NCBI GenBank assembly: GCA_029038705.1
Contig: GCA_029038705.1_4346.1
DNA from: a phage
DNA: 44,263 nucleotides
Direction: 5' to 3' (one strand)
Shown here: positions 1 through 44,263 of the stretch, one piece after another
Layout: each line of letters begins with the position of its first letter
Position numbering within the stretch: the first letter of the stretch is position 1
Notes under the pieces: generated by a model
Told to the model about the DNA's origin: nothing
The model's input: the letters and a program-made list of their open reading frames with translations, nothing else
Database searches by the model: none
Translations under genes and position numbers: made by a program

Positions 1-30
1 AAAAAAAATCCCGGCTGGGTCAGGGCCGGG
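1..30 (-). terminator. Rho-independent terminator at the end of the lysis operon
   Basis: Stem CCCGGC/GCCGGG (about 10-30); on the minus strand it is followed by a run of 8-9 U (plus-strand A8 at 1-8). Confidence 0.6.
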
Positions 31-103
31 ATAAAACTGGAGAGCAGAGGGATGGAACAGGAGGTGATTTAAGTATCGTCTGATTAGTCTTAGGTGTCAA
101 TTG

Positions 104-136
104 GTAAAATAAAACCCGGATTCGCGGTCCGGGTTT
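104..136 (-). terminator. Rho-independent terminator downstream of the endolysin
   Basis: Stem AAACCCGG/CCGGGTTT with a 9 nt loop; on the minus strand it is followed by UUUUAUUUUACC. Confidence 0.6.
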
Positions 137-262
137 CGGGCATAAGCCCCTGAACCCTACGCAGTCTCCACCACCTGGGCTGCTGCTTCAGGTTTACCAG
201 GGCTTAGTATGCAAGCACAAGCAGCGTGATGTAAGTTTACTAAACGCCTTCGTATTCGTCCA

Positions 263-748
263 TCATTTAACAGCCCTCCCGATAGCCTCCGCCTCCTGCC
301 ACTGTTTACCGTCGAACAACGCCAGACGACCCGCAGTACGGCGACGCAGACCAAGTAACGGTTTACCATTCTGGTTGATGAACAGCGCCAGCTTAGCCCG
401 CAGCGTCGTGATATCACCAGAACGCAGCGCCTTACCCGTGCCCGTAGTAGCAGCAATCACGCCAGCGCCCGCGTTATAGACCAGGTCGCAAACAGCATCA
501 AACTGCGCCTGCGTCAGTGAATGGTGCGCTGCTGCGTCAACCGCAGCTACGGCCTTAGCCATATCACGATTCAGTAACAGGAGGCCTTGCCCTGGAGTGA
601 TGGTCCGCCCAGCCTTAACATGAGGGCCATAGCTTCCGTAGCCTATTGTAAGGTACTTCTCATTCGGTGTAGCGCGATACGCAGTTCCGCGGAATCCCTC
701 AAATGCAGCGGTAAAATGCAACCCATTATCTGAAATGTTTCGAGACAC
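263..748 (-). CDS. Endolysin, glycoside hydrolase family 24 (T4/P22-type lysozyme)
   Basis: Translation contains ISDNGLHF...FEGFRGTAYRA...YLTIGYG, the E-x8-D/T-x-TIGxG lysozyme signature. Likely start is GTG at 748, preceded by GGAGGA; the track's ATG at 799 would add an N-terminal extension overlapping the upstream gene. Confidence 0.85.
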   Translation of the reverse strand: MSRNISDNGLHFTAAFEGFRGTAYRATPNEKYLTIGYGSYGPHVKAGRTITPGQGLLLLNRDMAKAVAAVDAAAHHSLTQAQFDAVCDLVYNAGAGVIAATTGTGKALRSGDITTLRAKLALFINQNGKPLLGLRRRTAGRLALFDGKQWQEAEAIGRAVK

Positions 749-998
749 GCTTATGTCCTCCGTATGACAGCCACGCCTGACGAATCTGGCGCAGCGCAAC
801 TAATGTGATTAATGTCCCAGGCAGCGTTGGCGACATGCTGCCCTGTAACAGGTGGATGCATCCGGCAGCGCAAACGATAGCGGTCAGGATGTAGAGCACC
901 CGACCAAATAACCCATCGTCAACACTGGGGTGGTATACATTAAACAGCGATGTGCCACCGATTGCCAGCATACCGCCGAACCAGAATAACTCATTCAT
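726..998 (-). CDS. Small membrane protein, holin or antiholin-like
   Basis: 90 aa with two or three hydrophobic helices (FWFGGMLAIGGTSLF, VLYILTAIVCAAGCIHLL); sits between the holin-like ORF and the endolysin. Confidence 0.5.
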   Translation of the reverse strand: MNELFWFGGMLAIGGTSLFNVYHPSVDDGLFGRVLYILTAIVCAAGCIHLLQGSMSPTLPGTLITLVALRQIRQAWLSYGGHKRVSKHFR

Positions 999-1299
999 CC
1001 GGGTCTCCTCGACGTGCGATGTATTCTCCGGCGACGATACCGGAGAGGCGGGAATAGATAGGCACCCAGAGAATAGCGATAATGAAGCCCAGGCCAGCTA
1101 TCTCGCGTTCGCCGGTAATACCAAACCATTGGGCCGCGAGAGGCGCACCAAATACGGCGCAGGTGAAGCCGGTAGCGATAAAGCAGAAGCCATCAATAGG
1201 GCCAGAAATAACGGACTTATGTTGCCGTAGGCCGATTACCCCTCCGGCTAGTGCGGCAGCGAGAAGCCACCCCGTCACTGTTTCAGTAAATTTATCCAA
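991..1299 (-). CDS. Holin-like membrane protein (TTG start)
   Basis: 102 aa with three predicted TM segments; first gene of the lysis cassette. TTG start with GGAGGA 6 nt upstream, embedded in a hairpin. Confidence 0.55.
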   Translation of the reverse strand: MDKFTETVTGWLLAAALAGGVIGLRQHKSVISGPIDGFCFIATGFTCAVFGAPLAAQWFGITGEREIAGLGFIIAILWVPIYSRLSGIVAGEYIARRGDPDE

Positions 1300-1303
1300 G
1301 ATG

Positions 1304-1340
1304 AATCCTCCAGGTGCATATTAAGTATGCACCTGGAGGA
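1304..1340 (-). promoter_or_regulatory. 15 bp perfect-stem hairpin covering the holin Shine-Dalgarno
   Basis: TCCTCCAGGTGCATA-TTAAG-TATGCACCTGGAGGA. On the minus-strand mRNA the 3' arm contains GGAGGA, 6 nt before the TTG start at 1299. Confidence 0.55.
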
Positions 1341-1371
1341 TACCACGGGTAGGAATTATCCTAATAGCGGT

Positions 1372-1665
1372 TTATTTATGTCTCCAGATGTATTGTCGTC
1401 TCTGTGGTTTCGTCGGGATATCATCGTATCCCAGCGATTTCCAGTAATTAAATAACCGATTAGAGATTGCAGCGCGTTCCTGTGTTTTAAACTCACCGAG
1501 GTTTACGGCCTTCCCGTTCTGGAATCCACAGGCGCGGACAGCTTTACGCCGCTCTTGTATCTCAGGGAACAGTGCGTTACGGCGACGCTTGTGTATACGT
1601 GTCTTCGCTCTCGGTGACAGCGGCGCAAGGCCGCTTCGTTTCAGGATGTCAGTTGCTAACGACAT
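1372..1665 (-). CDS. Hypothetical basic protein
   Basis: Track ORF 1372..1710; likely start is the internal ATG at 1665, which overlaps the upstream stop (TGATG). Arg/Lys-rich. Confidence 0.45.
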   Translation of the reverse strand: MSLATDILKRSGLAPLSPRAKTRIHKRRRNALFPEIQERRKAVRACGFQNGKAVNLGEFKTQERAAISNRLFNYWKSLGYDDIPTKPQRRQYIWRHK

Positions 1666-1934
1666 CACTCCACCCCCTCCACATGTGTAACTGACCCACA
1701 GTTCGCGCACTCGACGTAATCAGGGAACTGGTCTTTGTATTTCTGTAACTCGGCTTCCGCTTTTTCTGCCCACGCTAAAAAGTCGAAAGCGGCATTGAGC
1801 ATCTGCGTACGCCATGTCCTGAGTTCATTGAACTTACGCTCAAGTTCCGCGTAGTCTTCGTAACCAACCCAGTCACCATCGTCGTGCGGCCCTATTAAAC
1901 CGCCTTGTAATAAATATCTCTGTACCATAATCAC
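1665..1934 (-). CDS. Hypothetical protein
   Basis: 89 aa ORF with C-terminal CANCGS motif; start overlaps the upstream stop. Confidence 0.5.
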   Translation of the reverse strand: MIMVQRYLLQGGLIGPHDDGDWVGYEDYAELERKFNELRTWRTQMLNAAFDFLAWAEKAEAELQKYKDQFPDYVECANCGSVTHVEGVE

Positions 1935-2134
1935 TTCTCCTGTTTACCAAGTCGCTTAGGTGAGCAGATAGCGCGTACCTCTGAATCGTTAGGCTTGTCG
2001 CCCTGAAACAAGAAGTGCGCGTTCTCTGCGGCGCGTGCCGCTGACTGGCACGCCTCCATAGAATAAAACGTTTCTGTTGCCGCCAGGTGCATCTGACCCG
2101 CAGATAACACCCAGATAAAGAGGATGCTGGTCAT
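1931..2134 (-). CDS. Hypothetical small protein with N-terminal hydrophobic (signal-like) segment
   Basis: 67 aa; MTSILFIWVLSAGQMHLAA at the N-terminus. Confidence 0.45.
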   Translation of the reverse strand: MTSILFIWVLSAGQMHLAATETFYSMEACQSAARAAENAHFLFQGDKPNDSEVRAICSPKRLGKQEK

Positions 2135-2212
2135 TTGTAGCGAACCTCTGGTTCAGCGTAGCCATTGTCTTTCCGGGCCGGGGTGAACCCAAACCGGCTC
2201 CGGAACCATATT

Positions 2213-2398
2213 TCAAACTGCTGCAAAGTGAGTCTCACTTCCTGGTAACTTGAAGCCGTTGTCGGTCCGCGCCACGTTCCACTCAATCCCACCGTGGTAC
2301 ACAACCATGTCATCTAAATCCAGGTCTATAACGGTTCCTACTTTGAAGATGCCTTTAGTCAGTTCACTGTCTCTTTTTGTAACTTTAACTTCTAACAT
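2213..2398 (-). CDS. Hypothetical protein
   Basis: 61 aa ORF directly downstream of promoter 2431-2459; GAGGAAAACG precedes the ATG. Confidence 0.5.
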   Translation of the reverse strand: MLEVKVTKRDSELTKGIFKVGTVIDLDLDDMVVYHGGIEWNVARTDNGFKLPGSETHFAAV

Positions 2399-2430
2399 TT
2401 CGTTTTCCTCTGTCTCGTCTGTGTAAATGA

Positions 2431-2459
2431 ATAGTAGCCTATTCTATCTTAGTGTGCAA
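2431..2459 (-). promoter_or_regulatory. Sigma70-like promoter (TTGCAC-N17-TACTAT) carrying the AATAG-N4-CTATT element
   Basis: On the minus strand: TTGCAC, 17 nt, TACTAT. Plus strand carries GAATAGTAGCCTATTC. Confidence 0.55.
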
Positions 2460-2466
2460 GTAAATT

Positions 2467-2637
2467 TTATTGGTGTTTTAAAGATAATCGTTCGCCACGA
2501 ATCCAGTAGTACCTCGGGCGTCTGGCCCACTGGCACCAGCGCATAACACGGTACTTGTTGCCGTCTGACGCAACAATAAGCCCGAATCGCTTTTCTCCGT
2601 TTCTACCGGTCCAGGTTACGATGTCATTCAGTTTCAT
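2467..2637 (-). CDS. Hypothetical small protein
   Basis: 56 aa ORF (MKLNDIVTWTGRNGEKRF...), below the 60 aa track cutoff; fills an otherwise empty gap. Confidence 0.3.
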   Translation of the reverse strand: MKLNDIVTWTGRNGEKRFGLIVASDGNKYRVMRWCQWARRPRYYWIRGERLSLKHQ

Positions 2638-2771
2638 TGTTGCGTCTCCTGCAATAGTCGCTTCGATTGTTGCGTTTGGTGAAAGTGTCGCCTTTTGACG
2701 ACACTAAGTTAAAGTTGTACGCTGCTGTGTAGCAGCGTAAGTCACTCAGTAAAATCCCAAACTATTGAACA

Positions 2772-2972
2772 TCACACTTCCGGCGGTTCAGGTAACGGCA
2801 TCCAGTGAGTCACGTACTTATCGTAGTGATTCCAGAAAGGCTTTCTCCCGTCATCAGGAACGATGTAATAATCGTGTTGAACTGCGTTATTTAACGTTTC
2901 ATACACCAGGAATTCTTTATCTGTACTACCGTTGCCCGGCAGCATCTCACTACACTTAATCCACTCACCCAT
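2772..2972 (-). CDS. Hypothetical protein
   Basis: 66 aa ORF in the early minus-strand operon. Confidence 0.5.
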   Translation of the reverse strand: MGEWIKCSEMLPGNGSTDKEFLVYETLNNAVQHDYYIVPDDGRKPFWNHYDKYVTHWMPLPEPPEV

Positions 2973-2975
2973 ATC

Positions 2976-3119
2976 TCACCTCGTATTCATCGCAGTTTGA
3001 ACACCAGCTTTCCACGCCCGCCACGCGAGACGTGTCTTAACGTTCAGGTACTCTTTCTTTGAACCCTTGTTAACCGGCAGACCCTCGACGATGGCCCACC
3101 GTTCGAATGCTTCTCTCAT
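2976..3119 (-). CDS. Hypothetical small protein
   Basis: 47 aa ORF (MREAFERWAIVEGLPVNKG...); its ATG overlaps the upstream stop (ATGA). Confidence 0.3.
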   Translation of the reverse strand: MREAFERWAIVEGLPVNKGSKKEYLNVKTRLAWRAWKAGVQTAMNTR

Positions 3120-3322
3120 AACTCAACCCCGTGGTGCTTAAGAAAACTGTTTAACTTGTACTCACGGTACTGTGCTACCTCCTTAGCATGAGCCAAATGC
3201 CACGACTTCAACGGGGTGTACTTCGCCTTTTCCCAGCATTCAACACCAAACTCGGCGGCGCGCAGACCGCCAATCAGACGGCGTAAGCGGAATTCGTTAT
3301 ACGGACTCATACCAACCTCCAC
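3116..3322 (-). CDS. Hypothetical protein
   Basis: 68 aa ORF. Confidence 0.5.
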   Translation of the reverse strand: MEVGMSPYNEFRLRRLIGGLRAAEFGVECWEKAKYTPLKSWHLAHAKEVAQYREYKLNSFLKHHGVEL

Positions 3323-3364
3323 AACGCGTGCACCACATAAACGGCGCTGATGATTAAAACAAAC

Positions 3365-3586
3365 TTATTCACGGCAACCTCCCTCAGAGTCGTCGGCACG
3401 AGCATCATGATTCGATGCCGGTTCGAGTAAAGTGACCACACCACTTTCCTTCGTCAGAAGGATGTAAACCGTCCGCAAATGTGCGTACTGTTTTAGCCAG
3501 GGACCGATTTCGGATTTACTGTTGAATTCTTTACTGGCTATGGTTTGTTTTGTCTCTTTCGATTTAATCTCTAGCTTAATCATCAC
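3365..3586 (-). CDS. Hypothetical protein
   Basis: 73 aa ORF. Confidence 0.5.
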   Translation of the reverse strand: MMIKLEIKSKETKQTIASKEFNSKSEIGPWLKQYAHLRTVYILLTKESGVVTLLEPASNHDARADDSEGGCRE

Positions 3587-3777
3587 TTCGCCCCTTTGAA
3601 TTTAAAATTGTTGCCGATGAGTGTTAAATTATCTCTGAAAGCGTAACCATGTTTCTTTCGTACAAGACCCCATACGTCTACAGCGGTACTATATTCATCC
3701 TCATTCTGGGTAACTATTACGTACTGTCCGCCGCGTTTTGTTTTAACCAACTGACCCTTCTTAAACATAACCATCAC
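3583..3777 (-). CDS. Hypothetical protein
   Basis: 64 aa ORF; start overlaps the upstream stop. Confidence 0.5.
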   Translation of the reverse strand: MMVMFKKGQLVKTKRGGQYVIVTQNEDEYSTAVDVWGLVRKKHGYAFRDNLTLIGNNFKFKGAK

Positions 3778-3786
3778 TCCTCTGTC

Positions 3787-4005
3787 TTATTTAAAGTAGA
3801 TAGCAAATTTCTTGTAACCCGCTGGCTCGTTACGAAGTCCTTTACCGTTAGCGAAACGTTGTACGTTAACAAAATCATTTTCATCCATTCCGTCGGTGTC
3901 GAACGTAAAGAAGTTGCGCTTGTTCCCGATAATTACGCGCTCTGAGATATCGATGCCGTAAACTTCTTTGATTGCGGAAACTACGCTTGCGGTCGCTTTG
4001 TTCAT
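3787..4005 (-). CDS. Hypothetical protein (first gene of the leftward early operon)
   Basis: 72 aa ORF immediately downstream of promoter 4040-4068. Confidence 0.5.
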   Translation of the reverse strand: MNKATASVVSAIKEVYGIDISERVIIGNKRNFFTFDTDGMDENDFVNVQRFANGKGLRNEPAGYKKFAIYFK

Positions 4006-4039
4006 TTCTAAATTCCTTATGTCTCGTTTCGATAAGTGA

Positions 4040-4068
4040 ATAGTAACCTATTATGTTGGGGTGTGCAA
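4040..4068 (-). promoter_or_regulatory. Sigma70-like promoter (TTGCAC-N17-TACTAT) carrying the AATAG-N4-CTATT element
   Basis: Minus strand: TTGCAC, 17 nt, TACTAT. Plus strand reads GTGAATAGTAACCTATTATG. Confidence 0.55.
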
Positions 4069-4426
4069 GAGAATAGTTACGTTGCCGTTGTGATTCTTCG
4101 GGGAGGGTTGTGCCTTTATTCTTATTACTTGGTAACTAAAGGGCAGGCTTAAGCCTGCCCAATAATCGTTACATTTTTACGGTTGCGAATCTACGGCACA
4201 TTAAGAAACAGTATATATTTCAGCGGGTTACTTCTTTAAATGAGATTTAGATACACTTATCCTTAAACCCCAAGGCAAGCATCTCAGCTGTCTGGGAGGG
4301 GTTGACGAATCCCTCGGGGAGGGTTCGTCAACTCCGTAATATATACAAGTCCCAAAACCATTATACAAACATGTGTCAAGAACTTTCAATAACATTTTTG
4401 TAAAGATTAAATATTACAGAGATTGG

Positions 4427-4455
4427 TTGCTTTTACATTCCCGCTATCCTATACT
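4427..4455 (+). promoter_or_regulatory. Sigma70-like promoter for the rightward operon
   Basis: TTGCTT, 17 nt, TATACT, about 30 nt upstream of the ATG at 4487. Confidence 0.45.
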
Positions 4456-4486
4456 CAGTTTCACCAAACAAACAGGAGATATAAAA

Positions 4487-4669
4487 ATGTCGCATTATAT
4501 GACGCAGAATGAAGTAGCTGAACGTATCGGGGTGACACGTCAGACAATTAATAACTGGTTGCGCAGCGGCAAATTCCCTGACTGCTGTATTAAGGTTATG
4601 GGCCGCCGTTTACCGGGAACATTTGACCGTAATAAAGTCGAAGCATGGATTAAGGAGAACGTGAAATGA
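4487..4669 (+). CDS. Small HTH DNA-binding protein (AlpA/MerR-excisionase-like fold)
   Basis: MSHYMTQNEVAERIGVTRQTINNWLRSGKFP is a helix-turn-helix signature. AGGAGA sits 7 nt upstream; the track's longer ORF from 4373 has no RBS. Confidence 0.6.
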   Translation: MSHYMTQNEVAERIGVTRQTINNWLRSGKFPDCCIKVMGRRLPGTFDRNKVEAWIKENVK

Positions 4670-4956
4670 AAGGCGTAATTTTCCACAATAAAGCAGAAAA
4701 CGAAGTGTATATGGTTCACTCCGTGGCAGGAGAGTTCGCTTTATGCTTCAATATCTCTTGCCATCTTGATACCTACCGGCCTTTCTGCGTAGAAACAGAA
4801 ATGAAGCTAATTAGCTTACGCCAACTAAGCACCATGTCGGCATCGCTTAACGTAAGAGATAATCTCGAGTATATCGACTTCTATTTCGGCGATGATTTGG
4901 TCGAGGAATATTTTGAAGAGTATAAAAATTTGCTGGAAGGGTTGGCTAAACGGTAA
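4666..4956 (+). CDS. Hypothetical protein
   Basis: 96 aa ORF; ATGA overlap with the upstream gene. Confidence 0.5.
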   Translation: MKGVIFHNKAENEVYMVHSVAGEFALCFNISCHLDTYRPFCVETEMKLISLRQLSTMSASLNVRDNLEYIDFYFGDDLVEEYFEEYKNLLEGLAKR

Positions 4957-5025
4957 AAAGAAACCCCAACGCAAGAACGTCGGGGCCAAAGCACAAATCA
5001 TCAAAGTAAGCACAAGGATTATACA

Positions 5026-5154
5026 ATGACGAAGTTAATAGTTCCACAGCTGCGCCGACAGAAACACGGCGCCGATTTCTTCGCGCCGGTAAAGATGAAC
5101 CGCGCAATGCGCCGTATGCAGGAAGCCTTAGAACGTGCGGAGAAAAAGAAATGA
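5026..5154 (+). CDS. Hypothetical small basic protein
   Basis: 42 aa ORF (MTKLIVPQLRRQKHG...), AAGGA upstream; ATGA overlap with the next gene. Confidence 0.35.
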   Translation: MTKLIVPQLRRQKHGADFFAPVKMNRAMRRMQEALERAEKKK

Positions 5155-7373
5155 ATATTGTTTTTGCAACGCTGCGTAACACATTCGATAAAAACCCTGT
5201 AGCGCGTGAAATGCCGCTGGAGCAGTTTGTCGAGTATGTCTGCGATACATCGAAGCGTTTATCCGTGGACCCGTCATGGACTAAGGAAGAGTACGACGCT
5301 GCCAAGATTAAACAGAAAGCTATTGCGCCTGTTGGTGGTCGCCGTAAAAACGCTATCCTGGAAGACAGTGTGGTTAAGTTCGATTTCGACCATCTCAACC
5401 GTACTCAGTACCGCGACCTGACACGCAAATTCAAGAACGCGCCGTTCTTCAATATTCTGCACACAACGGCATCGCATCAGCACGCATGTAAAAACGGAGA
5501 TTACGCTTTCCGCGTTCTGGTTCCAGCTCGCACGCCGTTTAACTCTAACGACGCGTGGATGGTGCAACGTGCTATTTGTGCAGAGTTAGAAATAGACGAA
5601 GCGTTGCGCGACCACTGCACAGAAGACGGCAACCGCCTTATCTACCTGCCGCATAAAGAGTCGAAGATAACGGTTACAGAAGGGCGTGTTATCCGTGCTG
5701 AGCGGTACATCAAGAAAGCCGAAGAGATGGGGTTGCGTAAGCGTGAGGCTAAAACACTTGCCGCTGATGAGCATGGGCTTAACGCGGATATAGCACACTT
5801 CTGCGAAGCCGAGCTTGGCCTTGACGCTTTATCTTCCGGGCGCGGGTACGAAGTGCCATGCCCTAACGAACATCTGCATACAGGCAAGGGCTCCACCAGC
5901 ATAATGCTCGACGGTAAAGAAGTGCGCTTTGTCTGCCAGCATACAAACAACGGCGCTTGCACCGAGCTTAACCGTAGGCAGCATTTGGCCCTGCGTATGT
6001 GTGGCCTACCCGACGAGCTTAACATAGATAAGCAACCTATCAGCATTAACAGCATTCGTGCGGCTCTGCCTGATTTACCGGAAGAAGAGATTGAAGAACT
6101 ACACCGCACAGAGAACGAGGACCCAGTAACTTGCAGCCTCGACGACCTGGAAGACGACGAGGACTCAGAGGAGGACGAGTTACCGGAGCCGGTAAAGGCT
6201 GATTTCGTCGTTGAGGGGTACATGCCGTCGGATTGTATCTGGGATATCGTCGGGGAATCTGGCACGTACAAATCGTTCTATACGCTGGGGATGATGTACC
6301 TCAGCGCCGCCGGGTACAGGTTTGCGGGGGCGGATACCCAGCGTTGCCACCATTTCTATATTGATGGTGAGGGTGGCGCAGCTACACGCACCCGTATTGA
6401 TGCACTAGCGGCTAAATATGGCGGGGAAGGTAAAGATTATGTACACGTCATCGATATGGGCGAAGTCGGCAAACTTAAAAGCCTGATTAAGTTAATGCGC
6501 GAAACTGCTGGCGACGAGCCAATTGGCATGGTTGCGTTCGACACCCTTAACCAGACCCTGGCACTGACGATTGATAAGTTCGACGAGAACAGTTCATCAA
6601 CAGCAATCGGCATGGGTAAAGTTATCGCCATTCTGAAAGAAGTACGCGATGCAACTAAAGCCGCAGTAGGCGTTGTCCACCATACGCCGAAGGGTGGAAA
6701 GAAAGCACGCGGCAGTGGGGCGCTGTATGCGGGTGTTGACGTGGAACTGACAATCGAACGTGCAACCGACCGTCAGATAAACGTATATCACTCGAAATTC
6801 AAGCACGGGCCTCAGCAGAAGACGGTTGGCATGGTGCTGGAGTCGGTACAGTTCCGTGAAGCGCCGCCGCCTAAAGAATACCGAGCGGTTGAGTTCCTGG
6901 GTAGCACAGAGGAATACGGCACAATCGTAAACCTGGACCTGCCTGAACCACACAAGGCGCTTGTGTTGATGCCGTGGGGTTTCGAGCCGTTCAAAACTGA
7001 CGAGGAGAAAGAGCGGGAAGAAGGGTTGACGAAAGAAGGTAAGCAAAAAGTAAAGGAAGAAGTTAAACGCGGCAGGGATGAAGTAAGGAAGGAGTCAATA
7101 CTTTCGGCACTGGAAGACCTGCAACAGTCAGATGACACAGGTCGCGGTTTTACTCAGCAGCAGATAGTGGCTCGTTCCGGTGACTTCTCTGTGACTAACA
7201 CCCATCTTGATAAAATGTTGAAAGATGGAGAACTAATGCTTGGTTGCGATGCTAACGGCGAAGTAGTACCGAGAACATATCGTATACCCGAAAGAATAGG
7301 TGATAGATTAAGGCCGAAGACACTATACGAACCAAATGAGATGCTGGTGGTGACAGAGGAGGATTTGGAATAG
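5151..7373 (+). CDS. Replicative primase-helicase-like protein (N-terminal primase-like region, Cys/His cluster, C-terminal RecA/DnaB-type P-loop ATPase)
   Basis: 740 aa. Walker A-like GESGTYKS, Walker B-like VAFDTL, Cys/His cluster CPNEHLHTG...CQHTNNGAC, and a C-terminal acidic/basic tail. Domain assignment is by eye. Confidence 0.65.
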   Translation: MNIVFATLRNTFDKNPVAREMPLEQFVEYVCDTSKRLSVDPSWTKEEYDAAKIKQKAIAPVGGRRKNAILEDSVVKFDFDHLNRTQYRDLTRKFKNAPFFNILHTTASHQHACKNGDYAFRVLVPARTPFNSNDAWMVQRAICAELEIDEALRDHCTEDGNRLIYLPHKESKITVTEGRVIRAERYIKKAEEMGLRKREAKTLAADEHGLNADIAHFCEAELGLDALSSGRGYEVPCPNEHLHTGKGSTSIMLDGKEVRFVCQHTNNGACTELNRRQHLALRMCGLPDELNIDKQPISINSIRAALPDLPEEEIEELHRTENEDPVTCSLDDLEDDEDSEEDELPEPVKADFVVEGYMPSDCIWDIVGESGTYKSFYTLGMMYLSAAGYRFAGADTQRCHHFYIDGEGGAATRTRIDALAAKYGGEGKDYVHVIDMGEVGKLKSLIKLMRETAGDEPIGMVAFDTLNQTLALTIDKFDENSSSTAIGMGKVIAILKEVRDATKAAVGVVHHTPKGGKKARGSGALYAGVDVELTIERATDRQINVYHSKFKHGPQQKTVGMVLESVQFREAPPPKEYRAVEFLGSTEEYGTIVNLDLPEPHKALVLMPWGFEPFKTDEEKEREEGLTKEGKQKVKEEVKRGRDEVRKESILSALEDLQQSDDTGRGFTQQQIVARSGDFSVTNTHLDKMLKDGELMLGCDANGEVVPRTYRIPERIGDRLRPKTLYEPNEMLVVTEEDLE

Positions 7374-7400
7374 GTAAAAAGAAAGGGGCGTTACGCCCCT
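7373..7400 (-). terminator. Terminator between the converging primase-helicase and XRE genes
   Basis: Hairpin AGGGGCG-TTAC-GCCCCT; minus strand is followed by UUCUUUUUACC. Overlaps the XRE stop codon. Confidence 0.5.
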
Positions 7401-7606
7401 TCACCTAGCGCCAGCCACTTGGCGTCTACTTCCAGCACTTCCGCCAGTTTAAACAGCGTTGCCGGGCGTACGTCCTGAGTTACCCCGAGTGCAAGCTGGT
7501 TAATCGCGCCCTGGGAAACGCCGGCCAGAACAGCCAGACGGCGCTGGGAGATACCGAGTTCTTTACGGCGTTGCTCTACACGGATGCCTAGTTCAGATGG
7601 TTGCAT
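7391..7606 (-). CDS. XRE-family (Cro/CI-type) HTH transcriptional regulator
   Basis: 71 aa; ELGISQRRLAVLAGVSQGAINQLALG is the XRE helix-turn-helix pattern. Divergent from the flanking plus-strand genes. Confidence 0.8.
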   Translation of the reverse strand: MQPSELGIRVEQRRKELGISQRRLAVLAGVSQGAINQLALGVTQDVRPATLFKLAEVLEVDAKWLALGEGA

Positions 7607-7626
7607 GTCAGTTACTCCTTAGTCAG

Positions 7627-7655
7627 TTGATATGTGAATAGTACCATATTAATTA
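7627..7655. promoter_or_regulatory. Operator-like copy 1 (GTGAATAGTACCATATTAAT), probably overlapping the leftward promoter of the XRE gene
   Basis: Degenerate copy of the AATAG-N4-CTATT element (second half ATATT), immediately upstream of the XRE gene start. Confidence 0.45.
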
Positions 7656-7670
7656 TTTTAGAAAAGCCCA

Positions 7671-7699
7671 TTGACATGTGAATAGTTCGCTATTATAGT
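7671..7699 (+). promoter_or_regulatory. Sigma70-like promoter (TTGACA-N17-TATAGT) with embedded AATAG-N4-CTATT palindrome
   Basis: TTGACATGTGAATAGTTCGCTATTATAGT; drives the gene at 7728. Confidence 0.6.
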
Positions 7700-7727
7700 T
7701 AGCCCATACCAAACGAGAGGGGCAGAT

Positions 7728-7955
7728 ATGAACACAATCACTGGGGCCATAGCTAAAGGTTTTCGAGCAATTTTCGGCGCTCCGCAAGAAGTGTGCACAA
7801 AACATAAATTTGTACTTTCTTGCGTAGTAGGGGATGAGTTTGATGGGTTCGATAAACTTGTTGTCTGTGACCATTGCGGGCAAGAAGCTATTCAACACTC
7901 AAACGGTAAATTTGAACTAATAGACGATAGCCTTACTGAAGGCGACGGTGAGTAA
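7728..7955 (+). CDS. Hypothetical protein (possible Cys-containing zinc-binding motif)
   Basis: 75 aa; CTKHK...CDHCG; GAGAGGGG RBS upstream. Confidence 0.5.
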   Translation: MNTITGAIAKGFRAIFGAPQEVCTKHKFVLSCVVGDEFDGFDKLVVCDHCGQEAIQHSNGKFELIDDSLTEGDGE

Positions 7956-7979
7956 CTTACACAAACAGGAGAGAAACAA

Positions 7980-8480
7980 ATGTTAGAGAAATTCTTAGTA
8001 TTGCTGGAACGTTTCGTAGTTGCACATGAACTGATTGCCGCGAACAGTGCGAAACAAGTTGTTCAGGTTGCCACGCCGCTGGAAGTAGAGACGGTATCGT
8101 ACACCAAAGAAGCGGTAGCTGAGTGCGCTGAAGAAGCAACAAAAGAAATCCCGGTTGAAGGTGAAGACGTAGTTGACACTAAACCGGCGGAGGAAGAGAA
8201 GCCAAAACGCAAGCCGCGTAAAGCTAAAGTAGAGGAACCTGCGCCAGAACCGGAAGAAGAGAAAGAAGAAGTCGATTACAAGTCTCTGCGTGACCAGATT
8301 CAGGCCATCGACGATGCAATTAATGAAGGTCCTAGCGATGCCGCGTGCGACGATTCTGATGAACTGCTGGAAGAGTTCACTGGTAAGAAAATGAAGATTG
8401 CAGCGATTAAAGACGAAGACCTGGCTGAATACCTGGAACGCTTGACAGCAATCAAGAACAAGTATTTCGAAGAAGAATAA
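7980..8480 (+). CDS. Hypothetical highly acidic protein with a short Lys/Arg-rich insert
   Basis: 166 aa; long D/E runs (EEEKPKRKPRKAKVEEPAPEPEEEKEE, DDSDELLEEF, KYFEEE). Confidence 0.55.
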   Translation: MLEKFLVLLERFVVAHELIAANSAKQVVQVATPLEVETVSYTKEAVAECAEEATKEIPVEGEDVVDTKPAEEEKPKRKPRKAKVEEPAPEPEEEKEEVDYKSLRDQIQAIDDAINEGPSDAACDDSDELLEEFTGKKMKIAAIKDEDLAEYLERLTAIKNKYFEEE

Positions 8481-8487
8481 TTATCTG

Positions 8488-8510
8488 GCGGCCTTCGGGC
8501 CGCTTTAACT
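8488..8510 (+). terminator. Rho-independent terminator
   Basis: GCGGCC-TTCG-GGCCGC followed by TTTAACT. Confidence 0.5.
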
Positions 8511-8523
8511 GAGGGTCGTAATA

Positions 8524-8739
8524 ATGAGTAACGTATACAAAGTAATAAACGAACAAATAGTTGTAGAAATAAGTGACTCATATGTGGGTTGTCAGCAATT
8601 CTTTGTTTTGAATGGTGCGTGGCGCGGGACTCTTGACTATGCCGCTGGCGAATATTGGGCGGACATGTACCCAACCGATAAAACGGCGGTACATACAATT
8701 CGTCCCGCCGTTAAAGGTGAATTTGCGCCGTACTACTGA
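8524..8739 (+). CDS. Hypothetical protein
   Basis: 71 aa ORF. Confidence 0.5.
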   Translation: MSNVYKVINEQIVVEISDSYVGCQQFFVLNGAWRGTLDYAAGEYWADMYPTDKTAVHTIRPAVKGEFAPYY

Positions 8740-8750
8740 GGGTCGGAATT

Positions 8751-8954
8751 ATGGCTATTTTAGCTAAGAAAAGTGGTCTTATGATTTCTGGCAGCGTTGT
8801 CGCTGAAAATGATTTGGTTTACGTATTTCAGGCGGTAGACAACAAACACCCTACGACGGTCAAGAAGGCCAGCAAAGTTGAGAAGGTTTTCGACGGCGAT
8901 TTTTCTATTGACGATGTTTTCACGTGGATTAATTCTGCGAGGGTAAGGAAATGA
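8751..8954 (+). CDS. Hypothetical protein
   Basis: 67 aa ORF. Confidence 0.5.
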   Translation: MAILAKKSGLMISGSVVAENDLVYVFQAVDNKHPTTVKKASKVEKVFDGDFSIDDVFTWINSARVRK

Positions 8955-9223
8955 TTTACCAACTCTACCGCGCCGTCGACAGGCGGGACAACACAGAGGC
9001 ACTATGGCTGTTGCGTGCGCCGTCCGGAGCGCACCAGATGGAAGAGATGGCTTACTTAGGCAAAGTACCGCGGCCTAAAGATATAGGCCGTCACGTGTCA
9101 CAGATTAAGCGCACGACATTCGCCAAACCAGACTTTTATGTCTTTGAGTCGATGTATGGGTGGGCTATGCACTGCGAACATAAGACGCGACATTTAATCG
9201 ACCAGTGGGAGAGCAGGGTATGA
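8951..9223 (+). CDS. Hypothetical protein
   Basis: 90 aa ORF; ATGA overlap. Confidence 0.5.
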   Translation: MIYQLYRAVDRRDNTEALWLLRAPSGAHQMEEMAYLGKVPRPKDIGRHVSQIKRTTFAKPDFYVFESMYGWAMHCEHKTRHLIDQWESRV

Positions 9224-9369
9224 CAAGGTACGCGATAATTGTAGAAATAGACGGTAAAGACCAGGAACACAGCCGCTACGCACGTTTGGACGAAGCCCAG
9301 TACATCTTCTACACATTCGGCTTCGCACGCAGTTTCACTAATGCGCGTATTGTGGAGATTGCAGAATGA
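9220..9369 (+). CDS. Hypothetical small protein
   Basis: 49 aa ORF, translationally coupled on both sides. Confidence 0.35.
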   Translation: MTRYAIIVEIDGKDQEHSRYARLDEAQYIFYTFGFARSFTNARIVEIAE

Positions 9370-9524
9370 CGAACCGTAAAGCGCGACTTCTCTTTATTAA
9401 ATGTCACCAGCCTTTTCGAGTAAGCAACTCGACTTGGCTGATTATATTCAACCGTAGCGGTGACACGTGCGCCTACAAGCGCAAAACGCGTAAAGTTAAA
9501 TGGGGTGGGAGTTTAAGAGCATGA
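9366..9524 (+). CDS. Hypothetical small protein
   Basis: 52 aa ORF, ATGA-coupled on both sides. Confidence 0.35.
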   Translation: MTNRKARLLFIKCHQPFRVSNSTWLIIFNRSGDTCAYKRKTRKVKWGGSLRA

Positions 9525-10762
9525 AACTAAAAGAACGAGGCGGCAATAATGATGTACACGCCTTACTGTCACCGTCAGGCGCTAAAAAGTGGCTGTCATG
9601 CGCTGCGTCGCTGGCGTGTGAAAAAGATATCCCTAACACGTCGGGTAAAGCCGCTGTATCAGGAACCGCCATGCACACCATAGCTGAGGTCCATCTCAAC
9701 GCCTATATACGCGGCACTGCGTTGCCGTTGGAGCGTGAAGTCGGCGCTTACGTGCTGGACGAGGGTAAAGGCCAGATTAAGGCGCTAATTAGCCAGATGA
9801 AAGGCGCGGTACTGATTACGGCTGACATGATTGAGCAGGTGCGCAAGTACACCGACTACTGCAAAGCGATTATCGACGTAGCGACTTACGCCAAGCTGGA
9901 AATGCGGGTAAATCTTACTGAGGTATTGCATCCGGGTTACGAAGGCGTTGAGACGTTCGGAACCGCTGACCTTGTTGCCGTTCAGGAACTGGCGAACACT
10001 GACGAGCATATGCTCATTATCGGCGACCTGAAAACAGGACGGCATCATGTCGAAGCGAAAGAAAACAAGCAGCTTATGCTCTACGCTCTCGGTGTTTACC
10101 GCCGACTCAAGAGACGTTATAACATATCAGTAGTGCGCCTGGTCATCTTCCAGCCGTACGCCGGGGGCGCGTCGGAGTGGGACATCTCGGTTGAAGGTCT
10201 GGAACTGTTCGCTAAGTTCGCACAGAAACGCGCACTGTTAGCCCTTGATGCGTATTTCCGAGGCAAGAAGAACCTGAAAGCGTCGGACTTTAAGCCGTCT
10301 GTCGACGGTTGTCAGTGGTGTCGGTTCTCTGAACAGTGCGCAGCGCGTACAAAGACGGTTAATTCTGTACTTGCCGAAGAACTGGAGGACGACTTTGCGC
10401 TGGAACTTACGCCGGAGCAACTCGTAGCTGAATATGAGAAGTTGCCGTTGTTGCGCCAGCACATCGATAAGGTCGAAAAAGCTATGGCTGCTGCGTTGCA
10501 TTCCGGTAAGAAAGTGCCAGGGTACAAGCTGGTGGAAGGTCGCCCAGGTAATCGTGCGTGGAAAGACGCAGAGAAAGTAGCAGAACTCTACGGCGACAAG
10601 CTGACTAAAGAAGTGCTCCTGACGCCGACCGAAGCGGTTAAAGTAATACCAGAAGAAGAACTGAAAGACTTCATCACACGTAAGCCGGGGGCGCCATGCG
10701 TCACAACAGCGGACGACAAACGTCCTGAGTGGAATCAGGTTAGTGAAGAAGATTTGGAATAA
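9521..10762 (+). CDS. PD-(D/E)XK exonuclease (RecB/Cas4-like, DUF2800-type) with C-terminal cysteine cluster
   Basis: LLSPSGAKKWLSC N-terminal motif, GTADLV...IIGDLKTG...QLMLYALG nuclease core, C-terminal CQWCRFSEQC. Start is probably the ATG at 9521 (GGGAG upstream) rather than 9500. Confidence 0.7.
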   Translation: MKLKERGGNNDVHALLSPSGAKKWLSCAASLACEKDIPNTSGKAAVSGTAMHTIAEVHLNAYIRGTALPLEREVGAYVLDEGKGQIKALISQMKGAVLITADMIEQVRKYTDYCKAIIDVATYAKLEMRVNLTEVLHPGYEGVETFGTADLVAVQELANTDEHMLIIGDLKTGRHHVEAKENKQLMLYALGVYRRLKRRYNISVVRLVIFQPYAGGASEWDISVEGLELFAKFAQKRALLALDAYFRGKKNLKASDFKPSVDGCQWCRFSEQCAARTKTVNSVLAEELEDDFALELTPEQLVAEYEKLPLLRQHIDKVEKAMAAALHSGKKVPGYKLVEGRPGNRAWKDAEKVAELYGDKLTKEVLLTPTEAVKVIPEEELKDFITRKPGAPCVTTADDKRPEWNQVSEEDLE

Positions 10763-10766
10763 AGTG

Positions 10767-10795
10767 TTGACACCTGAATAGTTAGCTATTATAGT
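10767..10795 (+). promoter_or_regulatory. Sigma70-like promoter (TTGACA-N17-TATAGT) with AATAG-N4-CTATT palindrome
   Basis: TTGACACCTGAATAGTTAGCTATTATAGT; upstream of the SSB-like gene. Confidence 0.6.
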
Positions 10796-10850
10796 TCTAA
10801 TCACTGGCCGGGCAGCTCCCGGAGTAAACTGAAAACTGAGGAATCGAGAA

Positions 10851-11477
10851 ATGGGACTGAAATTAAATCTGCGTAAAGTAAACACTGCTTGGGTTAACGT
10901 ATTCGAACGCGAAAAAGACCGTGAAAATGATGATGGTTCAATCACTAAAGGTCAGTACAGCGCGACTATTATCCTGCCGTCCGACCACGCGCAAATCGAC
11001 GCGCTCTACGACACCGTTTACGCTGTAGTTGAAGAAGCGTTAGGTGCAGCCGCCGCCGAGAAGTGGATGAAGTCCAACTACGGCGAAGGTAAGCACATGG
11101 ATAAATGTGCAATTAAAGACATTGCCGAGCGTGACAATCCGTTTGAAGACTTCCCGGAAGGCTTCTACTTCAAAGCGAAGGCACAGAAGCAGCCGCTGAT
11201 TGTAACCTCTAAAAAAGGTGAGACTCAGGTAGAACAGGACTTCAATGTAGACGGTGAACAGATTGAAGGTGAACAGGTTTACAGCGGATGCTTAGCTAAC
11301 GTAAGCGTTGAAATCTGGTTCAGCCAGAAATACAAAGTCCTCGGCGTTAACCTGCTGGCGATTAAATACGTTGGCGAAGGCAAAGCGTTCGGCGGTTCTA
11401 AAGTCGCTGCGAGCGTCAATGACCTGGAAGACGACGAAGAAGATGAAGCACCGCGCCGCGAACGTCGCCGCCGCTAA
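10851..11477 (+). CDS. Single-strand DNA-binding-like protein (DUF2815-type) with acidic C-terminal tail
   Basis: 208 aa; sits between the DUF2800-type nuclease and the DNA polymerase; C-terminus DLEDDEEDEAPRRERRRR. Confidence 0.55.
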   Translation: MGLKLNLRKVNTAWVNVFEREKDRENDDGSITKGQYSATIILPSDHAQIDALYDTVYAVVEEALGAAAAEKWMKSNYGEGKHMDKCAIKDIAERDNPFEDFPEGFYFKAKAQKQPLIVTSKKGETQVEQDFNVDGEQIEGEQVYSGCLANVSVEIWFSQKYKVLGVNLLAIKYVGEGKAFGGSKVAASVNDLEDDEEDEAPRRERRRR

Positions 11478-11496
11478 TATCTGAATCAATTTAACT

Positions 11497-11522
11497 AAGG
11501 CCCTTCATTGGGCCTTTTTACT
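11497..11522 (+). terminator. Rho-independent terminator
   Basis: AAGGCCC-TTCATT-GGGCCTT followed by TTTACT. Confidence 0.5.
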
Positions 11523-11536
11523 AGGGGTCAAAAATA

Positions 11537-13708
11537 ATGAGTTACCTGTTCTTAGACTTTGAAACATTCTCAGAAGCCGATTTGAAGAAAGTCGGTTCTT
11601 ACGCTTACGCCGAACACCCGTCAACCGAAGTGCTTATCTGTACATATGCTTTTGACGACGAACCTGTGCGGGTATGGGATTGCACCGACGGCAGCGACAT
11701 GCCGGGGGATTTACACCGCGCACTGCGCCGCCTTGTTAAGCCCAACAGCCGCATCAAGATGGTGTGGCACAACGGTGGACTTTTCGATCGCCTAATCATG
11801 AAACACTGCTGGGACTTTGATATTCCGGTAAGTAACACCATTGATACTATGATTTGGGCGTTCCGTCACGCGCTGCCGGGTTCTCTTGATGCGCTGTGCG
11901 AAGTGCTGGGCGTGTCTGCAGACAACGCGAAAGATAAACGCGGCAAGGCTCTGATTAAGCGTTTCTCTAAACCGACGCCGAAGAACTACAAAATCCGCCG
12001 CTACACCGCAGAAACTCACCCTGACGAGTGGGCGATGTTCATCAGGTACGCCGTGAGCGACATCACTGCGATGCGTGAAGTCTTCCATAAGCTGCCGCGT
12101 TGGGGTAACTCCGAGTTCGAAGACCGTGTACTGGAACTTGACCAGTTAATCAACGACCGCGGATTTAAGGTTGACGTCGCACTGGCGGAAGCCGCGATTG
12201 AAGCCGTAGAGAAGCACAAGGCACAGTTACAGGAAGAAGCTCAACGTAAATACGGCGGCTCGCTTACCGGTAAAGACTTCCTTCCGATTCTGCGTGAACT
12301 TGCGCCCGCGCACCGCATACACAATGCACAGAAGTCGACGCTTAACGACCTGTTGGCAGATGATGATTTACCGGACGACGCCCGGATGATTATCGAAATG
12401 CGCCTCGGGGCCGCGTCAACAGCGTCCACGAAATATAACCCGCTGCTGTTAGGCCGCTCGTCGGACGACCGACGCCGCGGTTGTATCCAGTACGGTGGGG
12501 CAAAGCGTACGTTACGGTTCGCGGGTAAAGGCTTCCAGCCACAGAACCTGGCGCGTGGGTACTATCACGATGATGAACTGGATAAAGGCATTTCAGCGTT
12601 ACTTAAGGGCCGGGCGCACCGCCGATTTGACGTAGCCAAGCTGACGGCATCTACCGTTCGTAGCTGCATTATACCGGAAGCTGGACATAAGTTTGTCGTC
12701 GCCGATTACTCTAACGTTGAAGGCCGGGGGCTTGCGTGGCTGGCGGGCGAAGACGATTTAATCGAAGTATTTGTAAACGGGGTTGATGTGTATAAGAAAC
12801 TAGCATCAACGGTGTTTAACGTTGCTTATGAAGCCGTAACAAAGGACCAAAGACAAATAGCCAAAGCAATGGTTCTGGGCCTCGGCTACGCGGGGGGTGT
12901 AGGGGCTTTCGTCACGTTTGCTAAAAACTTAGGTCTTGATTTGAATGACATGACTAACACTTTAGACGGTACATTCCCGGACCATATTTGGGCCGCTACC
13001 GCACGCGGATACGAATGGGCGCGTATTCAGGAAGCCAAGCGACCGCCACGTCCTGGTGAAAAAGATGACCGACCATCGTATATTCTTGATAAAAAAGTGT
13101 GGCGTACCTGTGACGCTTTAAAACGTATGTACCGAGAAGCTAATCCTGCAATAGTCCAATTCTGGCGTGACATTGAAGATGCGGCTATGGCGGCTATCCG
13201 TAATCCCGGTAAAGAGTTCACCGCAGGTCCCCGCGGCGTTAAGTTTTCGCGCAACGTAGAGACAGACAACAACGGCAACAAAGTCGCCGGTTGGTGGTTG
13301 CGCATGACGTTGCCGTCGGGCCGCGTTATGTCTTATCCAGGTGTCGGGTTAAGCGTGTCGAAAGAGACAGACGAAGATGGAAAAGTGTCTACTAACGTGC
13401 GCATCAAGTACCAGGGGGAGAACCAGTTAACCCGTCAGTGGGGCTTCCAGTACACCTACTCTGGTAAACTGGTGGAAAACTGCACTCAGGCGCTGTGCCG
13501 TGATTTGCTGGCTAACGCGCTGCTGAACGTAGAGGCAAACGGCTACCCGATTGTGCTCCATGTTCACGATGAAATTATCTGCGAGACACCGGATTTACCA
13601 GAATACAATGTCGCAGAGCTTGAGCGGTTGATGTGCGAATTACCAGAATGGGCCGAAGGGTTCCCTCTTGTAGCGGAAGGTCAGGAGTTAAAACGTTATG
13701 CTAAGTAA
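11537..13708 (+). CDS. DNA polymerase, family A, with 3'-5' exonuclease domain
   Basis: 723 aa. N-terminal LFLDFETFS (exo I), motif B-like KAMVLGLGYAGG, motif C-like VHDEIICE. Confidence 0.9.
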   Translation: MSYLFLDFETFSEADLKKVGSYAYAEHPSTEVLICTYAFDDEPVRVWDCTDGSDMPGDLHRALRRLVKPNSRIKMVWHNGGLFDRLIMKHCWDFDIPVSNTIDTMIWAFRHALPGSLDALCEVLGVSADNAKDKRGKALIKRFSKPTPKNYKIRRYTAETHPDEWAMFIRYAVSDITAMREVFHKLPRWGNSEFEDRVLELDQLINDRGFKVDVALAEAAIEAVEKHKAQLQEEAQRKYGGSLTGKDFLPILRELAPAHRIHNAQKSTLNDLLADDDLPDDARMIIEMRLGAASTASTKYNPLLLGRSSDDRRRGCIQYGGAKRTLRFAGKGFQPQNLARGYYHDDELDKGISALLKGRAHRRFDVAKLTASTVRSCIIPEAGHKFVVADYSNVEGRGLAWLAGEDDLIEVFVNGVDVYKKLASTVFNVAYEAVTKDQRQIAKAMVLGLGYAGGVGAFVTFAKNLGLDLNDMTNTLDGTFPDHIWAATARGYEWARIQEAKRPPRPGEKDDRPSYILDKKVWRTCDALKRMYREANPAIVQFWRDIEDAAMAAIRNPGKEFTAGPRGVKFSRNVETDNNGNKVAGWWLRMTLPSGRVMSYPGVGLSVSKETDEDGKVSTNVRIKYQGENQLTRQWGFQYTYSGKLVENCTQALCRDLLANALLNVEANGYPIVLHVHDEIICETPDLPEYNVAELERLMCELPEWAEGFPLVAEGQELKRYAK

Positions 13709-13829
13709 ACTGATTATCGCGTTACTGGCGGGATTCGCCGCCGGTGTCTACTGTCACGAGGGCCAATACGGAATGATGGTTGCCATATTGGGAATGTTCA
13801 TCGCAATTTATCTATGGGTGCTGGAATGA
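13698..13829 (+). CDS. Hypothetical small membrane protein
   Basis: 43 aa, almost entirely hydrophobic; overlaps the polymerase stop. Confidence 0.3.
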   Translation: MLSKLIIALLAGFAAGVYCHEGQYGMMVAILGMFIAIYLWVLE

Positions 13830-13915
13830 AAATCTACTGGTTCTATGAAGAAGACTGTCGAATCTGTCCGCGCTGCGGGATTGAGCACACGAAACGTGAG
13901 GGGTGCGTATTATGA
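13826..13915 (+). CDS. Hypothetical tiny Cys-rich protein
   Basis: 29 aa (MKIYWFYEEDCRICPRCGIEHTKREGCVL); ATGA-coupled. Confidence 0.25.
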   Translation: MKIYWFYEEDCRICPRCGIEHTKREGCVL

Positions 13916-14409
13916 AAGCACCAAGTGACGATATAAAAGATTTTCTGTCATACGACCCGGATACCGGGATATTTAAATGGGTCAAGCACAGATGCCAGAC
14001 CGCGAAACCCGGAGATGTTGTTACATACAAGGACCGTAAAGGGTACATATTGTTAGGATGGAGTAGGGTGTATTACCGCGCACACAGGCTGGCGTGGTGG
14101 TGGGTGTACGGAGAGATGCCAACTAAGCAAATAGACCATATTAACGGCATACGGGACGATAACCGGATTTGTAACCTACGGCTTGCGGATGAATTTCAAC
14201 AGAACCATAACCGCAAGACCCCAGTTACGAACACCAGCGGCGTGAAAGGGGTTAACTGGAGTAAGCCTCATAATGCTTGGTGTGCTCGAGTTGCTTTTAA
14301 AGGTACACGCTATCAGATTGGGTATTTCCAGAACCTAAATGAAGCAGAGGAATCCCTGAGAGAATTTAGGGTAAAACTGCACGGAGAGTTTTGCAACCAT
14401 GGCGACTAA
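13912..14409 (+). CDS. HNH homing endonuclease with AP2-like DNA-binding domain
   Basis: HRLAWWWVYGEMP...IDHINGIRDDNRICNLRL...NHN is the HNH motif; SGVKGVNWSKPHNAWCARVAFKGTRYQIGYF is AP2-like. Track start 13903 is GTG; ATG at 13912 has GAGGGG upstream. Confidence 0.8.
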   Translation: MKAPSDDIKDFLSYDPDTGIFKWVKHRCQTAKPGDVVTYKDRKGYILLGWSRVYYRAHRLAWWWVYGEMPTKQIDHINGIRDDNRICNLRLADEFQQNHNRKTPVTNTSGVKGVNWSKPHNAWCARVAFKGTRYQIGYFQNLNEAEESLREFRVKLHGEFCNHGD

Positions 14410-14686
14410 AGAGGGCCGCGTACAGAAATACGCAAAAGAGCAATTCGAGGCCATTGGCGGCCTCGTTCGTAAACTTTCGTACGAGGGGCGCTCCGGCGCC
14501 CCTGACCTGCTGGTAATTCTCCCCGGCGGCATCGTCTGGTTCGTCGAGGTGAAGAAAGACGAAAGCACGAAGCCTGACCCACACCAGTTACGAGAGCATG
14601 AGCGGATGCGTAAACGTGGTGCGAATGTTTTTGTCGTCGGGTCGTTCAAACAGGTTGACGACCTAATAGCGAACTATTATAGTTAG
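14399..14686 (+). CDS. VRR-NUC domain nuclease (PD-(D/E)XK)
   Basis: 95 aa; GAPDLLVILPGGIVWFVEVKKD matches the D-x(n)-E-x-K core. Confidence 0.7.
   Translation: MATKEGRVQKYAKEQFEAIGGLVRKLSYEGRSGAPDLLVILPGGIVWFVEVKKDESTKPDPHQLREHERMRKRGANVFVVGSFKQVDDLIANYYS
14655..14683 (+). promoter_or_regulatory. Sigma70-like promoter (TTGACG-N17-TATAGT) with AATAG-N4-CTATT palindrome, inside the 3' end of the VRR-NUC gene
   Basis: TTGACGACCTAATAGCGAACTATTATAGT. Confidence 0.55.
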
Positions 14687-14716
14687 CCCTACACCAACAA
14701 TATAAGGAATTGATAG

Positions 14717-14908
14717 ATGAAATACGAATATGACCGTAAACCAGCACGTGACATCGTACCTGGCGACATGATTTTCAACGTTAAGACCCGCCAGCCTGTT
14801 GCCGTTGATACGGTGTTCGTCGAGTCAAACGGTAAACTGGTTATCGAAGATGTAACAGGCAATGTTACAGCGTTCGGGCGTAAAGAGTTAGTTCTGGTGG
14901 CAAAATGA
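14717..14908 (+). CDS. Hypothetical protein
   Basis: 63 aa ORF with AAGGAA RBS. Confidence 0.5.
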   Translation: MKYEYDRKPARDIVPGDMIFNVKTRQPVAVDTVFVESNGKLVIEDVTGNVTAFGRKELVLVAK

Positions 14909-16329
14909 GTAAGTTTCAAAGGCGCGAATATCAGAAGCTCATGACTTCGTTCATGCTACAGCATCCGCGCTGTAATATCTGGTGCGGCATGGGAGGGGGC
15001 AAAACCTCCTCAACTATGTGGGTGCTTAATCGCCTGTTTCGCAACGGGCAGCTTACAGAAGATGACCGCGTGTTAATCCTCGCCCCGTTGCGTGTTGCAT
15101 CCGGTACGTGGCCCGCTGAACAAGAGAAATGGAACTTCCCCTGTCTGCGTGTCGTAGATGCTACCGGTTCAGAGAAGCGCCGCATCGCGGCGCTGGAGTC
15201 CGACGCTAACGTGGTGTGCACTAACTACGAAGTTATTGAGTGGCTGATTGACTACTATGGCAAAGATGACTGGCCTTTTACTGTTATCGTTGCCGATGAA
15301 AGCACGAAGCTTAAATCGTTTCGCAGCCGTTCTGGCGGCAGCAAGCGAGCAAAGGCGCTTAGTAAAGTGGCATTTGGCAAAGTTAAGCGTTTCATTAACC
15401 TGACTGGCACGCCGTCACCAAACGGCCTCAAGGACTTGTGGGGGCAGAACTGGTTTATCGACGCTGGCGAGCGACTCGGTTCATCGTACACAGCATTCAC
15501 CGACCGCTGGTTTAACTCGGTACAGAAAGGTAAATCGGCTATGGCGCGTGAATATCATGCGCGACCGGGTGCAGATAATGAGATTCATCAGAAGATGAAA
15601 GACATCAGCCTGACCATAGACCCTGCCGAGTGGTTTGGTTGTGAAGCGCCTGTTATCGTACCGGTGGAAATAGACCTGCCGAAGAAAGCGCGTCAGGCGT
15701 ACATAGATATGGAGGAGAAGTTATTCGCAGAACTGGAGAGCGGGGAAGTTGAAGCGGCTAACGCTGCGGCGAAGACCTCAAAGTGCTTGCAGATTGCATC
15801 TGGTGCTGTATATGTATCCGGGCCAGACGGCGAAGCAACCAAAGAATGGGAGAAAGTGCACGACACGAAACTGGATGCGCTGGCGTCCATTGTCGAGGAG
15901 TTACAGGGTGCGCCGTTACTGGTAGCCTATCAGTTCAAGCACGAACTGGAGCGCGTCCTTAAGCGATTCCCACAAGCACAGGCCTTTGCCAAAGGCGCCA
16001 GGGGTAATAAGCAGATGGAAGCATGGAACCGCGGGGAAATAGAGATTTTGTGCGTCCACCCTGCGTCCGCCGGGCATGGTTTGAATTTACAGGACGGGGG
16101 TCATCATCTGGCGTTCATCTCGCAAGGCTGGAACCTTGAGCACTATTTGCAGGTTGTTGAGCGCATAGGCCCAGTCCGCCAGAAACAGGCGGGTCACGAG
16201 CGCCCGGTGTTCCTTTATCACATCGTTGCTAAAGACACTCTGGACGAGGTTGTCGCCGCGCGTACCGACGAGAAGAAATCGGTACAGGAAGAGTTGCTTA
16301 ATTACATGAAGAGACGAGGTAAGAAATGA
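14905..16329 (+). CDS. SNF2-family DNA helicase/translocase
   Basis: 474 aa; Walker A-like GMGGGKT, DEXH-like VIVADESTKLK, C-terminal helicase domain. Confidence 0.8.
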   Translation: MSKFQRREYQKLMTSFMLQHPRCNIWCGMGGGKTSSTMWVLNRLFRNGQLTEDDRVLILAPLRVASGTWPAEQEKWNFPCLRVVDATGSEKRRIAALESDANVVCTNYEVIEWLIDYYGKDDWPFTVIVADESTKLKSFRSRSGGSKRAKALSKVAFGKVKRFINLTGTPSPNGLKDLWGQNWFIDAGERLGSSYTAFTDRWFNSVQKGKSAMAREYHARPGADNEIHQKMKDISLTIDPAEWFGCEAPVIVPVEIDLPKKARQAYIDMEEKLFAELESGEVEAANAAAKTSKCLQIASGAVYVSGPDGEATKEWEKVHDTKLDALASIVEELQGAPLLVAYQFKHELERVLKRFPQAQAFAKGARGNKQMEAWNRGEIEILCVHPASAGHGLNLQDGGHHLAFISQGWNLEHYLQVVERIGPVRQKQAGHERPVFLYHIVAKDTLDEVVAARTDEKKSVQEELLNYMKRRGKK

Positions 16330-16841
16330 TGGATTTCGAAGAGTTTCTACTTAAAGCTCATCTGCTGGCGCGTGGGTTTGACGCTGACCGTCTCCAGGTA
16401 GTCTTAGCCCCTGGAGTAGCTACGTTTTACCTGTGGGGGTTTGACGGTAGGCTTCGCGGATACCAGCATTACAAACCACATGCCGAAAAGAACTGTAAAA
16501 ACCCTAAAGACGCGCGGTACTTTACCAGAACAACAAGGCCGTGTTTATGGGGGCTTGAGTATTTGCCGGAAAGCGGGGTGGTATTTGTTACCGAAAGCAT
16601 ATTCAAAGCCGTAGCCTTGATGAATTGCGGGTTCAATGCTGTAAGCGCACTGGGGTCAAATATATCAACAGACCTACGGCAGCAAATGTCACTTTTGCCG
16701 TATGACTGGGTGTGCGCTGGCGACAATGATAAAGCTGGATTAAAGTTCAGCAAAACATTCACCAGAGGATTTGTATCTAACGACCTTGATGAACTTTGTG
16801 AAGAAGAAATAACGTATCTTGCGAGGAAATTTACCAGATGA
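16326..16841 (+). CDS. Toprim-domain protein (DnaG-type primase catalytic core-like)
   Basis: 171 aa; VVFVTESIFKAV...VCAGDNDKAG matches the Toprim E...DxD pattern. Confidence 0.6.
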   Translation: MMDFEEFLLKAHLLARGFDADRLQVVLAPGVATFYLWGFDGRLRGYQHYKPHAEKNCKNPKDARYFTRTTRPCLWGLEYLPESGVVFVTESIFKAVALMNCGFNAVSALGSNISTDLRQQMSLLPYDWVCAGDNDKAGLKFSKTFTRGFVSNDLDELCEEEITYLARKFTR

Positions 16842-16975
16842 ACATCATAGCCCCGATTCCAGCATTGCAAAAACGTATCAAGGAACTCGAAGAAGAGGTT
16901 CTACGACTACGGCAACAAAGAGACGCCGCTAATGCGCAACTGGCGTTTGTACTGGAGAAGTTATCAGAAGAGTAG
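16838..16975 (+). CDS. Hypothetical small coiled-coil protein
   Basis: 45 aa; ATGA-coupled to the Toprim gene. Confidence 0.3.
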   Translation: MNIIAPIPALQKRIKELEEEVLRLRQQRDAANAQLAFVLEKLSEE

Positions 16976-17008
16976 AGAAAAGGCCCCGTTTGGGGCCTTA
17001 GTTTTTAG
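16976..17008. terminator. Bidirectional terminator between the replication and tail modules
   Basis: AAGGCCCC-GTTT-GGGGCCTT, flanked by T-rich sequence on both strands. Confidence 0.6.
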
Positions 17009-18957
17009 AGTATGCGTATTTCCCCGCCGTGTATGGCGACAGGAGTAGCCAAATAAGGACTTTTTACCACAACGAAGCCATTTTCGTTGCTCACCACCGG
17101 CGGCTTCGATACATCGGATGTAGAAAGCGCCACCGCGGTCCTACCGGCTACATGCCCGAGCCAAAACCATGTCCCCAAGTTATGGTCTATTTTAAGGGCG
17201 AGGAACAGTAATTGGGTATCTGAGTATTGAATCTGTGTTGTCCATTTTGCTCGGGTGTCTGAGCCAGAAATCTCTGTAGAGACGCTCGCGCCAACTGTGT
17301 ACCCTGCGGAGCTACCATTGCTCATCTTCCCGTTAACAAGCTGCGGGTGGTATTTACTGGTCTGCTTGGCTTTCCCTACAACTGAACTAAGTCCTAAATC
17401 CGGGTGGTAGAAGACTATAGTCTGGTCTACTGTGCTGGCCTCTTTAGCGGATGCAGCGGGTAGTGTTGTACCGCCGGGTTTTATATCTGTTTGCCAGTGA
17501 ATGTCAGAAAGGTTGTACGGCGACCCTTCGTTAAGGTTCCACCAAACGGCCCCTCCCCCAATACGGTTATTAGGAAGAATACGCACGTTAGTATTATCGT
17601 CAAATGCGCCAAACATTTTCATACTACTGCCGTAAATCCAACAGTTATCCATAGTGATATTATTGGCGCTCGTTGCTATGACGCCATATACACCACTTTC
17701 GTCTGACTCTATGTAGCATGAATCAAACTTGATGTTATATGCTCCTGCAATCCAAACGCCATGGGTACGAAAACTTTCAATGCCGCAGTTGAACAGCGTA
17801 AGAGCTTCAACAGCCCCTTCGAACTTAATGCCGACATCACACTTGCCTGTATGAACTGATACTAATGGCTGAATGTTACATTCATCGGTAAAGTGGTAAC
17901 GGTGCAAGCCGTTAGTGTATGTACCGTTACACTGTAGGTTCCTGAACATGGAGTAAAAACAGCGCTGAGTGTAAATCAACTGCTGGACGTTTACACCAAC
18001 AATATCTGTAACTTCGCAGCCAAATACATGGTCCCGCAGACGAAAGCCTTGATAGAAATTAATCAGTGTAGCATTGCGAATTGTTGTCCCTATAGTTAGA
18101 TACTCTTCACCAGATTTTCCAAAAACCGAAGAGATAGTGCCAGTAGAAGTTATATAGCCAGTCTCAATGAACACGTTAGTTGTGTCAGAAGTGTCGTCAC
18201 GCCCTACGATACGAGCGCCCTGAAAATCGATCACTTGCATCCTACGCTTAGGGAAATTAGTTGCTTCAATGCCAGATGGAGATTCTGAAGCCAACACATA
18301 AACTTTACCGGCGATGTAGTAGCTTTTCCACGGAGTAGCAACAACTTTAACACCACCCGCGCGCCACGCGGCGACTATAGCCGCCTGAAACGCCGATGTG
18401 TCGTCATGGCGACTAGGGTTTGGGCTTCCGTTTACCAGGTAGGCGTCACCGTATGCGCCAAAATCATCAACGTTAATCTCCTGTTTGAGTTTATCCATTA
18501 CGGTGAGTGAAACCGAATCGGAATACCCAGAATTGAATCCCACCAAAGATGCGCCGGATAGATCTGCTAGCTCATTGCGCAAATCCGGGTCAGTCTGCGG
18601 CTTCCAGTTAGCGTTACCAACCGGGTTAAACGATGCGGGGACAACAACCGGCAGAGTCCCGGTATACGAGTACCACGTCTTGCTTACAGGGGCATACACC
18701 ACTTTGTCTCGGTCATTAACTGTTAATGTCCCGCCTGTAGAAAAGTCCCACGACACGGGAGAAAATCCCGCGCCACGCAACACGGCGGGTAACGTCTTCT
18801 GTGTCTGTCCGGTAACCTGATTTGTTGCATAATCAATATCAGCACCAGTAGCAACACCGCCGGATTTGCCGGTGATAACCTCGGCTTCAAAAATTTGGTG
18901 TTTCTTGGCGGTCTGTAAATCCACCAGGCTTAAAACGTCACCGCATCCGCTTGACAT
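17005..18957 (-). CDS. Tailspike / tail fibre with right-handed beta-helix (pectate-lyase-like) domain; candidate depolymerase
   Basis: 650 aa, last gene of the tail operon; DDTSAFQAAIVAAW resembles the pectate-lyase-family motif; repetitive Gly/Asn/Thr-rich beta-strand segments. Confidence 0.7.
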   Translation of the reverse strand: MSSGCGDVLSLVDLQTAKKHQIFEAEVITGKSGGVATGADIDYATNQVTGQTQKTLPAVLRGAGFSPVSWDFSTGGTLTVNDRDKVVYAPVSKTWYSYTGTLPVVVPASFNPVGNANWKPQTDPDLRNELADLSGASLVGFNSGYSDSVSLTVMDKLKQEINVDDFGAYGDAYLVNGSPNPSRHDDTSAFQAAIVAAWRAGGVKVVATPWKSYYIAGKVYVLASESPSGIEATNFPKRRMQVIDFQGARIVGRDDTSDTTNVFIETGYITSTGTISSVFGKSGEEYLTIGTTIRNATLINFYQGFRLRDHVFGCEVTDIVGVNVQQLIYTQRCFYSMFRNLQCNGTYTNGLHRYHFTDECNIQPLVSVHTGKCDVGIKFEGAVEALTLFNCGIESFRTHGVWIAGAYNIKFDSCYIESDESGVYGVIATSANNITMDNCWIYGSSMKMFGAFDDNTNVRILPNNRIGGGAVWWNLNEGSPYNLSDIHWQTDIKPGGTTLPAASAKEASTVDQTIVFYHPDLGLSSVVGKAKQTSKYHPQLVNGKMSNGSSAGYTVGASVSTEISGSDTRAKWTTQIQYSDTQLLFLALKIDHNLGTWFWLGHVAGRTAVALSTSDVSKPPVVSNENGFVVVKSPYLATPVAIHGGEIRIL

Positions 18958-18969
18958 ATAGAGTCCTCT

Positions 18970-21525
18970 TTAATTAAAACCATTGCTGAATCCGTCGGAG
19001 AAACCGCTGCCGTATGGCGCGACGCCGTCGTATTTATAGAATCCGTCGTCATAGTTGTAGCCTGTAATCTTGACCGTGCGGTCGTCGCCGGGGTCGATTG
19101 AAGAAACAACTATCTTCTGAGCATTATGCCTTGCTTCGTTGCCGAATGAAAACTCAGTTTTTAGTGCGCTATTCCCCGTGTAGATTGCTTCTTCCGGCGC
19201 GGAGAGCATAATCACTTCGCGGTCGTGGCTTCCTTTGATAACGGAGATACTCTGTACAGAGCCATCGCGCTTCTTGAGGATGATGGAGTGGTCATCACCC
19301 GGAGTAAACGCAACCGGCTGTGACAGTGTCAGCGTAAGCCCATTAACGGCAGCAACATAGCCGTCCTGTGGCGCAATACGCGAGCCTTTAACTACGCTGA
19401 TTACACCGCCTGGGGTAGCGAGCGCACCTTCTTCGGTAGCTTCAAACTCTACGACAACTTTACTTAACGCATTGCGCTGGTAGCGACGCCACGCCAGCCA
19501 GTACGCTTGCTGATAGTTGCGCACGCCCTTCGATTCGTATTCCTCGGTGTTTGCCCCTAGTTCTTCCGGGATATAAATAGTTTCCTGTACGTTCGTATCC
19601 GGGTCGATGTATGAGAACGACAGGCTATCGTAGGTTGTCGAATCGTTGAACGTGCGGGTCCATTTCTCAGTACCGGTAGTTTTGCTGCGGTGGGTGAACA
19701 CCATTTCAGGCCCCGCGACAGGACGGTCGAATCGCAGCATAATATCCGCACCTTTACGGTACGCAGTACAGAAAACGGCTTCCGCTATGGTCTGGACGAT
19801 GTCCTGCATGGTTGTGTCATAGTCGTCGAACGTGTAGCAGAATTGCCCTGCTAATTCACTTCCGAAATAGGACTCAATTTCTTCCTGCACAGCAAGTAAC
19901 TTGTCCATGTTTGCCGTTGTCAGTTCCAGATTGCCTACTGCGGGGTCGCGCGCCAGTCGAATTAGAGATTGTACGGCTTGCGTGTTCGGTGTCATTACTG
20001 TATCGAATACCCCATTGCCGAGGTATTTGTAGCACATCTCGGTCGCAATCATGCGCAGTTCAGGGTTATCGATACTGGCGGCCCGCGGCGTCTGTTTACG
20101 GGCGCAATGTACGGTAGTTCGGTTGCCGTAGTGTGGAGTGGTGTCCAGAGACTGCCCATACAGGTTAATGAATGTTATCTCGTCGCTTACCGTTCCGGCA
20201 TAGTCCTTATCAAAATTCGTTATACGGCGCATACGGGCGCGGAAACGAGACGCGGTCGGCAACTGCCCGTAGATAGACGTACCAACGTAATCCGTGCTAT
20301 TACCAGTAATCGTAGCCTGTACCGTGTAAATATCGCTCAACGGGTTACGCTGAGAGTCAATCATCTGGTACTGGAGTTCCACCGTTACGCTGGTGCGGTT
20401 ATAGCCGCCGTCGTATTTGTAGATGCCGTTCTGCCCGGCAACGTTCGCAAGCACCCGGTCAACTTCTCCGCGCACCATGTAATACCAGTCTGTCAGGGAT
20501 ACGTCATAGGTGTCGCTCGGGCCGATAAACGTATCTGAACGCTCTGTTAGGGCGTACGTCTGCCCGCTGGTCAACGCCGCCCAGTTAGACGCACCGTTTA
20601 CCGCTAATCTTACTTCGAAGTCATCAACGTATAAAACCTCAAACGAGCCGTTCAGGTTAGTGACATCAGCAACGTCAAAGTTGCTCAGCACCGCGACATC
20701 ACCGGCGCTAAGAAACTCAGAAAAAGCAGAGTCGCCCGACGGGTCATAGATGTAGCCGGTGGTCGAAGTACGTTTGGCGGTTCCACCGGAGCTTGGGTTA
20801 GCCCCAATGTCGTTTGGCGCTTTGAGCACAATACCGTCAACGTCGTCATTGGAGTACGTCACATAGAGCTTCTGATCAATGACGTCGCCGATTTGTACCT
20901 GCGGCGATGTGGTGTTGTTCGGTGACGTATACGGCGCGTACACGGCAACAGAGGAACCTGTGATGTCGCTTATCAGGGTGTCGCCTTCCGTGACGCCATC
21001 GGCCTCAATATACAGATGTCCGCGCCCGGCGTCGTAGTACGAATACTCCAGCAAAGCACCAGTGGAGTTGAACGCTTTATACGTCTGCATAAGGTCGTTA
21101 GGGATTGTCTGCACAGTCCCGCAGATGTCATAAGAGCGCTCGTAAGGGCGTGGTTTGTTTGAGCGGTCCGTGAGGCTGTTATTTGGCGATGTTGTCTGGT
21201 TGTTAGTCGCCGTATAGTTGGCGTTTGCGGACATGTTCAGGCCAAACAACTTAGCGATTGGCTTAAGGATAAAACCAAATACCTTACTAACTGCACCAAG
21301 CGCCCCGCTACCCGCACCCTCAATAATATGGTACACGGCGTCTTCGTCTTTAAGCGCTTCGAAGTCGTCTGTAACATCAGTATCATCGCCAATCTCGCCG
21401 AGGTAGACGCGCACAGGCACACCGTCCGGAATACGGCTAACAACAAACTCCATCGGCATCCCGACGTGTTTTGTACGGTCGAAAGCGCCATCAGCGTTTC
21501 GCGAGTAGTGCAGGATTATCGCCAA
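18970..21525 (-). CDS. Tail tip / central tail fibre protein (host-specificity J-like)
   Basis: 851 aa; position distal to tape measure and minor tail genes. Function assigned by size and position. Confidence 0.6.
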   Translation of the reverse strand: MAIILHYSRNADGAFDRTKHVGMPMEFVVSRIPDGVPVRVYLGEIGDDTDVTDDFEALKDEDAVYHIIEGAGSGALGAVSKVFGFILKPIAKLFGLNMSANANYTATNNQTTSPNNSLTDRSNKPRPYERSYDICGTVQTIPNDLMQTYKAFNSTGALLEYSYYDAGRGHLYIEADGVTEGDTLISDITGSSVAVYAPYTSPNNTTSPQVQIGDVIDQKLYVTYSNDDVDGIVLKAPNDIGANPSSGGTAKRTSTTGYIYDPSGDSAFSEFLSAGDVAVLSNFDVADVTNLNGSFEVLYVDDFEVRLAVNGASNWAALTSGQTYALTERSDTFIGPSDTYDVSLTDWYYMVRGEVDRVLANVAGQNGIYKYDGGYNRTSVTVELQYQMIDSQRNPLSDIYTVQATITGNSTDYVGTSIYGQLPTASRFRARMRRITNFDKDYAGTVSDEITFINLYGQSLDTTPHYGNRTTVHCARKQTPRAASIDNPELRMIATEMCYKYLGNGVFDTVMTPNTQAVQSLIRLARDPAVGNLELTTANMDKLLAVQEEIESYFGSELAGQFCYTFDDYDTTMQDIVQTIAEAVFCTAYRKGADIMLRFDRPVAGPEMVFTHRSKTTGTEKWTRTFNDSTTYDSLSFSYIDPDTNVQETIYIPEELGANTEEYESKGVRNYQQAYWLAWRRYQRNALSKVVVEFEATEEGALATPGGVISVVKGSRIAPQDGYVAAVNGLTLTLSQPVAFTPGDDHSIILKKRDGSVQSISVIKGSHDREVIMLSAPEEAIYTGNSALKTEFSFGNEARHNAQKIVVSSIDPGDDRTVKITGYNYDDGFYKYDGVAPYGSGFSDGFSNGFN

Positions 21526-21881
21526 AATTCAATCTCCGTGTACGTGTCTCTGAGGTCCGCCAGCCTGTCAAGCCGTACCTGGCGGGATGCAAGCTCGCAA
21601 TGACTCACCATCCCGTCGAAGTAAACTCCCGCATGCCACACGATACGACCCCCGCGGCGATAACCCATAAGCACCGCGCAGAAGTTTTCAGGCTTATCAA
21701 TTTTTGTAAGCCCCTTCGTGTCACGGCGGCCTTCGTCAAACGCTTCGTTAATTGCCGTTGGGCTTGTAACGTCGAACGCAGGGGTTTCTAACCCGGCATC
21801 CGCGCGGACAATGCGCACGTGATGCCAGCAATTGCGTTTGCGAAAGTCGTAAGGTATGCCCGTGTAGTCGTTAATATTCAT
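21516..21881 (-). CDS. Tail assembly protein, possible NlpC/P60-type (gpK-like)
   Basis: 121 aa with candidate Cys/His residues (NCWHHV, WHAGVY); positioned as lambda K. Confidence 0.4.
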   Translation of the reverse strand: MNINDYTGIPYDFRKRNCWHHVRIVRADAGLETPAFDVTSPTAINEAFDEGRRDTKGLTKIDKPENFCAVLMGYRRGGRIVWHAGVYFDGMVSHCELASRQVRLDRLADLRDTYTEIEFWR

Positions 21882-22393
21882 GTGGTCAACAGGCCGCGTA
21901 ATAACGGTATCTCTTTAGGTGTCATCAGTATACCAGTGCTTCGTTGGTTCAGCATAGGTGTACCGACATCTGCGGAAAACTCGCCTTTCTCCTGATTGAT
22001 GGCCTGTAACTCGTACATGACAGGGCCGTCCGCAGGATAAGACAGGTCGGTGCCGACGTAACGGCGGAATACAAACTTCGGCAACTCGGTGTTACTCATC
22101 GGGATTTTATCCATCTCATCATCAAGTTGATTGAGAATATCCGGTAGTGTAAACGTCGTCGTCTGGTCCATATCGCTGTTGTTAGCGGCCCCGGACGCCT
22201 CCATCGGGGTGGGTTCGAATGTGATAGTTTCGCCGGTTTCCAGTGTCGCCGTAAGTTCCTGTAGCCCACGAACAAGATAGTACGTCTTTGACAACAACGG
22301 GTGGCTGATTTGCAACGTGATGTAGTCTATCTCGCCGTCGGGATTTGATGCCAACTTACGGCGATAGGCAGCTTCTACTGATTCCTGACTCAT
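21878..22393 (-). CDS. Minor tail protein
   Basis: 171 aa; between the distal tail protein and K-like gene. Confidence 0.45.
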   Translation of the reverse strand: MSQESVEAAYRRKLASNPDGEIDYITLQISHPLLSKTYYLVRGLQELTATLETGETITFEPTPMEASGAANNSDMDQTTTFTLPDILNQLDDEMDKIPMSNTELPKFVFRRYVGTDLSYPADGPVMYELQAINQEKGEFSADVGTPMLNQRSTGILMTPKEIPLLRGLLTT

Positions 22394-22396
22394 AAG

Positions 22397-23797
22397 TTAG
22401 CCGTCCACATTAAAATCAATACGAGTGATATATTTACTACCCCACGCAGAATCGGCCTGAGGGATAGTCGCGTAATCATCTACAGCCTGAACGTTTATCA
22501 CGGAGCCGTCGGAATAGGTGATGTCGATACTTGTCGCGCCGTTCATTACTACTTTTGCCGATGGCGCTGGGCGTGTTACAGGAGACGCCGACGTAATTAT
22601 TGGTGATGTTGTATTTTGGTTTACCTCTACAGTAGCCGCGGATAATTTAATCCCTGAAACGCCATCCCCCGTAAAGGCTCCGGTAACTCCGTCTGAATAT
22701 ATCCATGCGTCCATCCGTATGCTCATTGTTTTATCTTCTGTCGCGGTGATCGTCTCCGATATTCGGAACCACCCTCCGCCTACGTCGGTTACATCTGTAC
22801 CGCCTGGGCCGGAATAAATGCTACCATCCCGCAAATCAACAACTGCCGAGCCTAATACTGTAGGAAGTTCTCGCACGTACATCCGTATGAAATTGTATCC
22901 GTTTGCTTTTGCGAAGAAACTAAAAGTAACCATGTCGCCAACACCAACGCTAACATCTACAGTCTGGTTTATTAGGTGGTTACCGCTTGCGGCGGTAGCA
23001 GTTACGTCGTACGTGCCAGCGGCTGTTAAAACACCTGTTTCAGATACTGATACACTCACCAAACCTTTGTTCCAGTTTGACGAAGAGAAATTGCTTGAAT
23101 ATAGGAATCTGTTAGTTACTGATACCTCTGGTGGCACGCGCCCGGCGGCAACCCCGTCAATAAACGTAAGAGGCCATTCATTGGCGGCGGACTGTACAAG
23201 ATTACCATTGCGGTTGATGTAATAAACCTGTGGCCCCTCATACACAATGCGGCTATCAAGAGTCGACGCCAGAAGGTTAATCGGCGGATACCCGGCGGGG
23301 CCTTCATTGCTCCAGATGCGAGGGAACGTCGTCTCATAGTTCGCGTATATTTTCAGGAAACTACCCAGACAATCCCCGTAACAGCCGTACAAATCCGGAA
23401 GATTGTTAATCAGGCACTGGTTCTCAAGGTCCTGGAACGGCGATTTCTCGGCGGTTGCTGTGAAGGTAATTGTCCAGTTAATCCCGTCTTCGGTGGACTC
23501 GGCGATAGTGGACGTAATGGTTACCTGATAATCTTCGATGCCCATGCCGAAGTCGTGCGCCATCCAGAAACTTGACGCACCGCCGTCTACTTTTTCGAGG
23601 AACGACAGAAACGCCTGTCGCCCCATTGCGGATGTAATCAGGGTTACGCTCACCGGGAACACGTCGTAATACGTGTCGCGCCCCTGACGTACACCGCCAC
23701 CAGCTAAATCAACGCTCCAGACGTTGTTACGTCTGGTCATCGAGTAGCCTTTCGATACAATTGGCTTAAGGCTACGTGGGAAATATAAGTCGCTCAT
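22397..23797 (-). CDS. Minor/distal tail protein with C-terminal extension
   Basis: 466 aa immediately downstream of the tape measure protein. Confidence 0.5.
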   Translation of the reverse strand: MSDLYFPRSLKPIVSKGYSMTRRNNVWSVDLAGGGVRQGRDTYYDVFPVSVTLITSAMGRQAFLSFLEKVDGGASSFWMAHDFGMGIEDYQVTITSTIAESTEDGINWTITFTATAEKSPFQDLENQCLINNLPDLYGCYGDCLGSFLKIYANYETTFPRIWSNEGPAGYPPINLLASTLDSRIVYEGPQVYYINRNGNLVQSAANEWPLTFIDGVAAGRVPPEVSVTNRFLYSSNFSSSNWNKGLVSVSVSETGVLTAAGTYDVTATAASGNHLINQTVDVSVGVGDMVTFSFFAKANGYNFIRMYVRELPTVLGSAVVDLRDGSIYSGPGGTDVTDVGGGWFRISETITATEDKTMSIRMDAWIYSDGVTGAFTGDGVSGIKLSAATVEVNQNTTSPIITSASPVTRPAPSAKVVMNGATSIDITYSDGSVINVQAVDDYATIPQADSAWGSKYITRIDFNVDG

Positions 23798-25815
23798 TAT
23801 TTGAACCCCGGCGCGTTTCTTGTGGCCTTGCGAGCCTTGCTAATCTTACTGTTGCTGTTCTGCAAAGACGCGGCAACCTGTTCTTCAATGATGATACGCA
23901 AACGGCCCTCATCATCTTGCTCAGTGGATACGTTGCCGATTTGAGAACTCGTGTTGTTTACGATAGTAACATTAGATGGGCCACTATTTCCGCTATTATT
24001 ACCGTTTAACTGCTGCCGTGTTTGACTTGCATTGGTCGCCCTGCCAGAACCCGCCATCTTGATAATCTCAGGGCCGCGTTCACCAACCAGGTAACTACCG
24101 CCAGCGTTCATTTGCCCGCCTTGCTCACGCGCGCCGCTAATCTTGGCGATGTTCGCCACCCCCGCCGCGACAGCCAGACCCGCGGCAACCGGAGCGAGTG
24201 CCGGGCCGACAATTGGAATAGCAGCAGTTGATTTATAGGCTTCGATAGCAGCCGTGTAAGTGGCAATAGTCGCTTGCGTTATGGCGAACGCTTTGTACGC
24301 AGCGGACGTCTCCCCCAGTGCGGATTTAGCATCCGCTGCCATGCTGCCGAATGCGTCGGCGGTGGCGTTGGCTTGTGCAATATTGCTCTGTTCGTTCAGG
24401 TTACGCACTGCATTAGCGTATTCTTCTTCGCTGATTAGTTTCTGTTTAAGGAAATCGTCCAGTTGCTTAAGTTTGGCGTCATTCTGCCGTTGGATTTCCT
24501 CGAACTCTGTGCCACCAAGCGCCTGTAGTTTCTCCAGATATGCATCAGCATTGTTATACAGCGCATCTCGTTGTGCCTGAAACTCCGCCATGATGTCACT
24601 TTTCGACTTCTCGTAGTCAGCGTCGCTTACGAGTTGCTTGTCGTGGAACTCCTGCAATTTAGCCAGTTTCTGTTTCTCTTTGGCGTCTATCCGTTCTAAC
24701 TCTGTTCCGGTGTTTGTGTCTATTTGAGCTATAAACTGGTCTGCGGCTTTCTGTGCGCTTTCCTGCGCGCGAGCGTCGGCGCGGGCTTGAGCATCTGCTC
24801 GTTTCTTAGCTGCGGCAGCGATACGATTCTGCCTGTCTATTTCCTTCTGTGCCCTGTCCGCCTTATCCTTTTCATACGTCTTCTCAGATTGCTCTACCCC
24901 TTTTCGCTCGGCTGCGCGGGTCTTTTCCTCCACACCAAGGTAGTTAAGTTCATTTCGCAGTTTATTTATTTCCATCTGCGCTTCTGGCGTTTTGGCGTTT
25001 ATGCCGTCCAGGTAGGCGACCAGCCCTTCTCGAGCTCCAGGAACCCCAGCTGCGATTGCTTTCTGAGCAACTTCAATACTGCGTAACTCTTTGGCGGTCA
25101 ACCCCGCCGCTTCCGCAGCGGATTCGTACTGGAAAGCCACGGCCCCGGCAGCGTCCCCGCCTTGGGCTATCTGTGATGCGGCAAGGTTGGTGGTCAACTT
25201 CTGAAACAGAGATTGGGCTTTTGTTACCTTATCAATAGCTTCAACAATCTTATCTGCGGTGGAGTTAGCCTGTATGGCGGTTGCCTCTAGTGCCTTATTA
25301 AGAAATGCCATCTTCTCCGCTGTTGTTGCCCCGACAGCGTCCAGTTTTTCCAGTGCGTCATTCATGTCATACACACCGGGTGTGGCCTCATTAAGAGCGT
25401 CATCAAGGAACTTAGTAGCTTCCTCCAGTTGTTTAGCGGTATCCGTTGAGTTACTCAAAGACGCGTACAGCGCGCCGCCGATTACGGTGGCGATAGTCAA
25501 TACCGTGCCCGCAATTGGATTGAATGCGGACACTAACTGACTACCTTGTTGCGTGAAAGCCGTGAGGGCGGACTGCCCCCCTTGGATTTGTACGATAAAG
25601 TCCTGTACCTGATACCCAGCATTACCTATTGACGCCCGCATCGCGTTCATCTTCGGGGTTGCCGCGGAGGTGGTGTCCGTTAGTTTCTTTGTGCTGGAAT
25701 CCGCTTTCCCAGCGGAACTACTAAGGTTATCTAACTGCTTTGCTGCTTGCTCCGCTCCAGTTGCCTGGACTCGCACCATTAAACTCGCGGTATCAGCCAT
25801 TATAATCGTCCTCAT
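23797..25815 (-). CDS. Tail tape measure protein
   Basis: 672 aa; long Ala/Gln/Lys/Glu-rich coiled-coil core, C-terminal hydrophobic/Gly-rich segment (IVGPALAPVAAGLAVAAG...GERGPE). Confidence 0.8.
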   Translation of the reverse strand: MRTIIMADTASLMVRVQATGAEQAAKQLDNLSSSAGKADSSTKKLTDTTSAATPKMNAMRASIGNAGYQVQDFIVQIQGGQSALTAFTQQGSQLVSAFNPIAGTVLTIATVIGGALYASLSNSTDTAKQLEEATKFLDDALNEATPGVYDMNDALEKLDAVGATTAEKMAFLNKALEATAIQANSTADKIVEAIDKVTKAQSLFQKLTTNLAASQIAQGGDAAGAVAFQYESAAEAAGLTAKELRSIEVAQKAIAAGVPGAREGLVAYLDGINAKTPEAQMEINKLRNELNYLGVEEKTRAAERKGVEQSEKTYEKDKADRAQKEIDRQNRIAAAAKKRADAQARADARAQESAQKAADQFIAQIDTNTGTELERIDAKEKQKLAKLQEFHDKQLVSDADYEKSKSDIMAEFQAQRDALYNNADAYLEKLQALGGTEFEEIQRQNDAKLKQLDDFLKQKLISEEEYANAVRNLNEQSNIAQANATADAFGSMAADAKSALGETSAAYKAFAITQATIATYTAAIEAYKSTAAIPIVGPALAPVAAGLAVAAGVANIAKISGAREQGGQMNAGGSYLVGERGPEIIKMAGSGRATNASQTRQQLNGNNSGNSGPSNVTIVNNTSSQIGNVSTEQDDEGRLRIIIEEQVAASLQNSNSKISKARKATRNAPGFK

Positions 25816-26062
25816 TACGGCCTTCGAACAGTGCGTCTAGGCCCATTATTAAGTCTACCTCAAGCAACGAGAACGGCTGTTTATGCAACTCTGCGTACGC
25901 TGTAAGGTGGTGATATTGGAGCATTTCCCTTGGTATTAGCACATTATTGCGGCTTACAAACTTCAATGCGTAGTATTTATCCATTATTTTCATCATATCG
26001 CTCGGGCATTCCGGCGGGGTTTCCTCAGGCTCCTTCGGTACAGGTAACCCCATAGCCGCCAT
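25793..26062 (-). CDS. Tail assembly chaperone, T-like downstream ORF
   Basis: 89 aa between the G-like chaperone and the tape measure. Its frame is open about 39 codons upstream of the ATG and is -1 relative to the preceding ORF. Confidence 0.4.
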   Translation of the reverse strand: MAAMGLPVPKEPEETPPECPSDMMKIMDKYYALKFVSRNNVLIPREMLQYHHLTAYAELHKQPFSLLEVDLIMGLDALFEGRNEDDYNG

Positions 26063-26151
26063 AGCGGCCTTGTGCCCGTCGGCGATGGAGTCGAACTCAC
26101 GTCTCCTTTGCCGTATAACCCAGCGATACCTCGCATATTCGTAAAGCGCTT

Positions 26152-26568
26152 CTACTTTACAGATAAAGCTTTGCGGCTCTCAGCATGGTGTTGAGCGACA
26201 GCCCCTCCCAACCCTTTATACTCCTTCAACAGCTTGACCAACGCTTTCTTAGTGAACTTCTCCTCGAAGGACCACCCTACAACAACAACGGCAGCAAGTG
26301 CATCGTTAAGTTTAGCCAATTCACTGTTTAATTCCGTGTTATAGCGCGCCCAGTCCCCTTTCTCGCGGCACTCCGCGTCGAGCGGTTTCAGGCGGTCAAG
26401 GATGTCGCGGTAAGCGGAGATAAAATCCTTAGCTGCGGCGATTGAGTCGTCGCAGTCAGGCCCCATCACCTGCAACCACTCCCCTGAGTCACTGCCGTCC
26501 GGTAGCAGGATAGGCATCTTAGTTCCCGCAGCGTGGCGGGACGCGAAATAAAAATCAGAAAGTTTCAT
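26152..26568 (-). CDS. Tail assembly chaperone (gpG-like)
   Basis: 138 aa, acidic; canonical position between the major tail and tape measure genes. Confidence 0.5.
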   Translation of the reverse strand: MKLSDFYFASRHAAGTKMPILLPDGSDSGEWLQVMGPDCDDSIAAAKDFISAYRDILDRLKPLDAECREKGDWARYNTELNSELAKLNDALAAVVVVGWSFEEKFTKKALVKLLKEYKGLGGAVAQHHAESRKALSVK

Positions 26569-26677
26569 TCTTTAATCCTTTGGTTAAGAGGTTGTTGGTT
26601 AAAGAGAAATGCACCAGGCGGTAACCAACCGCTTTTCGTGCGCGACACTAGGTGCAAAATTATTCTAACACACTACT

Positions 26678-26706
26678 TGCACACCCCAATATAATAGGGT
26701 ACTATT
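26678..26706 (+). promoter_or_regulatory. Sigma70-like promoter (TTGCAC-N17-TACTAT) with AATAG-N4-CTATT element, driving the plus-strand cassette
   Basis: TTGCACACCCCAATATAATAGGGTACTAT; same architecture as the minus-strand early promoters at 2431 and 4040. Confidence 0.55.
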
Positions 26707-26745
26707 CACTTACACCAACGTTATTAACTTAAATAAGGAATTAAA

Positions 26746-27072
26746 ATGCGTAAATTAATCATAGCCATGGGTCTTATTTCTTTTTGCGCGGTAGGGTCCC
26801 AGTGTGAGCAAGTATATAGTGAAACCCCTTTAGTAACTTCCGGGGTGCTTGATTCAGCCCCTCCGTCTGCCGTTAGTGCGTTTAAAACCGCTGCTATTCG
26901 CGAATGTAATGCTGCCGTGCGCGCTGGCGGGTCTGGCCTTGGTCTTGAATTGATGACATCCCTTGTTGTTGAGTCTGTAGATGTTAACAGCCCCACTTTC
27001 AGCAGCCTACTGTTAGCCACTCGTTTGCAAATGGTTACAACCGGATGGTCAATAGGCGCAGAAAGTAAATAG
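26746..27072 (+). CDS. Hypothetical small secreted protein (N-terminal signal peptide)
   Basis: 108 aa; MRKLIIAMGLISFCAVGSQC signal-like start (no canonical lipobox); AAGGAA RBS. The antisense ORF 26724..27020 is judged spurious. Confidence 0.45.
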   Translation: MRKLIIAMGLISFCAVGSQCEQVYSETPLVTSGVLDSAPPSAVSAFKTAAIRECNAAVRAGGSGLGLELMTSLVVESVDVNSPTFSSLLLATRLQMVTTGWSIGAESK

Positions 27073-27137
27073 TTGCCTTTATTTAAAGGAATGCACTGTG
27101 GTTAAATAGGACAAATCCTAAACACGAGGAAATAGGC

Positions 27138-28292
27138 ATGGCCCAGAAGAAAATAACCGACGAACAGTTACAGGAAGAATTGAACGCTGGGATGAAGAAT
27201 ATCGACATTGCTCGTAAATACGGCATCTCAGACCGCGTTATTCGTATCCGTAAAGCGAAACTAGCGAAGAAAGGCGTAGGCCACGGGCGTGACGTTAGCC
27301 ACCTTGTGCCGGACGGCTACAAGATTAAGGGTACATCGTCTCTGGTTGATGAGTTAGGCAACACTAAACTGCAATGGGTTAAGACCGACACCGATGCGGA
27401 ACGTCAGGTCGAGTTAATGAAAGCCGTTGTGGACGAGATGAAAAAAGATTTACCCAAGTATAAGCCAGTCACTTTGGCCAAAAATGGGACAGATGACGAC
27501 TTATTAAATCTTTACACAATAACAGACCATCACATAGGGATGTTGGCGTGTCAAGAAGAAGGCGGGGATGATTACGACACCACAATCGCGGAATCTCTCG
27601 CGGTTGACTGGTTCAACAGTGCGGTTTGTATGAGTCCACAGAGTGGTGAATGTATCATTAACTTCTTAGGGGACCAAATGCACTACGACGGCATGAAGGC
27701 AATGACCCCTATGAGCGGTCATATTCTTTCAGCGGATAGTCGCCTGTTTAAAATGATACGCACGGCCATTAAGGTTATCAAGCTGGCTGTCTCACTGTGC
27801 TTGCGAAAACACAAGAAGGTTAAACTTCTTATCTGTGAAGGTAACCACGACCTTAGTTCTTCTCTGTGGCTCCGGGAGATGTTCTACGAGGTATACACAA
27901 ATGAGCCTCGCGTCGAGGTTAACCGGGAGGTGTCACCGTATTATGCGTACAAGTTCGGGGATTGTATGATTTCAGCACATCACGGGCATTGTTCTAACTT
28001 TGCTAAGGTAGAGCAGGCTATAATCGGTAAGTACCGGGAGATGTACGGGCGGTGTAAGTTCACATATGTCCATACGGGGCACCTCCATCACAGGGCGGTT
28101 AAAGAGACTAATCTGCTAATTGTTGAGCAACACCAGACATTAGCGGCTAAAGATGAGTATTCTAGTAAGGGCGGCTATTATTCAGGTAGAAGCGCAAATG
28201 TGATTACATACCACAAACGTTACGGGGAGGTGTCCCGCATAAGTATACCTGTCGAAATGCTGCGAGACATAAACCCAAAATCGACATACTAA
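27138..28292 (+). CDS. HTH domain fused to a calcineurin-like metallophosphoesterase
   Basis: 384 aa. N-terminal NIDIARKYGISDRVIRIRKAKL (HTH-like). Phosphoesterase motifs in canonical order: TDHHIG, GDQMHYDG, EGNHD, HHGH, HTGHLHH. Confidence 0.65.
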   Translation: MAQKKITDEQLQEELNAGMKNIDIARKYGISDRVIRIRKAKLAKKGVGHGRDVSHLVPDGYKIKGTSSLVDELGNTKLQWVKTDTDAERQVELMKAVVDEMKKDLPKYKPVTLAKNGTDDDLLNLYTITDHHIGMLACQEEGGDDYDTTIAESLAVDWFNSAVCMSPQSGECIINFLGDQMHYDGMKAMTPMSGHILSADSRLFKMIRTAIKVIKLAVSLCLRKHKKVKLLICEGNHDLSSSLWLREMFYEVYTNEPRVEVNREVSPYYAYKFGDCMISAHHGHCSNFAKVEQAIIGKYREMYGRCKFTYVHTGHLHHRAVKETNLLIVEQHQTLAAKDEYSSKGGYYSGRSANVITYHKRYGEVSRISIPVEMLRDINPKSTY

Positions 28293-28307
28293 AATATAGG
28301 TGAAAGT

Positions 28308-28808
28308 ATGGATTGGAGTGAGGTTTTTAGCTACAAAAATGGCGTCCTATACTGGAAAGTCAAATCATGTCGCCGTAACGATGTGAATATAGGTGATGTG
28401 GCCGGGAGTTTGTGTAAAAACGGCTATTGGTATGTCATGTTTGGTAACCGTAAGTTTAAAAGGTCGAGGGTGGTGTATGAGATGTTCTCAGGTAAGATTC
28501 CAAAAGGATTTGTCATAGACCATACTAACCATGATACCTGTGACGACAGAATTGAAAACCTGTCATGCAAATCTAGAAGGGACAACATGGTTAACGTGAA
28601 AAGGCGCAAAGATAATACCTCTGGAGTTACGGGTGTGGCGCGGAAAGGAAAAACTAAGTGGAGAGCTTATGCCGTTGTCAACGGTAAGCAGATTAGTAAA
28701 ACATTTGACAGAATAGAGGACGCTTTCGCTGAAAGAATTTACATGTCTGTGGCTAATAGGTTTCACATAAATCATGGACTGACAACATTCAACAACGGTT
28801 ATAAATAG
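28308..28808 (+). CDS. HNH homing endonuclease with AP2-like domain (paralogue of 13912..14409)
   Basis: GFVIDHTNHDTCDDRIENL...(HNH) and SGVTGVARKGKTKWRAYAVVNGKQISKTF (AP2-like). Confidence 0.8.
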   Translation: MDWSEVFSYKNGVLYWKVKSCRRNDVNIGDVAGSLCKNGYWYVMFGNRKFKRSRVVYEMFSGKIPKGFVIDHTNHDTCDDRIENLSCKSRRDNMVNVKRRKDNTSGVTGVARKGKTKWRAYAVVNGKQISKTFDRIEDAFAERIYMSVANRFHINHGLTTFNNGYK

Positions 28809-28817
28809 GGTGTAGAG

Positions 28818-29111
28818 ATGACTTCAAAATACAACCGCACAATGACAAACACTCACGGCAGCACCATGACAGTAGACGTTTATGATGTGCTCCGTGCTTT
28901 CGATATCCGTGACCCGGCGCTACAGCATGCGTTAAAGAAGTTATTGTGCATGGGCTTGCGCGGACACAAGGACACCGGAACCGACTTAGCAGAAGCAATT
29001 GAAAGTCTGGAGAAGTTACGGGAATACCGAAGCAATATTGATGAGTTAAAATATTATGAAAACAATATATGTAATCCGAGTATACGACGAAGAATGGGAC
29101 GAGTGGGTTGA
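28818..29111 (+). CDS. Hypothetical protein
   Basis: 97 aa ORF. An overlapping alternative 53 aa ORF (29056..29217) exists; the true 3' end is uncertain. Confidence 0.4.
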   Translation: MTSKYNRTMTNTHGSTMTVDVYDVLRAFDIRDPALQHALKKLLCMGLRGHKDTGTDLAEAIESLEKLREYRSNIDELKYYENNICNPSIRRRMGRVG

Positions 29112-29213
29112 TATTTATGCCGTTAGTAGTAAGGAAGAGGCCTCTAAAGAAATGACAGAACGAAGGGACCGAGGCCAGTTAACTAACTTCTACGAAATGC
29201 CGTTCAAAAGTGA

Positions 29214-29248
29214 GTAAGAAAAGGCCCCTTTCGGGGCCTTAGTTTTAT
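29214..29248. terminator. Bidirectional terminator between the plus-strand cassette and the major tail gene
   Basis: AAGGCCCC-TTTC-GGGGCCTT with T-rich flanks on both strands. Confidence 0.6.
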
Positions 29249-30417
29249 GCGTAACTAATACGTTGAATTACGATAGACGACTGATACTGGTTGCCTGTGG
29301 ACTGCCCTTCTATACTTTGGGTAATTGACTCAGGCCCGCCAATCTCAGGTGTAACCGCCGTGAGTTCTGCGCGTTTCAAACTAAAAGACATAGCCCCGTT
29401 TACCCCCGCCAGAATAGAGTTAATCTCCACCTGCTGTTCGTTGATAAACTTCTGAATCATAGCCATGTCGTACAGCTTGCCGGAGATGGAGAAGGTGTTA
29501 GCCGCGCGGCTACGTTCCACAAACGCTACGTTAGTGTTGCCGAGTTCGAACTGCGCCGACGCGCTGTTGTCGTTGGTGATGGTCAGGCTGTCGCAACGCA
29601 ACGGCGTAGAACCGTCGAACACAGAAACATCGACCGAGGAGAATGGCTCGGCACCAAACGTAACAGAGGAGAAATCAGAACCAGACGGCTGCGTGGTGAG
29701 AATCTCCTGACTGCGACCGATGAACGGGAAGCTGCCAGTTACCATCGCGTTAACAGCCTGTTCGATGGTAAAACCAGAAACTTCCACGCCTTTGGTTAAC
29801 GTGTACGCGTCAGTACCGCCGCACTGGCCTTTGTACCAGGTAAGGATAGAGAACGTCTTACACGCGTTACCGGTTTCCAACGTGTCGCCAGTTTTAGCCT
29901 TACTAGTTTTTGTCTCGGTGGTCAGGGTGTGTTGGATGCCCGCACCAGTAACAACCGTAGCCTTTACTGCAGTAACAATAAATGGTTTTGCGTTATCGCC
30001 TGTTAAATCGGTAAACGCAATCAGGTCGCCTACCCCAACTCCGTCAGTGATAAAACTGCCGGTAGCGCGTGTGAACGTCTTGCCCGCGGGTGCGACGGTA
30101 ATCGATAGTCCTGACAGGGAAACGCCGGATTGCCACGTAGAGCCTAAAGCCCCGGCTAACCAGTCGTCCTGACTTTTAGAGCTAAGCTCAATAGCGTATT
30201 CTCCGCTAACCTGCTTGTTACCGGTGCGGATGGATGTGGTTTCTCGGCTGCCGTCAAGTTCGTTGGAGGTCAGCGTGTCGCGGGTAATGGCAGGAACGCC
30301 GCCCGTGTTGCGCAACGGCGACCATACCGGGTTAGCCGGTGTTACGCCCGGGGTAGTTTCTGCCACATAGAATTGCGCAGTATTCGCGCCCTTAAAAGGA
30401 GTTGTAGCCATATTCAC
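29245..30417 (-). CDS. Major tail (tube) protein
   Basis: 390 aa, Thr/Ser/Gly-rich; positioned between connector genes and chaperones. Confidence 0.6.
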   Translation of the reverse strand: MNMATTPFKGANTAQFYVAETTPGVTPANPVWSPLRNTGGVPAITRDTLTSNELDGSRETTSIRTGNKQVSGEYAIELSSKSQDDWLAGALGSTWQSGVSLSGLSITVAPAGKTFTRATGSFITDGVGVGDLIAFTDLTGDNAKPFIVTAVKATVVTGAGIQHTLTTETKTSKAKTGDTLETGNACKTFSILTWYKGQCGGTDAYTLTKGVEVSGFTIEQAVNAMVTGSFPFIGRSQEILTTQPSGSDFSSVTFGAEPFSSVDVSVFDGSTPLRCDSLTITNDNSASAQFELGNTNVAFVERSRAANTFSISGKLYDMAMIQKFINEQQVEINSILAGVNGAMSFSLKRAELTAVTPEIGGPESITQSIEGQSTGNQYQSSIVIQRISYA

Positions 30418-30830
30418 AGCCTCTTGGTGAATGCAATAAAGTTAATTGACAATGGCCGTTTGGCCCATCCGTTTTCTACAATCAGCGGCCCCAGGCTTAC
30501 CGATTGAACCTCGGCGCAGATGTCGTTACGCGAAAATGACTTACCTGCTTTAAACACCGTGTTAAGTAAGTCTGCCATTTTATTGATTGGCGCGCTACCT
30601 TTCACCGATGCGTAGTTAATGTCTACCTGATAAATACCAGAGCGTTGTTCCGTGAAGAACAAATCCGCCTGCTCGGTATCCGCAAGTAACATGTAGCTCG
30701 CCAGATACGGCGTATCGGTTGACGTCGGCGCGTCGATGTTTTCAAGCGCAACCTTGATGCCGTTGGCGGTTCCGAAGGCTACCAGCGGCGCATCAAACGC
30801 TTTTGTTAAGTCCTCAAAGTAGCCCATCAT
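30414..30830 (-). CDS. Tail completion / tail terminator-like protein
   Basis: 138 aa; position immediately upstream of the major tail gene. Confidence 0.4.
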   Translation of the reverse strand: MMGYFEDLTKAFDAPLVAFGTANGIKVALENIDAPTSTDTPYLASYMLLADTEQADLFFTEQRSGIYQVDINYASVKGSAPINKMADLLNTVFKAGKSFSRNDICAEVQSVSLGPLIVENGWAKRPLSINFIAFTKRL

Positions 30831-31222
30831 TTCACCTTGTTGGCTTCTTCGTTAATGAGTTGCTGGAAGCGGGACACATTAGCCCTGACAACCCCGGCAG
30901 GGGCCTGTTGCGACCAGCCATACTCCAGCCGTTGTGCATACGGCAGATTATTTGTCAGCGTGAACTCGCGCCAGTCGGCGGCTTTCAGTACGAAACTCGT
31001 GGCGTTTCCGGTTGCCGTGTTTCCTGATTTATCCCTAGCGTCCGTAATCCCGGAAGCAGGTGTACCCCCAGACGCCATCCAGTTCATACGGAATCGGCCT
31101 GTATCTACCGGACTCGCCTTTATGATAGCGGAAAACAGCTTGATAGACACCTGACGCATCACCTTCTCAGGGTTCTTCTTCGCCTTTTCCACGAACTTAG
31201 ATACATCAAGCGTGAAACTCAT
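30827..31222 (-). CDS. Head-tail connector protein (HK97 gp10-like)
   Basis: 131 aa; PVDTGRFRMNW resembles the DTGxLRxS motif of the gp10 family. Confidence 0.5.
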   Translation of the reverse strand: MSFTLDVSKFVEKAKKNPEKVMRQVSIKLFSAIIKASPVDTGRFRMNWMASGGTPASGITDARDKSGNTATGNATSFVLKAADWREFTLTNNLPYAQRLEYGWSQQAPAGVVRANVSRFQQLINEEANKVK

Positions 31223-31632
31223 TTTCTCACCTGGATAAAGTAGGCCACGACATCATCATTAACCATCTTCTTTTCAATGGCTACGACAGACCATTGCTCA
31301 CCGCTGAATTGTACCTTGTCTGCCATCTTAGGAACGACGCTGTAATCGGCTTTGACAATCATGTCACCGGCCCGAATAGTCGTACCGTTAACCAGCCCCG
31401 CGTTTACCGGAACCGGAACCGCTTTCAACGGCAACACTTCATCCGCAGACCAGACGTACTCACCGAGAACTTCATCCCACACTTTCGAGCCAGCGCGAAT
31501 CAGAGATACCGTGCTACCGAATTTGGTTAGAAGGCGTGTACCAACGCCTTGCATACGTTTACTGAAAGCGGTGCTCATTACGCTGCCTCCAGTCTCGAGA
31601 TAACCAGTAATGCGGATGGTGCTGTACCCCAT
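31219..31632 (-). CDS. Head-tail joining / head closure protein (probable)
   Basis: 137 aa; gene order. Confidence 0.4.
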   Translation of the reverse strand: MGYSTIRITGYLETGGSVMSTAFSKRMQGVGTRLLTKFGSTVSLIRAGSKVWDEVLGEYVWSADEVLPLKAVPVPVNAGLVNGTTIRAGDMIVKADYSVVPKMADKVQFSGEQWSVVAIEKKMVNDDVVAYFIQVRK

Positions 31633-32192
31633 GCGGTTACAGTAGCCTGTTGCGGGTATACGCCACCGTAGTTGCTCCCGGCGCTATCTCGCATAATCTG
31701 AACAGCAAACGTCTGGCCTGCGGCGGGGTTAATAACGACGCGAGATTCAATCGGGATTGTGGTGTCTGCGCTTACCAGTTTCGTGGCGGCGGGCGAGCCG
31801 TACTGAGCGCCGTTTACTAAAATACGTGATAGAAGGATGGATGTCCCACTAGCGCCAGTACGCCCCGCCTGTAACTTGATGCGAACGGCGTAGTTACCCG
31901 CGGTGTTGAATGTAACAAGCCCCGCGGCATTAATCATTACCGGGTTAGACGCGCTTCCCTGGGCAGCACCGAAAGTTATTTGCAATGCTGTACCCACTGC
32001 GGATGGTGCTCGTGCTACTGTCGACGCGGCACGGAGAACTTCAACCTCTTTAACCCCCGGAGTGGCATAGATAGGCGAGTCGGCCATCTGTGTCATTACC
32101 TCGCGCAACGCTGCGGGGGTAATAAGCCCAGTGGTATTATCGGGGAGATTTGCGCCGATAAGAGTAAACATCTCTGATTTAGTCTTAGCCAT
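31578..32192 (-). CDS. Hypothetical structural protein
   Basis: 204 aa; overlaps the downstream gene by about 55 nt. Confidence 0.45.
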   Translation of the reverse strand: MAKTKSEMFTLIGANLPDNTTGLITPAALREVMTQMADSPIYATPGVKEVEVLRAASTVARAPSAVGTALQITFGAAQGSASNPVMINAAGLVTFNTAGNYAVRIKLQAGRTGASGTSILLSRILVNGAQYGSPAATKLVSADTTIPIESRVVINPAAGQTFAVQIMRDSAGSNYGGVYPQQATVTAWGTAPSALLVISRLEAA

Positions 32193-32194
32193 TT

Positions 32195-32707
32195 TTAACC
32201 CCGGTACACATTAAATGAGAAGCCGTTGTTAAGACCGCCGCACAGTAACGGACGTAGGGCGTCGTCCGCAGCTGTTATCGCGGTTGTAGCGCCACTGCTG
32301 CCGTTGTTGAAGTAGGTCACTGTCACCGCGCCCTCGACACGCTCTGTCTGCACGGAGCGACCATCTGAGTTAGCCCGCACTTCCGTACCTGCGCCATATG
32401 TAACCGCAGCGATTACCTGCGCAAGAATCACCTGTTTTGGGATGGCATTGTTCGATACAGGGAACCCGTTCAATGTTACGCCGGTGCGTGGGTACGCAAG
32501 AGACTGTTCAGCGGATACGCGACGACCGCACATCTGCGGTTCTGCAAGCCCGACATAAGTAACACCATTACGCAAGGCCACCTCGGCGGCAGTATCATCC
32601 GCGGGCAACTCCAGACCATAATTAGCTGCTAACGCGCGGGCGTCAGCCAGACTAATGTAACTGTCGGCATTCTGGACTATTGCCCCCGTTTCCACGATTA
32701 GCGGCAT
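32195..32707 (-). CDS. Hypothetical structural protein
   Basis: 170 aa ORF. Confidence 0.45.
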   Translation of the reverse strand: MPLIVETGAIVQNADSYISLADARALAANYGLELPADDTAAEVALRNGVTYVGLAEPQMCGRRVSAEQSLAYPRTGVTLNGFPVSNNAIPKQVILAQVIAAVTYGAGTEVRANSDGRSVQTERVEGAVTVTYFNNGSSGATTAITAADDALRPLLCGGLNNGFSFNVYRG

Positions 32708-32710
32708 AAA

Positions 32711-32890
32711 TTATTCCTCTGACTTACGGCGACGGCGCTTAGCACCACCGCCGTTGTTGTGCGCTTCTTCGTTGTCTGGTTGAGTCGCAACCAGTTCATC
32801 CGCGTCTACAACACCGCGAACAGGCATCACCTGACCATCAACAACATCAACGTGAGTGTACTTTTCACGGATTACATAATTATCTGCCAT
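32711..32890 (-). CDS. Hypothetical small protein with basic C-terminus
   Basis: 59 aa (MADNYVIREKYTHVD...KRRRRKSEE). Confidence 0.3.
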   Translation of the reverse strand: MADNYVIREKYTHVDVVDGQVMPVRGVVDADELVATQPDNEEAHNNGGGAKRRRRKSEE

Positions 32891-32926
32891 GACCTTTCCT
32901 TATTATGGCCCCGAAGGGCCGTTGTA

Positions 32927-33271
32927 TTAAGACACAGTTGCTACAGTGCTGCTGGAGATAATATTACCATACGCATCGTGAACAACCACTTTATACGTGC
33001 CGGAGTCGGTAGTAGCGACAGTAGTGGACTTGGTGTACGTAGCTGCGGTAGCGCCGGCGATGGCGTTGTTATTCTTATACCACTGGTAAGAATATGGCTC
33101 CAGACCGCCAGTTACCGCAACGGCGAGAGTCAATGCGGCGGGTGCGGTAACCTCGGTAGTAGCGTTAAGTGGGGTAGAAAAAGACGCAGGAGAAATAGTC
33201 TCCATGTCAATCTTAGCGCCCGGGGCGTCAGCGGAGACGCCGGTGATGCGTCGTTTCAATACGTCTGCCAT
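32927..33271 (-). CDS. Ig-like domain protein (candidate capsid decoration)
   Basis: 114 aa; YSYQWYKNN...SGTYKVVVHDAYGN is the bacterial Ig-like pattern; directly downstream of the major capsid gene. Confidence 0.5.
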   Translation of the reverse strand: MADVLKRRITGVSADAPGAKIDMETISPASFSTPLNATTEVTAPAALTLAVAVTGGLEPYSYQWYKNNNAIAGATAATYTKSTTVATTDSGTYKVVVHDAYGNIISSSTVATVS

Positions 33272-33332
33272 TGAGGGATCCTCTTAGTAAATGAAAAGAG
33301 GGACCGAAGTCCCTCTCGATTATAGCTTAACC

Positions 33333-34382
33333 TTAAGCACCTACACCAGTTACCAGGAAGGCAATAGGCACATGCTTACGTTCAACCACACGGTTCCAGT
33401 TGGAGGCGTTCGCCAGGTCCTGCCAGGAAGCGGAGCGCGGGGTAGTCTCGGTGCCGTTGCCAGTGATTACTGCGCTGGTGAAGCTGTAGCCCAGTGGGTG
33501 CAGTAACCAGGTCTTACGGGTCCACAAGGTTTCGACACCGCCACCATTGCCGCGGGACTCTTCGCGCTCATATGCCAGCGGATTTTTCGGGTTACCTTCG
33601 CCGTAACCGATAGCGCCGTTGCCGAAGATGATGGAGATAAACTTACGGCTCGGGCCTGTACCAACTACCGTCATGCTGTCATCAACAATCACGCGGTAGC
33701 CCTGGTAGGTGGCGAACAGGGTATCGTTGTCAGCGTTTTTGATGAAGTCAATAAGCTGCTGCTTACGGGCCTGCGCATAAACGAAGCTGTGCATCGCGAT
33801 AGCGCCCAGCACTTCACCGCCGTTGCCCATCAGCGCATCACCCATAGTCTGGGTAGCGTCGATGAACGCGCCCGCGTCGAAGCCTTTAGTAGCGGACACG
33901 TCGATCACCATGTCGTTCTGCTCGTGGTATGCGTCGGTAGCGGCCACGTTGTCATTGTACAGACCGAGCGCGGTGGCAATCAGACGGCGTTGTGCCTGGC
34001 GCTGCCAGAAGTTATCCAGGCGAGAAGCTACTGATTGCAGCGGGTTCTGGCTGGTCAGTTCGACAGTCAGGTCCGCCTGGCCGAAACCTTCGTTCAGGTA
34101 TGCAACGCGCGCCATCATCTCACCGGTCCGCACGTTACGCGGGGTAGCGATATCCTGGTATACGTCGTTCGAGTAGTTTGGCTCGATAGAGGTATCAATC
34201 GCTTTCCAGAAAGGAATATTAGCGATGTTGGACGGGCCGCGGGCAATCTCGGCAGCGTATGGGGTCGGGGTCAGAATACCAGACTGGAAGAACGCGGTTT
34301 TTTCTACCGGGTCCTCGGTCATATAAGACGCCAGGACCGGGATGTTGCCAGTTACGATATCGCCGATAGTAGTAATTGCCAT
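33333..34382 (-). CDS. Major capsid protein
   Basis: 349 aa; position after the scaffold gene; strong RBS. Fold not verified. Confidence 0.7.
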   Translation of the reverse strand: MAITTIGDIVTGNIPVLASYMTEDPVEKTAFFQSGILTPTPYAAEIARGPSNIANIPFWKAIDTSIEPNYSNDVYQDIATPRNVRTGEMMARVAYLNEGFGQADLTVELTSQNPLQSVASRLDNFWQRQAQRRLIATALGLYNDNVAATDAYHEQNDMVIDVSATKGFDAGAFIDATQTMGDALMGNGGEVLGAIAMHSFVYAQARKQQLIDFIKNADNDTLFATYQGYRVIVDDSMTVVGTGPSRKFISIIFGNGAIGYGEGNPKNPLAYEREESRGNGGGVETLWTRKTWLLHPLGYSFTSAVITGNGTETTPRSASWQDLANASNWNRVVERKHVPIAFLVTGVGA

Positions 34383-34384
34383 TA

Positions 34385-35140
34385 TTATTTCCTCAGGGCT
34401 TTAAGTTGCCGTTCAAATTCGGCAGGGTTCGATTTATACAGGGCTAAACGCTCTGCTTCACTCATGTCTTTAAACGCTGGTGCGGCCCCGCCGCCTTTGC
34501 CACCGGAAGCCCCGCCGCCGGAAGCTGCATTTGCTTTAATCAAATGCGAAAACGCTTTGTGTTCACGCAAATATTTACGGAACTGTTCCGGGTCAGTTGT
34601 GATTACATTGCCATCTGCGCCGACAAACTTAGTAACCACATCATCGCCTTCGAACTCAGTCTTAACGAACGGTGCAAGAATGTCTACTGCTTCAGGGGTG
34701 ATAAAGTCGCCCGCGAAAGAGCCTAACACCGCTTTACGTTCGCTGCCGAGGATGCGCTCTGCCATTTTGGAGATGCGACCATCTTTCTCAGCTAACACCG
34801 GGTCATACTGGCTACGAATCGTCTTTTCGAACTCGTCCATCTTACCAGCGGCTTTTAACGCCTCCTGGTGGGCACGCTGCCGTTCTTCTTCGGCCTCTTT
34901 TGCTTTACGAGCGGCTTCTTTCTTCTCCGCCAGCAACGCTTCCTGATTGGCCTTAAGCCCGGCTACTTCTTTCTCAATCAGCGCCTGAACTTCTTCAGCG
35001 GTGAACATTTTTGGCGCGTCACCGCCACCAGCTTTATCTTCTGCCCCAGCTTCTTCCTGGAACGGATAACGTAAAAAACGATTCATAGTCAGTATGTCCC
35101 CTGGACGTTGGAACCCGGGCCACCCGGATTTACATGTCAA
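34385..35140 (-). CDS. Scaffolding protein
   Basis: Coiled-coil, Ala/Glu/Lys-rich (EALLAEKKEAARKAKEAEEERQRAHQEALKAAGK). Real start may be the ATG at about 35086, which has GGGGA upstream. Confidence 0.55.
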   Translation of the reverse strand: MTCKSGWPGFQRPGDILTMNRFLRYPFQEEAGAEDKAGGGDAPKMFTAEEVQALIEKEVAGLKANQEALLAEKKEAARKAKEAEEERQRAHQEALKAAGKMDEFEKTIRSQYDPVLAEKDGRISKMAERILGSERKAVLGSFAGDFITPEAVDILAPFVKTEFEGDDVVTKFVGADGNVITTDPEQFRKYLREHKAFSHLIKANAASGGGASGGKGGGAAPAFKDMSEAERLALYKSNPAEFERQLKALRK

Positions 35141-35168
35141 GAATAAATTATTCCAACATGCAAGGCAA

Positions 35169-35432
35169 CTATTCCAGAATATTCCTCACGTAGTCCTGCA
35201 ACATGAACACTTTCAGCCTCAGTTGCCGTACGCATTCGGCGTTCTGAACGTCGATAGCCAAATCCTCGTCAGCGTCGTTACTTGGCGGAGCCAGTTTGCA
35301 CGGCGGCTGCATCATTGTCGTATCCGGGGATGGAATTAGCGTTTGCGACGGCGCTGGACTTGAGCAGGACGCGAGCATCGTCGAAAGTGCACACGCTGCG
35401 ACCAGGCGTTTTAATGTACTTAACGACTTCAC
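35169..35432 (-). CDS. Outer-membrane spanin (Rz1-like lipoprotein)
   Basis: 87 aa; signal peptide with lipobox LASC (MKSLSTLKRLVAACALSTMLASC), Pro-rich mature part; starts inside the i-spanin gene in another frame and extends past its stop. Confidence 0.7.
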   Translation of the reverse strand: MKSLSTLKRLVAACALSTMLASCSSPAPSQTLIPSPDTTMMQPPCKLAPPSNDADEDLAIDVQNAECVRQLRLKVFMLQDYVRNILE

Positions 35433-35664
35433 GGGTAATTACCTCTGATTTCGTCTTGCCTTCGTTGTCAGCGGCTGCGGCCTTTGATTCGTCCTGCTGC
35501 TGCCGTTGTGTTTTCTTCGCCAACTCAGCCTGTGCTTTCTGCTGTTGCTGAGAAACGAGATTCGCCCGGCCTTCGTTCCAGCCGCTGCGGTACTGGTAGA
35601 TGCCGTGTGCGTAAGCCAGGATGACGAAACATGCTCCTGCTACGACAGTTGCTTTAAGATTCAT
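35278..35664 (-). CDS. Inner-membrane spanin (Rz-like)
   Basis: 128 aa; N-terminal TM helix (ATVVAGACFVILAYA) then Gln/Ala/Lys-rich coiled coil; GGAGA RBS. Confidence 0.7.
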   Translation of the reverse strand: MNLKATVVAGACFVILAYAHGIYQYRSGWNEGRANLVSQQQQKAQAELAKKTQRQQQDESKAAAADNEGKTKSEVITREVVKYIKTPGRSVCTFDDARVLLKSSAVANANSIPGYDNDAAAVQTGSAK

Positions 35665-35915
35665 GTTTCTCCTTTCTCGATAAGTAAAGCCCCGCTTTAA
35701 GGCGGGGCGCTAGTCCTTATCATTTAAACATAGAAACGGCGTAATCTCAGTAAACCCGTTACTTTTTACACGAGCAATAGAGTATGGCCCTTCCGAACGC
35801 GTCAGCGTAACTACACTCATGACTTACGTCCCGCTCCGTTACCTGCCCGCGCCGCGGTCGCTTGTTCATACTTCACAAGCTCAGGTGGAGCTTAGCACAT
35901 TTTTAGTGAAAAGTC

Positions 35916-35931
35916 AACTATTCGAATAGTT
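35916..35931. repeat. Perfect 16 bp palindrome AACTATTCGAATAGTT
   Basis: Read directly. Shares the GAATAGTT half-site with the promoter element; GGAATAA is repeated twice just downstream (about 35954-35969). Confidence 0.6.
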
Positions 35932-35978
35932 TATTCCTACATTTACAATTTGGTGGAATAACTGGAATAATCACAGGC

Positions 35979-36003
35979 ATTAAAAAGCCCCTTTCGGGGC
36001 CTA
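35979..36003 (-). terminator. Rho-independent terminator
   Basis: Hairpin GCCCC-TTTC-GGGGC; minus strand is followed by UUUUUAA. Confidence 0.5.
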
Positions 36004-36006
36004 AGT

Positions 36007-36468
36007 TTATTCTGGCTTAGTGACCTTCGCCGCTTTGCTGACAGCCTCTACACCATCGGCATCAGTAACTTTAACGAAGTATTCCCCAACAGAATTAACC
36101 GTCAGATACAAAGCCTCTTCCGGGGCGTTAACCACTTCCTTCCCGTCTTTGTACCAGGTCAGCGCATATGGTGCTTTGCCCGCCTTAACTTCGACAGCGA
36201 TATTTGCGCTGCCGTCTGCCAGTTCAGCGTCCTGCGGTTGTACGGAGAAATACACATCACCAGCATCCGCCAGGTACTGAATCTCATAAAGCATGCCCGC
36301 CGCCGGTAGCGCAATACCGGTTTTATCTGCAAACGGCATATCGTCTACGGGCGCACCCAGTACACTTTCATCTTCAATAAATACCACGTTCTCGCCGGAG
36401 CCAGGCACACGGGCGTACTGGACTACGCGACGCGACGGTACATCAGTTACTTTGAAAAAGCCCATCAT
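36007..36468 (-). CDS. Ig-like domain protein
   Basis: 153 aa; ALTWYKDGKEV...VGEYFVKVTDADG is an Ig-like pattern. Confidence 0.5.
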   Translation of the reverse strand: MMGFFKVTDVPSRRVVQYARVPGSGENVVFIEDESVLGAPVDDMPFADKTGIALPAAGMLYEIQYLADAGDVYFSVQPQDAELADGSANIAVEVKAGKAPYALTWYKDGKEVVNAPEEALYLTVNSVGEYFVKVTDADGVEAVSKAAKVTKPE

Positions 36469-37544
36469 TATTCCCCTTTCAGATAATCAGCAACACGTTT
36501 ATCGAGTTCCGCCATCTGCTTAAGCGTGAGCGGATTCCCGAAACCATCTACAGATATTACGCGAAACTCTTCCGGCGATATACCGCTGTTACGGAAAATC
36601 TTACCCCGCACCGGGCCTAGAGCCTGGTCCTGAAACCATGCCGGTTGTTGTTTCAGGAACTCGTAGTAAGTGGTGTCTGCGCTTACCTGAGTACCTCCGT
36701 CCGCACCCTTAGCCGCGCGTTTTGCGCCTTTATCCAGGAAGTCGAACTCCGAACTGATTACCGGAGCCGTGCACGACCGGCAGTTCGGATGGGCGGGGGG
36801 CATCGGCCCTTTACCGATTTCCCACGTCATCCCATCTCTGGCCTTGCAAACGGCTGAGGTCCTAGAATCAAGAGTAGACACCCACTCATATTTCTCGATA
36901 ATGTCGTCGTTCTGGCGGTACGTCTCATTACGGGCTTCGTTGGACACGTGGGACAGCGCGGTGCGGATTACTGTAGCAGCGTGTTTCTCTGATACGTCAG
37001 CCAGGCCGCCTTTACCAACTACTTCTTTAACAATCTGCCGTGTGGTTTGGCCTTGCACAAAGCCCATCTTAACGCCAGTTACAAGGCGCGCGACCTCCGC
37101 TTCACCCCAGCCTGACATCAGCTTGGTGAAGTCAACGGGCTTGTCACTTAGCGACAGAGGTTGAAACTCGGCAGCGGCCCACACCTGCTCGGCGGTAGGT
37201 GTAACAAATTCCGCGTTAACGTTGGTGGTAAGTGTCTTTACGTTCCACTCAGCCTCATATGCCGCCAGTTCCTTAAGGTCTTCTGTCAGCTTTGTTTGCC
37301 AGTCAACTGTAAGTCCAGCCAGTGCTTCTTCAAGGTCGCGTAACAGTTTATTCAGCCGGGCGGTGCTGCGGCCATCATCGCCGAATAACAGCACCTGCCG
37401 TTTGATTTCGTCCCGCATCTCCTGAATGAACGGTGCTAGGTCTTTCACCTCACCGGATGCAGTACGTTGCAGCCATATCTGGTGGCTAATTAGAGATGTA
37501 AGTAAGCTCATAAGCCCTCCTGTAGTATCGACAGTGTAACGCAT
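36468..37544 (-). CDS. Head morphogenesis protein (Mu F / SPP1 gp7-like)
   Basis: 358 aa; VSTLDSRTSAVCKARDGMTW...PPAHPNCRSCTAPV matches the MuF-family Cys/His motif; position after portal. Confidence 0.7.
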   Translation of the reverse strand: MRYTVDTTGGLMSLLTSLISHQIWLQRTASGEVKDLAPFIQEMRDEIKRQVLLFGDDGRSTARLNKLLRDLEEALAGLTVDWQTKLTEDLKELAAYEAEWNVKTLTTNVNAEFVTPTAEQVWAAAEFQPLSLSDKPVDFTKLMSGWGEAEVARLVTGVKMGFVQGQTTRQIVKEVVGKGGLADVSEKHAATVIRTALSHVSNEARNETYRQNDDIIEKYEWVSTLDSRTSAVCKARDGMTWEIGKGPMPPAHPNCRSCTAPVISSEFDFLDKGAKRAAKGADGGTQVSADTTYYEFLKQQPAWFQDQALGPVRGKIFRNSGISPEEFRVISVDGFGNPLTLKQMAELDKRVADYLKGE

Positions 37545-37647
37545 AAAAATAATATCTCAGGGAATTTTTTCTTATTGCGGTGCGATGTCTTGCTGTGGTA
37601 CATGTATATACACAATCTTTATACTAGAAGAAGCGGAGGGTATTTTA

Positions 37648-38997
37648 ATGGGGTCCAGACGTTTAACTGAAGAAGATGTAAACCTGAGACTGGCGTCACG
37701 GGGTATAGTAGTAATTGAGTATGCAGGCCACTCTAAACTTAAGTCTAAATTCCGCTGCCGTAGTGGCCATGTGTGGGAGACAAAGGCCAATACCGTCCTA
37801 AACGGTCATGGTTGCCCCCAATGCTACGCTGCGGAAAAACGGGCGAAAGTAACAGAGTGGCCTAATGGGGTTGAATGCCTTAATTACGCAGGTGCTGTAA
37901 GTGGGAAATCAACGTTCAGATGTAAATGCGGGTTCGTCTGGTCCGCTACCGGCAGCGACATTTTAAGGGGTAAAAGTCATTGCCCGAATTGCAGCACTAA
38001 CAGAAAAAGGCTCGAGATCGGAGAAATAGAGGAAAGGTTACGCGGCACTGGTTTTGAACTGGTGTCTTATTCAGGGGATATCTGCCGTGCGCCATCGACA
38101 CTGAGGTGTCAAAAAGGCCATGAATGGGCCTCTACGCTTGGTAACATTTTTCAGGGTAGAGGGTGCCCGCGGTGCGCGTCGTTCGGGCGTAGTAAAGTGG
38201 AGGATGAAGTCTGTGAATTTCTCGATAGCATGGGGGTGGAATATCATCGGAATGATAGAAGTCTTATCCACCCAAGAGAGATAGATATTTTAATACCGCA
38301 ACATAATCTGGCGATAGAAATAAACGGCCTGTACTGGCACAGTGAAGCTGCCGGGAAGGGGAGAAAGTATCACATGGAGAAAAGAGTCGCCGTTGAGGAA
38401 AGAGGGTTCAGGCTCCTGTCAATAAGGGATGAGCTATGGCTGCATAAAAAAGAAATAATAAAGAAAATAATCGGCCATTCCGTCGGCGTCTCTTCTTTGC
38501 GAGTTTTCGCCCGCAAATGCCATGTAAAAGAGATTAACAAAATATGTGCAGAGCGTTTCCTGGAGGAGAACCACATTCAAGGATTCCGTAACTCGACGAG
38601 GTATATCAGCCTCGTTTATGAAGAAAAGATTGTTGCGGTAATGACGCTGACGTGTAGAAAAGGTGAATGGGAGCTTGTGCGGTACGCTACGTCGTGTTCG
38701 GTGGTAGGCGGGCTGTCGAAGCTATGGGCCTATGCCGTGCGCCGTTATAGCATCACCGACGGTTTTACCTACACTGACCGGGATTTATTTACCGGAGAAT
38801 CATACCTATCAGCGGGGTTTAAAAAGGCTTCTGTGAGATGTGGATTCCGCATCGTCGTAAACAATGCGACTAAAACAGAATCACGGCAAAAATGGAACAA
38901 AGCGCCAGAGGGGCTTACACAGTCGGAATGGTACGCTGCGGAAGGTGTATCCCGCATATGGGATAGCGGACAAGAGAAATTGGTATGGAATAAGTGA
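37648..38997 (+). CDS. Stand-alone nuclease with repeated zinc-ribbon modules and a PD-(D/E)XK-like core (homing-endonuclease-like)
   Basis: Three repeats of a C-x-x-G/C-H...CPxC module (CRSGHVWET..CPQC; CKCGFVWSA..CPNC; CQKGHEWAS..CPRC), then REIDILIP...AIEINGLYWHS. Start is probably the ATG at 37648 (GGAGGG RBS), not 37585. Confidence 0.55.
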   Translation: MGSRRLTEEDVNLRLASRGIVVIEYAGHSKLKSKFRCRSGHVWETKANTVLNGHGCPQCYAAEKRAKVTEWPNGVECLNYAGAVSGKSTFRCKCGFVWSATGSDILRGKSHCPNCSTNRKRLEIGEIEERLRGTGFELVSYSGDICRAPSTLRCQKGHEWASTLGNIFQGRGCPRCASFGRSKVEDEVCEFLDSMGVEYHRNDRSLIHPREIDILIPQHNLAIEINGLYWHSEAAGKGRKYHMEKRVAVEERGFRLLSIRDELWLHKKEIIKKIIGHSVGVSSLRVFARKCHVKEINKICAERFLEENHIQGFRNSTRYISLVYEEKIVAVMTLTCRKGEWELVRYATSCSVVGGLSKLWAYAVRRYSITDGFTYTDRDLFTGESYLSAGFKKASVRCGFRIVVNNATKTESRQKWNKAPEGLTQSEWYAAEGVSRIWDSGQEKLVWNK

Positions 38998-38998
38998 G

Positions 38999-39026
38999 AT
39001 TAAGGCCCCAATAGGGGCCTTAATAT
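38999..39026. terminator. Hairpin terminator between converging genes
   Basis: TAAGGCCCC-AATA-GGGGCCTTA. Confidence 0.5.
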
Positions 39027-40502
39027 TTACTCCTGCTGTTGCTGCTGCGCCGACTGCGGAATCTCCCCCGTCACCTGAGTAACGGCCCCCAACGGCAATG
39101 GTGCATCCTCGATAGCGTTCTGAATGTCTTCATCCTTCCAGTCAGTTACACCCGCCTTGCGCAACGCAGCATAGTAAGCGGTGGCGGGCAGCAAGCCAGC
39201 GTTAATGTCCGCCATCCACTGGGCGCGGTCCTGAGCTGTCATCGGTTGTAGGAAGAACTCCATGTTCAGCTTGAATTCAATCTCTGTGTCTTCGCGCAAC
39301 CCTAGCATCGCCGCTACCCAGCGCAATGCATCGGTATACGCCATGCTTACGTTACGCGCGATTGTTGCCATGACTGACGTATCGGCGCCGCGTTGCAGGC
39401 GGGCGGATTCGGCGGTGATTTGCTGCGTCGGGGTGATAAGCTGCGCGCCAATCTGAATGGCCTGATTCTCTTTATCCAGCATATTCTGTTTGGCGAGGTT
39501 GTTCTCTCCTGCCTGAACAAGAAATGCATTGCCGCCGTAGCCGATGTTATGGCCTGAACGTGACCCCATGCGCACGCCGTGAGGGTTAGCTTCTTTCCAC
39601 TGTTCCATGCTCATGTTCTCACCGGGGGCGATGAACAGAGTTGGCTGGCCTACAACGAAGCTGGATTCCTCATTGTCTGCGCTGTTACGGAAATGTCCGA
39701 TATTAAGCTCAGCCAACGGCAGCAAAGGCGCATCGTCGATAGTAGCGTCGTTGTTGCTTGCACCAATGAACGTGAACGGGATTTTGCCACGTAACTGTTC
39801 GCCGAGTTCCGGGAAGATTTCGATTACTTCACCCTGTGCGCCACCTTCTGCGTCAAAGCGGTAAATGCGCTGACGGTAGCGACCGTCAATCAAATCGAGA
39901 ACGCGGTATTGCTCACCGAACTTTGTTTCGAACTCTGCGCCCGGTTCTGAGTATTCCCATACCTCACGCAATACAACCATCGTCACGCGGTTAACTGAAC
40001 CGACGCGAGTCAGTCGCCAGTTGATGATGTTCTCTGCGGTATAGAAAGCGATGACCGGGTTTAATAACCCCGCGTTCTGCTCTGCCGCCGTTGCCGCGGC
40101 GGTCTCCGGGGCGTCAACCAGCAACCCACCACGGCCCACCGAGTCAATCTCCATCAGCGTGTCCTGCGCGTGCTGCCACAGACCAACACCGGAGCCGTCG
40201 ACATTACGTAACAGGTACTCCAGTTCAGGCGGGATAATCTGCTCGGGGTCTTTGCGCATCACGGACCCAACCATCCCCGCCAGGGTACGTTTAGTAAAGT
40301 TGTAGCAGATAGCGCCGTTCTCGTATTCTTCCTGACGCTGTGCCGCGTAGGTCGGGTCTGGTTCGTTCTTCCCGACGTTGCGCAGGTAACGGATAAGGTC
40401 GCCTTCCAGCGCGTGGCGTACCTTCTGCCATTTATTGAAGTGATGCAGCCATTCCCGGTGTTTAGTCTTAACACCCTGATTCTGACCGTTCATAGTTAAC
40501 AT
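39027..40502 (-). CDS. Portal protein
   Basis: 491 aa, immediately downstream of TerL; acidic Gln-rich C-terminus. Assigned by size and synteny. Confidence 0.65.
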   Translation of the reverse strand: MLTMNGQNQGVKTKHREWLHHFNKWQKVRHALEGDLIRYLRNVGKNEPDPTYAAQRQEEYENGAICYNFTKRTLAGMVGSVMRKDPEQIIPPELEYLLRNVDGSGVGLWQHAQDTLMEIDSVGRGGLLVDAPETAAATAAEQNAGLLNPVIAFYTAENIINWRLTRVGSVNRVTMVVLREVWEYSEPGAEFETKFGEQYRVLDLIDGRYRQRIYRFDAEGGAQGEVIEIFPELGEQLRGKIPFTFIGASNNDATIDDAPLLPLAELNIGHFRNSADNEESSFVVGQPTLFIAPGENMSMEQWKEANPHGVRMGSRSGHNIGYGGNAFLVQAGENNLAKQNMLDKENQAIQIGAQLITPTQQITAESARLQRGADTSVMATIARNVSMAYTDALRWVAAMLGLREDTEIEFKLNMEFFLQPMTAQDRAQWMADINAGLLPATAYYAALRKAGVTDWKDEDIQNAIEDAPLPLGAVTQVTGEIPQSAQQQQQE

Positions 40503-40514
40503 TGAATAATCCTC

Positions 40515-41786
40515 TTAAAGTGCGAAAGTCACCGGGACGTTAATAACTGGTTTGCGAATCGGCATTTCATACGCGATAGGGTATGTGGTTCCATCATTCT
40601 GGTGGTCCACACCACCTGATTTATCCGGTTCGCCGTTCTTGTCGTAGGCTTGCTGCTCCAGGCATCGAGCAGTAACCGGGCAAGCCTGTTCGTTAATCAT
40701 GACCATACCAGATTCAAGCGCCTTATTCATCGCAGATACGCGGTCTTTAACCGGTGGGTTTGTCGATTTAGCGCGTACTTCGAAACCGGCCTGCTGTAGC
40801 TGGACGATGTCGGAGGTGCTGGCGTTGTTGCTTTTACGGTTCTTGCCGCTGGCGTCCGGGTACATAACGATATAATGGCCCTTACTTTTCCAGCGCTCCG
40901 TTATGGCTCGCACTACATCCGGCGTATCGAACATATCAACCAACTCGGCGACAGCGTGCCACACCTTTCCGCGTTGCACGTAGACTGTGCTCGCCATATG
41001 GCCTACGTTAAAATCCTGCCCAATATACAGAGTCTCACCAGGCTTGATTGTTTCGCGACTGCTGTTTTTCCTGCGGTCGTAAGCGTAGTAGACCGTCCCA
41101 GCCGTGAGGTTTACGAACTCGCCGTTGATGTAGGCATCAATCAACTGCCCGGGGTAGGTATCTCGTAAGGACTGCACATAATCTTCTGGCAGGAACGGGT
41201 TAGACAGGGTGGACGCCTGAATCATCTCGTAACCAGGATTCTTTTTAACAACCCAGCGGTCATGCACGAAACGGAATCCTTCCGGCGTAGTGAACACGGA
41301 AACGGTATTAGCAGGTTTTGGCGTAATAGGTTTATACGTCCTCGGCAACTGACGGTTACGGGCGATGACTTTGTTCCATGCGTGCTCCGCGTGTTCCATG
41401 TTCAGGGTATCCAACTCGTCGATTTTTGCACGAAATGACTCGTAACCAACGATTCGTGCTGGATTATCTAATGTACGCAGGACAAAATCCCCAAATTGAC
41501 CGGATGACGTATAGATTATGTTGTCGGACTTATTGTATTTGTACCGGATACCCCAGTCCGTCAGCTTCTCTTCCATACGGGGCGCAAGGATAAGGCGTAC
41601 CAGGTCATAAGTAGGCTCATACATGGCGATGATAGAATCGCTGCCACCCTCCATGCTGTCCAGTAGCGCGGAGTTACACATAACCTCTGATTTCCCGGTG
41701 CCGAAGCCAGCCACGAACGCAGGGAACTTGCAATGCATCCCAAGAAATGCGCCTTGAGGTTCCGTTGCCGTGATATTAACGTTCAC
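40515..41786 (-). CDS. terL: Terminase large subunit
   Basis: 423 aa; Walker A-like FVAGFGTGKS near the N-terminus; C-terminal nuclease-type region; upstream of portal. Confidence 0.85.
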   Translation of the reverse strand: MNVNITATEPQGAFLGMHCKFPAFVAGFGTGKSEVMCNSALLDSMEGGSDSIIAMYEPTYDLVRLILAPRMEEKLTDWGIRYKYNKSDNIIYTSSGQFGDFVLRTLDNPARIVGYESFRAKIDELDTLNMEHAEHAWNKVIARNRQLPRTYKPITPKPANTVSVFTTPEGFRFVHDRWVVKKNPGYEMIQASTLSNPFLPEDYVQSLRDTYPGQLIDAYINGEFVNLTAGTVYYAYDRRKNSSRETIKPGETLYIGQDFNVGHMASTVYVQRGKVWHAVAELVDMFDTPDVVRAITERWKSKGHYIVMYPDASGKNRKSNNASTSDIVQLQQAGFEVRAKSTNPPVKDRVSAMNKALESGMVMINEQACPVTARCLEQQAYDKNGEPDKSGGVDHQNDGTTYPIAYEMPIRKPVINVPVTFAL

Positions 41787-42288
41787 CGGACACCACCTTA
41801 ATTGTTACTTCACTGATTGGCTCGTCGCGTACTTCTTCGGCGACAACTGTTTTATTCAGCCCCAGCTTAGCGGCGGCGAACGTAGCAGAGATACCGGCGG
41901 CCCCATTCTCAGTGAAATACGCCTCTTCCAGCGCCTGTGCCGTTTCATAGGCTTCTGCAAATGAGGGAATCTCGCGCAGCCACAGCTTAATAATCGGGAT
42001 AGTGACACCGATGTGTAAGGCGAAGCGAGCCAGTGATGGCGGTTTATCCGCAATGACTGCTTTGTAGTCTCCGTGCGCACCGGTCGGCATAGCCTCCCAC
42101 GACGTGCGGTCGAAGAAACGAATCAATTCGTCACAATAGTCCGGGTCCCACAACGCGGCGGAATTACGGGATGATTGATAAAGGCTCTGTTTACCGCGCG
42201 GTCGTTTACGGCGACGGTTTGCGCTAACAGCTTCTTCATGTGCAGCTTGCACCACCTCTGGTGATGGCTGCTTGAGTTTCAGCTTCAT
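41776..42288 (-). CDS. Terminase small subunit (probable)
   Basis: Position upstream of and overlapping TerL. Start is probably the ATG at 42288 (AAGGGGA RBS) rather than the track's 42327. Confidence 0.5.
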   Translation of the reverse strand: MKLKLKQPSPEVVQAAHEEAVSANRRRKRPRGKQSLYQSSRNSAALWDPDYCDELIRFFDRTSWEAMPTGAHGDYKAVIADKPPSLARFALHIGVTIPIIKLWLREIPSFAEAYETAQALEEAYFTENGAAGISATFAAAKLGLNKTVVAEEVRDEPISEVTIKVVSGER

Positions 42289-42380
42289 AGAATCCCCTTG
42301 CATATGCGTCTGACCATCAGAGCGCACCAGACGCGCCCTACGCGTCTAAATGGATTATATAAGGGGATTGGGCGGGATGT

Positions 42381-42406
42381 ACAGAAAAGCCCTCGGTAGA
42401 GGGCTT
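42381..42406 (-). terminator. Rho-independent terminator upstream of the packaging genes
   Basis: AGCCCTC-GGTAG-GAGGGCT; minus strand is followed by UUUUCUGU. Confidence 0.5.
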
Positions 42407-42507
42407 GTATCAGTTGTATAGGCCGTGGCGTGGTGCTCTTTTACCGTCGCCGCCGTAATGGTCGTTAGCTACGGGAATGGCCCGGGCGTTAGGGATGATT
42501 AGTAGTC

Positions 42508-42768
42508 TCATTCCCCGCTCTCCTCTCGTGCGATACGTTGCTCAGTTTTAGTGATACCCCGGCGCGTGAATAACACCGGGCTTGTTTTAACGTGCGTCAT
42601 CAGACGGTTGTTATAAATTACGTGGCGCTCGCAGTCCACGTCTTTGCTGTACTTCGCAATCGTCATTTCGTTGATGCCGGTTTGTCGGCACGTCTCGGCC
42701 ATCGTGCCAAATTCTTTAATCAGGTTAGGAATGCTGGTAATCATCCTAAGAAATTCCTCGTTGTCCAC
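42508..42768 (-). CDS. Small HTH-containing protein (candidate regulator or DNA-binding packaging accessory)
   Basis: 86 aa; ETCRQTGINEMTIAKYSK is HTH-like. Confidence 0.4.
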   Translation of the reverse strand: MDNEEFLRMITSIPNLIKEFGTMAETCRQTGINEMTIAKYSKDVDCERHVIYNNRLMTHVKTSPVLFTRRGITKTEQRIAREESGE

Positions 42769-42909
42769 ATCGCATTCGGATATTTGTTATCGCGGTCCTG
42801 CACTACAGCAATCATGTTTCCACGTTGCACCAGGCAGAAGTGCCGTTGTTGCTCGCCGTTGTAGCGACGCCAGATTGCCTCTTCGATTGCTGCGTTGATG
42901 TCACTGAAC
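42741..42909 (-). CDS. Hypothetical small protein
   Basis: 56 aa ORF (MFSDINAAIEEAIWRRYNGEQQ...) below the track cutoff; overlaps the downstream gene start by about 28 nt. Confidence 0.25.
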
Positions 42910-42913
42910 ATAT

Positions 42914-43105
42914 CTACCCCACTATTTCATCACCGAGCCACGCCGTCTCTCGTATATCATCGACCACACACGCGGCGTGCTCACGGCTAATTGCAAAAAT
43001 GTAGAAGCTAAACTTCTTCCCGTCGGCGTCGATATGGTTAACAGAGTATGGTTTCCACAGGACGCCATCAATCACTACCGGTTCAGGCGCTTTCATGCCC
43101 ATCAC
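42914..43105 (-). CDS. Hypothetical protein
   Basis: 63 aa ORF. Confidence 0.45.
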   Translation of the reverse strand: MMGMKAPEPVVIDGVLWKPYSVNHIDADGKKFSFYIFAISREHAACVVDDIRETAWLGDEIVG

Positions 43106-43280
43106 CGGATGCTTTGTTCAGGTTGAAGCGGTTAATCAGTTCACGACGTGTCTCGTAAAGTGACTCAACCATTTGCTCGGCTACAGCGATTTTAGTATTC
43201 AGGACGTGCATCACGTGACTGATGTCTACGCCGCCGTTAACAGCCTCCACCATCATCTTTTCATATTCACGGTCAGTCAT
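43083..43280 (-). CDS. Hypothetical protein
   Basis: 65 aa ORF. Confidence 0.45.
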   Translation of the reverse strand: MTDREYEKMMVEAVNGGVDISHVMHVLNTKIAVAEQMVESLYETRRELINRFNLNKASGDGHESA

Positions 43281-43435
43281 TCTTTACGCTCTCCCCACAT
43301 GCGATTTAGATACTTGTTCTTGTCCGGCCCCGGGAAACTGTTACGTTTCATAAGCTCCTCTCGTGTCGGGAACGAGGTGTGACTGACTTTACGGCCTACT
43401 CGTAATGGTTGGCTTACTTGACCTTGTTCGCTCAT
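43277..43435 (-). CDS. Hypothetical small protein
   Basis: 52 aa ORF; ATGA-coupled on both sides. Confidence 0.3.
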   Translation of the reverse strand: MSEQGQVSQPLRVGRKVSHTSFPTREELMKRNSFPGPDKNKYLNRMWGERKE

Positions 43436-43629
43436 TCTACAATCTCCCATTTAACGCCGTGGAAGCCATCACCTTCATCGTTACCAAAGTCTATGAAAAT
43501 ATAGCAGTCGTCGTCGGAGTCTATATAACCGAAACCAGTAGCTGTCGGGTTGTACACATCGTACACTTTACCCTCTGTCACATAGTCAAGGGCGGCTAAC
43601 CAGAGAATTTTAGCGGCTTTAACTTTCAT
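43432..43629 (-). CDS. Hypothetical protein
   Basis: 65 aa ORF. Confidence 0.45.
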   Translation of the reverse strand: MKVKAAKILWLAALDYVTEGKVYDVYNPTATGFGYIDSDDDCYIFIDFGNDEGDGFHGVKWEIVE

Positions 43630-43835
43630 TTCTTCTCTCCTGCAAACTTAAATTTAGCCTCGAACTCCTTTCTACCAACACAATATTCTGAATAGGATTC
43701 ATTGAATTTCATCAATGGGTAGTCGGCGATAAGTACGTGGTCCAACCCAACCGCAGTTACAATGAAACTAACTTCACCTACATCACCCCACGAGTAATTA
43801 CTCTTATAGATGCCACCAACGATAACGTCGATCAT
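43626..43835 (-). CDS. Hypothetical protein
   Basis: 69 aa ORF. Confidence 0.45.
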   Translation of the reverse strand: MIDVIVGGIYKSNYSWGDVGEVSFIVTAVGLDHVLIADYPLMKFNESYSEYCVGRKEFEAKFKFAGEKK

Positions 43836-43981
43836 TTCTTCTCTCCTGCATAAGCTGCTTTCAGTGTCTGCATCGCGGCGAACCAGAATGCAGCCGCTGG
43901 GATGCTGTTGCTCAGGTTGCTAACGGCGATGCGTGCCATCAGTTGTGCGTCTTTGAATGCTTCGATATCTGTAATTTTCAT
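43832..43981 (-). CDS. Hypothetical small protein
   Basis: 49 aa ORF (MKITDIEAFKDAQLMARIAVSNL...); coupled on both sides. Confidence 0.3.
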   Translation of the reverse strand: MKITDIEAFKDAQLMARIAVSNLSNSIPAAAFWFAAMQTLKAAYAGEKK

Positions 43982-44178
43982 TAGTTATTCTCCAGTATTT
44001 CTAACGCTTTCACGAGGTAACGTTTACGTAAAACATCAGTCTGCGCGCTATTAGCCCTGCGTATGTAGCCCGCAGCAGCCCTCATCTGTAGTTTTTCCAC
44101 CGAACCATTCCCTATAACTGATGCGATACATTTAACTTCGAGTTCTTCGGTTATTTCTATCGTCGATACGTTGCCCAT
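43981..44178 (-). CDS. Hypothetical protein (first gene of the leftward small-gene operon)
   Basis: 65 aa ORF with GGAG RBS, downstream of promoter 44213-44241. Confidence 0.45.
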   Translation of the reverse strand: MGNVSTIEITEELEVKCIASVIGNGSVEKLQMRAAAGYIRRANSAQTDVLRKRYLVKALEILENN

Positions 44179-44212
44179 TTCTCTCTACTCCGTTCTCGTT
44201 GTCGATGAAGTA

Positions 44213-44241
44213 AATATAATAGGGTCGAGGATAATAGTCAA
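44213..44241 (-). promoter_or_regulatory. Sigma70-like promoter (TTGACT-N17-TATATT) with two CTATTAT elements
   Basis: Minus strand: TTGACTATTATCCTCGACCCTATTATATT. Confidence 0.5.
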
Positions 44242-44263
44242 CTAGTCATTACAGAAAACAGAT

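Follow-up and report, generated by a model that had tools for sequence, protein, structure and literature searches.

A hairpin around the Shine-Dalgarno sequence of the first holin gene in a Kagunavirus-like phage, and a candidate promoter in its 5' arm

In this study, the window (the whole stretch of 44,263 nt of phage DNA that was analyzed) belongs to a Kagunavirus-like (Guernseyvirinae) siphophage, and directly before its lysis cassette it encodes a very stable RNA hairpin whose 3' arm contains the Shine-Dalgarno (SD) sequence of the first holin gene. Counterparts of this gene in Kagunavirus, Dhillonvirus, Jerseyvirus, Cornellvirus and the Serratia Tsm2-like phages are likewise preceded by a hairpin that holds the SD in its 3' arm. 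The layout is conserved with compensatory changes, and the sequence of the stems differs between lineages. We speculated, giving this reading about an even chance, that the hairpin acts like the one at gene e of phage T4, so that long transcripts would be silent for the holin and transcripts started internally, within the hairpin, would translate it.

Holin dosage sets the lysis time and hence the burst size and fitness of a phage. The cited genome descriptions of these small virulent siphophages report no RNA polymerase or sigma factor of their own, and little is known about how such phages keep the holin silent under strong early transcription toward the lysis cassette. In the searchable literature we found no account of this element and no transcript or transcription-start mapping in these genera, and in published Kagunavirus genome papers the promoters and terminators are predicted by software only. 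The proposed mechanism is known in principle from T4; what would be new is a version with a host-type promoter at a holin gene.

The hairpin and the starts of the lysis genes

The coordinates of the features are collected in Table 1. The order of the elements on the minus strand was CATAAATAAACCGCTATTAGGATAATTCCTACCCGTGGT, ATCCTCCAGGTGCATA, CTTAA, TATGCACCTGGAGGAT, TCATC and TTG GAT AAA, and on the mRNA GGAGGA is followed by TTCATC and then by the TTG at 1299-1297. The inverted repeat is 16 bp long and 100% complementary, with a 5-nt loop. The initial annotation had rightly called it perfect but had counted 15 bp, and its span of 1299-1340 took in the start codon but missed the 5' end of the hairpin by one base. 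Its placing of GGAGGA inside the 3' arm of a stable stem was confirmed, as 1311-1306 lies within the arm running from 1320 to 1305. When the minus-strand RNA was folded, as that annotation had proposed, the minimum free energies of 1346-1294 and 1355-1285 were -30.8 and -33.6 kcal/mol (about -31 to -34 kcal/mol), with z values of -6.7 and -7.05 (about -7), respectively, and 0 of 200 shuffled sequences folded as well in either case. The hairpin still formed when folded within a context of 241 nt.

Table 1. Features of the lysis region and of its upstream promoter in the window
Feature	Position	Strand	Remarks
Endolysin gene, GTG start	263..748	-	Phage_lysozyme PF00959; GGAGGA 7 nt upstream
Second holin-like gene, 90 aa, ATG start	726..998	-	phrog_2508
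First holin-like gene, 102 aa, TTG start	991..1299	-	phrog_2359
SD of first holin gene, GGAGGA	1306..1311	-	6 nt before TTG 1299-1297
Hairpin 3' arm	1305..1320	-	TATGCACCTGGAGGAT; contains the SD
Hairpin loop, CUUAA (CTTAA, mRNA strand)	1321..1325	-	An in-frame TAA here ends the reading frame ahead of the holin start
Hairpin 5' arm	1326..1341	-	ATCCTCCAGGTGCATA on the mRNA
Anti-SD		-	ATCCTCCAG, first 9 nt of the 5' arm
Predicted transcription start zone	1328..1332	-	5-9 nt after the -10, downstream of the anti-SD; usual sigma-70 geometry
Candidate extended -10, TGgTATCCT	1337..1345	-	From the PWM scan
Candidate weak -35, TTAGGA	1359..1364	-	16 nt upstream of TATCCT; TTAAGA in many relatives
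Strong sigma-70-type promoter, TTGAAA-18-TATAAT (11/12)	4360..4389	-	Heads the same-strand block of small genes

Among the short-loop inverted repeats of the 44-kb window, this one is the strongest and, of the perfect ones, the longest; by rough arithmetic the chance expectation for such repeats is about 1e-4. With four flanking pairs, the stem reaches about 20 bp, and the DNA at the hairpin is a perfect palindrome of 37 bp. A leader peptide or translational coupling was set aside as an explanation: the stop codon of the upstream gene lies 30 nt before the stem, and the only reading frame by the loop is a 3-codon GTG ORF that ends in the loop itself. When positions 1-3000 were scanned with Rfam at a permissive threshold, nothing reached the gathering threshold of any family; the sub-threshold matches were to microRNA-precursor models only (25 bits against a threshold of 67), that is, generic hairpin matches. 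No further copy of the anti-SD or of the upstream conserved block was found in the window, and the element is not a repeated regulatory motif.

No start earlier than the TTG at 1299 is possible for the first holin gene: its frame is closed by a TAA within the hairpin loop, and internal Met residues are absent from the protein. No second in-frame start with an SD was found in this gene: the protein (MDKFTETV...) has zero Met codons, and the sole alternative start is a GTG at codon 8, which has no SD. The N-terminus MDKF aligns with the ATG-initiated MDKL of the Dhillonvirus homologues, TTG and GGAGGA were kept in all 40 of the 40 coordinate-extracted relatives, and in phage Schulenburg a ribosome-binding site is annotated at the same place as GGAGGA. 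The initial annotation had proposed this start, and frame closure, the MDKL alignment and the conservation support it. It had also proposed the GTG start of the endolysin at 748, and this start too is supported: it was conserved together with GGAGG 7 nt upstream in 39 of 40 loci (L002-L041; in the remaining one a fixed offset falls out of register at the endolysin start) and agrees with the endolysin starts annotated in K1G, XY1 and fBC-Eco01. The start of the second holin gene overlaps the stop of the first (ATGAATGA). Besides supporting the TTG and GTG starts, the comparison exposed a first holin gene that is unannotated in at least one Jerseyvirus record.

The cost of opening each ribosome-binding site was calculated as the ensemble free energy for keeping positions -14 to +3 unpaired. 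The costs for the first holin (SD to start), the second holin and the endolysin were 19.1-19.3, 10.3 and 7.4 kcal/mol, respectively. In the background of 2,204 random 17-nt windows of the genome, the mean was 7.6 kcal/mol (sd 3.3, 99th percentile 16.5), and only 6 of the 2,204 reached 19.1 kcal/mol or more. These calculations support burial of the SD by the stem on long transcripts. The usual relation between structure and translation was reportedly set out by de Smit and van Duin, and by this relation initiation would be nearly abolished at 19 kcal/mol. The initial idea that SD occlusion holds the holin down was supported in silico (19 against 7.6 kcal/mol) and by the comparison of five lineages, but its second half, that the stem is opened to time lysis, found no support; such a barrier would leave almost no translation. 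The comparative data described below point instead to a possible bypass of the stem by a promoter-like element in the 5' arm.

Conservation of the hairpin in Kagunavirus and in other lineages

The closest record to the window was phage vB_EcoS_XY1, and 131 phage records matched the region. The Kagunavirus loci that were fetched, some contigs repeatedly, gave 23 distinct upstream sequences. The lower stem ATCCTCCAG/CTGGAGGAT was kept in these 23 variants with two single-base exceptions, namely an A to G change in L040, which gives a G·U pair, and a T to C change in L132, which breaks one pair. The common upper stem (TTAC-TGCATA...TACGCA-C) is interrupted; this form has a stability of -14.7 kcal/mol and an opening cost of 12.4 kcal/mol. 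The variants of the upper stem within the genus are compensatory: TTAC/GTAA in L030, which has 13 continuous pairs, GT/AC in L027, and GTGCATA/TATGCAC in the window.

Compared with the common form, the window has a 3-nt deletion and a C to T change, which together make the stem perfect. This perfect stem is unique to the window: over 1285-1375, all of the 121 GenBank records had 94.7% identity or less, the differences between XY1 and the window are confined to the hairpin, and no exact match was found in IMG/VR. The stem is far stronger than in any of the 121 GenBank relatives or any IMG/VR contig. Both window-specific changes move toward perfect symmetry, which is the signature of a quasi-palindrome template-switch mutation, and we infer that the stem was perfected in this way. 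A scan of genome contigs for prophage relatives found none.

The hairpins of the other lineages are given in Table 2. The first holin of the window is a remote homologue of those of Jerseyvirus, Cornellvirus and Tsm2 (hhalign 95%, E 3.5e-8) and is 46% identical to that of Dhillonvirus, so the hairpins stand in homologous positions; the Guernseyvirinae lineages are homologous and not independent of each other. The lineages were folded separately and their pairs were compared manually, as the stem lengths were too unequal for pair counts with MAFFT.

Table 2. Hairpins and candidate -10 elements before the first holin gene by lineage
Lineage	Loci	Stem arms (5'/3')	Tail after stem	Start	Candidate -10
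Kagunavirus		ATCCTCCAG/CTGGAGGAT	UCAUCUUG, no U-tract	TTG	TG(g/c)TATCCT
Dhillonvirus	L043, L044, L087-L101	AGTCCCAGTGAG/CTTACTGGGACT	T6-7	ATG	TGaTATAGT
Jerseyvirus	L152, L155-L164	AATCTCCGAAGG/CTTTCGGAGATT	TTTTTATT (T6ATT)	GTG	TG(t/c)TAATCT
Cornellvirus	L154, L165-L167, L172-L174	CTCCGTAGTG/CATTACGGAG	UCCUCCCACC, no U-tract	ATG	TG(a/c/t)TAA(T/C)CT
Serratia Tsm2	L153	GCCTCGG/CTGAGGC	No U-tract	ATG	TATACT without TG; conserved TTGCAG 18 nt upstream as -35
Tsm2-like	L169-L171	CCCCTG/CAGGGG	No U-tract	ATG	TATACT without TG; conserved TTGCAG 18 nt upstream as -35

What all lineages share is a 3' arm with a purine run resembling an SD, and the U-tract was found only in Dhillonvirus and Jerseyvirus; in the Tsm2-like phages the stem is followed by CUUCAC. 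In phage Shemara, the GGAG annotated as the ribosome-binding site sits in the 3' arm. The Cornellvirus variants GTATGG/CCTATAC and GTAGGG/CCTTAC have both sides of the same pairs changed. G·U pairs were found in the stems of Dhillonvirus, Cornellvirus, Tsm2 and L040, and since the opposite strand would have A·C mismatches in their place, the structure under selection is that of the sense RNA. The stems in the relatives are 7-13 bp long or interrupted, and stability among the close relatives ranges from -10 to -31 kcal/mol.

A candidate promoter in the 5' arm and transcription from upstream

The hexamer of the candidate extended -10 (TATCCT) occupies 1342-1337, and its last five bases open the 5' arm. 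The PWM used in the scan was a rough one of our own, built with consensus frequencies of the Hawley-McClure type, and eight representatives were scanned with it. The candidate ranked first in at least five of the six relatives L001, L030, L043, L100, L152 and L153, and second in the window and in L154. In the window, its score is modest and lies in the top 0.4% of positions by this rough PWM, and a stricter scan tool did not call the extended -10 there. Each of 18 representatives had exactly one TAnnnT whose 3' end falls 7-13 nt short of where the 5' arm stops; as read by eye, this is 4-9 nt short of where the complement of the SD stops. In every lineage the hexamer either overlaps the 5' arm or adjoins it.

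TGn is present in Kagunavirus, Dhillonvirus, Jerseyvirus and Cornellvirus, and its "n" is a variable position (G or C within Kagunavirus). The TG was found where the -35 is poor, and the Tsm2-like phages have no TG but have TTGCAG-18-TATACT. This trade-off between TG and -35, together with the variable "n", is as would be expected of real extended -10 promoters. Although the TG and the T at -12 are not part of the stem, they are conserved, and pairing alone cannot account for this. The stems of Cornellvirus, Dhillonvirus and the Tsm2-like phages leave out most or all of the hexamer. Part of the hexamer is inside the stem, so the conservation of the -10 is partly explained by pairing. In some relatives the -35 block takes in the end of the upstream gene with its stop codon, which may be the cause of the block's conservation. 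From these sequence patterns, we infer that the DNA encoding the 5' arm carries a putative sigma-70-type extended -10 promoter. In the window, the predicted opening cost fell from 19.3 to 5.5-7.5 kcal/mol for transcripts starting at 1328-1332, and when the 5' arm was left out in all lineages, the cost fell from 10.5-21.7 to 3.2-11.2 kcal/mol.

Other candidates around the hairpin were rejected or downgraded. Two rival -10 candidates lie upstream of it, TAGGAT at 1362-1357 and GATAAT at 1360-1355. GATAAT was called by the scan tool with GAGACA as -35, and TGGAGA-17-TAGGAT was the top PWM match in the window, and both were rejected as the conserved promoter, since their -35 lies in sequence that is replaced where the upstream gene differs. 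The block GGATAA(T/A)TCC was downgraded as promoter evidence, as it contains the upstream stop codon in the L007-type Kagunavirus, Jerseyvirus and Cornellvirus. The minimum free energy fold also has a minor hairpin further upstream, TAGGA-TAAT-TCCTA; it was dropped as a selected structure, as the common G to A change (TAAGA) is never compensated.

The lysis cassette is the end of a same-strand block of about 15 small genes, and any read-through would most likely originate at the strong promoter at 4389-4360. From 4141 to the hairpin, the scan listed two terminator-like patterns. That at 3273-3252 is on the transcript strand and its tail is poor; that at 1574-1588 is on the opposite strand. In the region 5 such patterns were found against 4.0 expected from shuffled sequence. 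Because this count is no more than shuffled sequence gives, read-through from the upstream promoter into the holin gene would be plausible. The neighbors upstream of the hairpin are small proteins without assigned function, and a search of these genes with Pfam and NCBIfam gave no family match. The upstream gene was considered as a Q-like or Com-like regulator and rejected, with no match in these databases and with no conservation of the gene between Kagunavirus and Dhillonvirus; the upstream genes are not conserved within Kagunavirus either.

The initial annotation had also suggested that the hairpin could terminate the upstream early operon. In this phage the evidence for such a role is weak: the tail after the stem (UCAUCUUG) has T (U) at 4 of 8 positions, the hairpin of the window was not among the terminators called by the scan tool, and the GenBank annotations of Schulenburg and fBC-Eco01 mark no terminator at the hairpin. 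The Dhillonvirus hairpin, with a 12-bp stem and T6-7, was called terminator-like by the scan tool, and that of Jerseyvirus shows a stem with a U-tract by eye, so in these two genera the hairpin probably also terminates upstream transcription.

Possible mechanisms and comparison with known systems

In the reading that we prefer, the hairpin would serve as an RNA insulator at the head of the lysis cassette, shielding the first holin from upstream transcripts. On transcripts from upstream, for example from the promoter at 4389-4360, the anti-SD ATCCTCCAG would pair with CTGGAGGAT, the ribosome-binding site would be locked in a stem of -31 kcal/mol, and no holin would be translated. RNA polymerase acting at TGgTATCCT (1345-1337) would initiate near 1330, downstream of the anti-SD; the short mRNA could not form the lower stem, its SD would be free, and it would be the productive lysis mRNA. 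In Dhillonvirus and Jerseyvirus, the U-tract hairpin would probably stop upstream transcription as well, and in this phage it would do so at best weakly. A weak point of this model is that it gives no account of how a host-type promoter would be kept to late times.

Other readings were weighed against this one. A constitutive attenuator, in which every lysis mRNA carries the hairpin and a trickle of ribosomes sets the lysis time with no internal promoter, is in our opinion a real but minor possibility. The trickle could come through breathing, standby binding or an unidentified factor. Such an attenuator would agree with the SD occlusion conserved in all lineages, with the weak starts and SDs of several of them (TTG, GTG, GGGA), with the only moderate stability of the common Kagunavirus form (12.4 kcal/mol to open against a background of 7.6) and with the precedent of lambda S, for which small structure changes near the SD are described as shifting the lysis time. 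However, opening would cost 19 kcal/mol in the window and 19-22 kcal/mol in L030 and L100, where initiation would be nearly abolished, and the conserved TGnTAnnnT outside the stems is left unexplained. The range of stability among close relatives is also unlike a finely tuned timer; it fits a stem that must be "strong enough" on the wrong transcripts and fits a tuned attenuator poorly, and the far stronger stem of the window is easy to tolerate only if the productive mRNA need not melt it. A very unlikely reading is a molecular switch, in which all lysis mRNA carries the hairpin and a trans-acting factor, such as a Com-like activator, a helicase or a nuclease, opens or cleaves the stem late in infection. 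The factor might be an RNA helicase or a protein of the phage that resembles Com of Mu; an antisense RNA could act likewise, and so could cleavage by RNase III of the kind seen at the lambda N leader. The stem of the window, at about 20 bp, is near the size of an RNase III substrate, but a conserved stem of this size was not found: only the window reaches about 20 bp, and the stems of the relatives are too short for RNase III. The small upstream proteins without assigned function could hold such a factor, but their genes vary as described above and no candidate was identified among them. If the switch were true, holin synthesis and with it the lysis clock would be gated post-transcriptionally, and the trans-acting regulator dedicated to this task would be conserved in both Guernseyvirinae and Dhillonvirus.

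It is unlikely that the hairpin is mainly a terminator, an attenuator of transcription or a stabilizer of the RNA end that closes the upstream operon, with burial of the SD as a by-product of compact intergenic space. The hairpin follows closely on the stop codon of the upstream gene, the Dhillonvirus version looks like a textbook intrinsic terminator and Jerseyvirus has its T6ATT, but the U-tract is missing in Kagunavirus, Cornellvirus and the Tsm2-like phages, neither the scan of the window nor the annotations of Schulenburg and fBC-Eco01 have a terminator at the hairpin, and the feature that all lineages share is the SD in the 3' arm and not the U-tract. If an efficient terminator stood directly ahead of the holin, it would itself call for a downstream promoter or antitermination. 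We consider it extremely unlikely that the palindrome acts in the DNA, as the site of a dimeric regulator or as a cruciform, and not as RNA structure. The perfect symmetry of the 37 bp and the nearly invariant outer half-sites within Kagunavirus (ATCCTCCAG and CTGGAGGAT) would suit a protein site, whereas the spacing of the half-sites varies (19 against 22 nt), pairing is maintained by covariation of the inner positions, the opposite strand would have A·C in place of G·U, and the sequences are unrelated across lineages, where a protein site would be conserved or would track its cognate protein.

If the preferred, T4-like reading is true, about 50 nt would unite three roles, namely hiding the SD, starting transcription from within the hiding structure and, in some genera, termination, and the solution of T4 gene e would be used with host-type promoters in several genera of phages of E. 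coli, Salmonella and Serratia. The genera concerned (Kagunavirus, Jerseyvirus and Dhillonvirus) include candidates for phage therapy, and the element would offer a compact natural insulator part and a handle on the engineering of lysis time.

In phage T4, the long early transcripts of gene e, and also of soc, 49 and I-TevI, are described as folding an inhibitory helix over the ribosome site (PMC3014915). The promoter of gene e is described as lying within the DNA of the 5' strand of this helix, and its transcripts, which do not carry that strand, as well translated (McPheeters et al. 1986; PMC3014915). As far as these accounts describe it, the likeness is that a lysis gene lies downstream of early transcription and that its SD is sequestered in a hairpin on long transcripts. 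They differ in that a gp55-dependent late TATAAATA gives the timing in T4 and the gene encodes the endolysin, whereas here a sigma-70 extended -10 is the candidate and the gene encodes a holin. The phages studied here are siphoviruses, and the hairpins of two of their lineages have, in addition, the look of an intrinsic terminator.

For lambda S, small structural changes near the holin SD are described as shifting the lysis time (bioRxiv 10.1101/2025.05.14.654169). In that account, as would be the case here, RNA structure at the holin SD (sdi and the downstream stem-loops) modulates ribosome access and lysis timing, and in lambda a short structure (nt -21 to -7) splits initiation between two start codons, those of the antiholin S107 and the holin S105 (bioRxiv 10.1101/2025.05.14.654169). 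In contrast, the holin here has no dual-start motif, and the stem is far more stable. In the late operon of lambda, pR'-tR', an intrinsic terminator overlaps the start region of the next gene. The likeness is that the element stands directly upstream of the holin gene at the boundary of early and late genes and that the Dhillonvirus and Jerseyvirus versions have a stem with a U-tract; the differences are that no Q-like antiterminator was recognized here, that Kagunavirus has no U-tract, and that the predicted transcription start would lie inside the hairpin.

Origin of the perfect stem and the upstream junction

The perfect 16-bp stem (window 1305-1341), whose 3' arm holds the Shine-Dalgarno (SD) sequence of the first holin gene, was found only in this genome when 121 GenBank relatives and IMG/VR were compared. 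The window differs from the usual imperfect Kagunavirus hairpin by a 3-nt deletion and one C->T change. Because both changes increase the symmetry, the perfect stem looks like the product of a quasi-palindrome template-switch mutation, or possibly of an assembly artefact. The length of the deletion preserves the frame of the upstream ORF, and read-through of this ORF would stop at a TAA in the hairpin loop.

Some Kagunavirus relatives (L006, L007, L013, L016 and others) carry a different gene directly upstream, which ends in ...KQLLG* and whose stop codon falls within GGATAATTCC. In the window, this block (1349-1366) is retained as non-coding sequence 3' of its own 97-aa gene. Judging from the swapped gene and the kept block, the region just upstream of the lysis module is a recombination junction.

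Possible holin coupling and flanking minus-strand elements

The two holin genes overlap at 991-998 (ATGAATGA), where the first stops and the second starts, and opening the SD region of the second holin costs 10.3 kcal/mol, which is higher than the genome mean. The second holin may be translationally coupled to the first, and therefore the hairpin could gate both holins.

Two stem-loops with T-runs lie 3' of the endolysin (window 1-160, minus strand), and a terminator is annotated at the matching place in phage Schulenburg. The terminator scan of the window listed neither stem-loop, and the endolysin in the window is not followed by spanin genes. Directly downstream of the strong sigma-70-type promoter (4389-4360), approximately 350 nt of the minus strand (4005-4360) have no obvious gene; this region, which contains an inverted repeat and a terminator-like hairpin, is a possible early leader or non-coding RNA.

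Features located in the window and in L152, the locus of Salmonella phage vB_SenS_PVP-SE2
Feature	Position	Location	Sequence
Stem-loop 1 after endolysin	near 140-105	minus strand	CCCGGA..TCCGGG+TTTTATTTT
Stem-loop 2 after endolysin	near 35-1	minus strand	CCCGGC..GCCGGG+ATTTTTTTT
15-bp inverted repeat	window 4298-4335	gene-less minus-strand region	GGAGTTGACGAACCC...GGGATTCGTCAACCCC
Terminator-like hairpin	window 4160-4141	minus strand, gene-less region 4005-4360	
L152 first holin	682-963	NC_073186.1 ~2425-2706, reverse complement	GTG start, VDDKYLWL...

Comparison with related phages

PHIRE analysis of the Kagunavirus fBC-Eco01 gave seven copies of tgAATAGTa-ccTATTat-T, labelled "phage RNA polymerase promoters" (PMC9825357). 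Because the motif has partial dyad symmetry, its sequence suggests a regulator-binding site instead of a phage RNA polymerase promoter.

In Salmonella phage vB_SenS_PVP-SE2, the first holin gene (93 aa) is unannotated in RefSeq. The 360-bp "gap" ahead of "holin class I" in NC_073186.1 contains this gene and its own SD-sequestering hairpin, and the encoded protein shares 58-74% identity with the annotated first holins of Serratia phage Tsm2 and phage Shemara.

Follow-up and report, generated by a model that had tools for sequence, protein, structure and literature searches.

Comparative data support an operator embedded in the promoters of a Kagunavirus (Guernseyvirinae), a virulent siphophage of E. 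coli K1, and we judge it reasonably probable that a dimer of a 71-aa phage-encoded XRE protein binds this operator in the sigma-70 promoters of the early and replication genes, turning them down. The repeat on which this reading is built, AATAG-N4-CTATT, is real and conserved, but it represents an ordinary kind of phage gene control. The analysed DNA (henceforth the window) is a stretch of 44,263 nucleotides whose largest open reading frames (ORFs) encode a tail protein, helicase-primase, DNA polymerase, tape measure and tailspike; just 6.4% of it is intergenic. The features discussed below are collected in Table 1.

A palindrome inside sigma-70-type promoters

We found six exact copies of AATAG-N4-CTATT in the window (starting at 2430, 4039, 7681, 10777, 14665 and 26693) against 0.06 expected, a count that none of 100 shuffles reached; with one mismatch allowed, there were 12 sites against 1.09 expected. 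The palindrome ranked first in an unbiased enumeration of spaced palindromes in the window (all 5-mer arms, gaps 0-8), and its family ranked first in a repeat search of the same DNA (D1, I1, I2). A preliminary description had claimed that at least six intergenic promoters share this sequence, and the six exact copies were indeed found where it had placed them. In a scan of the window the exact copies were confined to gene boundaries, each inside a sigma-70-type promoter (6/6); five are intergenic (P ~6e-6, binomial arithmetic) and the sixth lies inside the final 22 nt of an ORF. The term "phage-wide" used in that description is too broad: no exact copy was found for the structural and late operons or in the promoter of the helicase-primase operon (4427-4455). 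A second motif, AAACGAGA, was not enriched in 5'UTRs (7 found, 5.6 expected). A hairpin, cruciform or RNA-family reading of the palindrome was rejected, given a predicted stability of only -1.5 to -3.2 kcal/mol and no Rfam match.

Table 1 Features of the window related to the AATAG-N4-CTATT palindrome
Feature	Position	Strand	Remarks
Class B promoter TTGCAC-17-TACTAT	2431..2459	-	operator 2430-2443 over -10; upstream of 2213-2398 and later genes
Class B promoter TTGCAC-17-TACTAT	4040..4068	-	operator 4039-4052; upstream of 3787-4005 and later small genes
HTH_17 (excisionase/MerR-like), 60 aa	4487..4669	+	rival candidate reader; own promoter lacks palindrome
XRE/HTH_3 protein, 71 aa, 434-Cro-like	7391..7606	-	proposed reader of operators
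Degenerate tandem class A copy TTGATA-18-AATTAT	7627..7656	+	contains O2; D1, 73%
Operator O2 AATAGTACCATATT, 1 mismatch	7637..7650	.	starts 44 nt upstream of XRE start codon; 44 bp from O1
Candidate XRE promoter TTCACA-16-TAAAAT	7655..7682	-	-35 overlapped by O1
Class A promoter TTGACA-17-TATAGT	7671..7699	+	upstream of 7728-7955 and replication-module genes after; 11/12 consensus
Operator O1 AATAGTTCGCTATT	7681..7694	.	in spacer of class A promoter 7671..7699
Class A promoter TTGACA-17-TATAGT	10767..10795	+	operator 10777-10790; upstream of Gp2.5-like SSB, DNA polymerase
Class A promoter TTGACG-17-TATAGT	14655..14683	+	operator 14665-14678; upstream of 14717-14908, helicase
Class B promoter TTGCAC-17-TACTAT	26677..26705	+	operator 26693-26706; upstream of 26746-29111
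Weak one-mismatch site	35909..35922	-	gap upstream of head gene; membership uncertain
Weak one-mismatch site ACTAGTTGACTATT	44233..44246	-	overlaps -35 of TTGACT-17-TATATT (44241-44213); membership uncertain

The promoters fall into two classes. Class A hexamers match the sigma-70 consensus at 10-11 of 12 positions, while class B combines TTGCAC with TACTAT; all six promoters are near TTGACA/TATAAT and have A at position 2 and T at position 6 of the -10. Their spacers are uniformly 17 bp (17-18 bp in orthologs from other clades), within the 16-18 bp typical of sigma-70, and every promoter precedes a gene or operon read in the same direction, that at 26677 sitting in a divergent gap facing the tail operon. 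Together with curated promoter annotations at syntenic places in phage Jersey, these properties uphold the sigma-70-type assignment made previously. The class A hexamers and spacers were likewise read as before, although the base preceding the palindrome at 14665 is T and not G. Both minus-strand class B promoters stand, whereas the plus-strand copy had been placed 1 nt too far downstream (26678-26706), and the class B palindrome is shifted by 6 bp relative to class A (offset 10 vs 4) rather than by about 7 bp. As for the two weak sites, Jersey has AATAGTTGACTAGT at the place syntenic with the one at 44233, and Bas70 carries a full class B promoter in the gap upstream of the head gene.

The motif has been published and is hence not new. 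PHIRE analyses of the Kagunaviruses fBC-Eco01 (PMC9825357) and Golestan (PMC7203180) reported the same sequences as "phage-specific promoters", with the consensus tgAATAGTa-ccTATTat-T and members PP1-PP7 (e.g., TGAATAGTACCCTATTATAT); those of fBC-Eco01 appear in its Table S2 as "Phage RNAP promoter" (PMC9825357). These papers treated the motifs as promoters for a phage-encoded RNA polymerase, with no mention of dyad symmetry, sigma-70 hexamers, two classes or a link to an XRE protein (PMC9825357, PMC7203180). Beyond the PHIRE output and that label, we see nothing that would make a phage polymerase credible as the explanation: its promoters would be expected to form one asymmetric block in a fixed orientation, whereas the core here is dyad-symmetric and occurs in both orientations and several registers, each time within near-consensus sigma-70 hexamers at 17-bp spacing. 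No RNA polymerase gene was found among the window ORFs or in Pfam and PHROGs scans, and the annotated genomes of Bas70 and Jersey list none. Because phages of this kind encode no RNA polymerase, the published name is a mislabel. That name is now passing from one genome paper to the next; treating the sites as promoters of the host polymerase that contain an operator puts it right, and the early half of the genome gains a map of promoters and operons.

Conservation of the operator across relatives

To profile conservation, orthologous sites were aligned by their flanks after masking the palindrome in the query, which avoids the bias of choosing sites by their arms. In these alignments the arms were the best-conserved columns (mean 1.87 bits), ahead of the -35 and -10 hexamers (1.78 bits) and the other spacer bases (1.41 bits), and the centre was the least conserved (1.25 bits); orthologs of the SSB promoter have eight different centres between intact arms. 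The same 14-mer core is used in both orientations within one promoter context, the core at 14665 being the exact reverse complement of that at 7681, and the distance of the palindrome from the -35 takes values of 4, 5, 7, 10 or 11 bp when different or orthologous promoters are compared. In class A the operator lies between the hexamers; in class B it lies over the -10, for which its right arm supplies the bases (TACTAT). Motif, promoter placement and conservation pattern are thus established directly, and the suggestion in the preliminary description that conservation beyond the hexamers marks a separate regulator site is strengthened by the arms exceeding the hexamers around a free centre, by the use of both orientations, by the variable register and by the lack of a meaningful hairpin or an Rfam match.

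One could instead suppose that the palindrome has no dedicated reader and is either an inherited cassette spread by duplication or recombination, or a direct tuning of sigma-70 promoter strength. A 37-nt stretch that is 95% identical between the class B promoters at 4039 and 26693 (I2) suggests cassette duplication, and the double role of the class B right arm as the -10 would fit as well. Descent alone, however, leaves unexplained why, at orthologous sites, conservation is higher in the arms than in the hexamers while the centre is free, why the core is inverted in one context, why the register varies and why the arms of phage L037 changed symmetrically. Direct tuning is difficult to reconcile with the class A left arm, which spans roughly -25 to -21, a region that sigma-70 does not contact base-specifically. 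We consider this explanation very improbable.

In every one of the 22 Kagunavirus and 12 Jerseyvirus genomes or loci encoding the XRE protein the motif occurs at high density, and no motif-bearing clade lacks this protein. In phiEap-2-like phages the promoter and operator family is kept (10 matches vs 0.95 expected), and in L037 a symmetrically changed form, AATAC-N4-GTATT, occurs at the XRE-divergent promoter and elsewhere. Arm variants track phage clades. The outer base next to the arms is T in 40 of 40 Jersey half-sites and G or T in Kagunavirus, a difference that parallels the XRE recognition helix, in which four of seven positions differ (SQGAINQ in Kagunavirus vs SQSLITH in Jerseyvirus) while the five-base arms are identical, the latter contrast counting against XRE as the reader. 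Comparison of recognition helices with arm variants across clades gave no simple residue-to-base code, only suggestive parallels of this kind. Cornellvirus-like phages keep an XRE homolog and lack the genome-wide motif, a further point against XRE, and long cI-like homologs in other contigs likewise come without it; a mismatch-tolerant whole-genome enumeration of dyads returned no operator for the motif-less clades, its output being swamped by GC-rich coding patterns.

This distribution also bears on whether the palindrome may be bound by a host factor or nucleoid protein common to Enterobacteriaceae and recruited by the phage. In favour of such a factor, the motif is found in phages of E. coli, Salmonella and Enterobacter. 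Against it, Cornellvirus relatives infecting Salmonella lack the motif, arms and outer base vary by phage clade and not by host, and none of 5,426 E. coli genomes contains the promoter cassettes. To our knowledge no enterobacterial factor has a matching site, with CRP, ArgR, OxyR, DnaA and TrpR failing on arms or spacing. Recruitment of a host protein therefore appears to us very unlikely.

The XRE protein as candidate reader

Three helix-turn-helix (HTH) proteins had been named previously as possible readers of the site, and the evidence we gathered favours the XRE protein. Its family and fold are clear: it matches Pfam HTH_3 (PF01381) at 47.2 bits (cut-off 23), and in the PDB the closest sequence is that of 434 Cro, likewise 71 aa long (E=2e-6). 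An AF2 model built from the single sequence has five helices (pLDDT 81.7), with helix 3 (H32-39) as the recognition helix; its top Foldseek match is again 434 Cro (2cro; 42% identity, TM 0.74/0.81), with C.BclI and C.AhdI among ranks 2-5. 434 Cro and repressor bind 14-bp operators through short outer arms around a non-contacted centre. A terminator-like hairpin (7402-7382) overlaps the 3' end of the XRE gene.

The gene has its own pair of sites. The degenerate copy O2, noted in the preliminary description, is real, and together O1 and O2 flank the candidate XRE promoter, such that dyad operators stand beside the regulator's own gene and O1 overlaps the -35 of this opposite-strand promoter. An alternative candidate is a class-B-like arrangement whose TACTAT -10 falls within O2, the situation seen in Jersey, phiEap-2 and L037; in Kagunavirus the XRE promoter is not confidently located. 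In seven of eight clade representatives the XRE ATG is preceded by a proximal site at a distance of 42-50 nt (~2-3% chance each), and six of these have another site 44, 55 or 63-65 bp beyond it, although the clades are related by descent and these conserved positions are not independent events. The spacings correspond to ~4, 5 or 6 helical turns, i.e., to steps of about one turn.

Under the proposed control, each sigma-70 promoter of the early and replication units would embed a 14-16 bp dyad operator, K-AATAG-N4-CTATT-M (K = G or T), to which a dimer of the XRE protein would bind. An occupied operator would exclude RNA polymerase because it sits between the -35 and -10 (class A) or over the -10 (class B). 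As XRE accumulates, class A and class B units would be turned down, and the two sites flanking the XRE promoter would make the gene autoregulated. The identity of the reader, the repressive effect and its timing are what we infer from these arrangements.

The second candidate, HTH_17, is the first gene of its operon, and as an early protein it could read the operator and repress or modulate class A and B promoters. Its HTH segment is near-identical between the window and Jersey (three substitutions; 80% overall identity), matching the identical arms, and the protein was detected in no clades other than Kagunavirus and Jerseyvirus, those of strong exact-motif enrichment. Yet phiEap-2-like phages and L037 share the promoter and operator architecture, and no HTH_17 homolog was found in phiEap-2, Otaku, SP-031 or St162 (phmmer --max, E<=10). 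HTH_17 or Xis-like monomers typically bind head-to-tail direct repeats and not short dyads, which also counts against this candidate. There is no palindrome site near its gene, whose promoter, TTGCTT (4427-4432)-17-TATACT (4450-4455), lacks the palindrome, whereas the conserved site pair tracks the XRE gene. An unsynchronised, coarse transcriptome of phage K1B4 reports gene-level classes (PMC12645636); mapped onto these by gene order alone, HTH_17 (_008, an "HTH domain" gene) is among the four early genes and XRE (_004) falls into the middle class, and the data do not discriminate between the two proteins. On balance, HTH_17 is an unlikely reader. The NinH-like protein at 42508 is disfavoured: its Pfam score does not reach the cut-off, and relatives without the motif have it too.

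Relation to known regulatory systems

The closest parallel of the XRE protein is the 434 system, whose Cro shares its Pfam family and 71-aa length and is its best sequence and fold match. In both cases operators of 14 bp have short conserved outer arms and a variable centre (ACAA-N6-TTGT in 434), overlap promoters, and flank the regulator's gene in a divergent control region. Unlike 434, the arms here are AATAG, the operators are candidates by sequence, and the sites occur at six or more promoters scattered around the genome instead of forming a single switch. The phage is also strictly virulent: no cI with an S24 peptidase/oligomerisation domain and no integrase was found among the ORFs of the window or annotated relatives, the XRE locus has only two sites and no tripartite OR/OL, and the phage does not have the makings of a lambdoid lysis-lysogeny switch.

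The C proteins of restriction-modification systems are likewise small XRE-fold dimers with paired dyad sites (C-boxes) before their own gene, and the delayed, feedback-controlled expression they provide is shared with the predicted XRE system. However, C proteins act on one operon, which they first activate and then repress, whereas here the sites are in strong promoters at many loci and nothing points to activation, unless perhaps at the promoter of the XRE gene. The region between the -35 and -10, in which the class A operator lies, is also where MerR-type regulators bind, and HTH_17 belongs to the MerR/excisionase superfamily. MerR-type promoters, though, have 19-20 bp spacers that require DNA distortion, while the spacers here are the optimal 17 bp, and the 60-aa HTH_17 is too short for the MerR-type dimerisation coiled coil.

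Nothing here is conceptually new for phage biology. We found no paper in the Guernseyvirinae literature describing a regulator for these sites, and regulation is essentially unstudied in Kagunaviruses and Jerseyviruses, which are widely isolated for therapy and biocontrol. Given operators in nearly every early and replication promoter and at XRE's own, a lone Cro-like repressor could shut down the whole non-structural programme of phages held to be strictly virulent, acting as a built-in timer or allowing a reversible silent (carrier or pseudolysogenic) state, with the operator promoters also serving as conserved junctions for exchanging variable early genes; this extension is speculative and we think it distinctly unlikely. 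More immediately, a small XRE protein is named whose removal or overexpression should alter the timing of infection. When phages are screened for therapy, an XRE gene is frequently taken as a "temperate marker"; the one in this phage seems to belong to the lytic programme.

The palindrome and its promoters

By megablast, the window belongs to the genus Kagunavirus (Guernseyvirinae), virulent siphophages of E. coli K1; its nearest relatives are JSSK01 (96% identity) and the BASEL phages Bas70-76 (about 93%), and several hundred Salmonella Jerseyvirus records match it at 80-90%. Enumerating all 5-mer arms with gaps of 0-8, we found that AATAG-N4-CTATT (henceforth the palindrome) ranked first in the window, the other top-scoring spaced palindromes being terminator stems; the promoter family carrying it also came first in generic repeat finding (D1, I1, I2). 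Exactly 6 copies are present against 0.06 expected, and 12 when one mismatch is allowed (1.09 expected). Intergenic DNA accounts for 6.4% of the window and holds five of the six exact copies; the remaining one falls in the final 22 nt of an ORF. The late structural operons and the helicase-primase operon carry no exact copy. The preliminary description had read at least six promoters around this element and called for a genome-wide scan of its confinement to promoters: the hexamers read as described and the scan gave the placement above, with the correction that the plus-strand class B promoter spans 26677-26705 rather than 26678-26706.

Features of the window, with matching regions of relatives where noted (gene layout from the Bas70 annotation and our own ORF map)
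Feature	Position	Strand	Detail
Class A promoters	7671, 10767, 14655		TTGACA/G-17-TATAGT
Class B promoters	2431, 4040, 26677	-, -, +	TTGCAC-17-TACTAT
One-mismatch copies within coding sequence	5311, 19866		about the chance number
One-mismatch copies, intergenic	7637, 35909, 44233
One-mismatch copy straddling a gene end	1363
O1	7681-7694		within divergent class A promoter
O2	7637-7650		begins 44 nt upstream of XRE start codon
Small early genes and lysis genes	1-4400	minus
Helicase-primase operon	4487-7373	plus
XRE gene	7391-7606	minus	alone on its strand there
Replication module	7728-16975	plus
Tail genes	17005-26657	minus
Short unit	26746-29111	plus
Head, portal and terminase genes		minus
GAATA-N3-TATTC and TTATTCC/GGAATAA region	35924-35970, 35141-35154		Bas70 (L001) 37256-38076; SP-031 (L003) 25405-26601; phiEap-2 (L005) 11501-11887

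The two promoter classes differ in where the palindrome sits. In class A it begins 4 bp past the -35 hexamer and its final T is the first base of the -10, while in class B it begins 10 bp past the -35 and thereby contributes the -10 through its downstream arm. The cores at 14665 and 7681 are exact reverse complements within the same promoter context, meaning that the element is used in both orientations. Among relatives the offset from the -35 is 4, 5, 7, 10 or 11 bp (e.g., 7 in the Jersey ortholog of the 26693 promoter, where the -10 is TATTAT). Single-strand folding of the palindromes yields just -1.5 to -3.2 kcal/mol, and we found no Rfam match for them.

To quantify conservation, we took orthologous regions from 33 Kagunavirus and Jerseyvirus genomes or loci, located by similarity of their flanks (the query having its palindrome masked), and computed information content on the alignment of unique sequences. 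Means were 1.87 bits for the palindrome arms, 1.78 for both the -35 hexamer and the non-arm bases of the -10, 1.60 for the upstream flank, 1.41 for other spacer bases and 1.25 for the palindrome centre; at the SSB promoter, 8 distinct central tetramers are flanked by intact arms. The left arm of class A sits at about -25 to -21, a stretch without base-specific sigma-70 contacts, so promoter function alone does not explain why this arm is conserved. The pattern in the alignments is characteristic of a promoter-embedded, dyad-symmetric site for protein binding, and we consider it highly probable that the palindromes are such embedded operators.

Across 70 viral contigs gathered via alignment of homologs of XRE (the HTH_3 protein discussed below), palindrome density (at most one mismatch) was 3-4.5 per 10 kb in all Kagunavirus loci, about 2.7-4.4 in all Jerseyvirus loci, 1.5-3 in phiEap-2-like loci and about zero elsewhere. 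Among complete genomes, Bas70 has 7 exact copies and Jersey 4. Allowing one mismatch, the counts are 7 in Jersey (expected: 1.2), 10 in phiEap-2 (0.95), 4 in Otaku (0.53) and a single copy in each of SP-031 and St162 (about 1). Orthologous promoters of St162 are still sigma-70-like, with the left arm decayed. The arms vary by clade: AATAG-N4-GTATT is frequent in phiEap-2, and the L037 locus has AATAC-N4-GTATT at the XRE-divergent promoter and at one more. The outer base is T in 40/40 Jersey half-sites, giving a 16-bp perfect palindrome, TAATAG-N4-CTATTA, and G or T in 84 of 92 Kagunavirus half-sites. None of 5,426 complete E. coli genomes contained the promoter cassettes, which are thus not shared with prophages or the host.

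Candidate readers of the palindrome

Three HTH proteins had been named as possible readers, and they fared differently. We favour XRE, which is 434-Cro-like and has a pair of sites at its own gene, and regard it with moderate confidence as the reader. It is present in every genome examined, scores 47 bits against Pfam HTH_3, and has as its best PDB sequence match 434 Cro, likewise of 71 aa (E=2e-6). Its AF2 model is a five-helix bundle (pLDDT 81.7) for which Foldseek returned 434 Cro as the best hit (42% identity), followed by C-proteins, SinR, HipB, and the 434 and P22 repressors. The NinH-like protein (42508-42768) is disfavoured, as it falls under the Pfam cut-off and occurs in SP-031 and St162, which lack the motif.

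The XRE gene is monocistronic, has its own terminator-like hairpin and is located between two sites; the palindrome copies beside it are O1 and O2 (the latter with one mismatch). A site 42-50 nt upstream of the XRE ATG was found in 7/8 clade representatives (chance about 2-3% each), and a second one another 44, 55 or 63-65 bp upstream (about 4, 5 or 6 helical turns) in 6/8. Carriers of XRE sites include Cornellvirus-like genomes, which are without the genome-wide motif. As the sites are kept at the XRE gene across clades, the site pair tracks this gene throughout the subfamily; since the clades share ancestry, these are not independent events. The dispersed palindromes seem to have multiplied in the lineages of Kagunavirus, Jerseyvirus and phiEap-2. 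We read Jersey, St162, phiEap-2 and L037 as having a putative XRE promoter (TTGxxx-17/18-TAxxxT) whose spacer and -10 are overlapped by the proximal site. For Kagunavirus there are two candidate XRE promoters: TTCACA-16-TAAAAT (7682-7655), which would place O2 over the start site and bring O1 up to the -35, and TACTAT within O2, which lacks a good -35.

A weakness of reading by XRE is that 4/7 positions of its recognition helix differ between Kagunavirus and Jerseyvirus despite identical five-base arms, the outer base alone differing. A genuine rival is that the palindrome is read by HTH_17, an excisionase/MerR-like protein of 60 aa (4487-4669) that shares 80% identity with its Jersey homolog, the HTH segment being almost unchanged (3 substitutions), and is detectable in Kagunavirus and Jerseyvirus only. 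However, phiEap-2 has the same promoter/operator architecture without an HTH_17 homolog, and none was found in phiEap-2, Otaku, SP-031 or St162 even at E<=10 with filters off. Furthermore, the promoter of HTH_17 itself (TTGCTT 4427-4432, 17 bp, TATACT 4450-4455) has no palindrome, and Xis-like HTH_17 proteins typically bind direct repeats, unlike this dyad. In phiEap-2, SP-031, St162 and Otaku, the XRE gene comes first in an XRE-helicase/primase operon; in Kagunavirus and Jerseyvirus the helicase/primase module is inverted, with its own promoter and the HTH_17 gene gained.

We also observed a type I-E CRISPR spacer in E. coli 2017.09.02CC (NZ_AP025214.2) that is 100% identical over 33 nt to window 7643-7675, in the XRE regulatory region, and is the sole match to this region among 5,426 complete E. 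coli genomes. Its array adjoins cas2e, cas1e and iap; if read from a cas2-proximal leader, the protospacer is on the minus strand of the window with a 5'-ATG PAM (7675-7677 plus strand = CAT).

Proposed mechanism and known systems

On entry, host RNA polymerase would initiate at all palindrome-bearing promoters, and XRE, made from its own promoter, would bind the operators as a dimer. The operators span about -25 to -12 (class A) or -20 to -7 (class B), inside the footprint of the polymerase, so that binding would lower initiation of the early and replication units. Through O1 and O2, XRE would feed back on its own synthesis, and the helical phasing of the sites makes their cooperative action possible. 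We infer repression rather than activation because of where the operators lie and because the hexamers are near consensus and spaced by the optimal 17 bp; this spacer length excludes MerR-like activation. The one transcriptome, from an unsynchronised culture of the Kagunavirus vB_Eco_K1B4 sampled across 120 min, lists an 'HTH domain' gene (_008) as one of four early genes and assigns '_004 specific DNA binding' and '_005 AAA domain' to the middle class (PMC12645636). Gene order suggests that _004 is XRE and _008 HTH_17; a peak of XRE later than that of the earliest genes would fit a repressor building up before it closes promoters.

The motif is already in print under another name. The fBC-Eco01 genome paper reported seven PHIRE 'phage promoters' (consensus tgAATAGTa-ccTATTat-T), labelled 'Phage RNAP promoter' in its Table S2, e.g., TGAATAGTACCCTATTATAT (PMC9825357), and the Golestan paper likewise seven PHIRE promoters (PMC7203180). 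Neither paper (PMC9825357, PMC7203180) identified an RNA polymerase gene. We found none in the window or in annotated relatives, and on this basis rejected a promoter set for a phage RNA polymerase. The kind of system is also well known: by testable membership criteria XRE belongs with the 434-Cro-like family, and the way XRE and the palindromes are predicted to work resembles a Cro-type repressor-operator system. A lambdoid lysogeny switch was rejected, as there is no cI peptidase domain, integrase or tripartite operators. Our own contribution lies in correcting how the motif is interpreted, distinguishing two classes of promoter, supplying comparative evidence and connecting the sites to the XRE gene.

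Neighbouring elements and variable genes

After three promoters, AAACGAGA precedes the ribosome-binding site of the first gene (4022-4028 (-), 7712-7718 (+), 44194-44200 (-)), and it is likewise placed after several promoters of Jersey and Otaku; overall the heptamer is not enriched (7 found vs 5.6 expected). In the 4006-4486 gap, a strong minus-strand promoter-like site, TTGAAA-18-TATAAT (4389-4360), falls within the sole ORF of the gap (4228-4395) and, together with a terminator-like hairpin at 4160-4141 (-), brackets about 200 nt; this stretch, 4141-4389 (-), may give rise to a small RNA or to a transcript for a short peptide. At 11498, 16980, 29221, 35987 and 39001 there are almost identical hairpins, AAGGCCCC-N4-GGGGCCTT, which are GC-rich and flanked by T-rich sequence; those at 16980, 29221 and 39001 mark strand switches of the flanking genes. 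This hairpin family, common to relatives, probably represents bidirectional terminators.

Upstream of the head genes lies a second element, GAATA-N3-TATTC (5 found vs 1.0 expected), beside which TTATTCC/GGAATAA heptamers cluster in both orientations. Of the complete Guernseyvirinae genomes examined, Otaku alone lacks the cluster; genomes devoid of the AATAG palindrome have it too. It is a candidate late-region regulatory array.

Within Kagunavirus, promoters and 5'UTRs are highly conserved, but at the 2430 and 7681 promoters conservation drops sharply from the first downstream start codon onwards (window 2380-2400 and 7728-7760), from a mean of 1.7-1.8 bits before it to 0.5-0.8 past it. Several genes directly downstream of promoters are variable among relatives, and Bas70 has an additional class B promoter driving an additional gene; the promoters may be mosaic junctions for early-gene exchange. 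The first gene after the class B promoter at 2431-2459, 2213-2398 (-), matches PF25180 ('phage antiviral trigger protein Gp54', E=4.6e-26) and has no counterpart in Bas70 or the other relatives compared. A Toprim-like ORF (16326-16841) also lacks a counterpart among relatives. A 470-aa ORF at 37585-38997 (+), with matches to a DUF4379 zinc finger and a Vsr/MTES_1575-like endonuclease, is flanked by the portal and head-morphogenesis genes, to which it runs antiparallel. It has no counterpart in Bas70, shares 44% identity with a Jersey sequence (presumably Jersey_03, annotated as a 'Hef-like homing endonuclease') and looks like a homing endonuclease insertion. HNH_3 endonucleases are encoded at 13903-14409 and 28308-28808.

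Follow-up and report, generated by a model that had tools for sequence, protein, structure and literature searches.

A modular non-coding cassette between early promoters of a Kagunavirus and its possible role as a transcription-activated replication origin

What is the function of 481 bp of gene-free DNA that a virulent phage keeps between two divergent early operons? The genome in question, 44,263 nucleotides long and analysed here in full (GenBank assembly GCA_029038705.1, contig GCA_029038705.1_4346.1; hereafter the window), is that of a Kagunavirus of E. coli with 99.7% identity to phage JSSK01. On its left, the gap is bordered by the ATG (4005) of a minus-strand 72-aa gene and on its right by the ATG (4487) of a 60-aa HTH_17 gene. 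Among the annotated intergenic gaps of the JSSK01 record it ranks first in size, ahead of one of 342 bp, and gene callers left it equally free of genes in 10 further assemblies. The gap adjoins the replication operon, lying immediately upstream of it in divergent orientation, and the area around its promoters P_L2 and P_R (Table 1) is the lowest-GC 200 bp in the genome. A first-pass annotation, made from the letters alone, had described a non-coding control region between divergent early operons that could hold a replication origin, a packaging site or an attenuator-type element, and the promoters and repeats it listed are all present where it placed them. Judged by its sequence and by comparison with relatives, the gap is the early control region of the phage, ordinary in kind, yet so far undescribed for this phage group.

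The description as non-coding holds, as no conserved ORF and no Rfam or tRNA match was found and both promoters proposed earlier are conserved. The best Rfam matches in the gap reached 16-17 bits against thresholds of 50-79, six related loci gave no Rfam match, and a search for tRNAs in the gap found none. The stretch from P_L2 to P_L1 is non-coding throughout ~60 related loci, and ~390 sequence records carry the element. Small protein genes hidden in the gap are very improbable, even though some records of relatives annotate them (two ORFs of 38 and 33 aa in Bas70, one of 51 aa in Kenya-K2, one of 35 aa in Shashou) and the window itself contains a 55-aa minus-strand ORF (4395..4228). The frame, strand and extent of such ORFs vary even among close relatives, they have no ribosome-binding sites, the start of the 55-aa ORF is located upstream of the P_L2 -35, and the gap received no gene call in any of the ten assemblies. 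A protein-coding gap was rejected, since none of the ORFs of at least 25 aa compared across 10 representatives, close relatives included, is conserved.

The leftward promoter of the first-pass annotation, P_L1, was recovered to the nucleotide. It belongs to a promoter-plus-palindrome unit present in four genomic copies, is conserved in relatives, and has a predicted transcription start at ~4033, a ribosome-binding site (AAGGAA) and the ATG at 4005. A simple promoter scan overlooks it because its -35 matches at just 3/6 positions. The rightward candidate, P_R, is borne out by conservation: TTGCTT/TTGATT-17-TATACT is kept at this position in nearly all of the ~60 relatives, with TATAGT in type E (see below for types). 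P_L1 is the predicted promoter of the leftward early genes, and P_R that of the HTH_17 gene, a 96-aa gene, a 42-aa gene and the helicase-primase gene.

A further promoter, P_L2, was absent from the earlier list. It matches the consensus at 11/12 positions, one of three such sites in the 20 kb scanned, and stands back to back with P_R. Its predicted start at ~4353 directs transcription leftward into the gap. An equivalent is present on the minus strand in all sequences examined (TTGACA/TTGACT/TTGAAA, 16-18 bp spacer, TAAGnT/TATAAT/TAAAAT). Just three motifs are shared by every cassette type, and its -35 (TATTGA) is among them; its -10 is weak (TAAGnT) in types A to C. The -10 hexamers of P_L1, P_R and P_L2 all have A at position 2 and T at position 6, with spacers of 16-18 bp, and the sigma70 hexamers and their spacing are conserved while the flanks vary (49 sequences). 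Since P_L2 is aimed into the gap, it and the tandem promoter P_L1 enclose a non-coding cassette of ~290 bp. Read in the direction of transcription, the predicted start (near 4353) is followed by hairpin 2 (4335..4298), an AT-rich spacer, the core with hairpin 1 (4160..4141), and UUUAGUU.

Table 1. Positions of the early control region and of related features in the window.
Feature	Position	Strand	Remarks
Second copy of promoter/operator 20-mer	2428..2447		its promoter on the minus strand
Gene-free gap	4006..4486		481 bp; between leftward early operon and rightward HTH/helicase-primase operon
Promoter/operator 20-mer at P_L1	4037..4056		contains palindrome AATAG-N4-CTATT (4039-4052); overlaps P_L1 -10
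P_L1, proximal leftward sigma70-type promoter	4040..4068	-	TTGCAC (4068..4063), 17-bp spacer, TACTAT (4045..4040)
Anchor	4071..4092		GAATAGTTAC (4071-4080), then GTTGCCGTTGTG
Conserved non-coding core	4075..4208		~135 bp; not listed in the first-pass annotation
12-nt repeat TCGGGGAGGGTT, copy 1	4098..4109	+	in a hypervariable, deletable segment of the core
Hairpin 1	4141..4160	-	GGGCAGGC-TTAA-GCCTGCCC
ACGGCA motif	4194..4199		inverted repeat of anchor TGCCGT (4083-4088); the pair brackets hairpin 1
Hairpin 2 (inverted repeat I1, imperfect)	4298..4335		15-nt arms 4298-4312 / 4321-4335; holds TCGGGGAGGGTT copy 2 (4314-4325)
P_L2, distal leftward promoter	4360..4389	-	TTGAAA (4389..4384), 18-bp spacer, TATAAT (4365..4360)
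P_R, rightward promoter	4427..4455	+	TTGCTT (4427-4432), 17-bp spacer, TATACT (4450-4455)
HTH_17 / excisionase-like (phrog_66) DNA-binding protein	4487..4669	+	first gene of the right operon
XRE-family HTH_3 protein	7391..7606	-	own promoter bears the 20-mer
20-mer copy ahead of the XRE-family gene	7635..7654		in the promoter of 7606..7391
Fourth copy of promoter/operator 20-mer	26689..26708		its promoter on the plus strand

The 20-mer at P_L1 (CTTGCACAC..ATAATAGGnTACTATTCA) occurs four times genome-wide, against 0.01 copies expected by chance, and its palindrome is a probable operator. The XRE-family protein is a candidate repressor of the four promoter-operator units, and the HTH_17 protein, for which a TorI-like model has been reported (PMC9409062), is a candidate regulator of the gap. 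In phage fBC-Eco01, PHIRE has reported the same motif as the P_L1 unit (PMC9825357); the published '7 phage-RNAP promoters' of that phage are in fact host-type promoters with an operator. At this locus alone, a further half site resembling the operator, GAATAGTTAC, is found 33 bp away from the first. It opens the anchor, which is the sole long stretch common to all cassette types.

Within the core, positions 4075-4204 share 93.8% identity with the Jerseyvirus wksl3, against a mean of 77% over the alignable genome, and no other non-coding stretch figures in the top 130-bp windows of this comparison. In wksl3 it is conserved despite the deletion of the adjacent P_L1-like -35. Outside the Guernseyvirinae, the core has no match in E. 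coli genomes, and the single 'plasmid' match looks like a phage genome. The GC-rich hairpin of the first-pass annotation, hairpin 1, sits in this core and withstands scrutiny: the 8-bp stem is perfect, with 7 GC pairs and a 4-nt loop, and has a probability of 0.0008 in shuffles of this segment. Stem and unpaired flanks are invariant, and the loop has six variants. On the minus strand the hairpin is followed by TTTAGTTACC, so that it looks like a leaky intrinsic terminator, ~190 nt downstream of P_L2 on the same strand. In types A and D its minus-strand tail is TTTAGTTA, with T at 5 of 8 positions; as U-tracts, those of types B and E (ACTGCGTT) and of type C (CGTTCGTT) are poor. The ACGGCA motif is missing from the C/E hybrid loci L102 and L149.

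The 9-bp inverted repeat noted earlier proved to be the centre of a longer imperfect one, hairpin 2, with a folding energy of -33 kcal/mol (z = -5.1). Its position matches that of hypervariable hairpin cassettes in the other types, where at least 5 different sequences are found among the types, each folding as a hairpin. The 12-nt direct repeat TCGGGGAGGGTT had also been singled out. Exact copies are indeed present at 4098 and 4314, and allowing up to one mismatch there are three matches genome-wide against 0.12 expected, but the repeat is lineage-specific rather than conserved and lies partly within a dispensable segment. As a functional pair the two copies were rejected: copy 1 is altered in fBC-Eco01 and most relatives, and it is deleted in locus L011.

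Across the relatives, the P_L2-to-P_L1 cassette exists in at least 5 unrelated sequence types of similar length (23, 11, 7, 4 and 3 sequences), type D being that of the window. Of the 48 unique sequences, 46 have 389-426 bp between the anchor and the HTH ATG. A GC hairpin occurs at a constant offset in every type, accompanied by a second hairpin cassette, and in three unrelated cassettes a perfect GC hairpin falls at +50..+88 (chance 0.0008, 0.004 and 0.006). Hairpin-1 cassettes are found recombined with the right-hand module (A versus D; B+A in L038; C+E in L102 and L149). Ten more type D assemblies are uninformative on variation because they are nearly identical. A scan of IMG/VR with the hairpin returned one locus; metagenome and genome scans with a 17-mer of the anchor gave mostly chance matches and recovered 13 true relatives, among which there was no new cassette family, only a C/E hybrid.

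What, then, would such a cassette be for? Of the readings considered, we tentatively prefer a transcription-activated origin, followed by an attenuated leader or small RNA. In the first of these, the cassette between P_L2 and P_L1 would be the replication origin of the phage. P_L2 would give rise to a non-coding transcript of ~220 nt that ends or pauses at hairpin 1. Transcription by the host RNA polymerase would activate the origin through opening or priming of the AT-rich and hairpin region, and hairpin 1 would simultaneously restrict read-through into P_L1.

This proposal draws on the origin of the Lactococcus phage c2 (PE1 / PE1-T / PE2), which consists of non-coding DNA between divergent modules, is flanked by the tandem early promoters PE1 and PE2, and is transcription-dependent, with no ORF or RBS after the first promoter (PMC7150918). 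Length and structure of the transcript are reported to matter, and the origin works without phage replication proteins (PMC7150918). Ceduovirus origins fall into discrete sequence types, conserved within a type and unrelated between types (PMC7150918). The locus described here is likewise non-coding DNA between divergent modules with two tandem leftward promoters, P_L2 and P_L1, and likewise comes in at least 5 discrete types, though with mosaics between sub-modules. The independence from replication proteins also has a counterpart: both main hairpin-1 cassettes pair with both unrelated classes of the helicase-primase N-terminal domain. Co-variation of origin type with initiator type was thus not seen, and the lack of linkage between cassette type and helicase-primase class fits a host-driven origin. 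The two systems differ in several respects. In c2, chimeric origins are reported to be non-functional and no mosaic cassettes have been found (PMC7150918), whereas mosaic cassettes exist here. The c2 host is Gram-positive and the present one Gram-negative, there is no sequence similarity, and the gap matches only Guernseyvirinae. Unlike c2, this phage has its own helicase-primase, primase and polymerase, and its transcript and origin activity are predicted.

Transcription-primed or -activated origins in E. coli systems include the T7 primary origin, the R-loops of T4 oriF/oriG and ColE1 RNA II. As in these, a promoter here reads into AT-rich, structured non-coding DNA beside replication genes, but there is no homology, and since the P_L2 RNA is C-rich rather than G-rich over hairpin 2, it has no obvious tract that would favour an R-loop. 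The oriV of IncQ plasmids (RSF1010) was compared because the helicase domain of the phage is RepA/AAA_25-like. Short GC-rich hairpins beside AT-rich DNA, together with a RepA-like helicase, recall its ssiA/ssiB sites; unlike oriV, the gap has no iterons, and the hairpin cassette is unlinked to the class of the presumed primase (the N-terminal domain). This domain has no Pfam or PDB match and no similarity to RepB' or anything else, and a homologue search with it returned only 2 proteins. An IncQ-like ssi or primase-recognition mechanism was rejected on these two grounds, the unmatched domain and the unlinked cassette.

The earlier suggestion of an origin is therefore plausible by the c2 analogy, but it gains no support from iterons or GC skew. 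K-mer and motif counts found only two-copy short repeats in the window and weak repetition in type A alone, where an AGWTACTWAG-like motif occurs 3-4 times, as against once in the window. No DnaA box with up to one mismatch was found in 7 type representatives. Cumulative GC skew, which the first-pass annotation had named as a check, has its minimum at 3891 and its maximum at 17520, both at coding-strand switches; because of this coincidence the minimum is not an independent origin signal. Moreover, the phage encodes its own helicase-primase, TOPRIM primase and polymerase, so that priming by RNA polymerase would not be required. The weak P_L2 -10 of types A to C and the short U-tract behind hairpin 1, poor in types B, C and E, also count against this reading.

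Much of the same evidence can be read in purely transcriptional terms. P_L2 would then be a tandem upstream promoter of the left operon, and hairpin 1 with UUUAGUU a leaky intrinsic terminator at which most P_L2 transcripts end after ~220 nt. The remaining transcripts would pass P_L1 into the early genes and beyond, and the short RNA might also act in trans. We regard this attenuated leader or small RNA as possible, if doubtful. The attenuator-type element of the first-pass annotation becomes plausible only because of P_L2, the third promoter missing from its list. P_L2 and hairpin 1 lie on the same strand, ~190 nt apart, and each is top-ranked of its kind in 20 kb. Hairpin 1 resembles a terminator-like site on the coding strand at 35708..35689 (GCCCCGC..GCGGGGC, TTTACTTATC), its minus-strand tail is T-richer than its plus-strand tail in all three hairpin-1 cassette families, and the predicted RNA folds well (z = -4.6). 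In line with this, the 1-kb gap of the Jerseyvirus 5sent1 has two terminator-like hairpins, both minus-strand, and no plus-strand one. The late leader of lambda, P_R'-6S RNA-t_R', has the same build, a strong promoter with a terminator hairpin within ~200 nt and no ORF between them; it precedes a long operon in which the lysis, terminase and structural genes follow further on, and the StxS sRNA is derived from it. The phage shares with it the promoter and terminator-like hairpin without an ORF upstream of a long operon. It differs in being virulent, in the weakness of its U-tract and in having a further promoter, P_L1, directly behind the terminator; nor was a Q-like antiterminator or a qut site identified in it. 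Attenuation also leaves unexplained why stem and unpaired flanks are near-invariant across genera and why unrelated cassette types have similar lengths. Against it, too, are the poor U-tracts of types B, C and E, the lack of an identified antiterminator gene and of any Rfam family match, and the plus strand favoured by the two wobble pairs of hairpin 2 in the window and by single wobbles in loci L007 and L031; one wobble in L014 favours the minus strand. Assigning the strand from G.U wobbles was itself abandoned, as the events are too few and conflicting.

Alternatively, the gap might act only at the level of DNA, as a regulatory platform on which the core, the anchor/ACGGCA repeat and the hairpins are bound or bent by the XRE and HTH_17 proteins and host IHF. 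Activity and timing of P_L1 and P_R would be set in this way, P_L2 would be weak or irrelevant, and there would be no RNA or origin role. Lambdoid phages have divergent early regions of this kind (P_L/P_R or P_RM/P_R) with palindromic operators. The present locus resembles them in its back-to-back divergent sigma70 promoters, in the palindromic operator overlapping a -10, in a small HTH regulator gene with the same operator at its own promoter, and in modular, unrelated 'alleles' swapped between relatives. Unlike them, it has no lysogeny module, its operator is dispersed over four distant promoters, and ~290 bp of structured non-coding DNA separate the promoters. A platform would account for the palindromic operator common to four promoters, including that of the XRE gene, for the second half site GAATAGTTAC 33 bp upstream at this locus only, and for a right operon whose first gene encodes an excisionase/TorI-like DNA binder (PMC9409062). 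It would fit, too, with the IHF core consensus that types A, C and E and the C/E hybrid share in equal position and orientation (chance 0.06 per sequence), but this site is disrupted in type D, the window's own. Further points weigh against a platform alone and make it improbable: the wksl3 core is 92.6% identical despite the deleted P_L1-like -35, the P_L2 -35 is conserved in every type, and unrelated cassettes each keep a hairpin rather than a sequence, which points to single-strand structure and not to duplex recognition. The packaging site (pac or cos) suggested in the first-pass annotation is more remote still. A large non-coding region with inverted repeats would suit it, the TerL of JSSK01 has been grouped with 3'-cos HK97-type terminases, by phylogeny only (PMC11641727), and the GenBank records of blauehaus and sidste start within the core. 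These starts were dismissed as physical ends and taken as arbitrary linearisation; the blauehaus record is cut in the gap so that the first left gene is gene 1. The evidence on genome ends is drawn from the literature on relatives: those of the Jerseyvirus SeF1 are redundant, random and permuted (PMC9409062, Table 2), K47 is a headful phage by PhageTerm, restriction mapping and PFGE (PMC10783031), headful packaging is predicted for Shashou (PMC6776780), and for the Kagunavirus fBC-Eco01 PhageTerm detected no termini (PMC9825357). Since the relatives package by the headful mechanism with permuted ends and terS is 6 kb away, a packaging site in the gap is unsupported; terS (41776..42327) and terL (40515..41786), ~6 kb off around the circle, have a 180-bp upstream gap of their own.

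Returning to the transcription-activated origin, we consider it conceivable, albeit speculative, that the cassette is an origin activated by the host RNA polymerase, of which at least 5 interchangeable, non-homologous 'origin alleles' circulate in Kagunavirus and Jerseyvirus independently of the helicase-primase. If true, this would be a c2-like origin system in virulent enterobacterial siphoviruses, and its alleles may have been diversified by competition between co-infecting phages or by pressure from host defences.

Kagunaviruses and Jerseyviruses are widely isolated, sequenced and engineered for therapy and biocontrol. So far they have no mapped promoter, origin or non-coding RNA, and we found no transcriptome, transcript mapping or origin mapping for any member of the Guernseyvirinae in the literature. 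New here are the coordinates of three early promoters, of an operator regulon with four sites and of a non-coding cassette that is both conserved and modular. Should the cassette act as an attenuator or small RNA, it would offer a compact handle on early gene expression. Should it be an origin, it would mark 300 bp that engineers must leave undisturbed, provide swappable modules, and widen the known range of c2-type transcription-dependent origins to include Gram-negative hosts.

The window, a complete genome of the genus Kagunavirus (Guernseyvirinae), is 99.7% identical, over a tested 1.1 kb, to Escherichia phage JSSK01, which is filed in the opposite orientation. A gene-free gap divides the leftward operon, which runs beyond its small genes round the circle into the lysis, terminase and structural genes, from the rightward operon with its replication genes. 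In the JSSK01 annotation this is the largest intergenic region (481 bp vs 342 bp for the runner-up), and the same 481 bp carry no gene calls in 10 further assemblies. No ORF is conserved in the gap: those of at least 25 aa vary in strand, frame and extent among close relatives and lack ribosome-binding sites. The small CDSs annotated there in some records are therefore probably over-calls. The gap matches no Rfam family and contains no tRNA, in keeping with the non-coding status proposed in the first-pass annotation, all of whose listed features were found again at their positions.

Features of the gap and related sites in the window
Feature	Position	Strand	Details
Gap	4006-4486
GC-skew minimum	3891
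Leftward operon, first gene	4005..3787	minus	72-aa ORF; small genes
Rightward operon, gene 1	4487-4669	plus	HTH_17/excisionase-like; next genes 96-aa, 42-aa, then 740-aa helicase-primase with AAA_25/RepA-like domain
P_L1 (leftward promoter)	4068..4040	minus	TTGCAC (4068..4063), 17 bp, TACTAT (4045..4040)
P_L2 (distal leftward promoter)	4389..4360	minus	TTGAAA (4389..4384), 18 bp, TATAAT (4365..4360); predicted start ~4353
P_R (rightward promoter)	4427-4455	plus	TTGCTT (4427-4432), 17 bp, TATACT (4450-4455)
20-mer promoter/operator copies	2428-2447, 4037-4056, 7635-7654, 26689-26708		four copies
Second operator half site	4071-4080		GAATAGTTAC
XRE/HTH_3 gene	7606..7391	minus	71 aa
Promoter family TTGAC[AG]-17-TATAGT	7671-7699, 10767-10795, 14655-14683	plus	near-consensus
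Most widely shared piece (core)	4066/4075-4208
Anchor	4075-4092		AGTTACGTTGCCGTTGTG
12-nt direct repeat	4098, 4314		TCGGGGAGGGTT
Hairpin 1	4141-4160		8-bp stem, 4-nt loop
Disrupted IHF core consensus	~4207-4219		AAACAGTATATAT
G-runs	4294-4323	plus	GGGAGGGG ... GGGGAGGG
Hairpin 2	4298-4312 / 4321-4335		15-nt arms
Lowest-GC 200 bp of genome	4328-4527
Terminator-like hairpin	35708..35689	minus	GCCCCGC..GCGGGGC, tail TTTACTTATC
terS	41776..42327	minus
ORF-free gap upstream of terS	42328-42507		180 bp

By comparative criteria, both outward promoters appear to be real. P_R keeps the form TTGCTT or TTGATT, 17 bp, TATACT across nearly all relatives. The -10 of P_L1 is surrounded by a 20-mer, TGAATAGTAACCTATTATGT, with four copies in the window against 0.01 expected. 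Three of these, in promoter orientation, read CTTGCACAC-N4-A-ATAATAGGnTACTATTCAyTTA, with the same -35, 17-bp spacer and -10 and with a gene start downstream of each; the copy at 7635 retains the -10 and the palindrome, with a different -35 region. The palindrome, AATAG-N4-CTATT, lies within the 20-mer and overlaps the -10, and one copy precedes and drives the XRE/HTH_3 gene. This pattern suggests that the copies form a promoter-operator regulon under the XRE/HTH_3 protein. The same consensus was found with PHIRE in phage fBC-Eco01 and named a phage-RNA-polymerase promoter (PMC9825357); no RNA polymerase gene is annotated in these phages. The second operator half site, 33 bp upstream of the first, occurs at this locus only. 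A further plus-strand promoter family is spread along the replication operon.

A third promoter, P_L2, had gone unnoticed, also in the first-pass annotation. It is the top sigma70 match in the region, one of only three sites in 20 kb with 11/12 matches, and is directed into the gap. The non-coding DNA between P_L2 and P_L1, here termed the cassette, includes the core. By blastn, 390 phage records match part of the gap; the core is 82-92% identical in Jerseyviruses and has never been annotated. When the complete genome of Jerseyvirus wksl3 is aligned, 4075-4204 reaches 93.8% identity, compared with a mean of 77% over the 61% of the genome that can be aligned; no other segment in the ten best 130-bp windows is non-coding.

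We compared 51 loci, a further 13 from metagenome and genome scans and 10 obtained by exact protein look-up. The anchor is universal. From there to the HTH start codon the sequences fall into at least five groups whose middle parts have no detectable similarity: types A (Jerseyvirus and K1ind-like, 23 sequences), B (11), C (Shashou-like, 7), D (the window, 4) and E (K1G-like, 3). Despite this, the stretch measures 389-426 bp in 46 of 48 unique sequences. Three features recur in every type. At 50-88 nt from the anchor lies a GC hairpin with a perfect stem (chance 0.0008-0.006 each), formed by GGGCAGGC/GCCTGCCC, GGGTGGGC/GCCCACCC or TGGTGCC/GGCACCA depending on the cassette. There is a second hairpin position, filled by hairpin 2 in the window, and the P_L2 position holds an element that resembles a promoter on the minus strand. 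In type A, five different sequences occupy the second position between conserved flanks, and all fold as hairpins. Only three motifs are common to all types: the anchor, TATTGA (the P_L2 -35) and ACGGCA, which repeats the anchor's TGCCGT in inverted orientation and together with it brackets hairpin 1.

Hairpin 1 has a perfect stem that arises in 0.08% of shuffles; in the A/D core its stem and flanks are invariant and its loop has six variants. The 9-bp inverted repeat reported earlier proved to be the centre of the larger, imperfect hairpin 2 (-33 kcal/mol, z = -5.1). The 12-nt repeat is exact; its first copy falls in a hypervariable 0-17-nt segment of the A/D core, between GCCGTTGT and GTTGTGCC, which is deleted in L011; in fBC-Eco01, a close relative, this copy reads TTTAGGGAAGGTT. 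In its exact form the repeat is thus lineage-specific and unlikely to be a functional pair. The four G-runs around hairpin 2, found in the window's cassette type only, could form a G-quadruplex competing with it.

In Jerseyviruses the gene-free gap spans ~0.9-1 kb (Salmonella phage 5sent1, L013 612-1627; wksl3, L062 8880-9735) and consists of the same cassette plus ~550 bp of extra DNA. Two minus-strand features lie in this addition: a second terminator (L013 857..836) and an ORF of 41 aa (L013 about 1011..886) that is not annotated and has AAGGAGG as its ribosome-binding site. PLSDB lists as an 'E. coli plasmid' from human blood an entry (CP088689.1) that is a 97% match to the anchor region; at 44,086 bp it is as large as a Kagunavirus genome, and it probably represents a misfiled phage. 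A Jerseyvirus gap is also present in a bacterial assembly (L204; Taishania pollutisoli CZZ-1 scaffold22, 18,987 bp). It shares 99% identity with a Jerseyvirus contig in IMG/VR and probably reflects phage DNA or contamination in the assembly.

Several features argue for leftward transcription through the cassette. On the minus strand, hairpin 1 is followed by TTTAGTTACC and ranks second among terminator-like sites in a 20-kb scan; it resembles in style the terminator-like hairpin at 35708..35689, which is on the coding strand. Each of the three cassette families has the more T-rich hairpin tail on the minus strand, though this tail is poor in types B, C and E, and both terminator-like hairpins in the ~1 kb gap of 5sent1 are on that strand. 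Against this, G.T wobbles favour the plus strand in the window's hairpin 2 (two), L007 and L031 (one each) and the minus strand once, in L014; this evidence is thin, too little to decide the strand. The 35689-35708 hairpin belongs to an ORF-free stretch (35701-36006) among the structural genes.

What the cassette does, beyond its promoter and hairpin anatomy, we infer. Of the roles first suggested, a packaging site is not supported: genome ends in relatives are redundant, random and permuted (PMC9409062 Table 2; PMC10783031; PMC6776780) or undetectable (PMC9825357), terS lies ~6 kb away, and records starting inside the core are arbitrary cuts. The gap directly upstream of terS is the natural candidate place for a pac site. 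An origin or an attenuator-type element are both plausible, but for a classical origin the gap has neither iterons nor DnaA boxes, and the GC-skew minimum coincides with the strand switch. The hairpin-1 cassette is also unlinked to the helicase-primase: both main cassettes pair with both of its unrelated N-terminal classes (window 5151-6185 vs L035 2559-3590 and L049 3114-4100). Both classes, ~300 aa long and labelled 'MNIVFATLRN..' and 'MSDVILSYSW..', precede a RepA-like C-terminal part that is conserved, and no sequence in Pfam or PDB matches either of them.

By analogy, we tentatively rank first a transcription-dependent origin like that of lactococcal phage c2, because it would account for the way promoters and hairpins are arranged, for the strong sequence constraint within types, for the similarity in length and for the lack of a link to phage replication proteins. 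Two tandem early promoters flank the c2 origin, which is non-coding and separates divergent modules. Transcription from the first promoter gives a non-coding RNA, and both the length and the structure of this RNA are important; the origin occurs in discrete unrelated types and works without phage proteins (PMC7150918). The overall pattern of the gap matches this. However, chimeric c2 origins were reported non-functional (PMC7150918), whereas mosaic cassettes exist in this phage group, and the phage has its own priming enzymes. Nearly as likely, and compatible with an origin, is a role as an attenuated leader or as a small RNA, resembling P_R'-6S of phage lambda. A purely duplex-level regulatory platform involving XRE, HTH_17 and the host protein IHF seems improbable. 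The IHF core consensus WATCARNNNNTTR stands at the same offset in the otherwise unrelated types A, C and E, which speaks for it, but is disrupted in the type D window. Copies in L006, L007, L012, L005 and L102 lie +100 to +135 from the anchor on the same strand. Position 4214, at the junction of the core and the type-D module, is T in the window and G in all ten closest assemblies and Bas70 (CAGTATAT vs CAGTAGAT), a private substitution.

Taken together, the gap is an early control region, as first proposed, of an ordinary kind for a phage; the modular non-coding cassette within it is strongly conserved and had not been described.

Follow-up and report, generated by a model that had tools for sequence, protein, structure and literature searches.

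Introduction

The 434 and P22 proteins bind dyads of 14-18 bp, in which the outer arms are contacted and the centre of about 4 bp is not. The operators of 434 have the form ACAA-N6-TTGT, and those of P22 are N4-centred. The repressors of plasmid-prophages and cluster-A mycobacteriophages, such as P1 C1 and L5 gp71, have operators dispersed at lytic promoters. The C proteins of restriction-modification systems (C.AhdI, C.BclI) serve as delay timers and regulate their own synthesis through C-boxes, dyads situated close to their promoter. Their C-boxes consist of two adjacent dyads, which are bound cooperatively to activate and then repress one operon that includes the endonuclease gene. Aca proteins are small phage HTH proteins by which very strong early promoters are shut off soon after infection; aca genes belong to the repressed operon and control one promoter.

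In this study, we analysed a 44,263-nt stretch of phage DNA (the window), in which a small XRE-family protein (XRE, gene xre) is encoded divergently from the replication genes. XRE resembles 434 Cro in its length of 71 aa, its five-helix HTH_3 fold and its sequence (~41% identity), and its predicted operator, a 14-bp dyad whose outer arms are conserved while the centre varies, resembles the 434 and P22 operators. The sites overlap core promoters as those of lambdoid Cro do, and the role proposed for XRE is likewise to turn down early promoters in the lytic cycle and to repress itself. Unlike 434 Cro, it has no cI partner, no shared tripartite operator and no bistable switch, and its two local sites belong to separate promoters. 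The gene is also transcribed away from the replication genes, in the position of cI, and is not the first gene of P_R. At least seven predicted operators lie at seven separate promoters around the genome of a virulent phage, as opposed to the 2 x 3 clustered sites of 434.

The arrangement of one repressor with many copies of a short site at lytic promoters recalls the "stoperators" of P1 C1 and L5 gp71. Those proteins are larger and unrelated, have asymmetric sites and maintain lysogeny, whereas XRE is Cro-sized, its site is a symmetric dyad and no lysogeny was seen. Like the C proteins, XRE is a small HTH_3 protein of the dimer type with a similar fold in Foldseek. Unlike them, its local dyads are 44-55 bp apart at separate promoters, its predicted regulon has many promoters, and no endonuclease gene follows xre; in the window the dyads are 44 bp apart, not adjacent. 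The co-transcribed toxin expected of a type II antitoxin (HipB/HigA-like XRE) is also absent, xre standing alone between its promoter and its terminator. With the Aca repressors XRE shares its small size, its HTH and its association with strong early promoters, and the variable genes past the rightward promoter recall acr cassettes, but xre is divergent and monocistronic and apparently controls core replication operons.

Results

The window represents the entire genome of a Kagunavirus (Guernseyvirinae) and has no integrase. It was collinear with the whole circular genome of Bas70, a 97.5%-identical phage whose curated annotation was used for comparison, and it closes on itself. The phage is virulent and its host is E. 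coli; published isolates of these phages are called lytic. An initial annotation of this DNA had seen no integrase, no excisionase-integrase pair and no CI-length repressor. When the large ORFs were checked for recombinase motifs, no ORF of at least 150 aa in the window matched a recombinase, integrase or S24-peptidase family, and the 470-aa ORF at 37585-38997 was a homing endonuclease. An integrase inside the window or just outside it was therefore rejected, since the window is circular-complete against Bas70 and no recombinase domain was found. No CI-length repressor occurs in the complete genome, nor does a second HTH_3 protein or an S24 peptidase. The remark on the excisionase-integrase pair held only for the integrase, as a 60-aa excisionase-family HTH_17 protein is encoded at 4487-4669. 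Partition, integration and plasmid-maintenance genes were absent from the genome, and Rfam and tRNA scans of the window gave no matches.

The xre gene occupies 7391-7606 on the minus strand, with its ATG at 7606. The RBS AAGGAG (7615-7620, minus strand) lies 8 nt 5' of the ATG and is invariant in 37 relatives. The gene is monocistronic, divergent from the rightward promoter P_R1, and ends at its own intrinsic terminator (7382-7402, minus strand), which was located by a terminator scan and the sequence. The terminator hairpin overlaps the 3' end of xre (its final codons and stop codon), and its T-run is present on the minus strand only. Both the ORFs and the Bas70 annotation agreed with the earlier description of xre as the only minus-strand gene in the replication module. 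It is the sole real opposite-strand gene in the plus-strand block of ~4.4-16.8 kb, where the curated Bas70 annotation has just one other opposite-strand ORF, a dubious one of 30 codons in the spacer.

XRE is a single-domain HTH_3 protein (Pfam PF01381, E=2.3e-12, 47.2 bits; cutoff 23), and the HTH_19 and HTH_31 profiles likewise exceeded their cutoffs. Its best PDB match in phmmer was 434 Cro (1zug/2cro/3cro, E=2e-6, residues 6-68), and tblastn gave 41.3% identity to the cro locus of phage 434. The AF2 model (pLDDT 79) has five helices (5-17, 21-28, 32-39, 48-57 and 62-66). Its top Foldseek matches were SinR-N, 434 Cro (42% identity), HipB and C.AhdI; these, together with 434 repressor and P22 c2, were matched with probability 1.0 and TM 0.7-0.8. 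These results confirm the original assignment to the XRE family of Cro/CI-type HTH proteins, with 434 Cro as the best solved relative. XRE has no oligomerisation or cleavage domain. Outside its own group, the proteins most closely related to XRE were Cro and CI of temperate phages. Protein searches with XRE, both word-indexed and exhaustive, yielded nothing but close relatives in phages or generic multi-HTH proteins, whose context was uninformative. A scan of 185,579 species-representative genomes with the single protein likewise revealed no close homologue and matched generic XRE proteins only. The gene was intact in 38 of 38 relatives, with a pN/pS of 0.058 that indicates strong purifying selection, and the dyad described below lies within promoters of replication genes. 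These observations argue against the suggestion that xre is a remnant of a temperate ancestor.

The 121-bp intergenic region 5' of xre (7607-7727) contains a 25-nt direct repeat, at 7627-7651 and 7671-7695. The two copies are 84% identical, 44 bp apart from start to start, and each has a dyad as its core. O2 (7681-7694, AATAG-TTCG-CTATT, AATAGTTCGCTATT) is a perfect 5+5 palindrome that lies in the spacer of P_R1 and abuts its -10. P_R1 (7671-7699, plus strand) is a near-consensus rightward promoter, TTGACA(7671)-17-TATAGT(7699), matching at 11/12 positions, and drives 7728-7955, 7980-8480 and the genes onward to the DUF2800/PD-(D/E)XK exonuclease (9500-10762). O1 (7637-7650, AATAG-TACC-ATATT, AATAGTACCATATT) has one arm mismatch and lies 31-44 nt 5' of the xre start codon, over the -10 of the proposed xre promoter. 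From the alignment of promoter contexts, this promoter is predicted to have an extended -10, TGgTACTAT (7638-7646, minus strand), with the TACTATTCAC core common to the class B promoters. Its TG arises from the arm mismatch of O1 and is retained in variants whose adjacent base differs; the counterpart in phage Jersey is TTGCGT-17-TACTAT. An alternative leftward promoter-like site (7655-7682, minus strand; TTCACA-16-TAAAAT, 10/12) has a -35 part that varies among relatives.

We compared this region across 37 relatives. None of the 10 arm columns varied in O1 or in O2 (0/20 together), while the centre varied in three of four columns in O2 and in 4/8 over both sites; about half of the remaining intergenic columns varied. 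No other conserved candidate for an XRE operator was present in the 121-bp control region. In Kagunaviruses O1 and O2 are 44-45 bp apart, compared with 55 bp in phage Jersey. A cooperative or looping O1-O2 pair was rejected on the basis of this difference and because each site fits its own promoter. A CRP-like site (TGTGA by the dyad) was also rejected, as the TGTGA bases vary among relatives. The initial annotation had described two palindromic copies about 44 bp apart in the layout of an autoregulated switch. The copies are as described, one overlapping the rightward promoter and the other the promoter of xre itself, and the layout is that expected for autoregulation; bistability does not follow in a genome without a second regulator. 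Nor are the two sites a self-contained tandem operator: each is tied to its own promoter, the distance between them differs among relatives, and they are two of at least seven copies in the genome.

AATAG-N4-CTATT was the most enriched dyad in the genome, with six perfect copies against 0.04 expected. With up to one mismatch, 12 copies were found in the window against 1.09 expected, and none of 100 shuffles reached 12. The dyad recurs beyond chance. All perfect copies fall inside sigma-70-type promoters. These serve the replication operons, the operons of small genes that run leftward, and a nuclease island. P_R2 (10767-10795, plus strand; TTGACA-17-TATAGT, dyad 10777-10790) drives the ssDNA-binding protein and DNA polymerase, and P_R3 (14655-14683, plus strand; TTGACG-17-TATAGT, dyad 14665-14678) drives a small ORF, an SNF2 helicase and a Toprim protein. 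A class B promoter at 26677-26706 (plus strand; TTGCAC-17-TACTAT), with the dyad over its -10 (26693-26706), drives a plus-strand island within the tail genes that encodes a 108-aa protein, an exonuclease and an HNH protein. Two further class B promoters face leftward: P_L1 (4039-4068, minus strand; TTGCAC from 4068 to 4063, dyad 4039-4052) drives a small-gene operon from 4005, and P_L2 (2430-2459, minus strand; TTGCAC from 2459 to 2454, dyad 2430-2443) drives small genes from 2398. A possible further target is the minus-strand promoter at 44213-44246 (TTGACT-17-TATATT), with a one-mismatch dyad, ACTAG-TTGA-CTATT, over the -35. A possible weak target lies 5' of the lysis genes (1355-1384, minus strand; GAGACA-18-GATAAT), with a one-mismatch dyad at 1363-1376. 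The register of the dyad relative to the -35 was +4, +7, +10 or overlapping, with the arms always N4 apart. Because the register varies while N4 is fixed, the dyad forms a module of its own, distinct from the promoter elements.

Two promoters carry no operator. P_E (4427-4455, plus strand; TTGCTT-17-TATACT) precedes the HTH_17 gene and the helicase-primase gene (5151-7373); it is conserved in the plasmid-like relative and occurs in Jersey as TTGATT-17-TATACT. A putative late promoter (42354-42383, minus strand; TGTACA-18-TATAAT) lies just past a terminator, 5' of the terminase genes, and has the equivalent TTGCCT-17-TATAAT in St162 and VLCpiS11a.

The dyad was also found in relatives, including the Salmonella Jerseyviruses. 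Bas70 has seven perfect copies, and phage Jersey has four perfect and three degenerate ones. In 431 kb of related loci, 117 perfect copies were present against 0.4 expected, and the 77 class A sites had 19 different centres. Among 2.9 million IMG/VR contigs, the exact promoter-operator module occurred in 46 stretches; the contigs were mostly of 41-45 kb, and many also carried xre. The intergenic region flanking xre was the only one with two sites, one of which covers the xre promoter in both Kagunavirus and Jerseyvirus. XRE is ~50% identical between these two genera, and four recognition-helix positions differ (SQGAINQ versus SQSLITH) while the dyad is the same. In St162 and VLCpiS11a, both distant relatives, xre is instead the first gene of the rightward early operon, ahead of the helicase-primase gene and in the same orientation as the replication genes. 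St162 keeps a diverged xre, and its promoters, including the one divergent from xre, are enriched in a related but degenerate dyad, AWTAS-N4-STAWT (6 against 0.69 expected). The candidate dyad of VLCpiS11a, ATATGA-N6-TCATAT, is weak, with only two perfect copies.

Discussion

These results suggest that XRE is probably, though by no means certainly, a functional dimer-type repressor of the 434 Cro kind without a CI partner, which is autoregulated and turns down early and middle promoters in lytic growth. Since no fewer than five further promoters elsewhere in the genome contain the dyad, XRE most likely acts as a brake on early transcription across the whole genome and not as a leftover lysogeny switch. 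We regard the system neither as a bistable switch nor as a remnant in decay.

We infer that XRE binds the dyad, whose architecture is exactly that of the 434/P22 operators and was counted in favour of XRE as the binder. Its operator would be the 14-bp dyad in the core of strong host-RNA-polymerase promoters. At the rightward replication promoters (7671, 10767 and 14655) the operator would lie in the spacer abutting the -10, and at 4039 and 2430 (leftward) and 26693 (rightward) it would cover the -10. O1 would be a slightly weaker copy over the -10 of the weak promoter of xre itself. On infection, all operator-bearing promoters would fire first. XRE would then build up and occlude them, so that early and middle transcription falls, and at higher concentration XRE would limit its own synthesis by negative autoregulation. 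The promoter of the helicase-primase operon and the putative late (terminase) promoter, which carry no operator, would escape. XRE would thus do the lytic-cycle job of lambdoid Cro, extended across the genome of a virulent phage. Of the two roles first proposed for the locus, setting early-to-middle timing in a virulent phage is the one favoured here for a complete genome without an integrase. We found no binding or expression data for XRE or the dyad in the literature. The sole transcriptome of a relative, that of K1B4 (PMC12645636), gives coarse time classes, and its gene numbers can be matched only by inference.

The dyads may instead be bound by the 60-aa HTH_17 protein or by a host protein, with a narrower or different role for XRE, but we consider this unlikely. 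HTH_17 is expressed from the sole operator-less early promoter, and its sequence identity is 80% between Kagunavirus and Jerseyvirus, both of which have the dyad although their XRE recognition helices differ. It is absent from St162 and VLCpiS11a, which both lack the AATAG dyad. HTH_17 therefore co-occurs with the dyad, and co-occurrence fits it as well as it fits XRE; the two proteins are present in the same ~440-550 records. However, small excisionase/AlpA-type winged-helix proteins typically bind direct repeats, whereas 434/P22-type HTH_3 dimers bind free-centre dyads such as this 14-bp one. In St162, the 5-N4-5 dyad is still enriched in promoters without HTH_17. The control region of xre also offers XRE no alternative conserved operator. 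Among host proteins, CRP is an unlikely binder because the TGTGA beside the dyad is not conserved.

It is improbable that XRE is an Aca-like local damper of the very strong P_R1 and of an accessory, possibly anti-defence, cassette, the other dyads being secondary. The first gene past P_R1 does differ among close relatives, with at least six alternatives seen, and one of these, the 75-aa gene at 7728-7955, is shared with T7-like Kayfunaviruses. The proposed damper would also match the Aca proteins in size and in the kind of promoter it acts on. Yet the five other perfect operators lie in promoters of conserved core genes (those for the polymerase, SSB, helicase and exonuclease) and show the same conservation in Jerseyvirus, and xre is not placed downstream in the accessory operon as aca genes are.

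We give a similarly low probability to the reading that XRE is an immunity-type repressor, a working temperate relic that, by shutting down nearly all strong promoters, allows an occasional repressed, non-integrated carrier state (pseudolysogeny) or protects infected cells against superinfection by related phages. Operators dispersed at many lytic promoters are a hallmark of repressors of the P1 C1 and L5 gp71 type, the helicase-primase promoter escapes the operator, and the nearest outside relatives of XRE come from temperate phages. One complete Kagunavirus genome is on record as a "plasmid" (pC16EC0033-2; circular, 44,086 bp) from an E. coli strain isolated from blood. However, this was the only such genome in 72,556 plasmid records, none of 5,426 complete E. 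coli genomes held a prophage copy of the region, and the survey of species-representative genomes gave no close XRE homologue. The reported lytic isolates, the lack of maintenance genes, and the Cro-like size of XRE without further domains also weigh against it, as does the xre promoter, which appears to be autorepressed and gives no hint of positive feedback. Still, with such a dispersed-operator design XRE could silence almost every strong promoter and leave the helicase-primase operon on. It is very unlikely, but conceivable, that Guernseyvirinae occasionally persist in this way as repressed non-integrated episomes and that XRE-expressing cells are immune. If true, a P1-like carrier state without partition genes would exist in "strictly lytic" phages widely proposed for therapy, and the immunity of cells that express XRE would extend to all Kagunaviruses and Jerseyviruses.

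That the repeat is intrinsic to the promoters or a similarity by chance, and that no protein acts on it in trans, is highly improbable: the right arm CTATT overlaps -10-like hexamers (TATAGT, TACTAT, TATTAT) in every case, but the left arm has no promoter role and is nevertheless invariant and always exactly N4 away, the register ranges from overlapping the -35 to +10, the centres vary freely, and the enrichment is far above that of shuffles.

A genome-wide Cro-type brake would matter for Guernseyvirinae as a group. More than 400 of these Salmonella and E. coli phages have been sequenced, and a large number have been put forward as therapeutic or biocontrol agents. These phages are either stated as a matter of routine to lack "repressor" genes or flagged because xre is annotated as repressor, Cro or DicA. 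If xre is shown to be a conserved lytic-cycle regulator that is tied into the promoters of the phage itself, this annotation problem would be settled. The operator-bearing early and middle promoters, set against the operator-less helicase-primase and late promoters, give a testable transcription map for a group without an experimental one, and the compact set of repressor, operator and promoters may be of use in engineering small phages. In concept, a Cro-type protein may work alone, as a negative-feedback device for the whole genome, when the CI half of the switch is missing.

Results

Genome-wide distribution of the dyad

The main new result of this study is the genome-wide spread of the dyad AATAG-N4-CTATT. 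When all 5-Nk-5 dyads were scanned without bias, it ranked as the most enriched in the genome (6 perfect copies, 0.04 expected), ahead of terminator stems. With up to one mismatch, 12 copies were found in the window against 1.09 expected, a number reached in 0 of 100 shuffles. All six perfect copies (2430, 4039, 7681, 10777, 14665, and 26693) were located at gene boundaries, inside promoter-like sites. One-mismatch copies at 1363, 35909, and 44233 were intergenic with promoter-like surroundings, and those at 5311 and 19866 fell in coding DNA, which is about the chance-level number.

The promoters were of two classes. Class A (TTGACA/TTGACG-N4-dyad-ATAGT) occurred at three sites, all on the + strand, heading the exonuclease (7671), SSB/DNA-polymerase (10767), and helicase (14655) operons. 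In class B (TTGCAC-N10-dyad-CAC), the -10 TACTAT lies within the dyad; these promoters head a nuclease island among the tail genes (26677, + strand) and leftward small-gene operons (4068 and 2459, - strand). Two further promoters had no dyad. P_E (4427-4455, TTGCTT-17-TATACT) serves the helicase-primase gene and the gene of HTH_17, the second small HTH protein of the genome, and is conserved in one relative and in the Jerseyvirus Jersey. The other, the presumed late promoter, has a perfect TATAAT (42354-42383) and follows a terminator, with the small terminase gene close downstream. This arrangement (42354-42440) was kept in three Guernseyvirinae lineages, which include the distant relatives St162 (L045 ~18503) and VLCpiS11a (L046 ~675). 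Upstream of HTH_17, no credible ORF was seen in 413 bp (4075-4486). Two hairpins lie there, one terminator-like (4141-4160) and the other long and perfect (~4302-4332), together with TTGAAA-18-TATAAT (4389->4360), which resembles a strong promoter in the antisense direction. The segment had no match in Rfam; it may serve as an origin or encode a small RNA.

The xre gene and its control region

The xre gene (7391-7606, - strand) encodes a 71-aa protein, XRE, with an HTH_3 match (E=2.3e-12), and AAGGAG lies 8 nt upstream of its ATG. The initial annotation had described it as the only minus-strand gene of the replication module, facing two palindromes about 44 bp apart, one at the rightward promoter and one near its own start. 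We found that xre is the sole credible minus-strand gene in the + strand block at ~4.4-16.8 kb, and the paired palindromes were confirmed. The intergenic region 7607-7727 contains a 25-nt direct repeat, its copies 44 bp apart, whose cores are the dyads O1 and O2. O2 (7681-7694, AATAG-TTCG-CTATT) lies within the spacer of P_R1, the rightward promoter TTGACA-17-TATAGT (7671-7699, score 11/12), and O1 (7637-7650, AATAG-TACC-ATATT) lies just upstream of xre. On the minus strand, O1 reads AATATGGTACTATTCAC, with a core as in class B but without a -35. Its single arm mismatch generates the TG of an extended -10 (TGgTACTAT), and this TG is retained in relatives with an altered next base. In Jersey, xre has an ordinary class B promoter, TTGCGT-17-TACTAT, whose -10 is overlain by a degenerate dyad.

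The gene ends in its own hairpin terminator (7382-7402). The hairpin region (7373-7402) has a T-run for the minus strand only, and no terminator is evident for the convergent helicase-primase operon; early rightward transcription may therefore run antisense through xre and delay its expression. Beyond P_R1, a 75-aa Cys-rich gene (phrog_32657, no Pfam match) and its leader (7700-7955) are common to T7-like Kayfunavirus podophages at ~87% nucleotide identity, and the promoter and operator are not. At the first gene position downstream of P_R1, close Kagunaviruses carry different, unrelated genes, at least six in all; this position is a hot spot for accessory genes.

Genome identity and completeness

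A 1.7-kb segment around xre matched 427 phage records, nearly all named Escherichia, Salmonella, or Kagunavirus phages, with Escherichia phage vB_EcoS_XY1 at the top (99.1%); 7391-7960 was 100% identical to phage BUCT825. The window and its matched relatives belong to the siphovirus genera Kagunavirus and Jerseyvirus (subfamily Guernseyvirinae), regarded in the literature as strictly lytic. By BLAST, the window was collinear with the whole of the curated circular genome of phage Bas70 and closed on itself. It is thus a complete, circularly permuted genome, with no outside in which a missed integrase might lie, a possibility raised earlier. The reported lack of an integrase or CI-length repressor also stood, as window ORFs of at least 150 aa matched no integrase, recombinase, or S24 peptidase family.

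A 470-aa ORF (37585-38997) was ruled out as an integrase; it lies between the genes for head morphogenesis and portal, on the other strand, and encodes a treble-clef/Vsr-like homing endonuclease. Together with two HNH_3 homing-endonuclease genes (13903-14409 and 28308-28808), it makes three such genes, each in a segment unaligned to the otherwise collinear Bas70. The DNA methyltransferase gene of Bas70 and Jersey, located between the SNF2 helicase gene and the small ORF after P_R3 (the class A promoter at 14655), is missing here (window 14404-14908 vs Bas70 25833-26618).

Conservation of the dyad and of XRE

Across 37 distinct Kagunavirus sequences of the control region, the arms of O1 and O2 (20 positions) were invariant, 4 of the 8 centre positions varied, and so did roughly one in two of the other intergenic columns outside the promoters. 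The 2-3 nt separating the -35 from O2 showed substitutions and single-base indels, so that O1 and O2 are 44 or 45 bp apart; in Jersey the distance is 55 bp. Perfect dyads number 7 in Bas70 and 4 in Jersey, which also has 3 degenerate copies; those of Jersey all lie in promoters, with registers of +4, +7, and +10/11 relative to the -35. Since the register varies while N4 stays fixed, the dyad stands as a separate module rather than as a piece of the promoter. Related IMG/VR loci (431 kb) contained 117 perfect dyads against 0.4 expected, and their 77 class A sites had 19 different centres. The exact class A module was found in only 46 stretches among 2.9 million viral contigs, mostly of 41-45 kb, many being the same contigs that bear xre.

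The closest solved relative of XRE was 434 Cro, also of 71 aa (E=2e-6, residues 6-68), followed by the DNA-binding domains of 434 repressor and P22 c2. XRE was 41% identical to the phage 434 cro locus (tblastn), and the hits also included genes for CI or Cro in other temperate phages. An AF2 model (pLDDT 79) had the five helices typical of the fold and resembled SinR-N, 434 Cro, 434 repressor, HipB, C.AhdI, and P22 c2. Database records name the protein 'transcriptional repressor', 'Cro', or 'DicA'. By predicted fold and sequence, XRE is an HTH_3 superfamily member and a 434 Cro homologue. Dimers of the 434 and P22 proteins recognise dyads of 14-18 bp, contacting the outer 4-5 bp and leaving the central ~4 bp free to vary. 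By analogy, the fixed arms and variable centres of O1 and O2 are exactly the pattern of such a dimer.

The xre gene was intact in 38 of 38 Kagunavirus loci, with a pN of 0.013 and a pS of 0.22 (ratio 0.058). It is therefore a working gene, and the suggestion that it is a remnant of a temperate ancestor was not borne out.

Discussion

The identity of the dyad binder is the weak link of our explanation. XRE is probably the binder. The dyad architecture fits HTH_3 dimers, unlike excisionase-type proteins; the xre control region has no other conserved candidate site; and the xre promoter is itself covered by a dyad in two genera. St162, a distant Guernseyvirinae phage without HTH_17 and with a diverged xre, keeps a related dyad, AWTAS-N4-STAWT (6 in promoters vs 0.69 expected); one copy occupies the equivalent place, abutting ATAGT, in the promoter that runs divergently to xre. 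The rival candidate is HTH_17, a 60-aa excisionase/AlpA-type protein (4487-4669). Its Kagunavirus and Jerseyvirus versions, from the two genera with the common dyad, are 80% identical, and the protein is missing in St162 and VLCpiS11a, a second distant relative, neither of which has the AATAG dyad. XRE is only ~50% identical between the genera, and the recognition helices differ. A natural G33S recognition-helix variant in Kagunavirus coexists with an unchanged operator, which indicates that some helix variation is tolerated and favours XRE.

Strong promoters of this type, with 17-nt spacers (class A is near-consensus), would need no activator; a protein on their spacer or -10 would have to repress. 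We propose that all dyad promoters would fire on phage entry and that XRE would be produced from its weak extended -10 promoter. XRE would occupy the perfect operators first and its own imperfect O1 last. Early and middle transcription would be turned down after a delay, with a ceiling on the XRE level, and the operator-less helicase-primase and late promoters would escape. This reading agrees with the earlier proposal of early-to-middle timing in a virulent phage; autoregulation of xre is retained, but O1 and O2 do not form a self-contained switch.

In St162 (L042/L045) and VLCpiS11a (L043/L046), the xre homologue lies directly upstream of the helicase-primase gene, co-directional and first in the operon, which is the classical cro position. 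The helicase-primase block is inverted between these phages and Kagunavirus/Jerseyvirus. This gene order suggests that the Kagunavirus/Jerseyvirus arrangement arose by inversion of the helicase-primase block.

Pseudolysogeny, in which XRE would maintain a repressed carrier state, is improbable. It is kept alive by CP088689.1 (pC16EC0033-2, L060), a complete circular Kagunavirus genome of 44,086 bp deposited as a 'plasmid' of an E. coli blood isolate. This record is non-mobilizable, 92% identical over the region, and unique in 72,556 plasmid records; either a rare carrier state or contamination could explain it. No copy of the region (3.85-kb query, 5151-9000) was found in 5,426 complete E. coli genomes, where the only match was a CRISPR spacer targeting xre. 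This spacer, in the type I-E array of E. coli strain 2017.09.02CC (NZ_AP025214.2), matches xre at 35/35 positions (7409-7443; L061 1501-1535). A search of 185,579 species-representative genomes gave no close XRE homologue.

The system differs from the lambdoid switch in having no cI, no tripartite operator, and a different gene position, and from C proteins and antitoxins in having no partner gene. It is like P1 C1 and L5 gp71 in its dispersed operators and like Aca proteins in the proposed damping of strong early promoters; XRE may work as Cro does in lytic growth. Our literature search on XRE found no paper describing an operator, a multi-promoter regulon, or any experiment. Judging from the sequence, XRE probably does for an entire virulent genome what Cro does in the lytic cycle of lambdoid phages. 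Although this mechanism is unsurprising, the predicted regulon is clean, directly testable, and kept in hundreds of therapeutic-candidate phages.

Follow-up and report, generated by a model that had tools for sequence, protein, structure and literature searches.

The closest described systems are the annotated Kagunavirus and Jerseyvirus phages (vB_EcoS_XY1, vB_VIPECOTH07 and EM1, the first two called XY1 and TH07 below, and Jerseyvirus jersey), in which the replication genes are annotated as exonuclease, ssDNA-binding protein, DNA polymerase, endonuclease, helicase, DNA primase and replicative helicase-primase. Published annotated phages of these genera are about 88-94% identical in nucleotide sequence to the stretch of DNA analysed here (the window, 44,263 nucleotides), and their gene set and order are those of the window. 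The source phage is a Kagunavirus, and positions 9521-16841 hold the standard DNA-replication gene block of that genus, which is ordinary and has been annotated before. The cassette appears to be the conserved replication-recombination set of Guernseyvirinae siphoviruses (DUF2800 nuclease, gp2.5-like SSB, PolA, VRR-NUC and SNF2), with the primase-helicase gene lying apart from it. A sequence-only reading of the window had named a PD-(D/E)XK exonuclease with Cas4-like cysteines, an SSB with an acidic tail, a family-A polymerase, a VRR-NUC nuclease, an SNF2 protein, a short stand-alone Toprim protein and a large primase-helicase-like ATPase. All of these genes lie on the + strand where that reading placed them, and their identities agree with the matches given here. 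Domain identities, motif conservation, gene presence or absence and the promoter motif were observed directly.

4670-6131, + strand: mosaic segment made up of ORF 4666-4956 plus the first 327 codons of the primase-helicase gene
5151-7373, + strand: 740-aa primase-helicase (AAA_25 63 bits, phrog_3228)
9521-10762, + strand: DUF2800 PD-(D/E)XK nuclease; four-cysteine cluster of Cas4/AddB-like type, acidic EEDLE tail at the C-terminus (DUF2800 233 bits, PDDEXK_1)
10851-11477, + strand: DUF2815/Enc34-type, gp2.5-like ssDNA-binding protein (Enc34_ssDNA-bd/DUF2815 59.7 bits, phrog_112)
11537-13708, + strand: family-A DNA polymerase with 3'-5' exonuclease (DNA_pol_A)
13903-14409, + strand: HNH homing endonuclease, an insertion (HNH_3 46.6 bits, phrog_99 4e-65)
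14399-14686, + strand: VRR-NUC nuclease (phrog_93 2e-33; phrog_5702 "Holliday junction resolvase" 1e-19; Pfam VRR_NUC 18.6 bits, below the cut-off of 23.8)
14717-14908, + strand: 63-aa conserved ORF (phrog_4879)
14905-16329, + strand: SNF2-family ATPase with a minimal Snf2 core (SNF2-rel_dom 48.7 bits, Helicase_C 18.6 bits, phrog_62 1e-165)
16326-16841, + strand: 171-aa stand-alone DnaG/T7-type RNA-polymerase domain, RPD (Toprim_2 23.1 bits, phrog_849 3e-48)
16838-16975, + strand: 45-aa coiled-coil ORF
16980-16999, + strand: terminator-like hairpin with T-run, which closes the module

The four nuclease cysteines are invariant in six relatives (C27 and C264-x2-C267-x5-C273), as are D150, D169-L-K171 and Q184..Y188. 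The description of the SSB tail as acidic is only partly accurate, because the acidic NDLEDDEEDE precedes a basic end, PRRERRRR.

Which protein primes had been considered unclear among three priming or unwinding candidates. The explanation that fits best, and which we regard as reasonably probable, is that the AEP domain of the 740-aa protein would act as the principal primase, SNF2 and VRR-NUC would process forks and branches, and RPD would be an optional accessory. The enzymatic activities of all these proteins, and the division of labour among them, are those predicted from sequence.

In the PrimPol-PV1 AEP architecture (All3500 and PrimQH families), the AEP domain is accompanied by a PriCT/zinc-binding domain, a RepA-like or VirE-type ATPase and a C-terminal region (Kazlauskas et al. 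2018, PMC5862659). The 740-aa protein has the domain order of the PrimPol-PV1 supergroup fusions, as follows.

Residues ~60-190: AEP primase domain (motif conservation and hhalign), with motif I D78-x-D80, motif II H109/H111 and motif III D154, then R162..P167
C237, H243, C262 and H264: Cys/His cluster, C-terminal of the AEP domain
Residues ~328-345: acidic linker
Residues 345-516+: RepA-like AAA_25 helicase domain
C-terminal region: acidic tail EEDLE at the end

AAA_25 (residues 345-516) is the only Pfam match in this protein, and the helicase part matches RSF1010 RepA (1g8y) with an E value of 0.0034. When the N-terminal domain was compared to the All3500 AEP family, hhalign returned 93.7% (E 1.9e-7) with motifs I, II and III/IV in register; the controls gave 0.2% for a reversed template, 0.9% for an unrelated Toprim profile and at most 0.2% for 20 column-shuffled queries. 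K52, R64, S73, D78, D80, T106, R121, D154 and P167 are invariant among 11 sequences of 18-30% identity. No match to the domain was found in Pfam, NCBIfam or PDB sequence searches, so its assignment rests on one profile-profile comparison together with motifs and architecture; a single-sequence AF2 model reached a pLDDT of 37. Motif II reads TT-x-S-H and is not of the S-G-x-G-x-H type, and the names Salmonella phage, Enterobacteria phage, Escherichia phage, Edwardsiella, HK578 and APSE are all absent from the supplementary files of PMC5862659. The domain is described as PrimPol-PV1-like, as its motifs and architecture suggest, with no single family assigned. Paenibacillus and Heliusvirales phages encode distant homologues of the N-domain as fusions to VapE/VirE domains, within a pol/VRR-NUC/SNF2-type module; in APSE-2 the N-domain homologue and the VapE/VirE domain are separated by PriCT_2, and a DUF2800 gene adjoins.

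These observations point to an AEP primase domain with intact catalytic motifs, most likely the principal primase of the phage. With the Cys/His cluster and the acidic linker tying the AEP domain to a hexameric helicase of RepA-like type, a single polypeptide would both prime and unwind, as AEP-helicase fusions of other mobile elements do. The C-terminal (E/D)(E/D)DL(E) tail is common to the primase-helicase and the DUF2800 nuclease, and was absent from SNF2 and RPD when looked for in both.

The primase-helicase gene is present in all relatives examined, with a mosaic N-terminus. The window carries a "K-type" AEP+Zn module, whereas TH07, XY1 and EM1 carry a "J-type" module at the same place; nucleotide similarity to these three is nil over 4670-6131, and identity is 94-99% from 6132 on. 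Consistently, the window and TH07 proteins are identical in their C-terminal parts and differ in their N-termini. The K-type and J-type N-domains are nevertheless still homologous (hhalign 96.9%).

The SNF2 family comprises dsDNA translocases. For this reason the SNF2 protein is unlikely to be the replicative helicase and is a poor candidate for unwinding; with the VRR-NUC nuclease it would probably form a fork- or branch-processing pair.

The stand-alone Toprim protein is not the degenerate fragment that the earlier reading had allowed for: judged by its conserved catalytic residues, it is an intact, full DnaG-type RNA-polymerase domain, composed of an N-subdomain and Toprim. RPD shares with T7 gp4 primase and bacterial DnaG the Toprim E, DxD, G-x-[LV]-x-G-[YF] and [RK]-Y motifs, the last of which resembles DnaG motif III by eye. 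Unlike them, it has no zinc-binding domain, C-terminal helical subdomain, or helicase-binding or helicase domain, and it is optional in its phage group; in its subfamily, K replaces the D of the primase "EGxxD" motif. The retention of E90, D133, D135, D153 and [RK]-Y in the family, the full RPD fold, and a gene start that overlaps the stop codon of the replication-module gene SNF2 (ATGA) would fit RPD being the true lagging-strand RNA primase, with the AEP serving origin initiation or another role and relatives without the gene recruiting host DnaG. We consider this improbable. T7 and bacterial primases require a zinc-binding domain for template-directed initiation, and RPD has neither this nor a helicase-binding domain. 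Furthermore, RPD follows SNF2 in only 65 of 703 related records (~90% are without it), and it is missing from very close relatives: XY1 and TH07 have it, as does the window, but EM1, SE1 and SSL-2009a do not (hmmsearch of their complete genomes gave best E values of 0.41-1.7). By this distribution the Toprim gene is optional in its phage group. Host DnaG could serve the phages without RPD, so its absence is no proof that the AEP primes.

Phage T5 encodes an RPD homologue of the same length and motifs (AAX12008, 172 aa, 48% identity, annotated "DNA primase"), which lies in the tRNA region outside the replication module; T5 also encodes a canonical Zn-ribbon+DNAG_N+Toprim primase beside a DnaB-like helicase. 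The homologue falls within the 8.2-kb segment missing from T5 st0 and is dispensable, which likewise argues against RPD as the essential primase. The T5 location suits another reading, that this small DnaG-type domain is an RNA-acting or host-phage-conflict enzyme that merely happens to sit at the end of the replication operon; examples of such activities are template-independent oligoribonucleotide synthesis, nuclease activity and tRNA/RNA-end metabolism. The patchy, moron-like distribution of RPD agrees with it, as do a homologue among nucleotide-metabolism genes in a 109-kb contig, another that overlaps the tRNA nucleotidyltransferase gene in Vibrio phage F100, and the missing zinc domain in almost the whole family. 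Rare RPD fusions to CCA-adding enzyme, cytidylyltransferase, Mom, GNAT+Arr and HAD domains also point this way, but they were predicted in metagenomic sequence and may be artefactual. Against it, the best structural matches of RPD are primases over its whole length, whereas for RNase M5, which is Toprim-only, the alignment covers just 88 residues; motifs of the primase-type N-subdomain are kept; and in 40-46-kb siphoviruses the gene is always inside the replication operon. We regard this reading as unlikely, though less so than RPD as the lagging-strand primase. RPD directly follows SNF2 in four lineages (50-62% identity), which could reflect a specific functional partnership and not a loose accessory gene.

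Very improbable, in our estimate, is a split primase in which RPD would use a zinc module in trans, supplied either by the 740-aa protein (its Cys/His cluster) or by a small zinc-ribbon ORF. Jumbo phages offer a precedent, since in them a stand-alone primase zinc ribbon often accompanies a DnaG-like Toprim (PMC7824862), and the K-type C237/H243/C262/H264 cluster and a 75-aa Cys-rich ORF at 7728-7955 would be the candidates. However, RPD occurs with a J-type N-domain lacking the cluster in TH07 and XY1, and the cluster occurs without RPD in SE1 and SSL-2009a; the 75-aa ORF matches no Pfam model and lacks an annotated counterpart at that position in the RPD-bearing TH07, and no primase-type zinc ribbon was found anywhere in the window.

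With the AEP as the probable principal primase, RPD is best described as an optional second primase-like enzyme and not the essential primase; its simplest role would be that of a further RNA primase or a re-priming activity. Two structurally distinct primase candidates and two NTPase "helicases" do exist, as had been proposed, but they are not equivalent. The ambiguity over priming is smaller because the 740-aa protein, whose AEP motifs are intact, occurs in all relatives examined, most close relatives lack the Toprim gene, and SNF2 is a translocase-family ATPase; these three points suggest a core primase-helicase, a fork-remodelling ATPase and an optional primase-like enzyme.

The internal promoter proposed within the VRR-NUC gene is real in sequence, being one of three copies of a 29-nt extended motif.

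7671-7699, + strand: copy 1, TTGACA-N4-AATAG-N4-CTATTATAGT (11/12 against the sigma-70 consensus; exact match to the 29-nt motif)
10767-10795, + strand: copy 2, in the gap that separates the nuclease gene from the SSB gene (match to the 29-nt motif)
14655-14683, + strand: copy 3, within the final 32 nt of VRR-NUC, TTGACG-17-TATAGT (10/12; 1 mismatch to the 29-nt motif)

Exactly three matches to the motif were found (0.00 expected by chance), whereas generic sigma-70-like sites showed no enrichment (12 found vs 13.1 expected). The third copy is kept in EM1, Jersey, XY1 and TH07. It would head a unit of ORF63, SNF2, RPD and ORF45, so that RPD transcription would start at this copy of the shared promoter/operator. 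The start of the 45-aa ORF overlaps the RPD stop codon (ATGA), and this ORF is kept in relatives without RPD.

The HNH homing endonuclease gene had been overlooked in the earlier reading. It overlaps the VRR-NUC start, and by comparison of annotations the insertion before VRR-NUC is shared with EM1 and absent from XY1 and TH07.

The region 9500-16841, which holds the replication module (9521-16841), matched 455 phage records by megablast. The best matches are Escherichia phages vB_EcoS_XY1 (XY1), JSSK01 and vB_VIPECOTH07 (TH07), at 93-94% identity over >90% of the query; they belong to Kagunavirus, subfamily Guernseyvirinae, and the window is an ordinary member of this well-sampled genus. The genes already carry labels in the matched records (exonuclease/DUF2800, ssDNA-binding protein, DNA polymerase, endonuclease, helicase, DNA primase and replicative helicase-primase), thus the module is known and annotated, and the gain in annotation is a correction of emphasis. 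The sequence-only reading had proposed three separate priming/unwinding candidates and found it unclear which protein primes. Its gene list and coordinates held, with each assignment, including the family-A polymerase, backed by domain scans; the observation was thus confirmed and the interpretation supported in part. Two primase-type proteins are real, but the SNF2 protein is no competing replicative helicase, the stand-alone Toprim protein is optional, and the core primase-helicase is probably, judging from its predicted domains, the 740-aa fusion of an archaeo-eukaryotic primase (AEP) domain and a RepA-type domain, encoded apart from the module at 5151-7373. The labels "DNA primase" for the 171-aa Toprim gene and "helicase" for the SNF2 gene are probably misleading.

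In the 740-aa protein, Pfam recognized only AAA_25 (residues 345-516), and the N-terminal 330 residues had no match in Pfam, NCBIfam or PDB sequence/profile searches. A word-indexed homologue search with this domain, which is without a Pfam model, returned almost nothing whether or not the acidic linker was trimmed, and a single-sequence AF2 model was of low confidence (pLDDT 36.9). Among 11 divergent homologues (18-30% identity), K52, R64, S73, D78, D80, T106, R121, D154 and P167 are invariant. The N-terminal domain was compared by hhalign against All3500, a recognized AEP family (20 sequences; AEP-domain sequences from Kazlauskas et al. 2018, PMC5862659, supplementary file 3), which gave 93.7% with E 1.9e-7 in local mode and 95.4% in global mode, whereas the reversed template, an unrelated profile and 20 column-shuffled queries, used as controls, stayed at or below 0.9%. 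In this alignment, the DxD of motif I, the His of motif II and the D..R.M..P of motif III/IV all fall in register with All3500. The metal-binding motif I (hhhDhD/E) is represented by VVKFDFD, which contains the invariant D78 and D80. The nucleotide-binding motif II (sxH, with Q, Y or R in place of H in some families) corresponds to HTTASHQH, a region aligning with the All3500 motif II His. Here T106 is invariant, H109 is kept in the J-type variant of the domain and in the Paenibacillus, APSE and Heliusvirales homologues, and H111 is invariant in the K-type variant; the functional His is either H109 or H111. For motif III (hD/E, then R..P(G)), D..NRLIYLP aligns to D..sRVMRLPG of All3500, with D154 and P167 invariant and R162 mostly conserved. 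The N-terminal domain is therefore assigned to the AEP primases, with its catalytic motifs intact and its fold and activity predicted.

The distant homologues of the N-terminal domain are fusions to VapE/VirE domains. Those of a Paenibacillus phage and a Heliusvirales phage lie within a module of the pol/VRR-NUC/SNF2 type, and that of APSE-2, which also contains PriCT_2, adjoins a DUF2800 gene. The architecture of the 740-aa protein is like that of primase-helicases of mobile genetic elements, which combine an AEP domain, PriCT/Zn, a RepA-like or VirE ATPase and a C-terminal region (PMC5862659).

The C-terminal half contains a RecA-type P-loop domain of the AAA_25/RepA family with Walker A and B motifs (AAA_25, 63 bits against a cut-off of 27), in which GESGTYKS and FD..N are invariant. 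Its nearest solved relative by profile is the hexameric helicase RepA of RSF1010 (1g8y, E 0.0034). This half is a RepA/DnaB-like helicase domain (SF4, RecA-fold), for which a hexamer and 5'-3' unwinding are predicted. Matches of the C-terminal region to BurrH repeat proteins were discarded as artefacts caused by repeats of a short HTH-like motif.

The two N-terminal types are homologous (96.9% by hhalign). The K-type, with the cluster C237/H243/C262/H264, occurs in the window, Dhillonvirus, SE1 and eiAU, and the J-type, without this cluster, in TH07, XY1, EM1 and Jersey. Compared with TH07, XY1 and EM1, window positions 4670-6131 have zero nucleotide similarity, and identity is 94-99% from 6132 on. 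The K- and J-types are exchanged at a breakpoint inside the primase-helicase gene. The breakpoint lies at the acidic linker, at codon ~328, and the swapped unit relative to these three phages comprises the whole AEP+Zn module together with the upstream ORF 4666-4956, next to a helicase half that is 94-99% identical.

The 171-aa protein (16326-16841, plus strand) has the fold of the DnaG/T7-type RNA-polymerase domain (RPD), an N-terminal subdomain followed by Toprim. Its link to primases comes from structure search and hhalign; the Toprim family profile gave nothing useful against PDB sequences. A profile of 116 RPD representatives aligned to E. coli DnaG residues 202-319 (96.2%, E 2e-9), and the alignment of Toprim-only proteins such as RNase M5 to RPD was limited to 88 residues. 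The catalytic Glu, the DxD and the third acidic cluster of Toprim are present (E90 in 99%, D133 in 90%, D135 in 92% and D153 in 90% of the representatives), with E90 and D133/D135 lining up with the motif IV and V residues of E. coli DnaG. Across the family, G45, Y49, [RK]64-Y65, G76, E90, D133, D135 and D153 are 85-100% kept. A Toprim ORF that was a degenerate fragment would have counted against the sequence-only reading. This was not borne out: 49 positions are invariant among 14 homologues of 50-92% identity, E90, D133, D135 and D153-L-D-E being among them, and with its catalytic residues conserved and its RPD complete, the degenerate-fragment explanation was rejected.

The short Toprim protein does stand alone, without a zinc-binding or helicase-binding domain. 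It begins ~30 residues ahead of the RPD core, where neither a CHC2 nor a Cys4 domain nor any Cys/His cluster was found, and it stops ~15 residues past the Toprim domain, with no helicase-interaction domain or helicase fusion. An exhaustive profile search collected 632 RPD clusters. Lengths of 150-200 aa prevail among the best 150 representatives (114 of them), thus these proteins are little more than RPD. A Cys-rich extension was seen in one (P0085) of the 17 longer members examined.

The 40-46-kb siphoviruses with an RPD, which include three further lineages at 50-62% identity, have its gene directly after SNF2 in every case, the start codon overlapping the SNF2 stop codon. The RPD is absent from most Guernseyvirinae. 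A query running from the 3' end of SNF2 through the RPD and the 45-aa ORF after it matched 703 phage records, of which only 65 span at least 80% of the query; among the matches listed, the rest pass from the SNF2 end to the 45-aa ORF with a gap of ~0-190 nt, a few records having a homing-endonuclease gene. The complete genomes of EM1 (a close Kagunavirus), Salmonella phage SE1 and Dhillonvirus SSL-2009a have otherwise the same module, and no RPD homologue was detected in them (hmmsearch --max, best E 0.41-1.7). The 45-aa coiled-coil ORF (16838-16975) stays after SNF2 with or without the Toprim gene; its name in several GenBank records, "exonuclease subunit SbcD", seems to have been carried over from other annotations.

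Phage T5 has an RPD homologue, 48% identical, in its tRNA region, inside an 8.2-kb segment missing from the deletion strain T5 st0, in which the RPD is dispensable. The T5 replication block also holds a canonical primase (Zn-ribbon, DNAG_N and Toprim) beside a DnaB-like helicase; this primase matches Zn_ribbon_DnaG, whereas the small paralogue does not. Elsewhere, the RPD gene is found among nucleotide-metabolism genes or adjoining a tRNA nucleotidyltransferase gene, and rare fusions join the RPD to CCA-adding enzyme, cytidylyltransferase, Mom, GNAT+Arr or HAD domains.

By its conserved residues, the 171-aa protein looks like a genuine second enzyme of primase type, but an optional one. Split arrangements, in which a DnaG-like Toprim protein works with a separate zinc ribbon, have been described in jumbo phages (PMC7824862). 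For the window, a split primase with its zinc module in trans is not supported, because RPD presence is uncorrelated with the Cys/His cluster of the 740-aa protein, which was rejected as the partner, and a stand-alone primase-type zinc ribbon was not found in the window. The zinc-less RPD could serve in accessory priming or re-priming, or be non-replicative. A broader proposal, tentative and in our judgement rather unlikely, is that the RPD is a widespread phage family (Guernseyvirinae, T5-like and jumbo phages) of dispensable accessory enzymes with a distinct activity, not replicative primases. This proposal suggests either zinc-independent re-priming coupled to the SNF2 translocase or an RNA/tRNA- or defence-related function, the latter because RPD genes lie in tRNA clusters and the RPD is fused to, or encoded beside, CCA-adding enzymes and enzymes that modify nucleic acids. 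The RPD is a natural experiment, a primase catalytic core with neither zinc finger nor helicase anchor; it is under selection in many phages, and learning its role would reveal the capabilities of a Toprim primase core by itself.

SNF2-family enzymes are dsDNA translocases, not strand-separating replicative helicases. The SNF2 protein is a 474-aa minimal Snf2 core (SNF2-rel_dom, 48.7 bits against a cut-off of 24.9; phrog_62, 1e-165), with Helicase_C below cut-off at 18.6 bits. The VRR-NUC nuclease was clear in PHROGs (2e-33) and weak in Pfam (18.6 bits, below cut-off). Most plausibly, SNF2 and VRR-NUC would process forks or branched DNA. The DUF2800 protein is a Cas4/AddB-type PD-(D/E)XK nuclease (PDDEXK_1, 36.7 bits), in agreement with the exonuclease and Cas4-like cysteine cluster read from the sequence: its nuclease residues D150, D169-L-K171 and Q184..Y188 are invariant, as are C27 and C264-x2-C267-x5-C273 (one N-terminal Cys plus CX2CX5C), a four-cysteine cluster of the Cas4/AddB pattern and a putative Fe-S site. 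The SSB-like protein proved to be a gp2.5-like SSB (Enc34/DUF2815), but its supposed acidic tail is an acidic stretch followed by a basic end.

The primase-helicase (7350-7370) and the DUF2800 nuclease (10742-10759) of the window both end in EEDLE, and an acidic (E/D)(E/D)DL(E) tail is kept across Kaguna-, Jersey-, SE1-, eiAU- and Dhillon-type phages (genomes L003, L004, L005, L007 and L011). The SSB has an internal NDLEDDEEDE, and SNF2 and the Toprim protein are without the acidic DLE tail. Similar acidic tails serve for docking in T7 gp4 and gp2.5, which suggests a putative common binding partner.

The first list of genes had left out an HNH_3 homing endonuclease (13903-14409) between the PolA and VRR-NUC genes; the last 11 nt of its gene overlap the beginning of the VRR-NUC gene. 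EM1 shares this insertion and has two further HNH genes in its module, and XY1 and TH07 lack the insertion. In Jerseyvirus jersey UPWr_S1 (L007), the PolA gene (7847-10945, 1032 aa) and the SNF2 gene (11539-14004, 821 aa) are ~300-350 codons longer than those of the window, which suggests inteins or fused homing endonucleases. Outside the module, a further mobile nuclease is perhaps encoded at 37585-38997: this 470-aa protein has DUF4379 treble-clef zinc fingers (48.8 bits) and also resembles, weakly and below cut-off, the endonuclease families Vsr and MTES_1575.

A 29-nt promoter motif, TTGACA-N4-AATAG-N4-CTATTATAGT, has exactly three matches in the 44-kb window, with 0.00 expected by chance:

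7671-7699, plus strand, promoter motif, copy 1
10767-10795, plus strand, promoter motif, copy 2
14655-14683, plus strand, promoter motif, copy 3

The third copy is the internal promoter read within the VRR-NUC gene. It lies in the last 32 nt of that gene and is conserved in four relatives (EM1, Jersey, XY1 and TH07); a chance match was rejected on this conservation and the zero expectation, and the site remains a predicted promoter. Immediately 3' of copy 1 is a 75-aa Cys-rich ORF (7728-7955; C23, C32, C47, C50) with no Pfam match, at whose position an ORF is annotated in XY1 and none in TH07. In all three copies, a spacer palindrome, AATAG-N4-CTATT, abuts the -10 hexamer and may serve as the operator of a phage HTH protein, the candidates being:

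7391-7606, minus strand, HTH_3 protein
4373-4669, HTH_17 protein

The unit under the third copy comprises a 63-aa ORF, SNF2, the RPD and the 45-aa ORF, its last two junctions being ATGA overlaps, and ends at a terminator-like hairpin (16980-16999).
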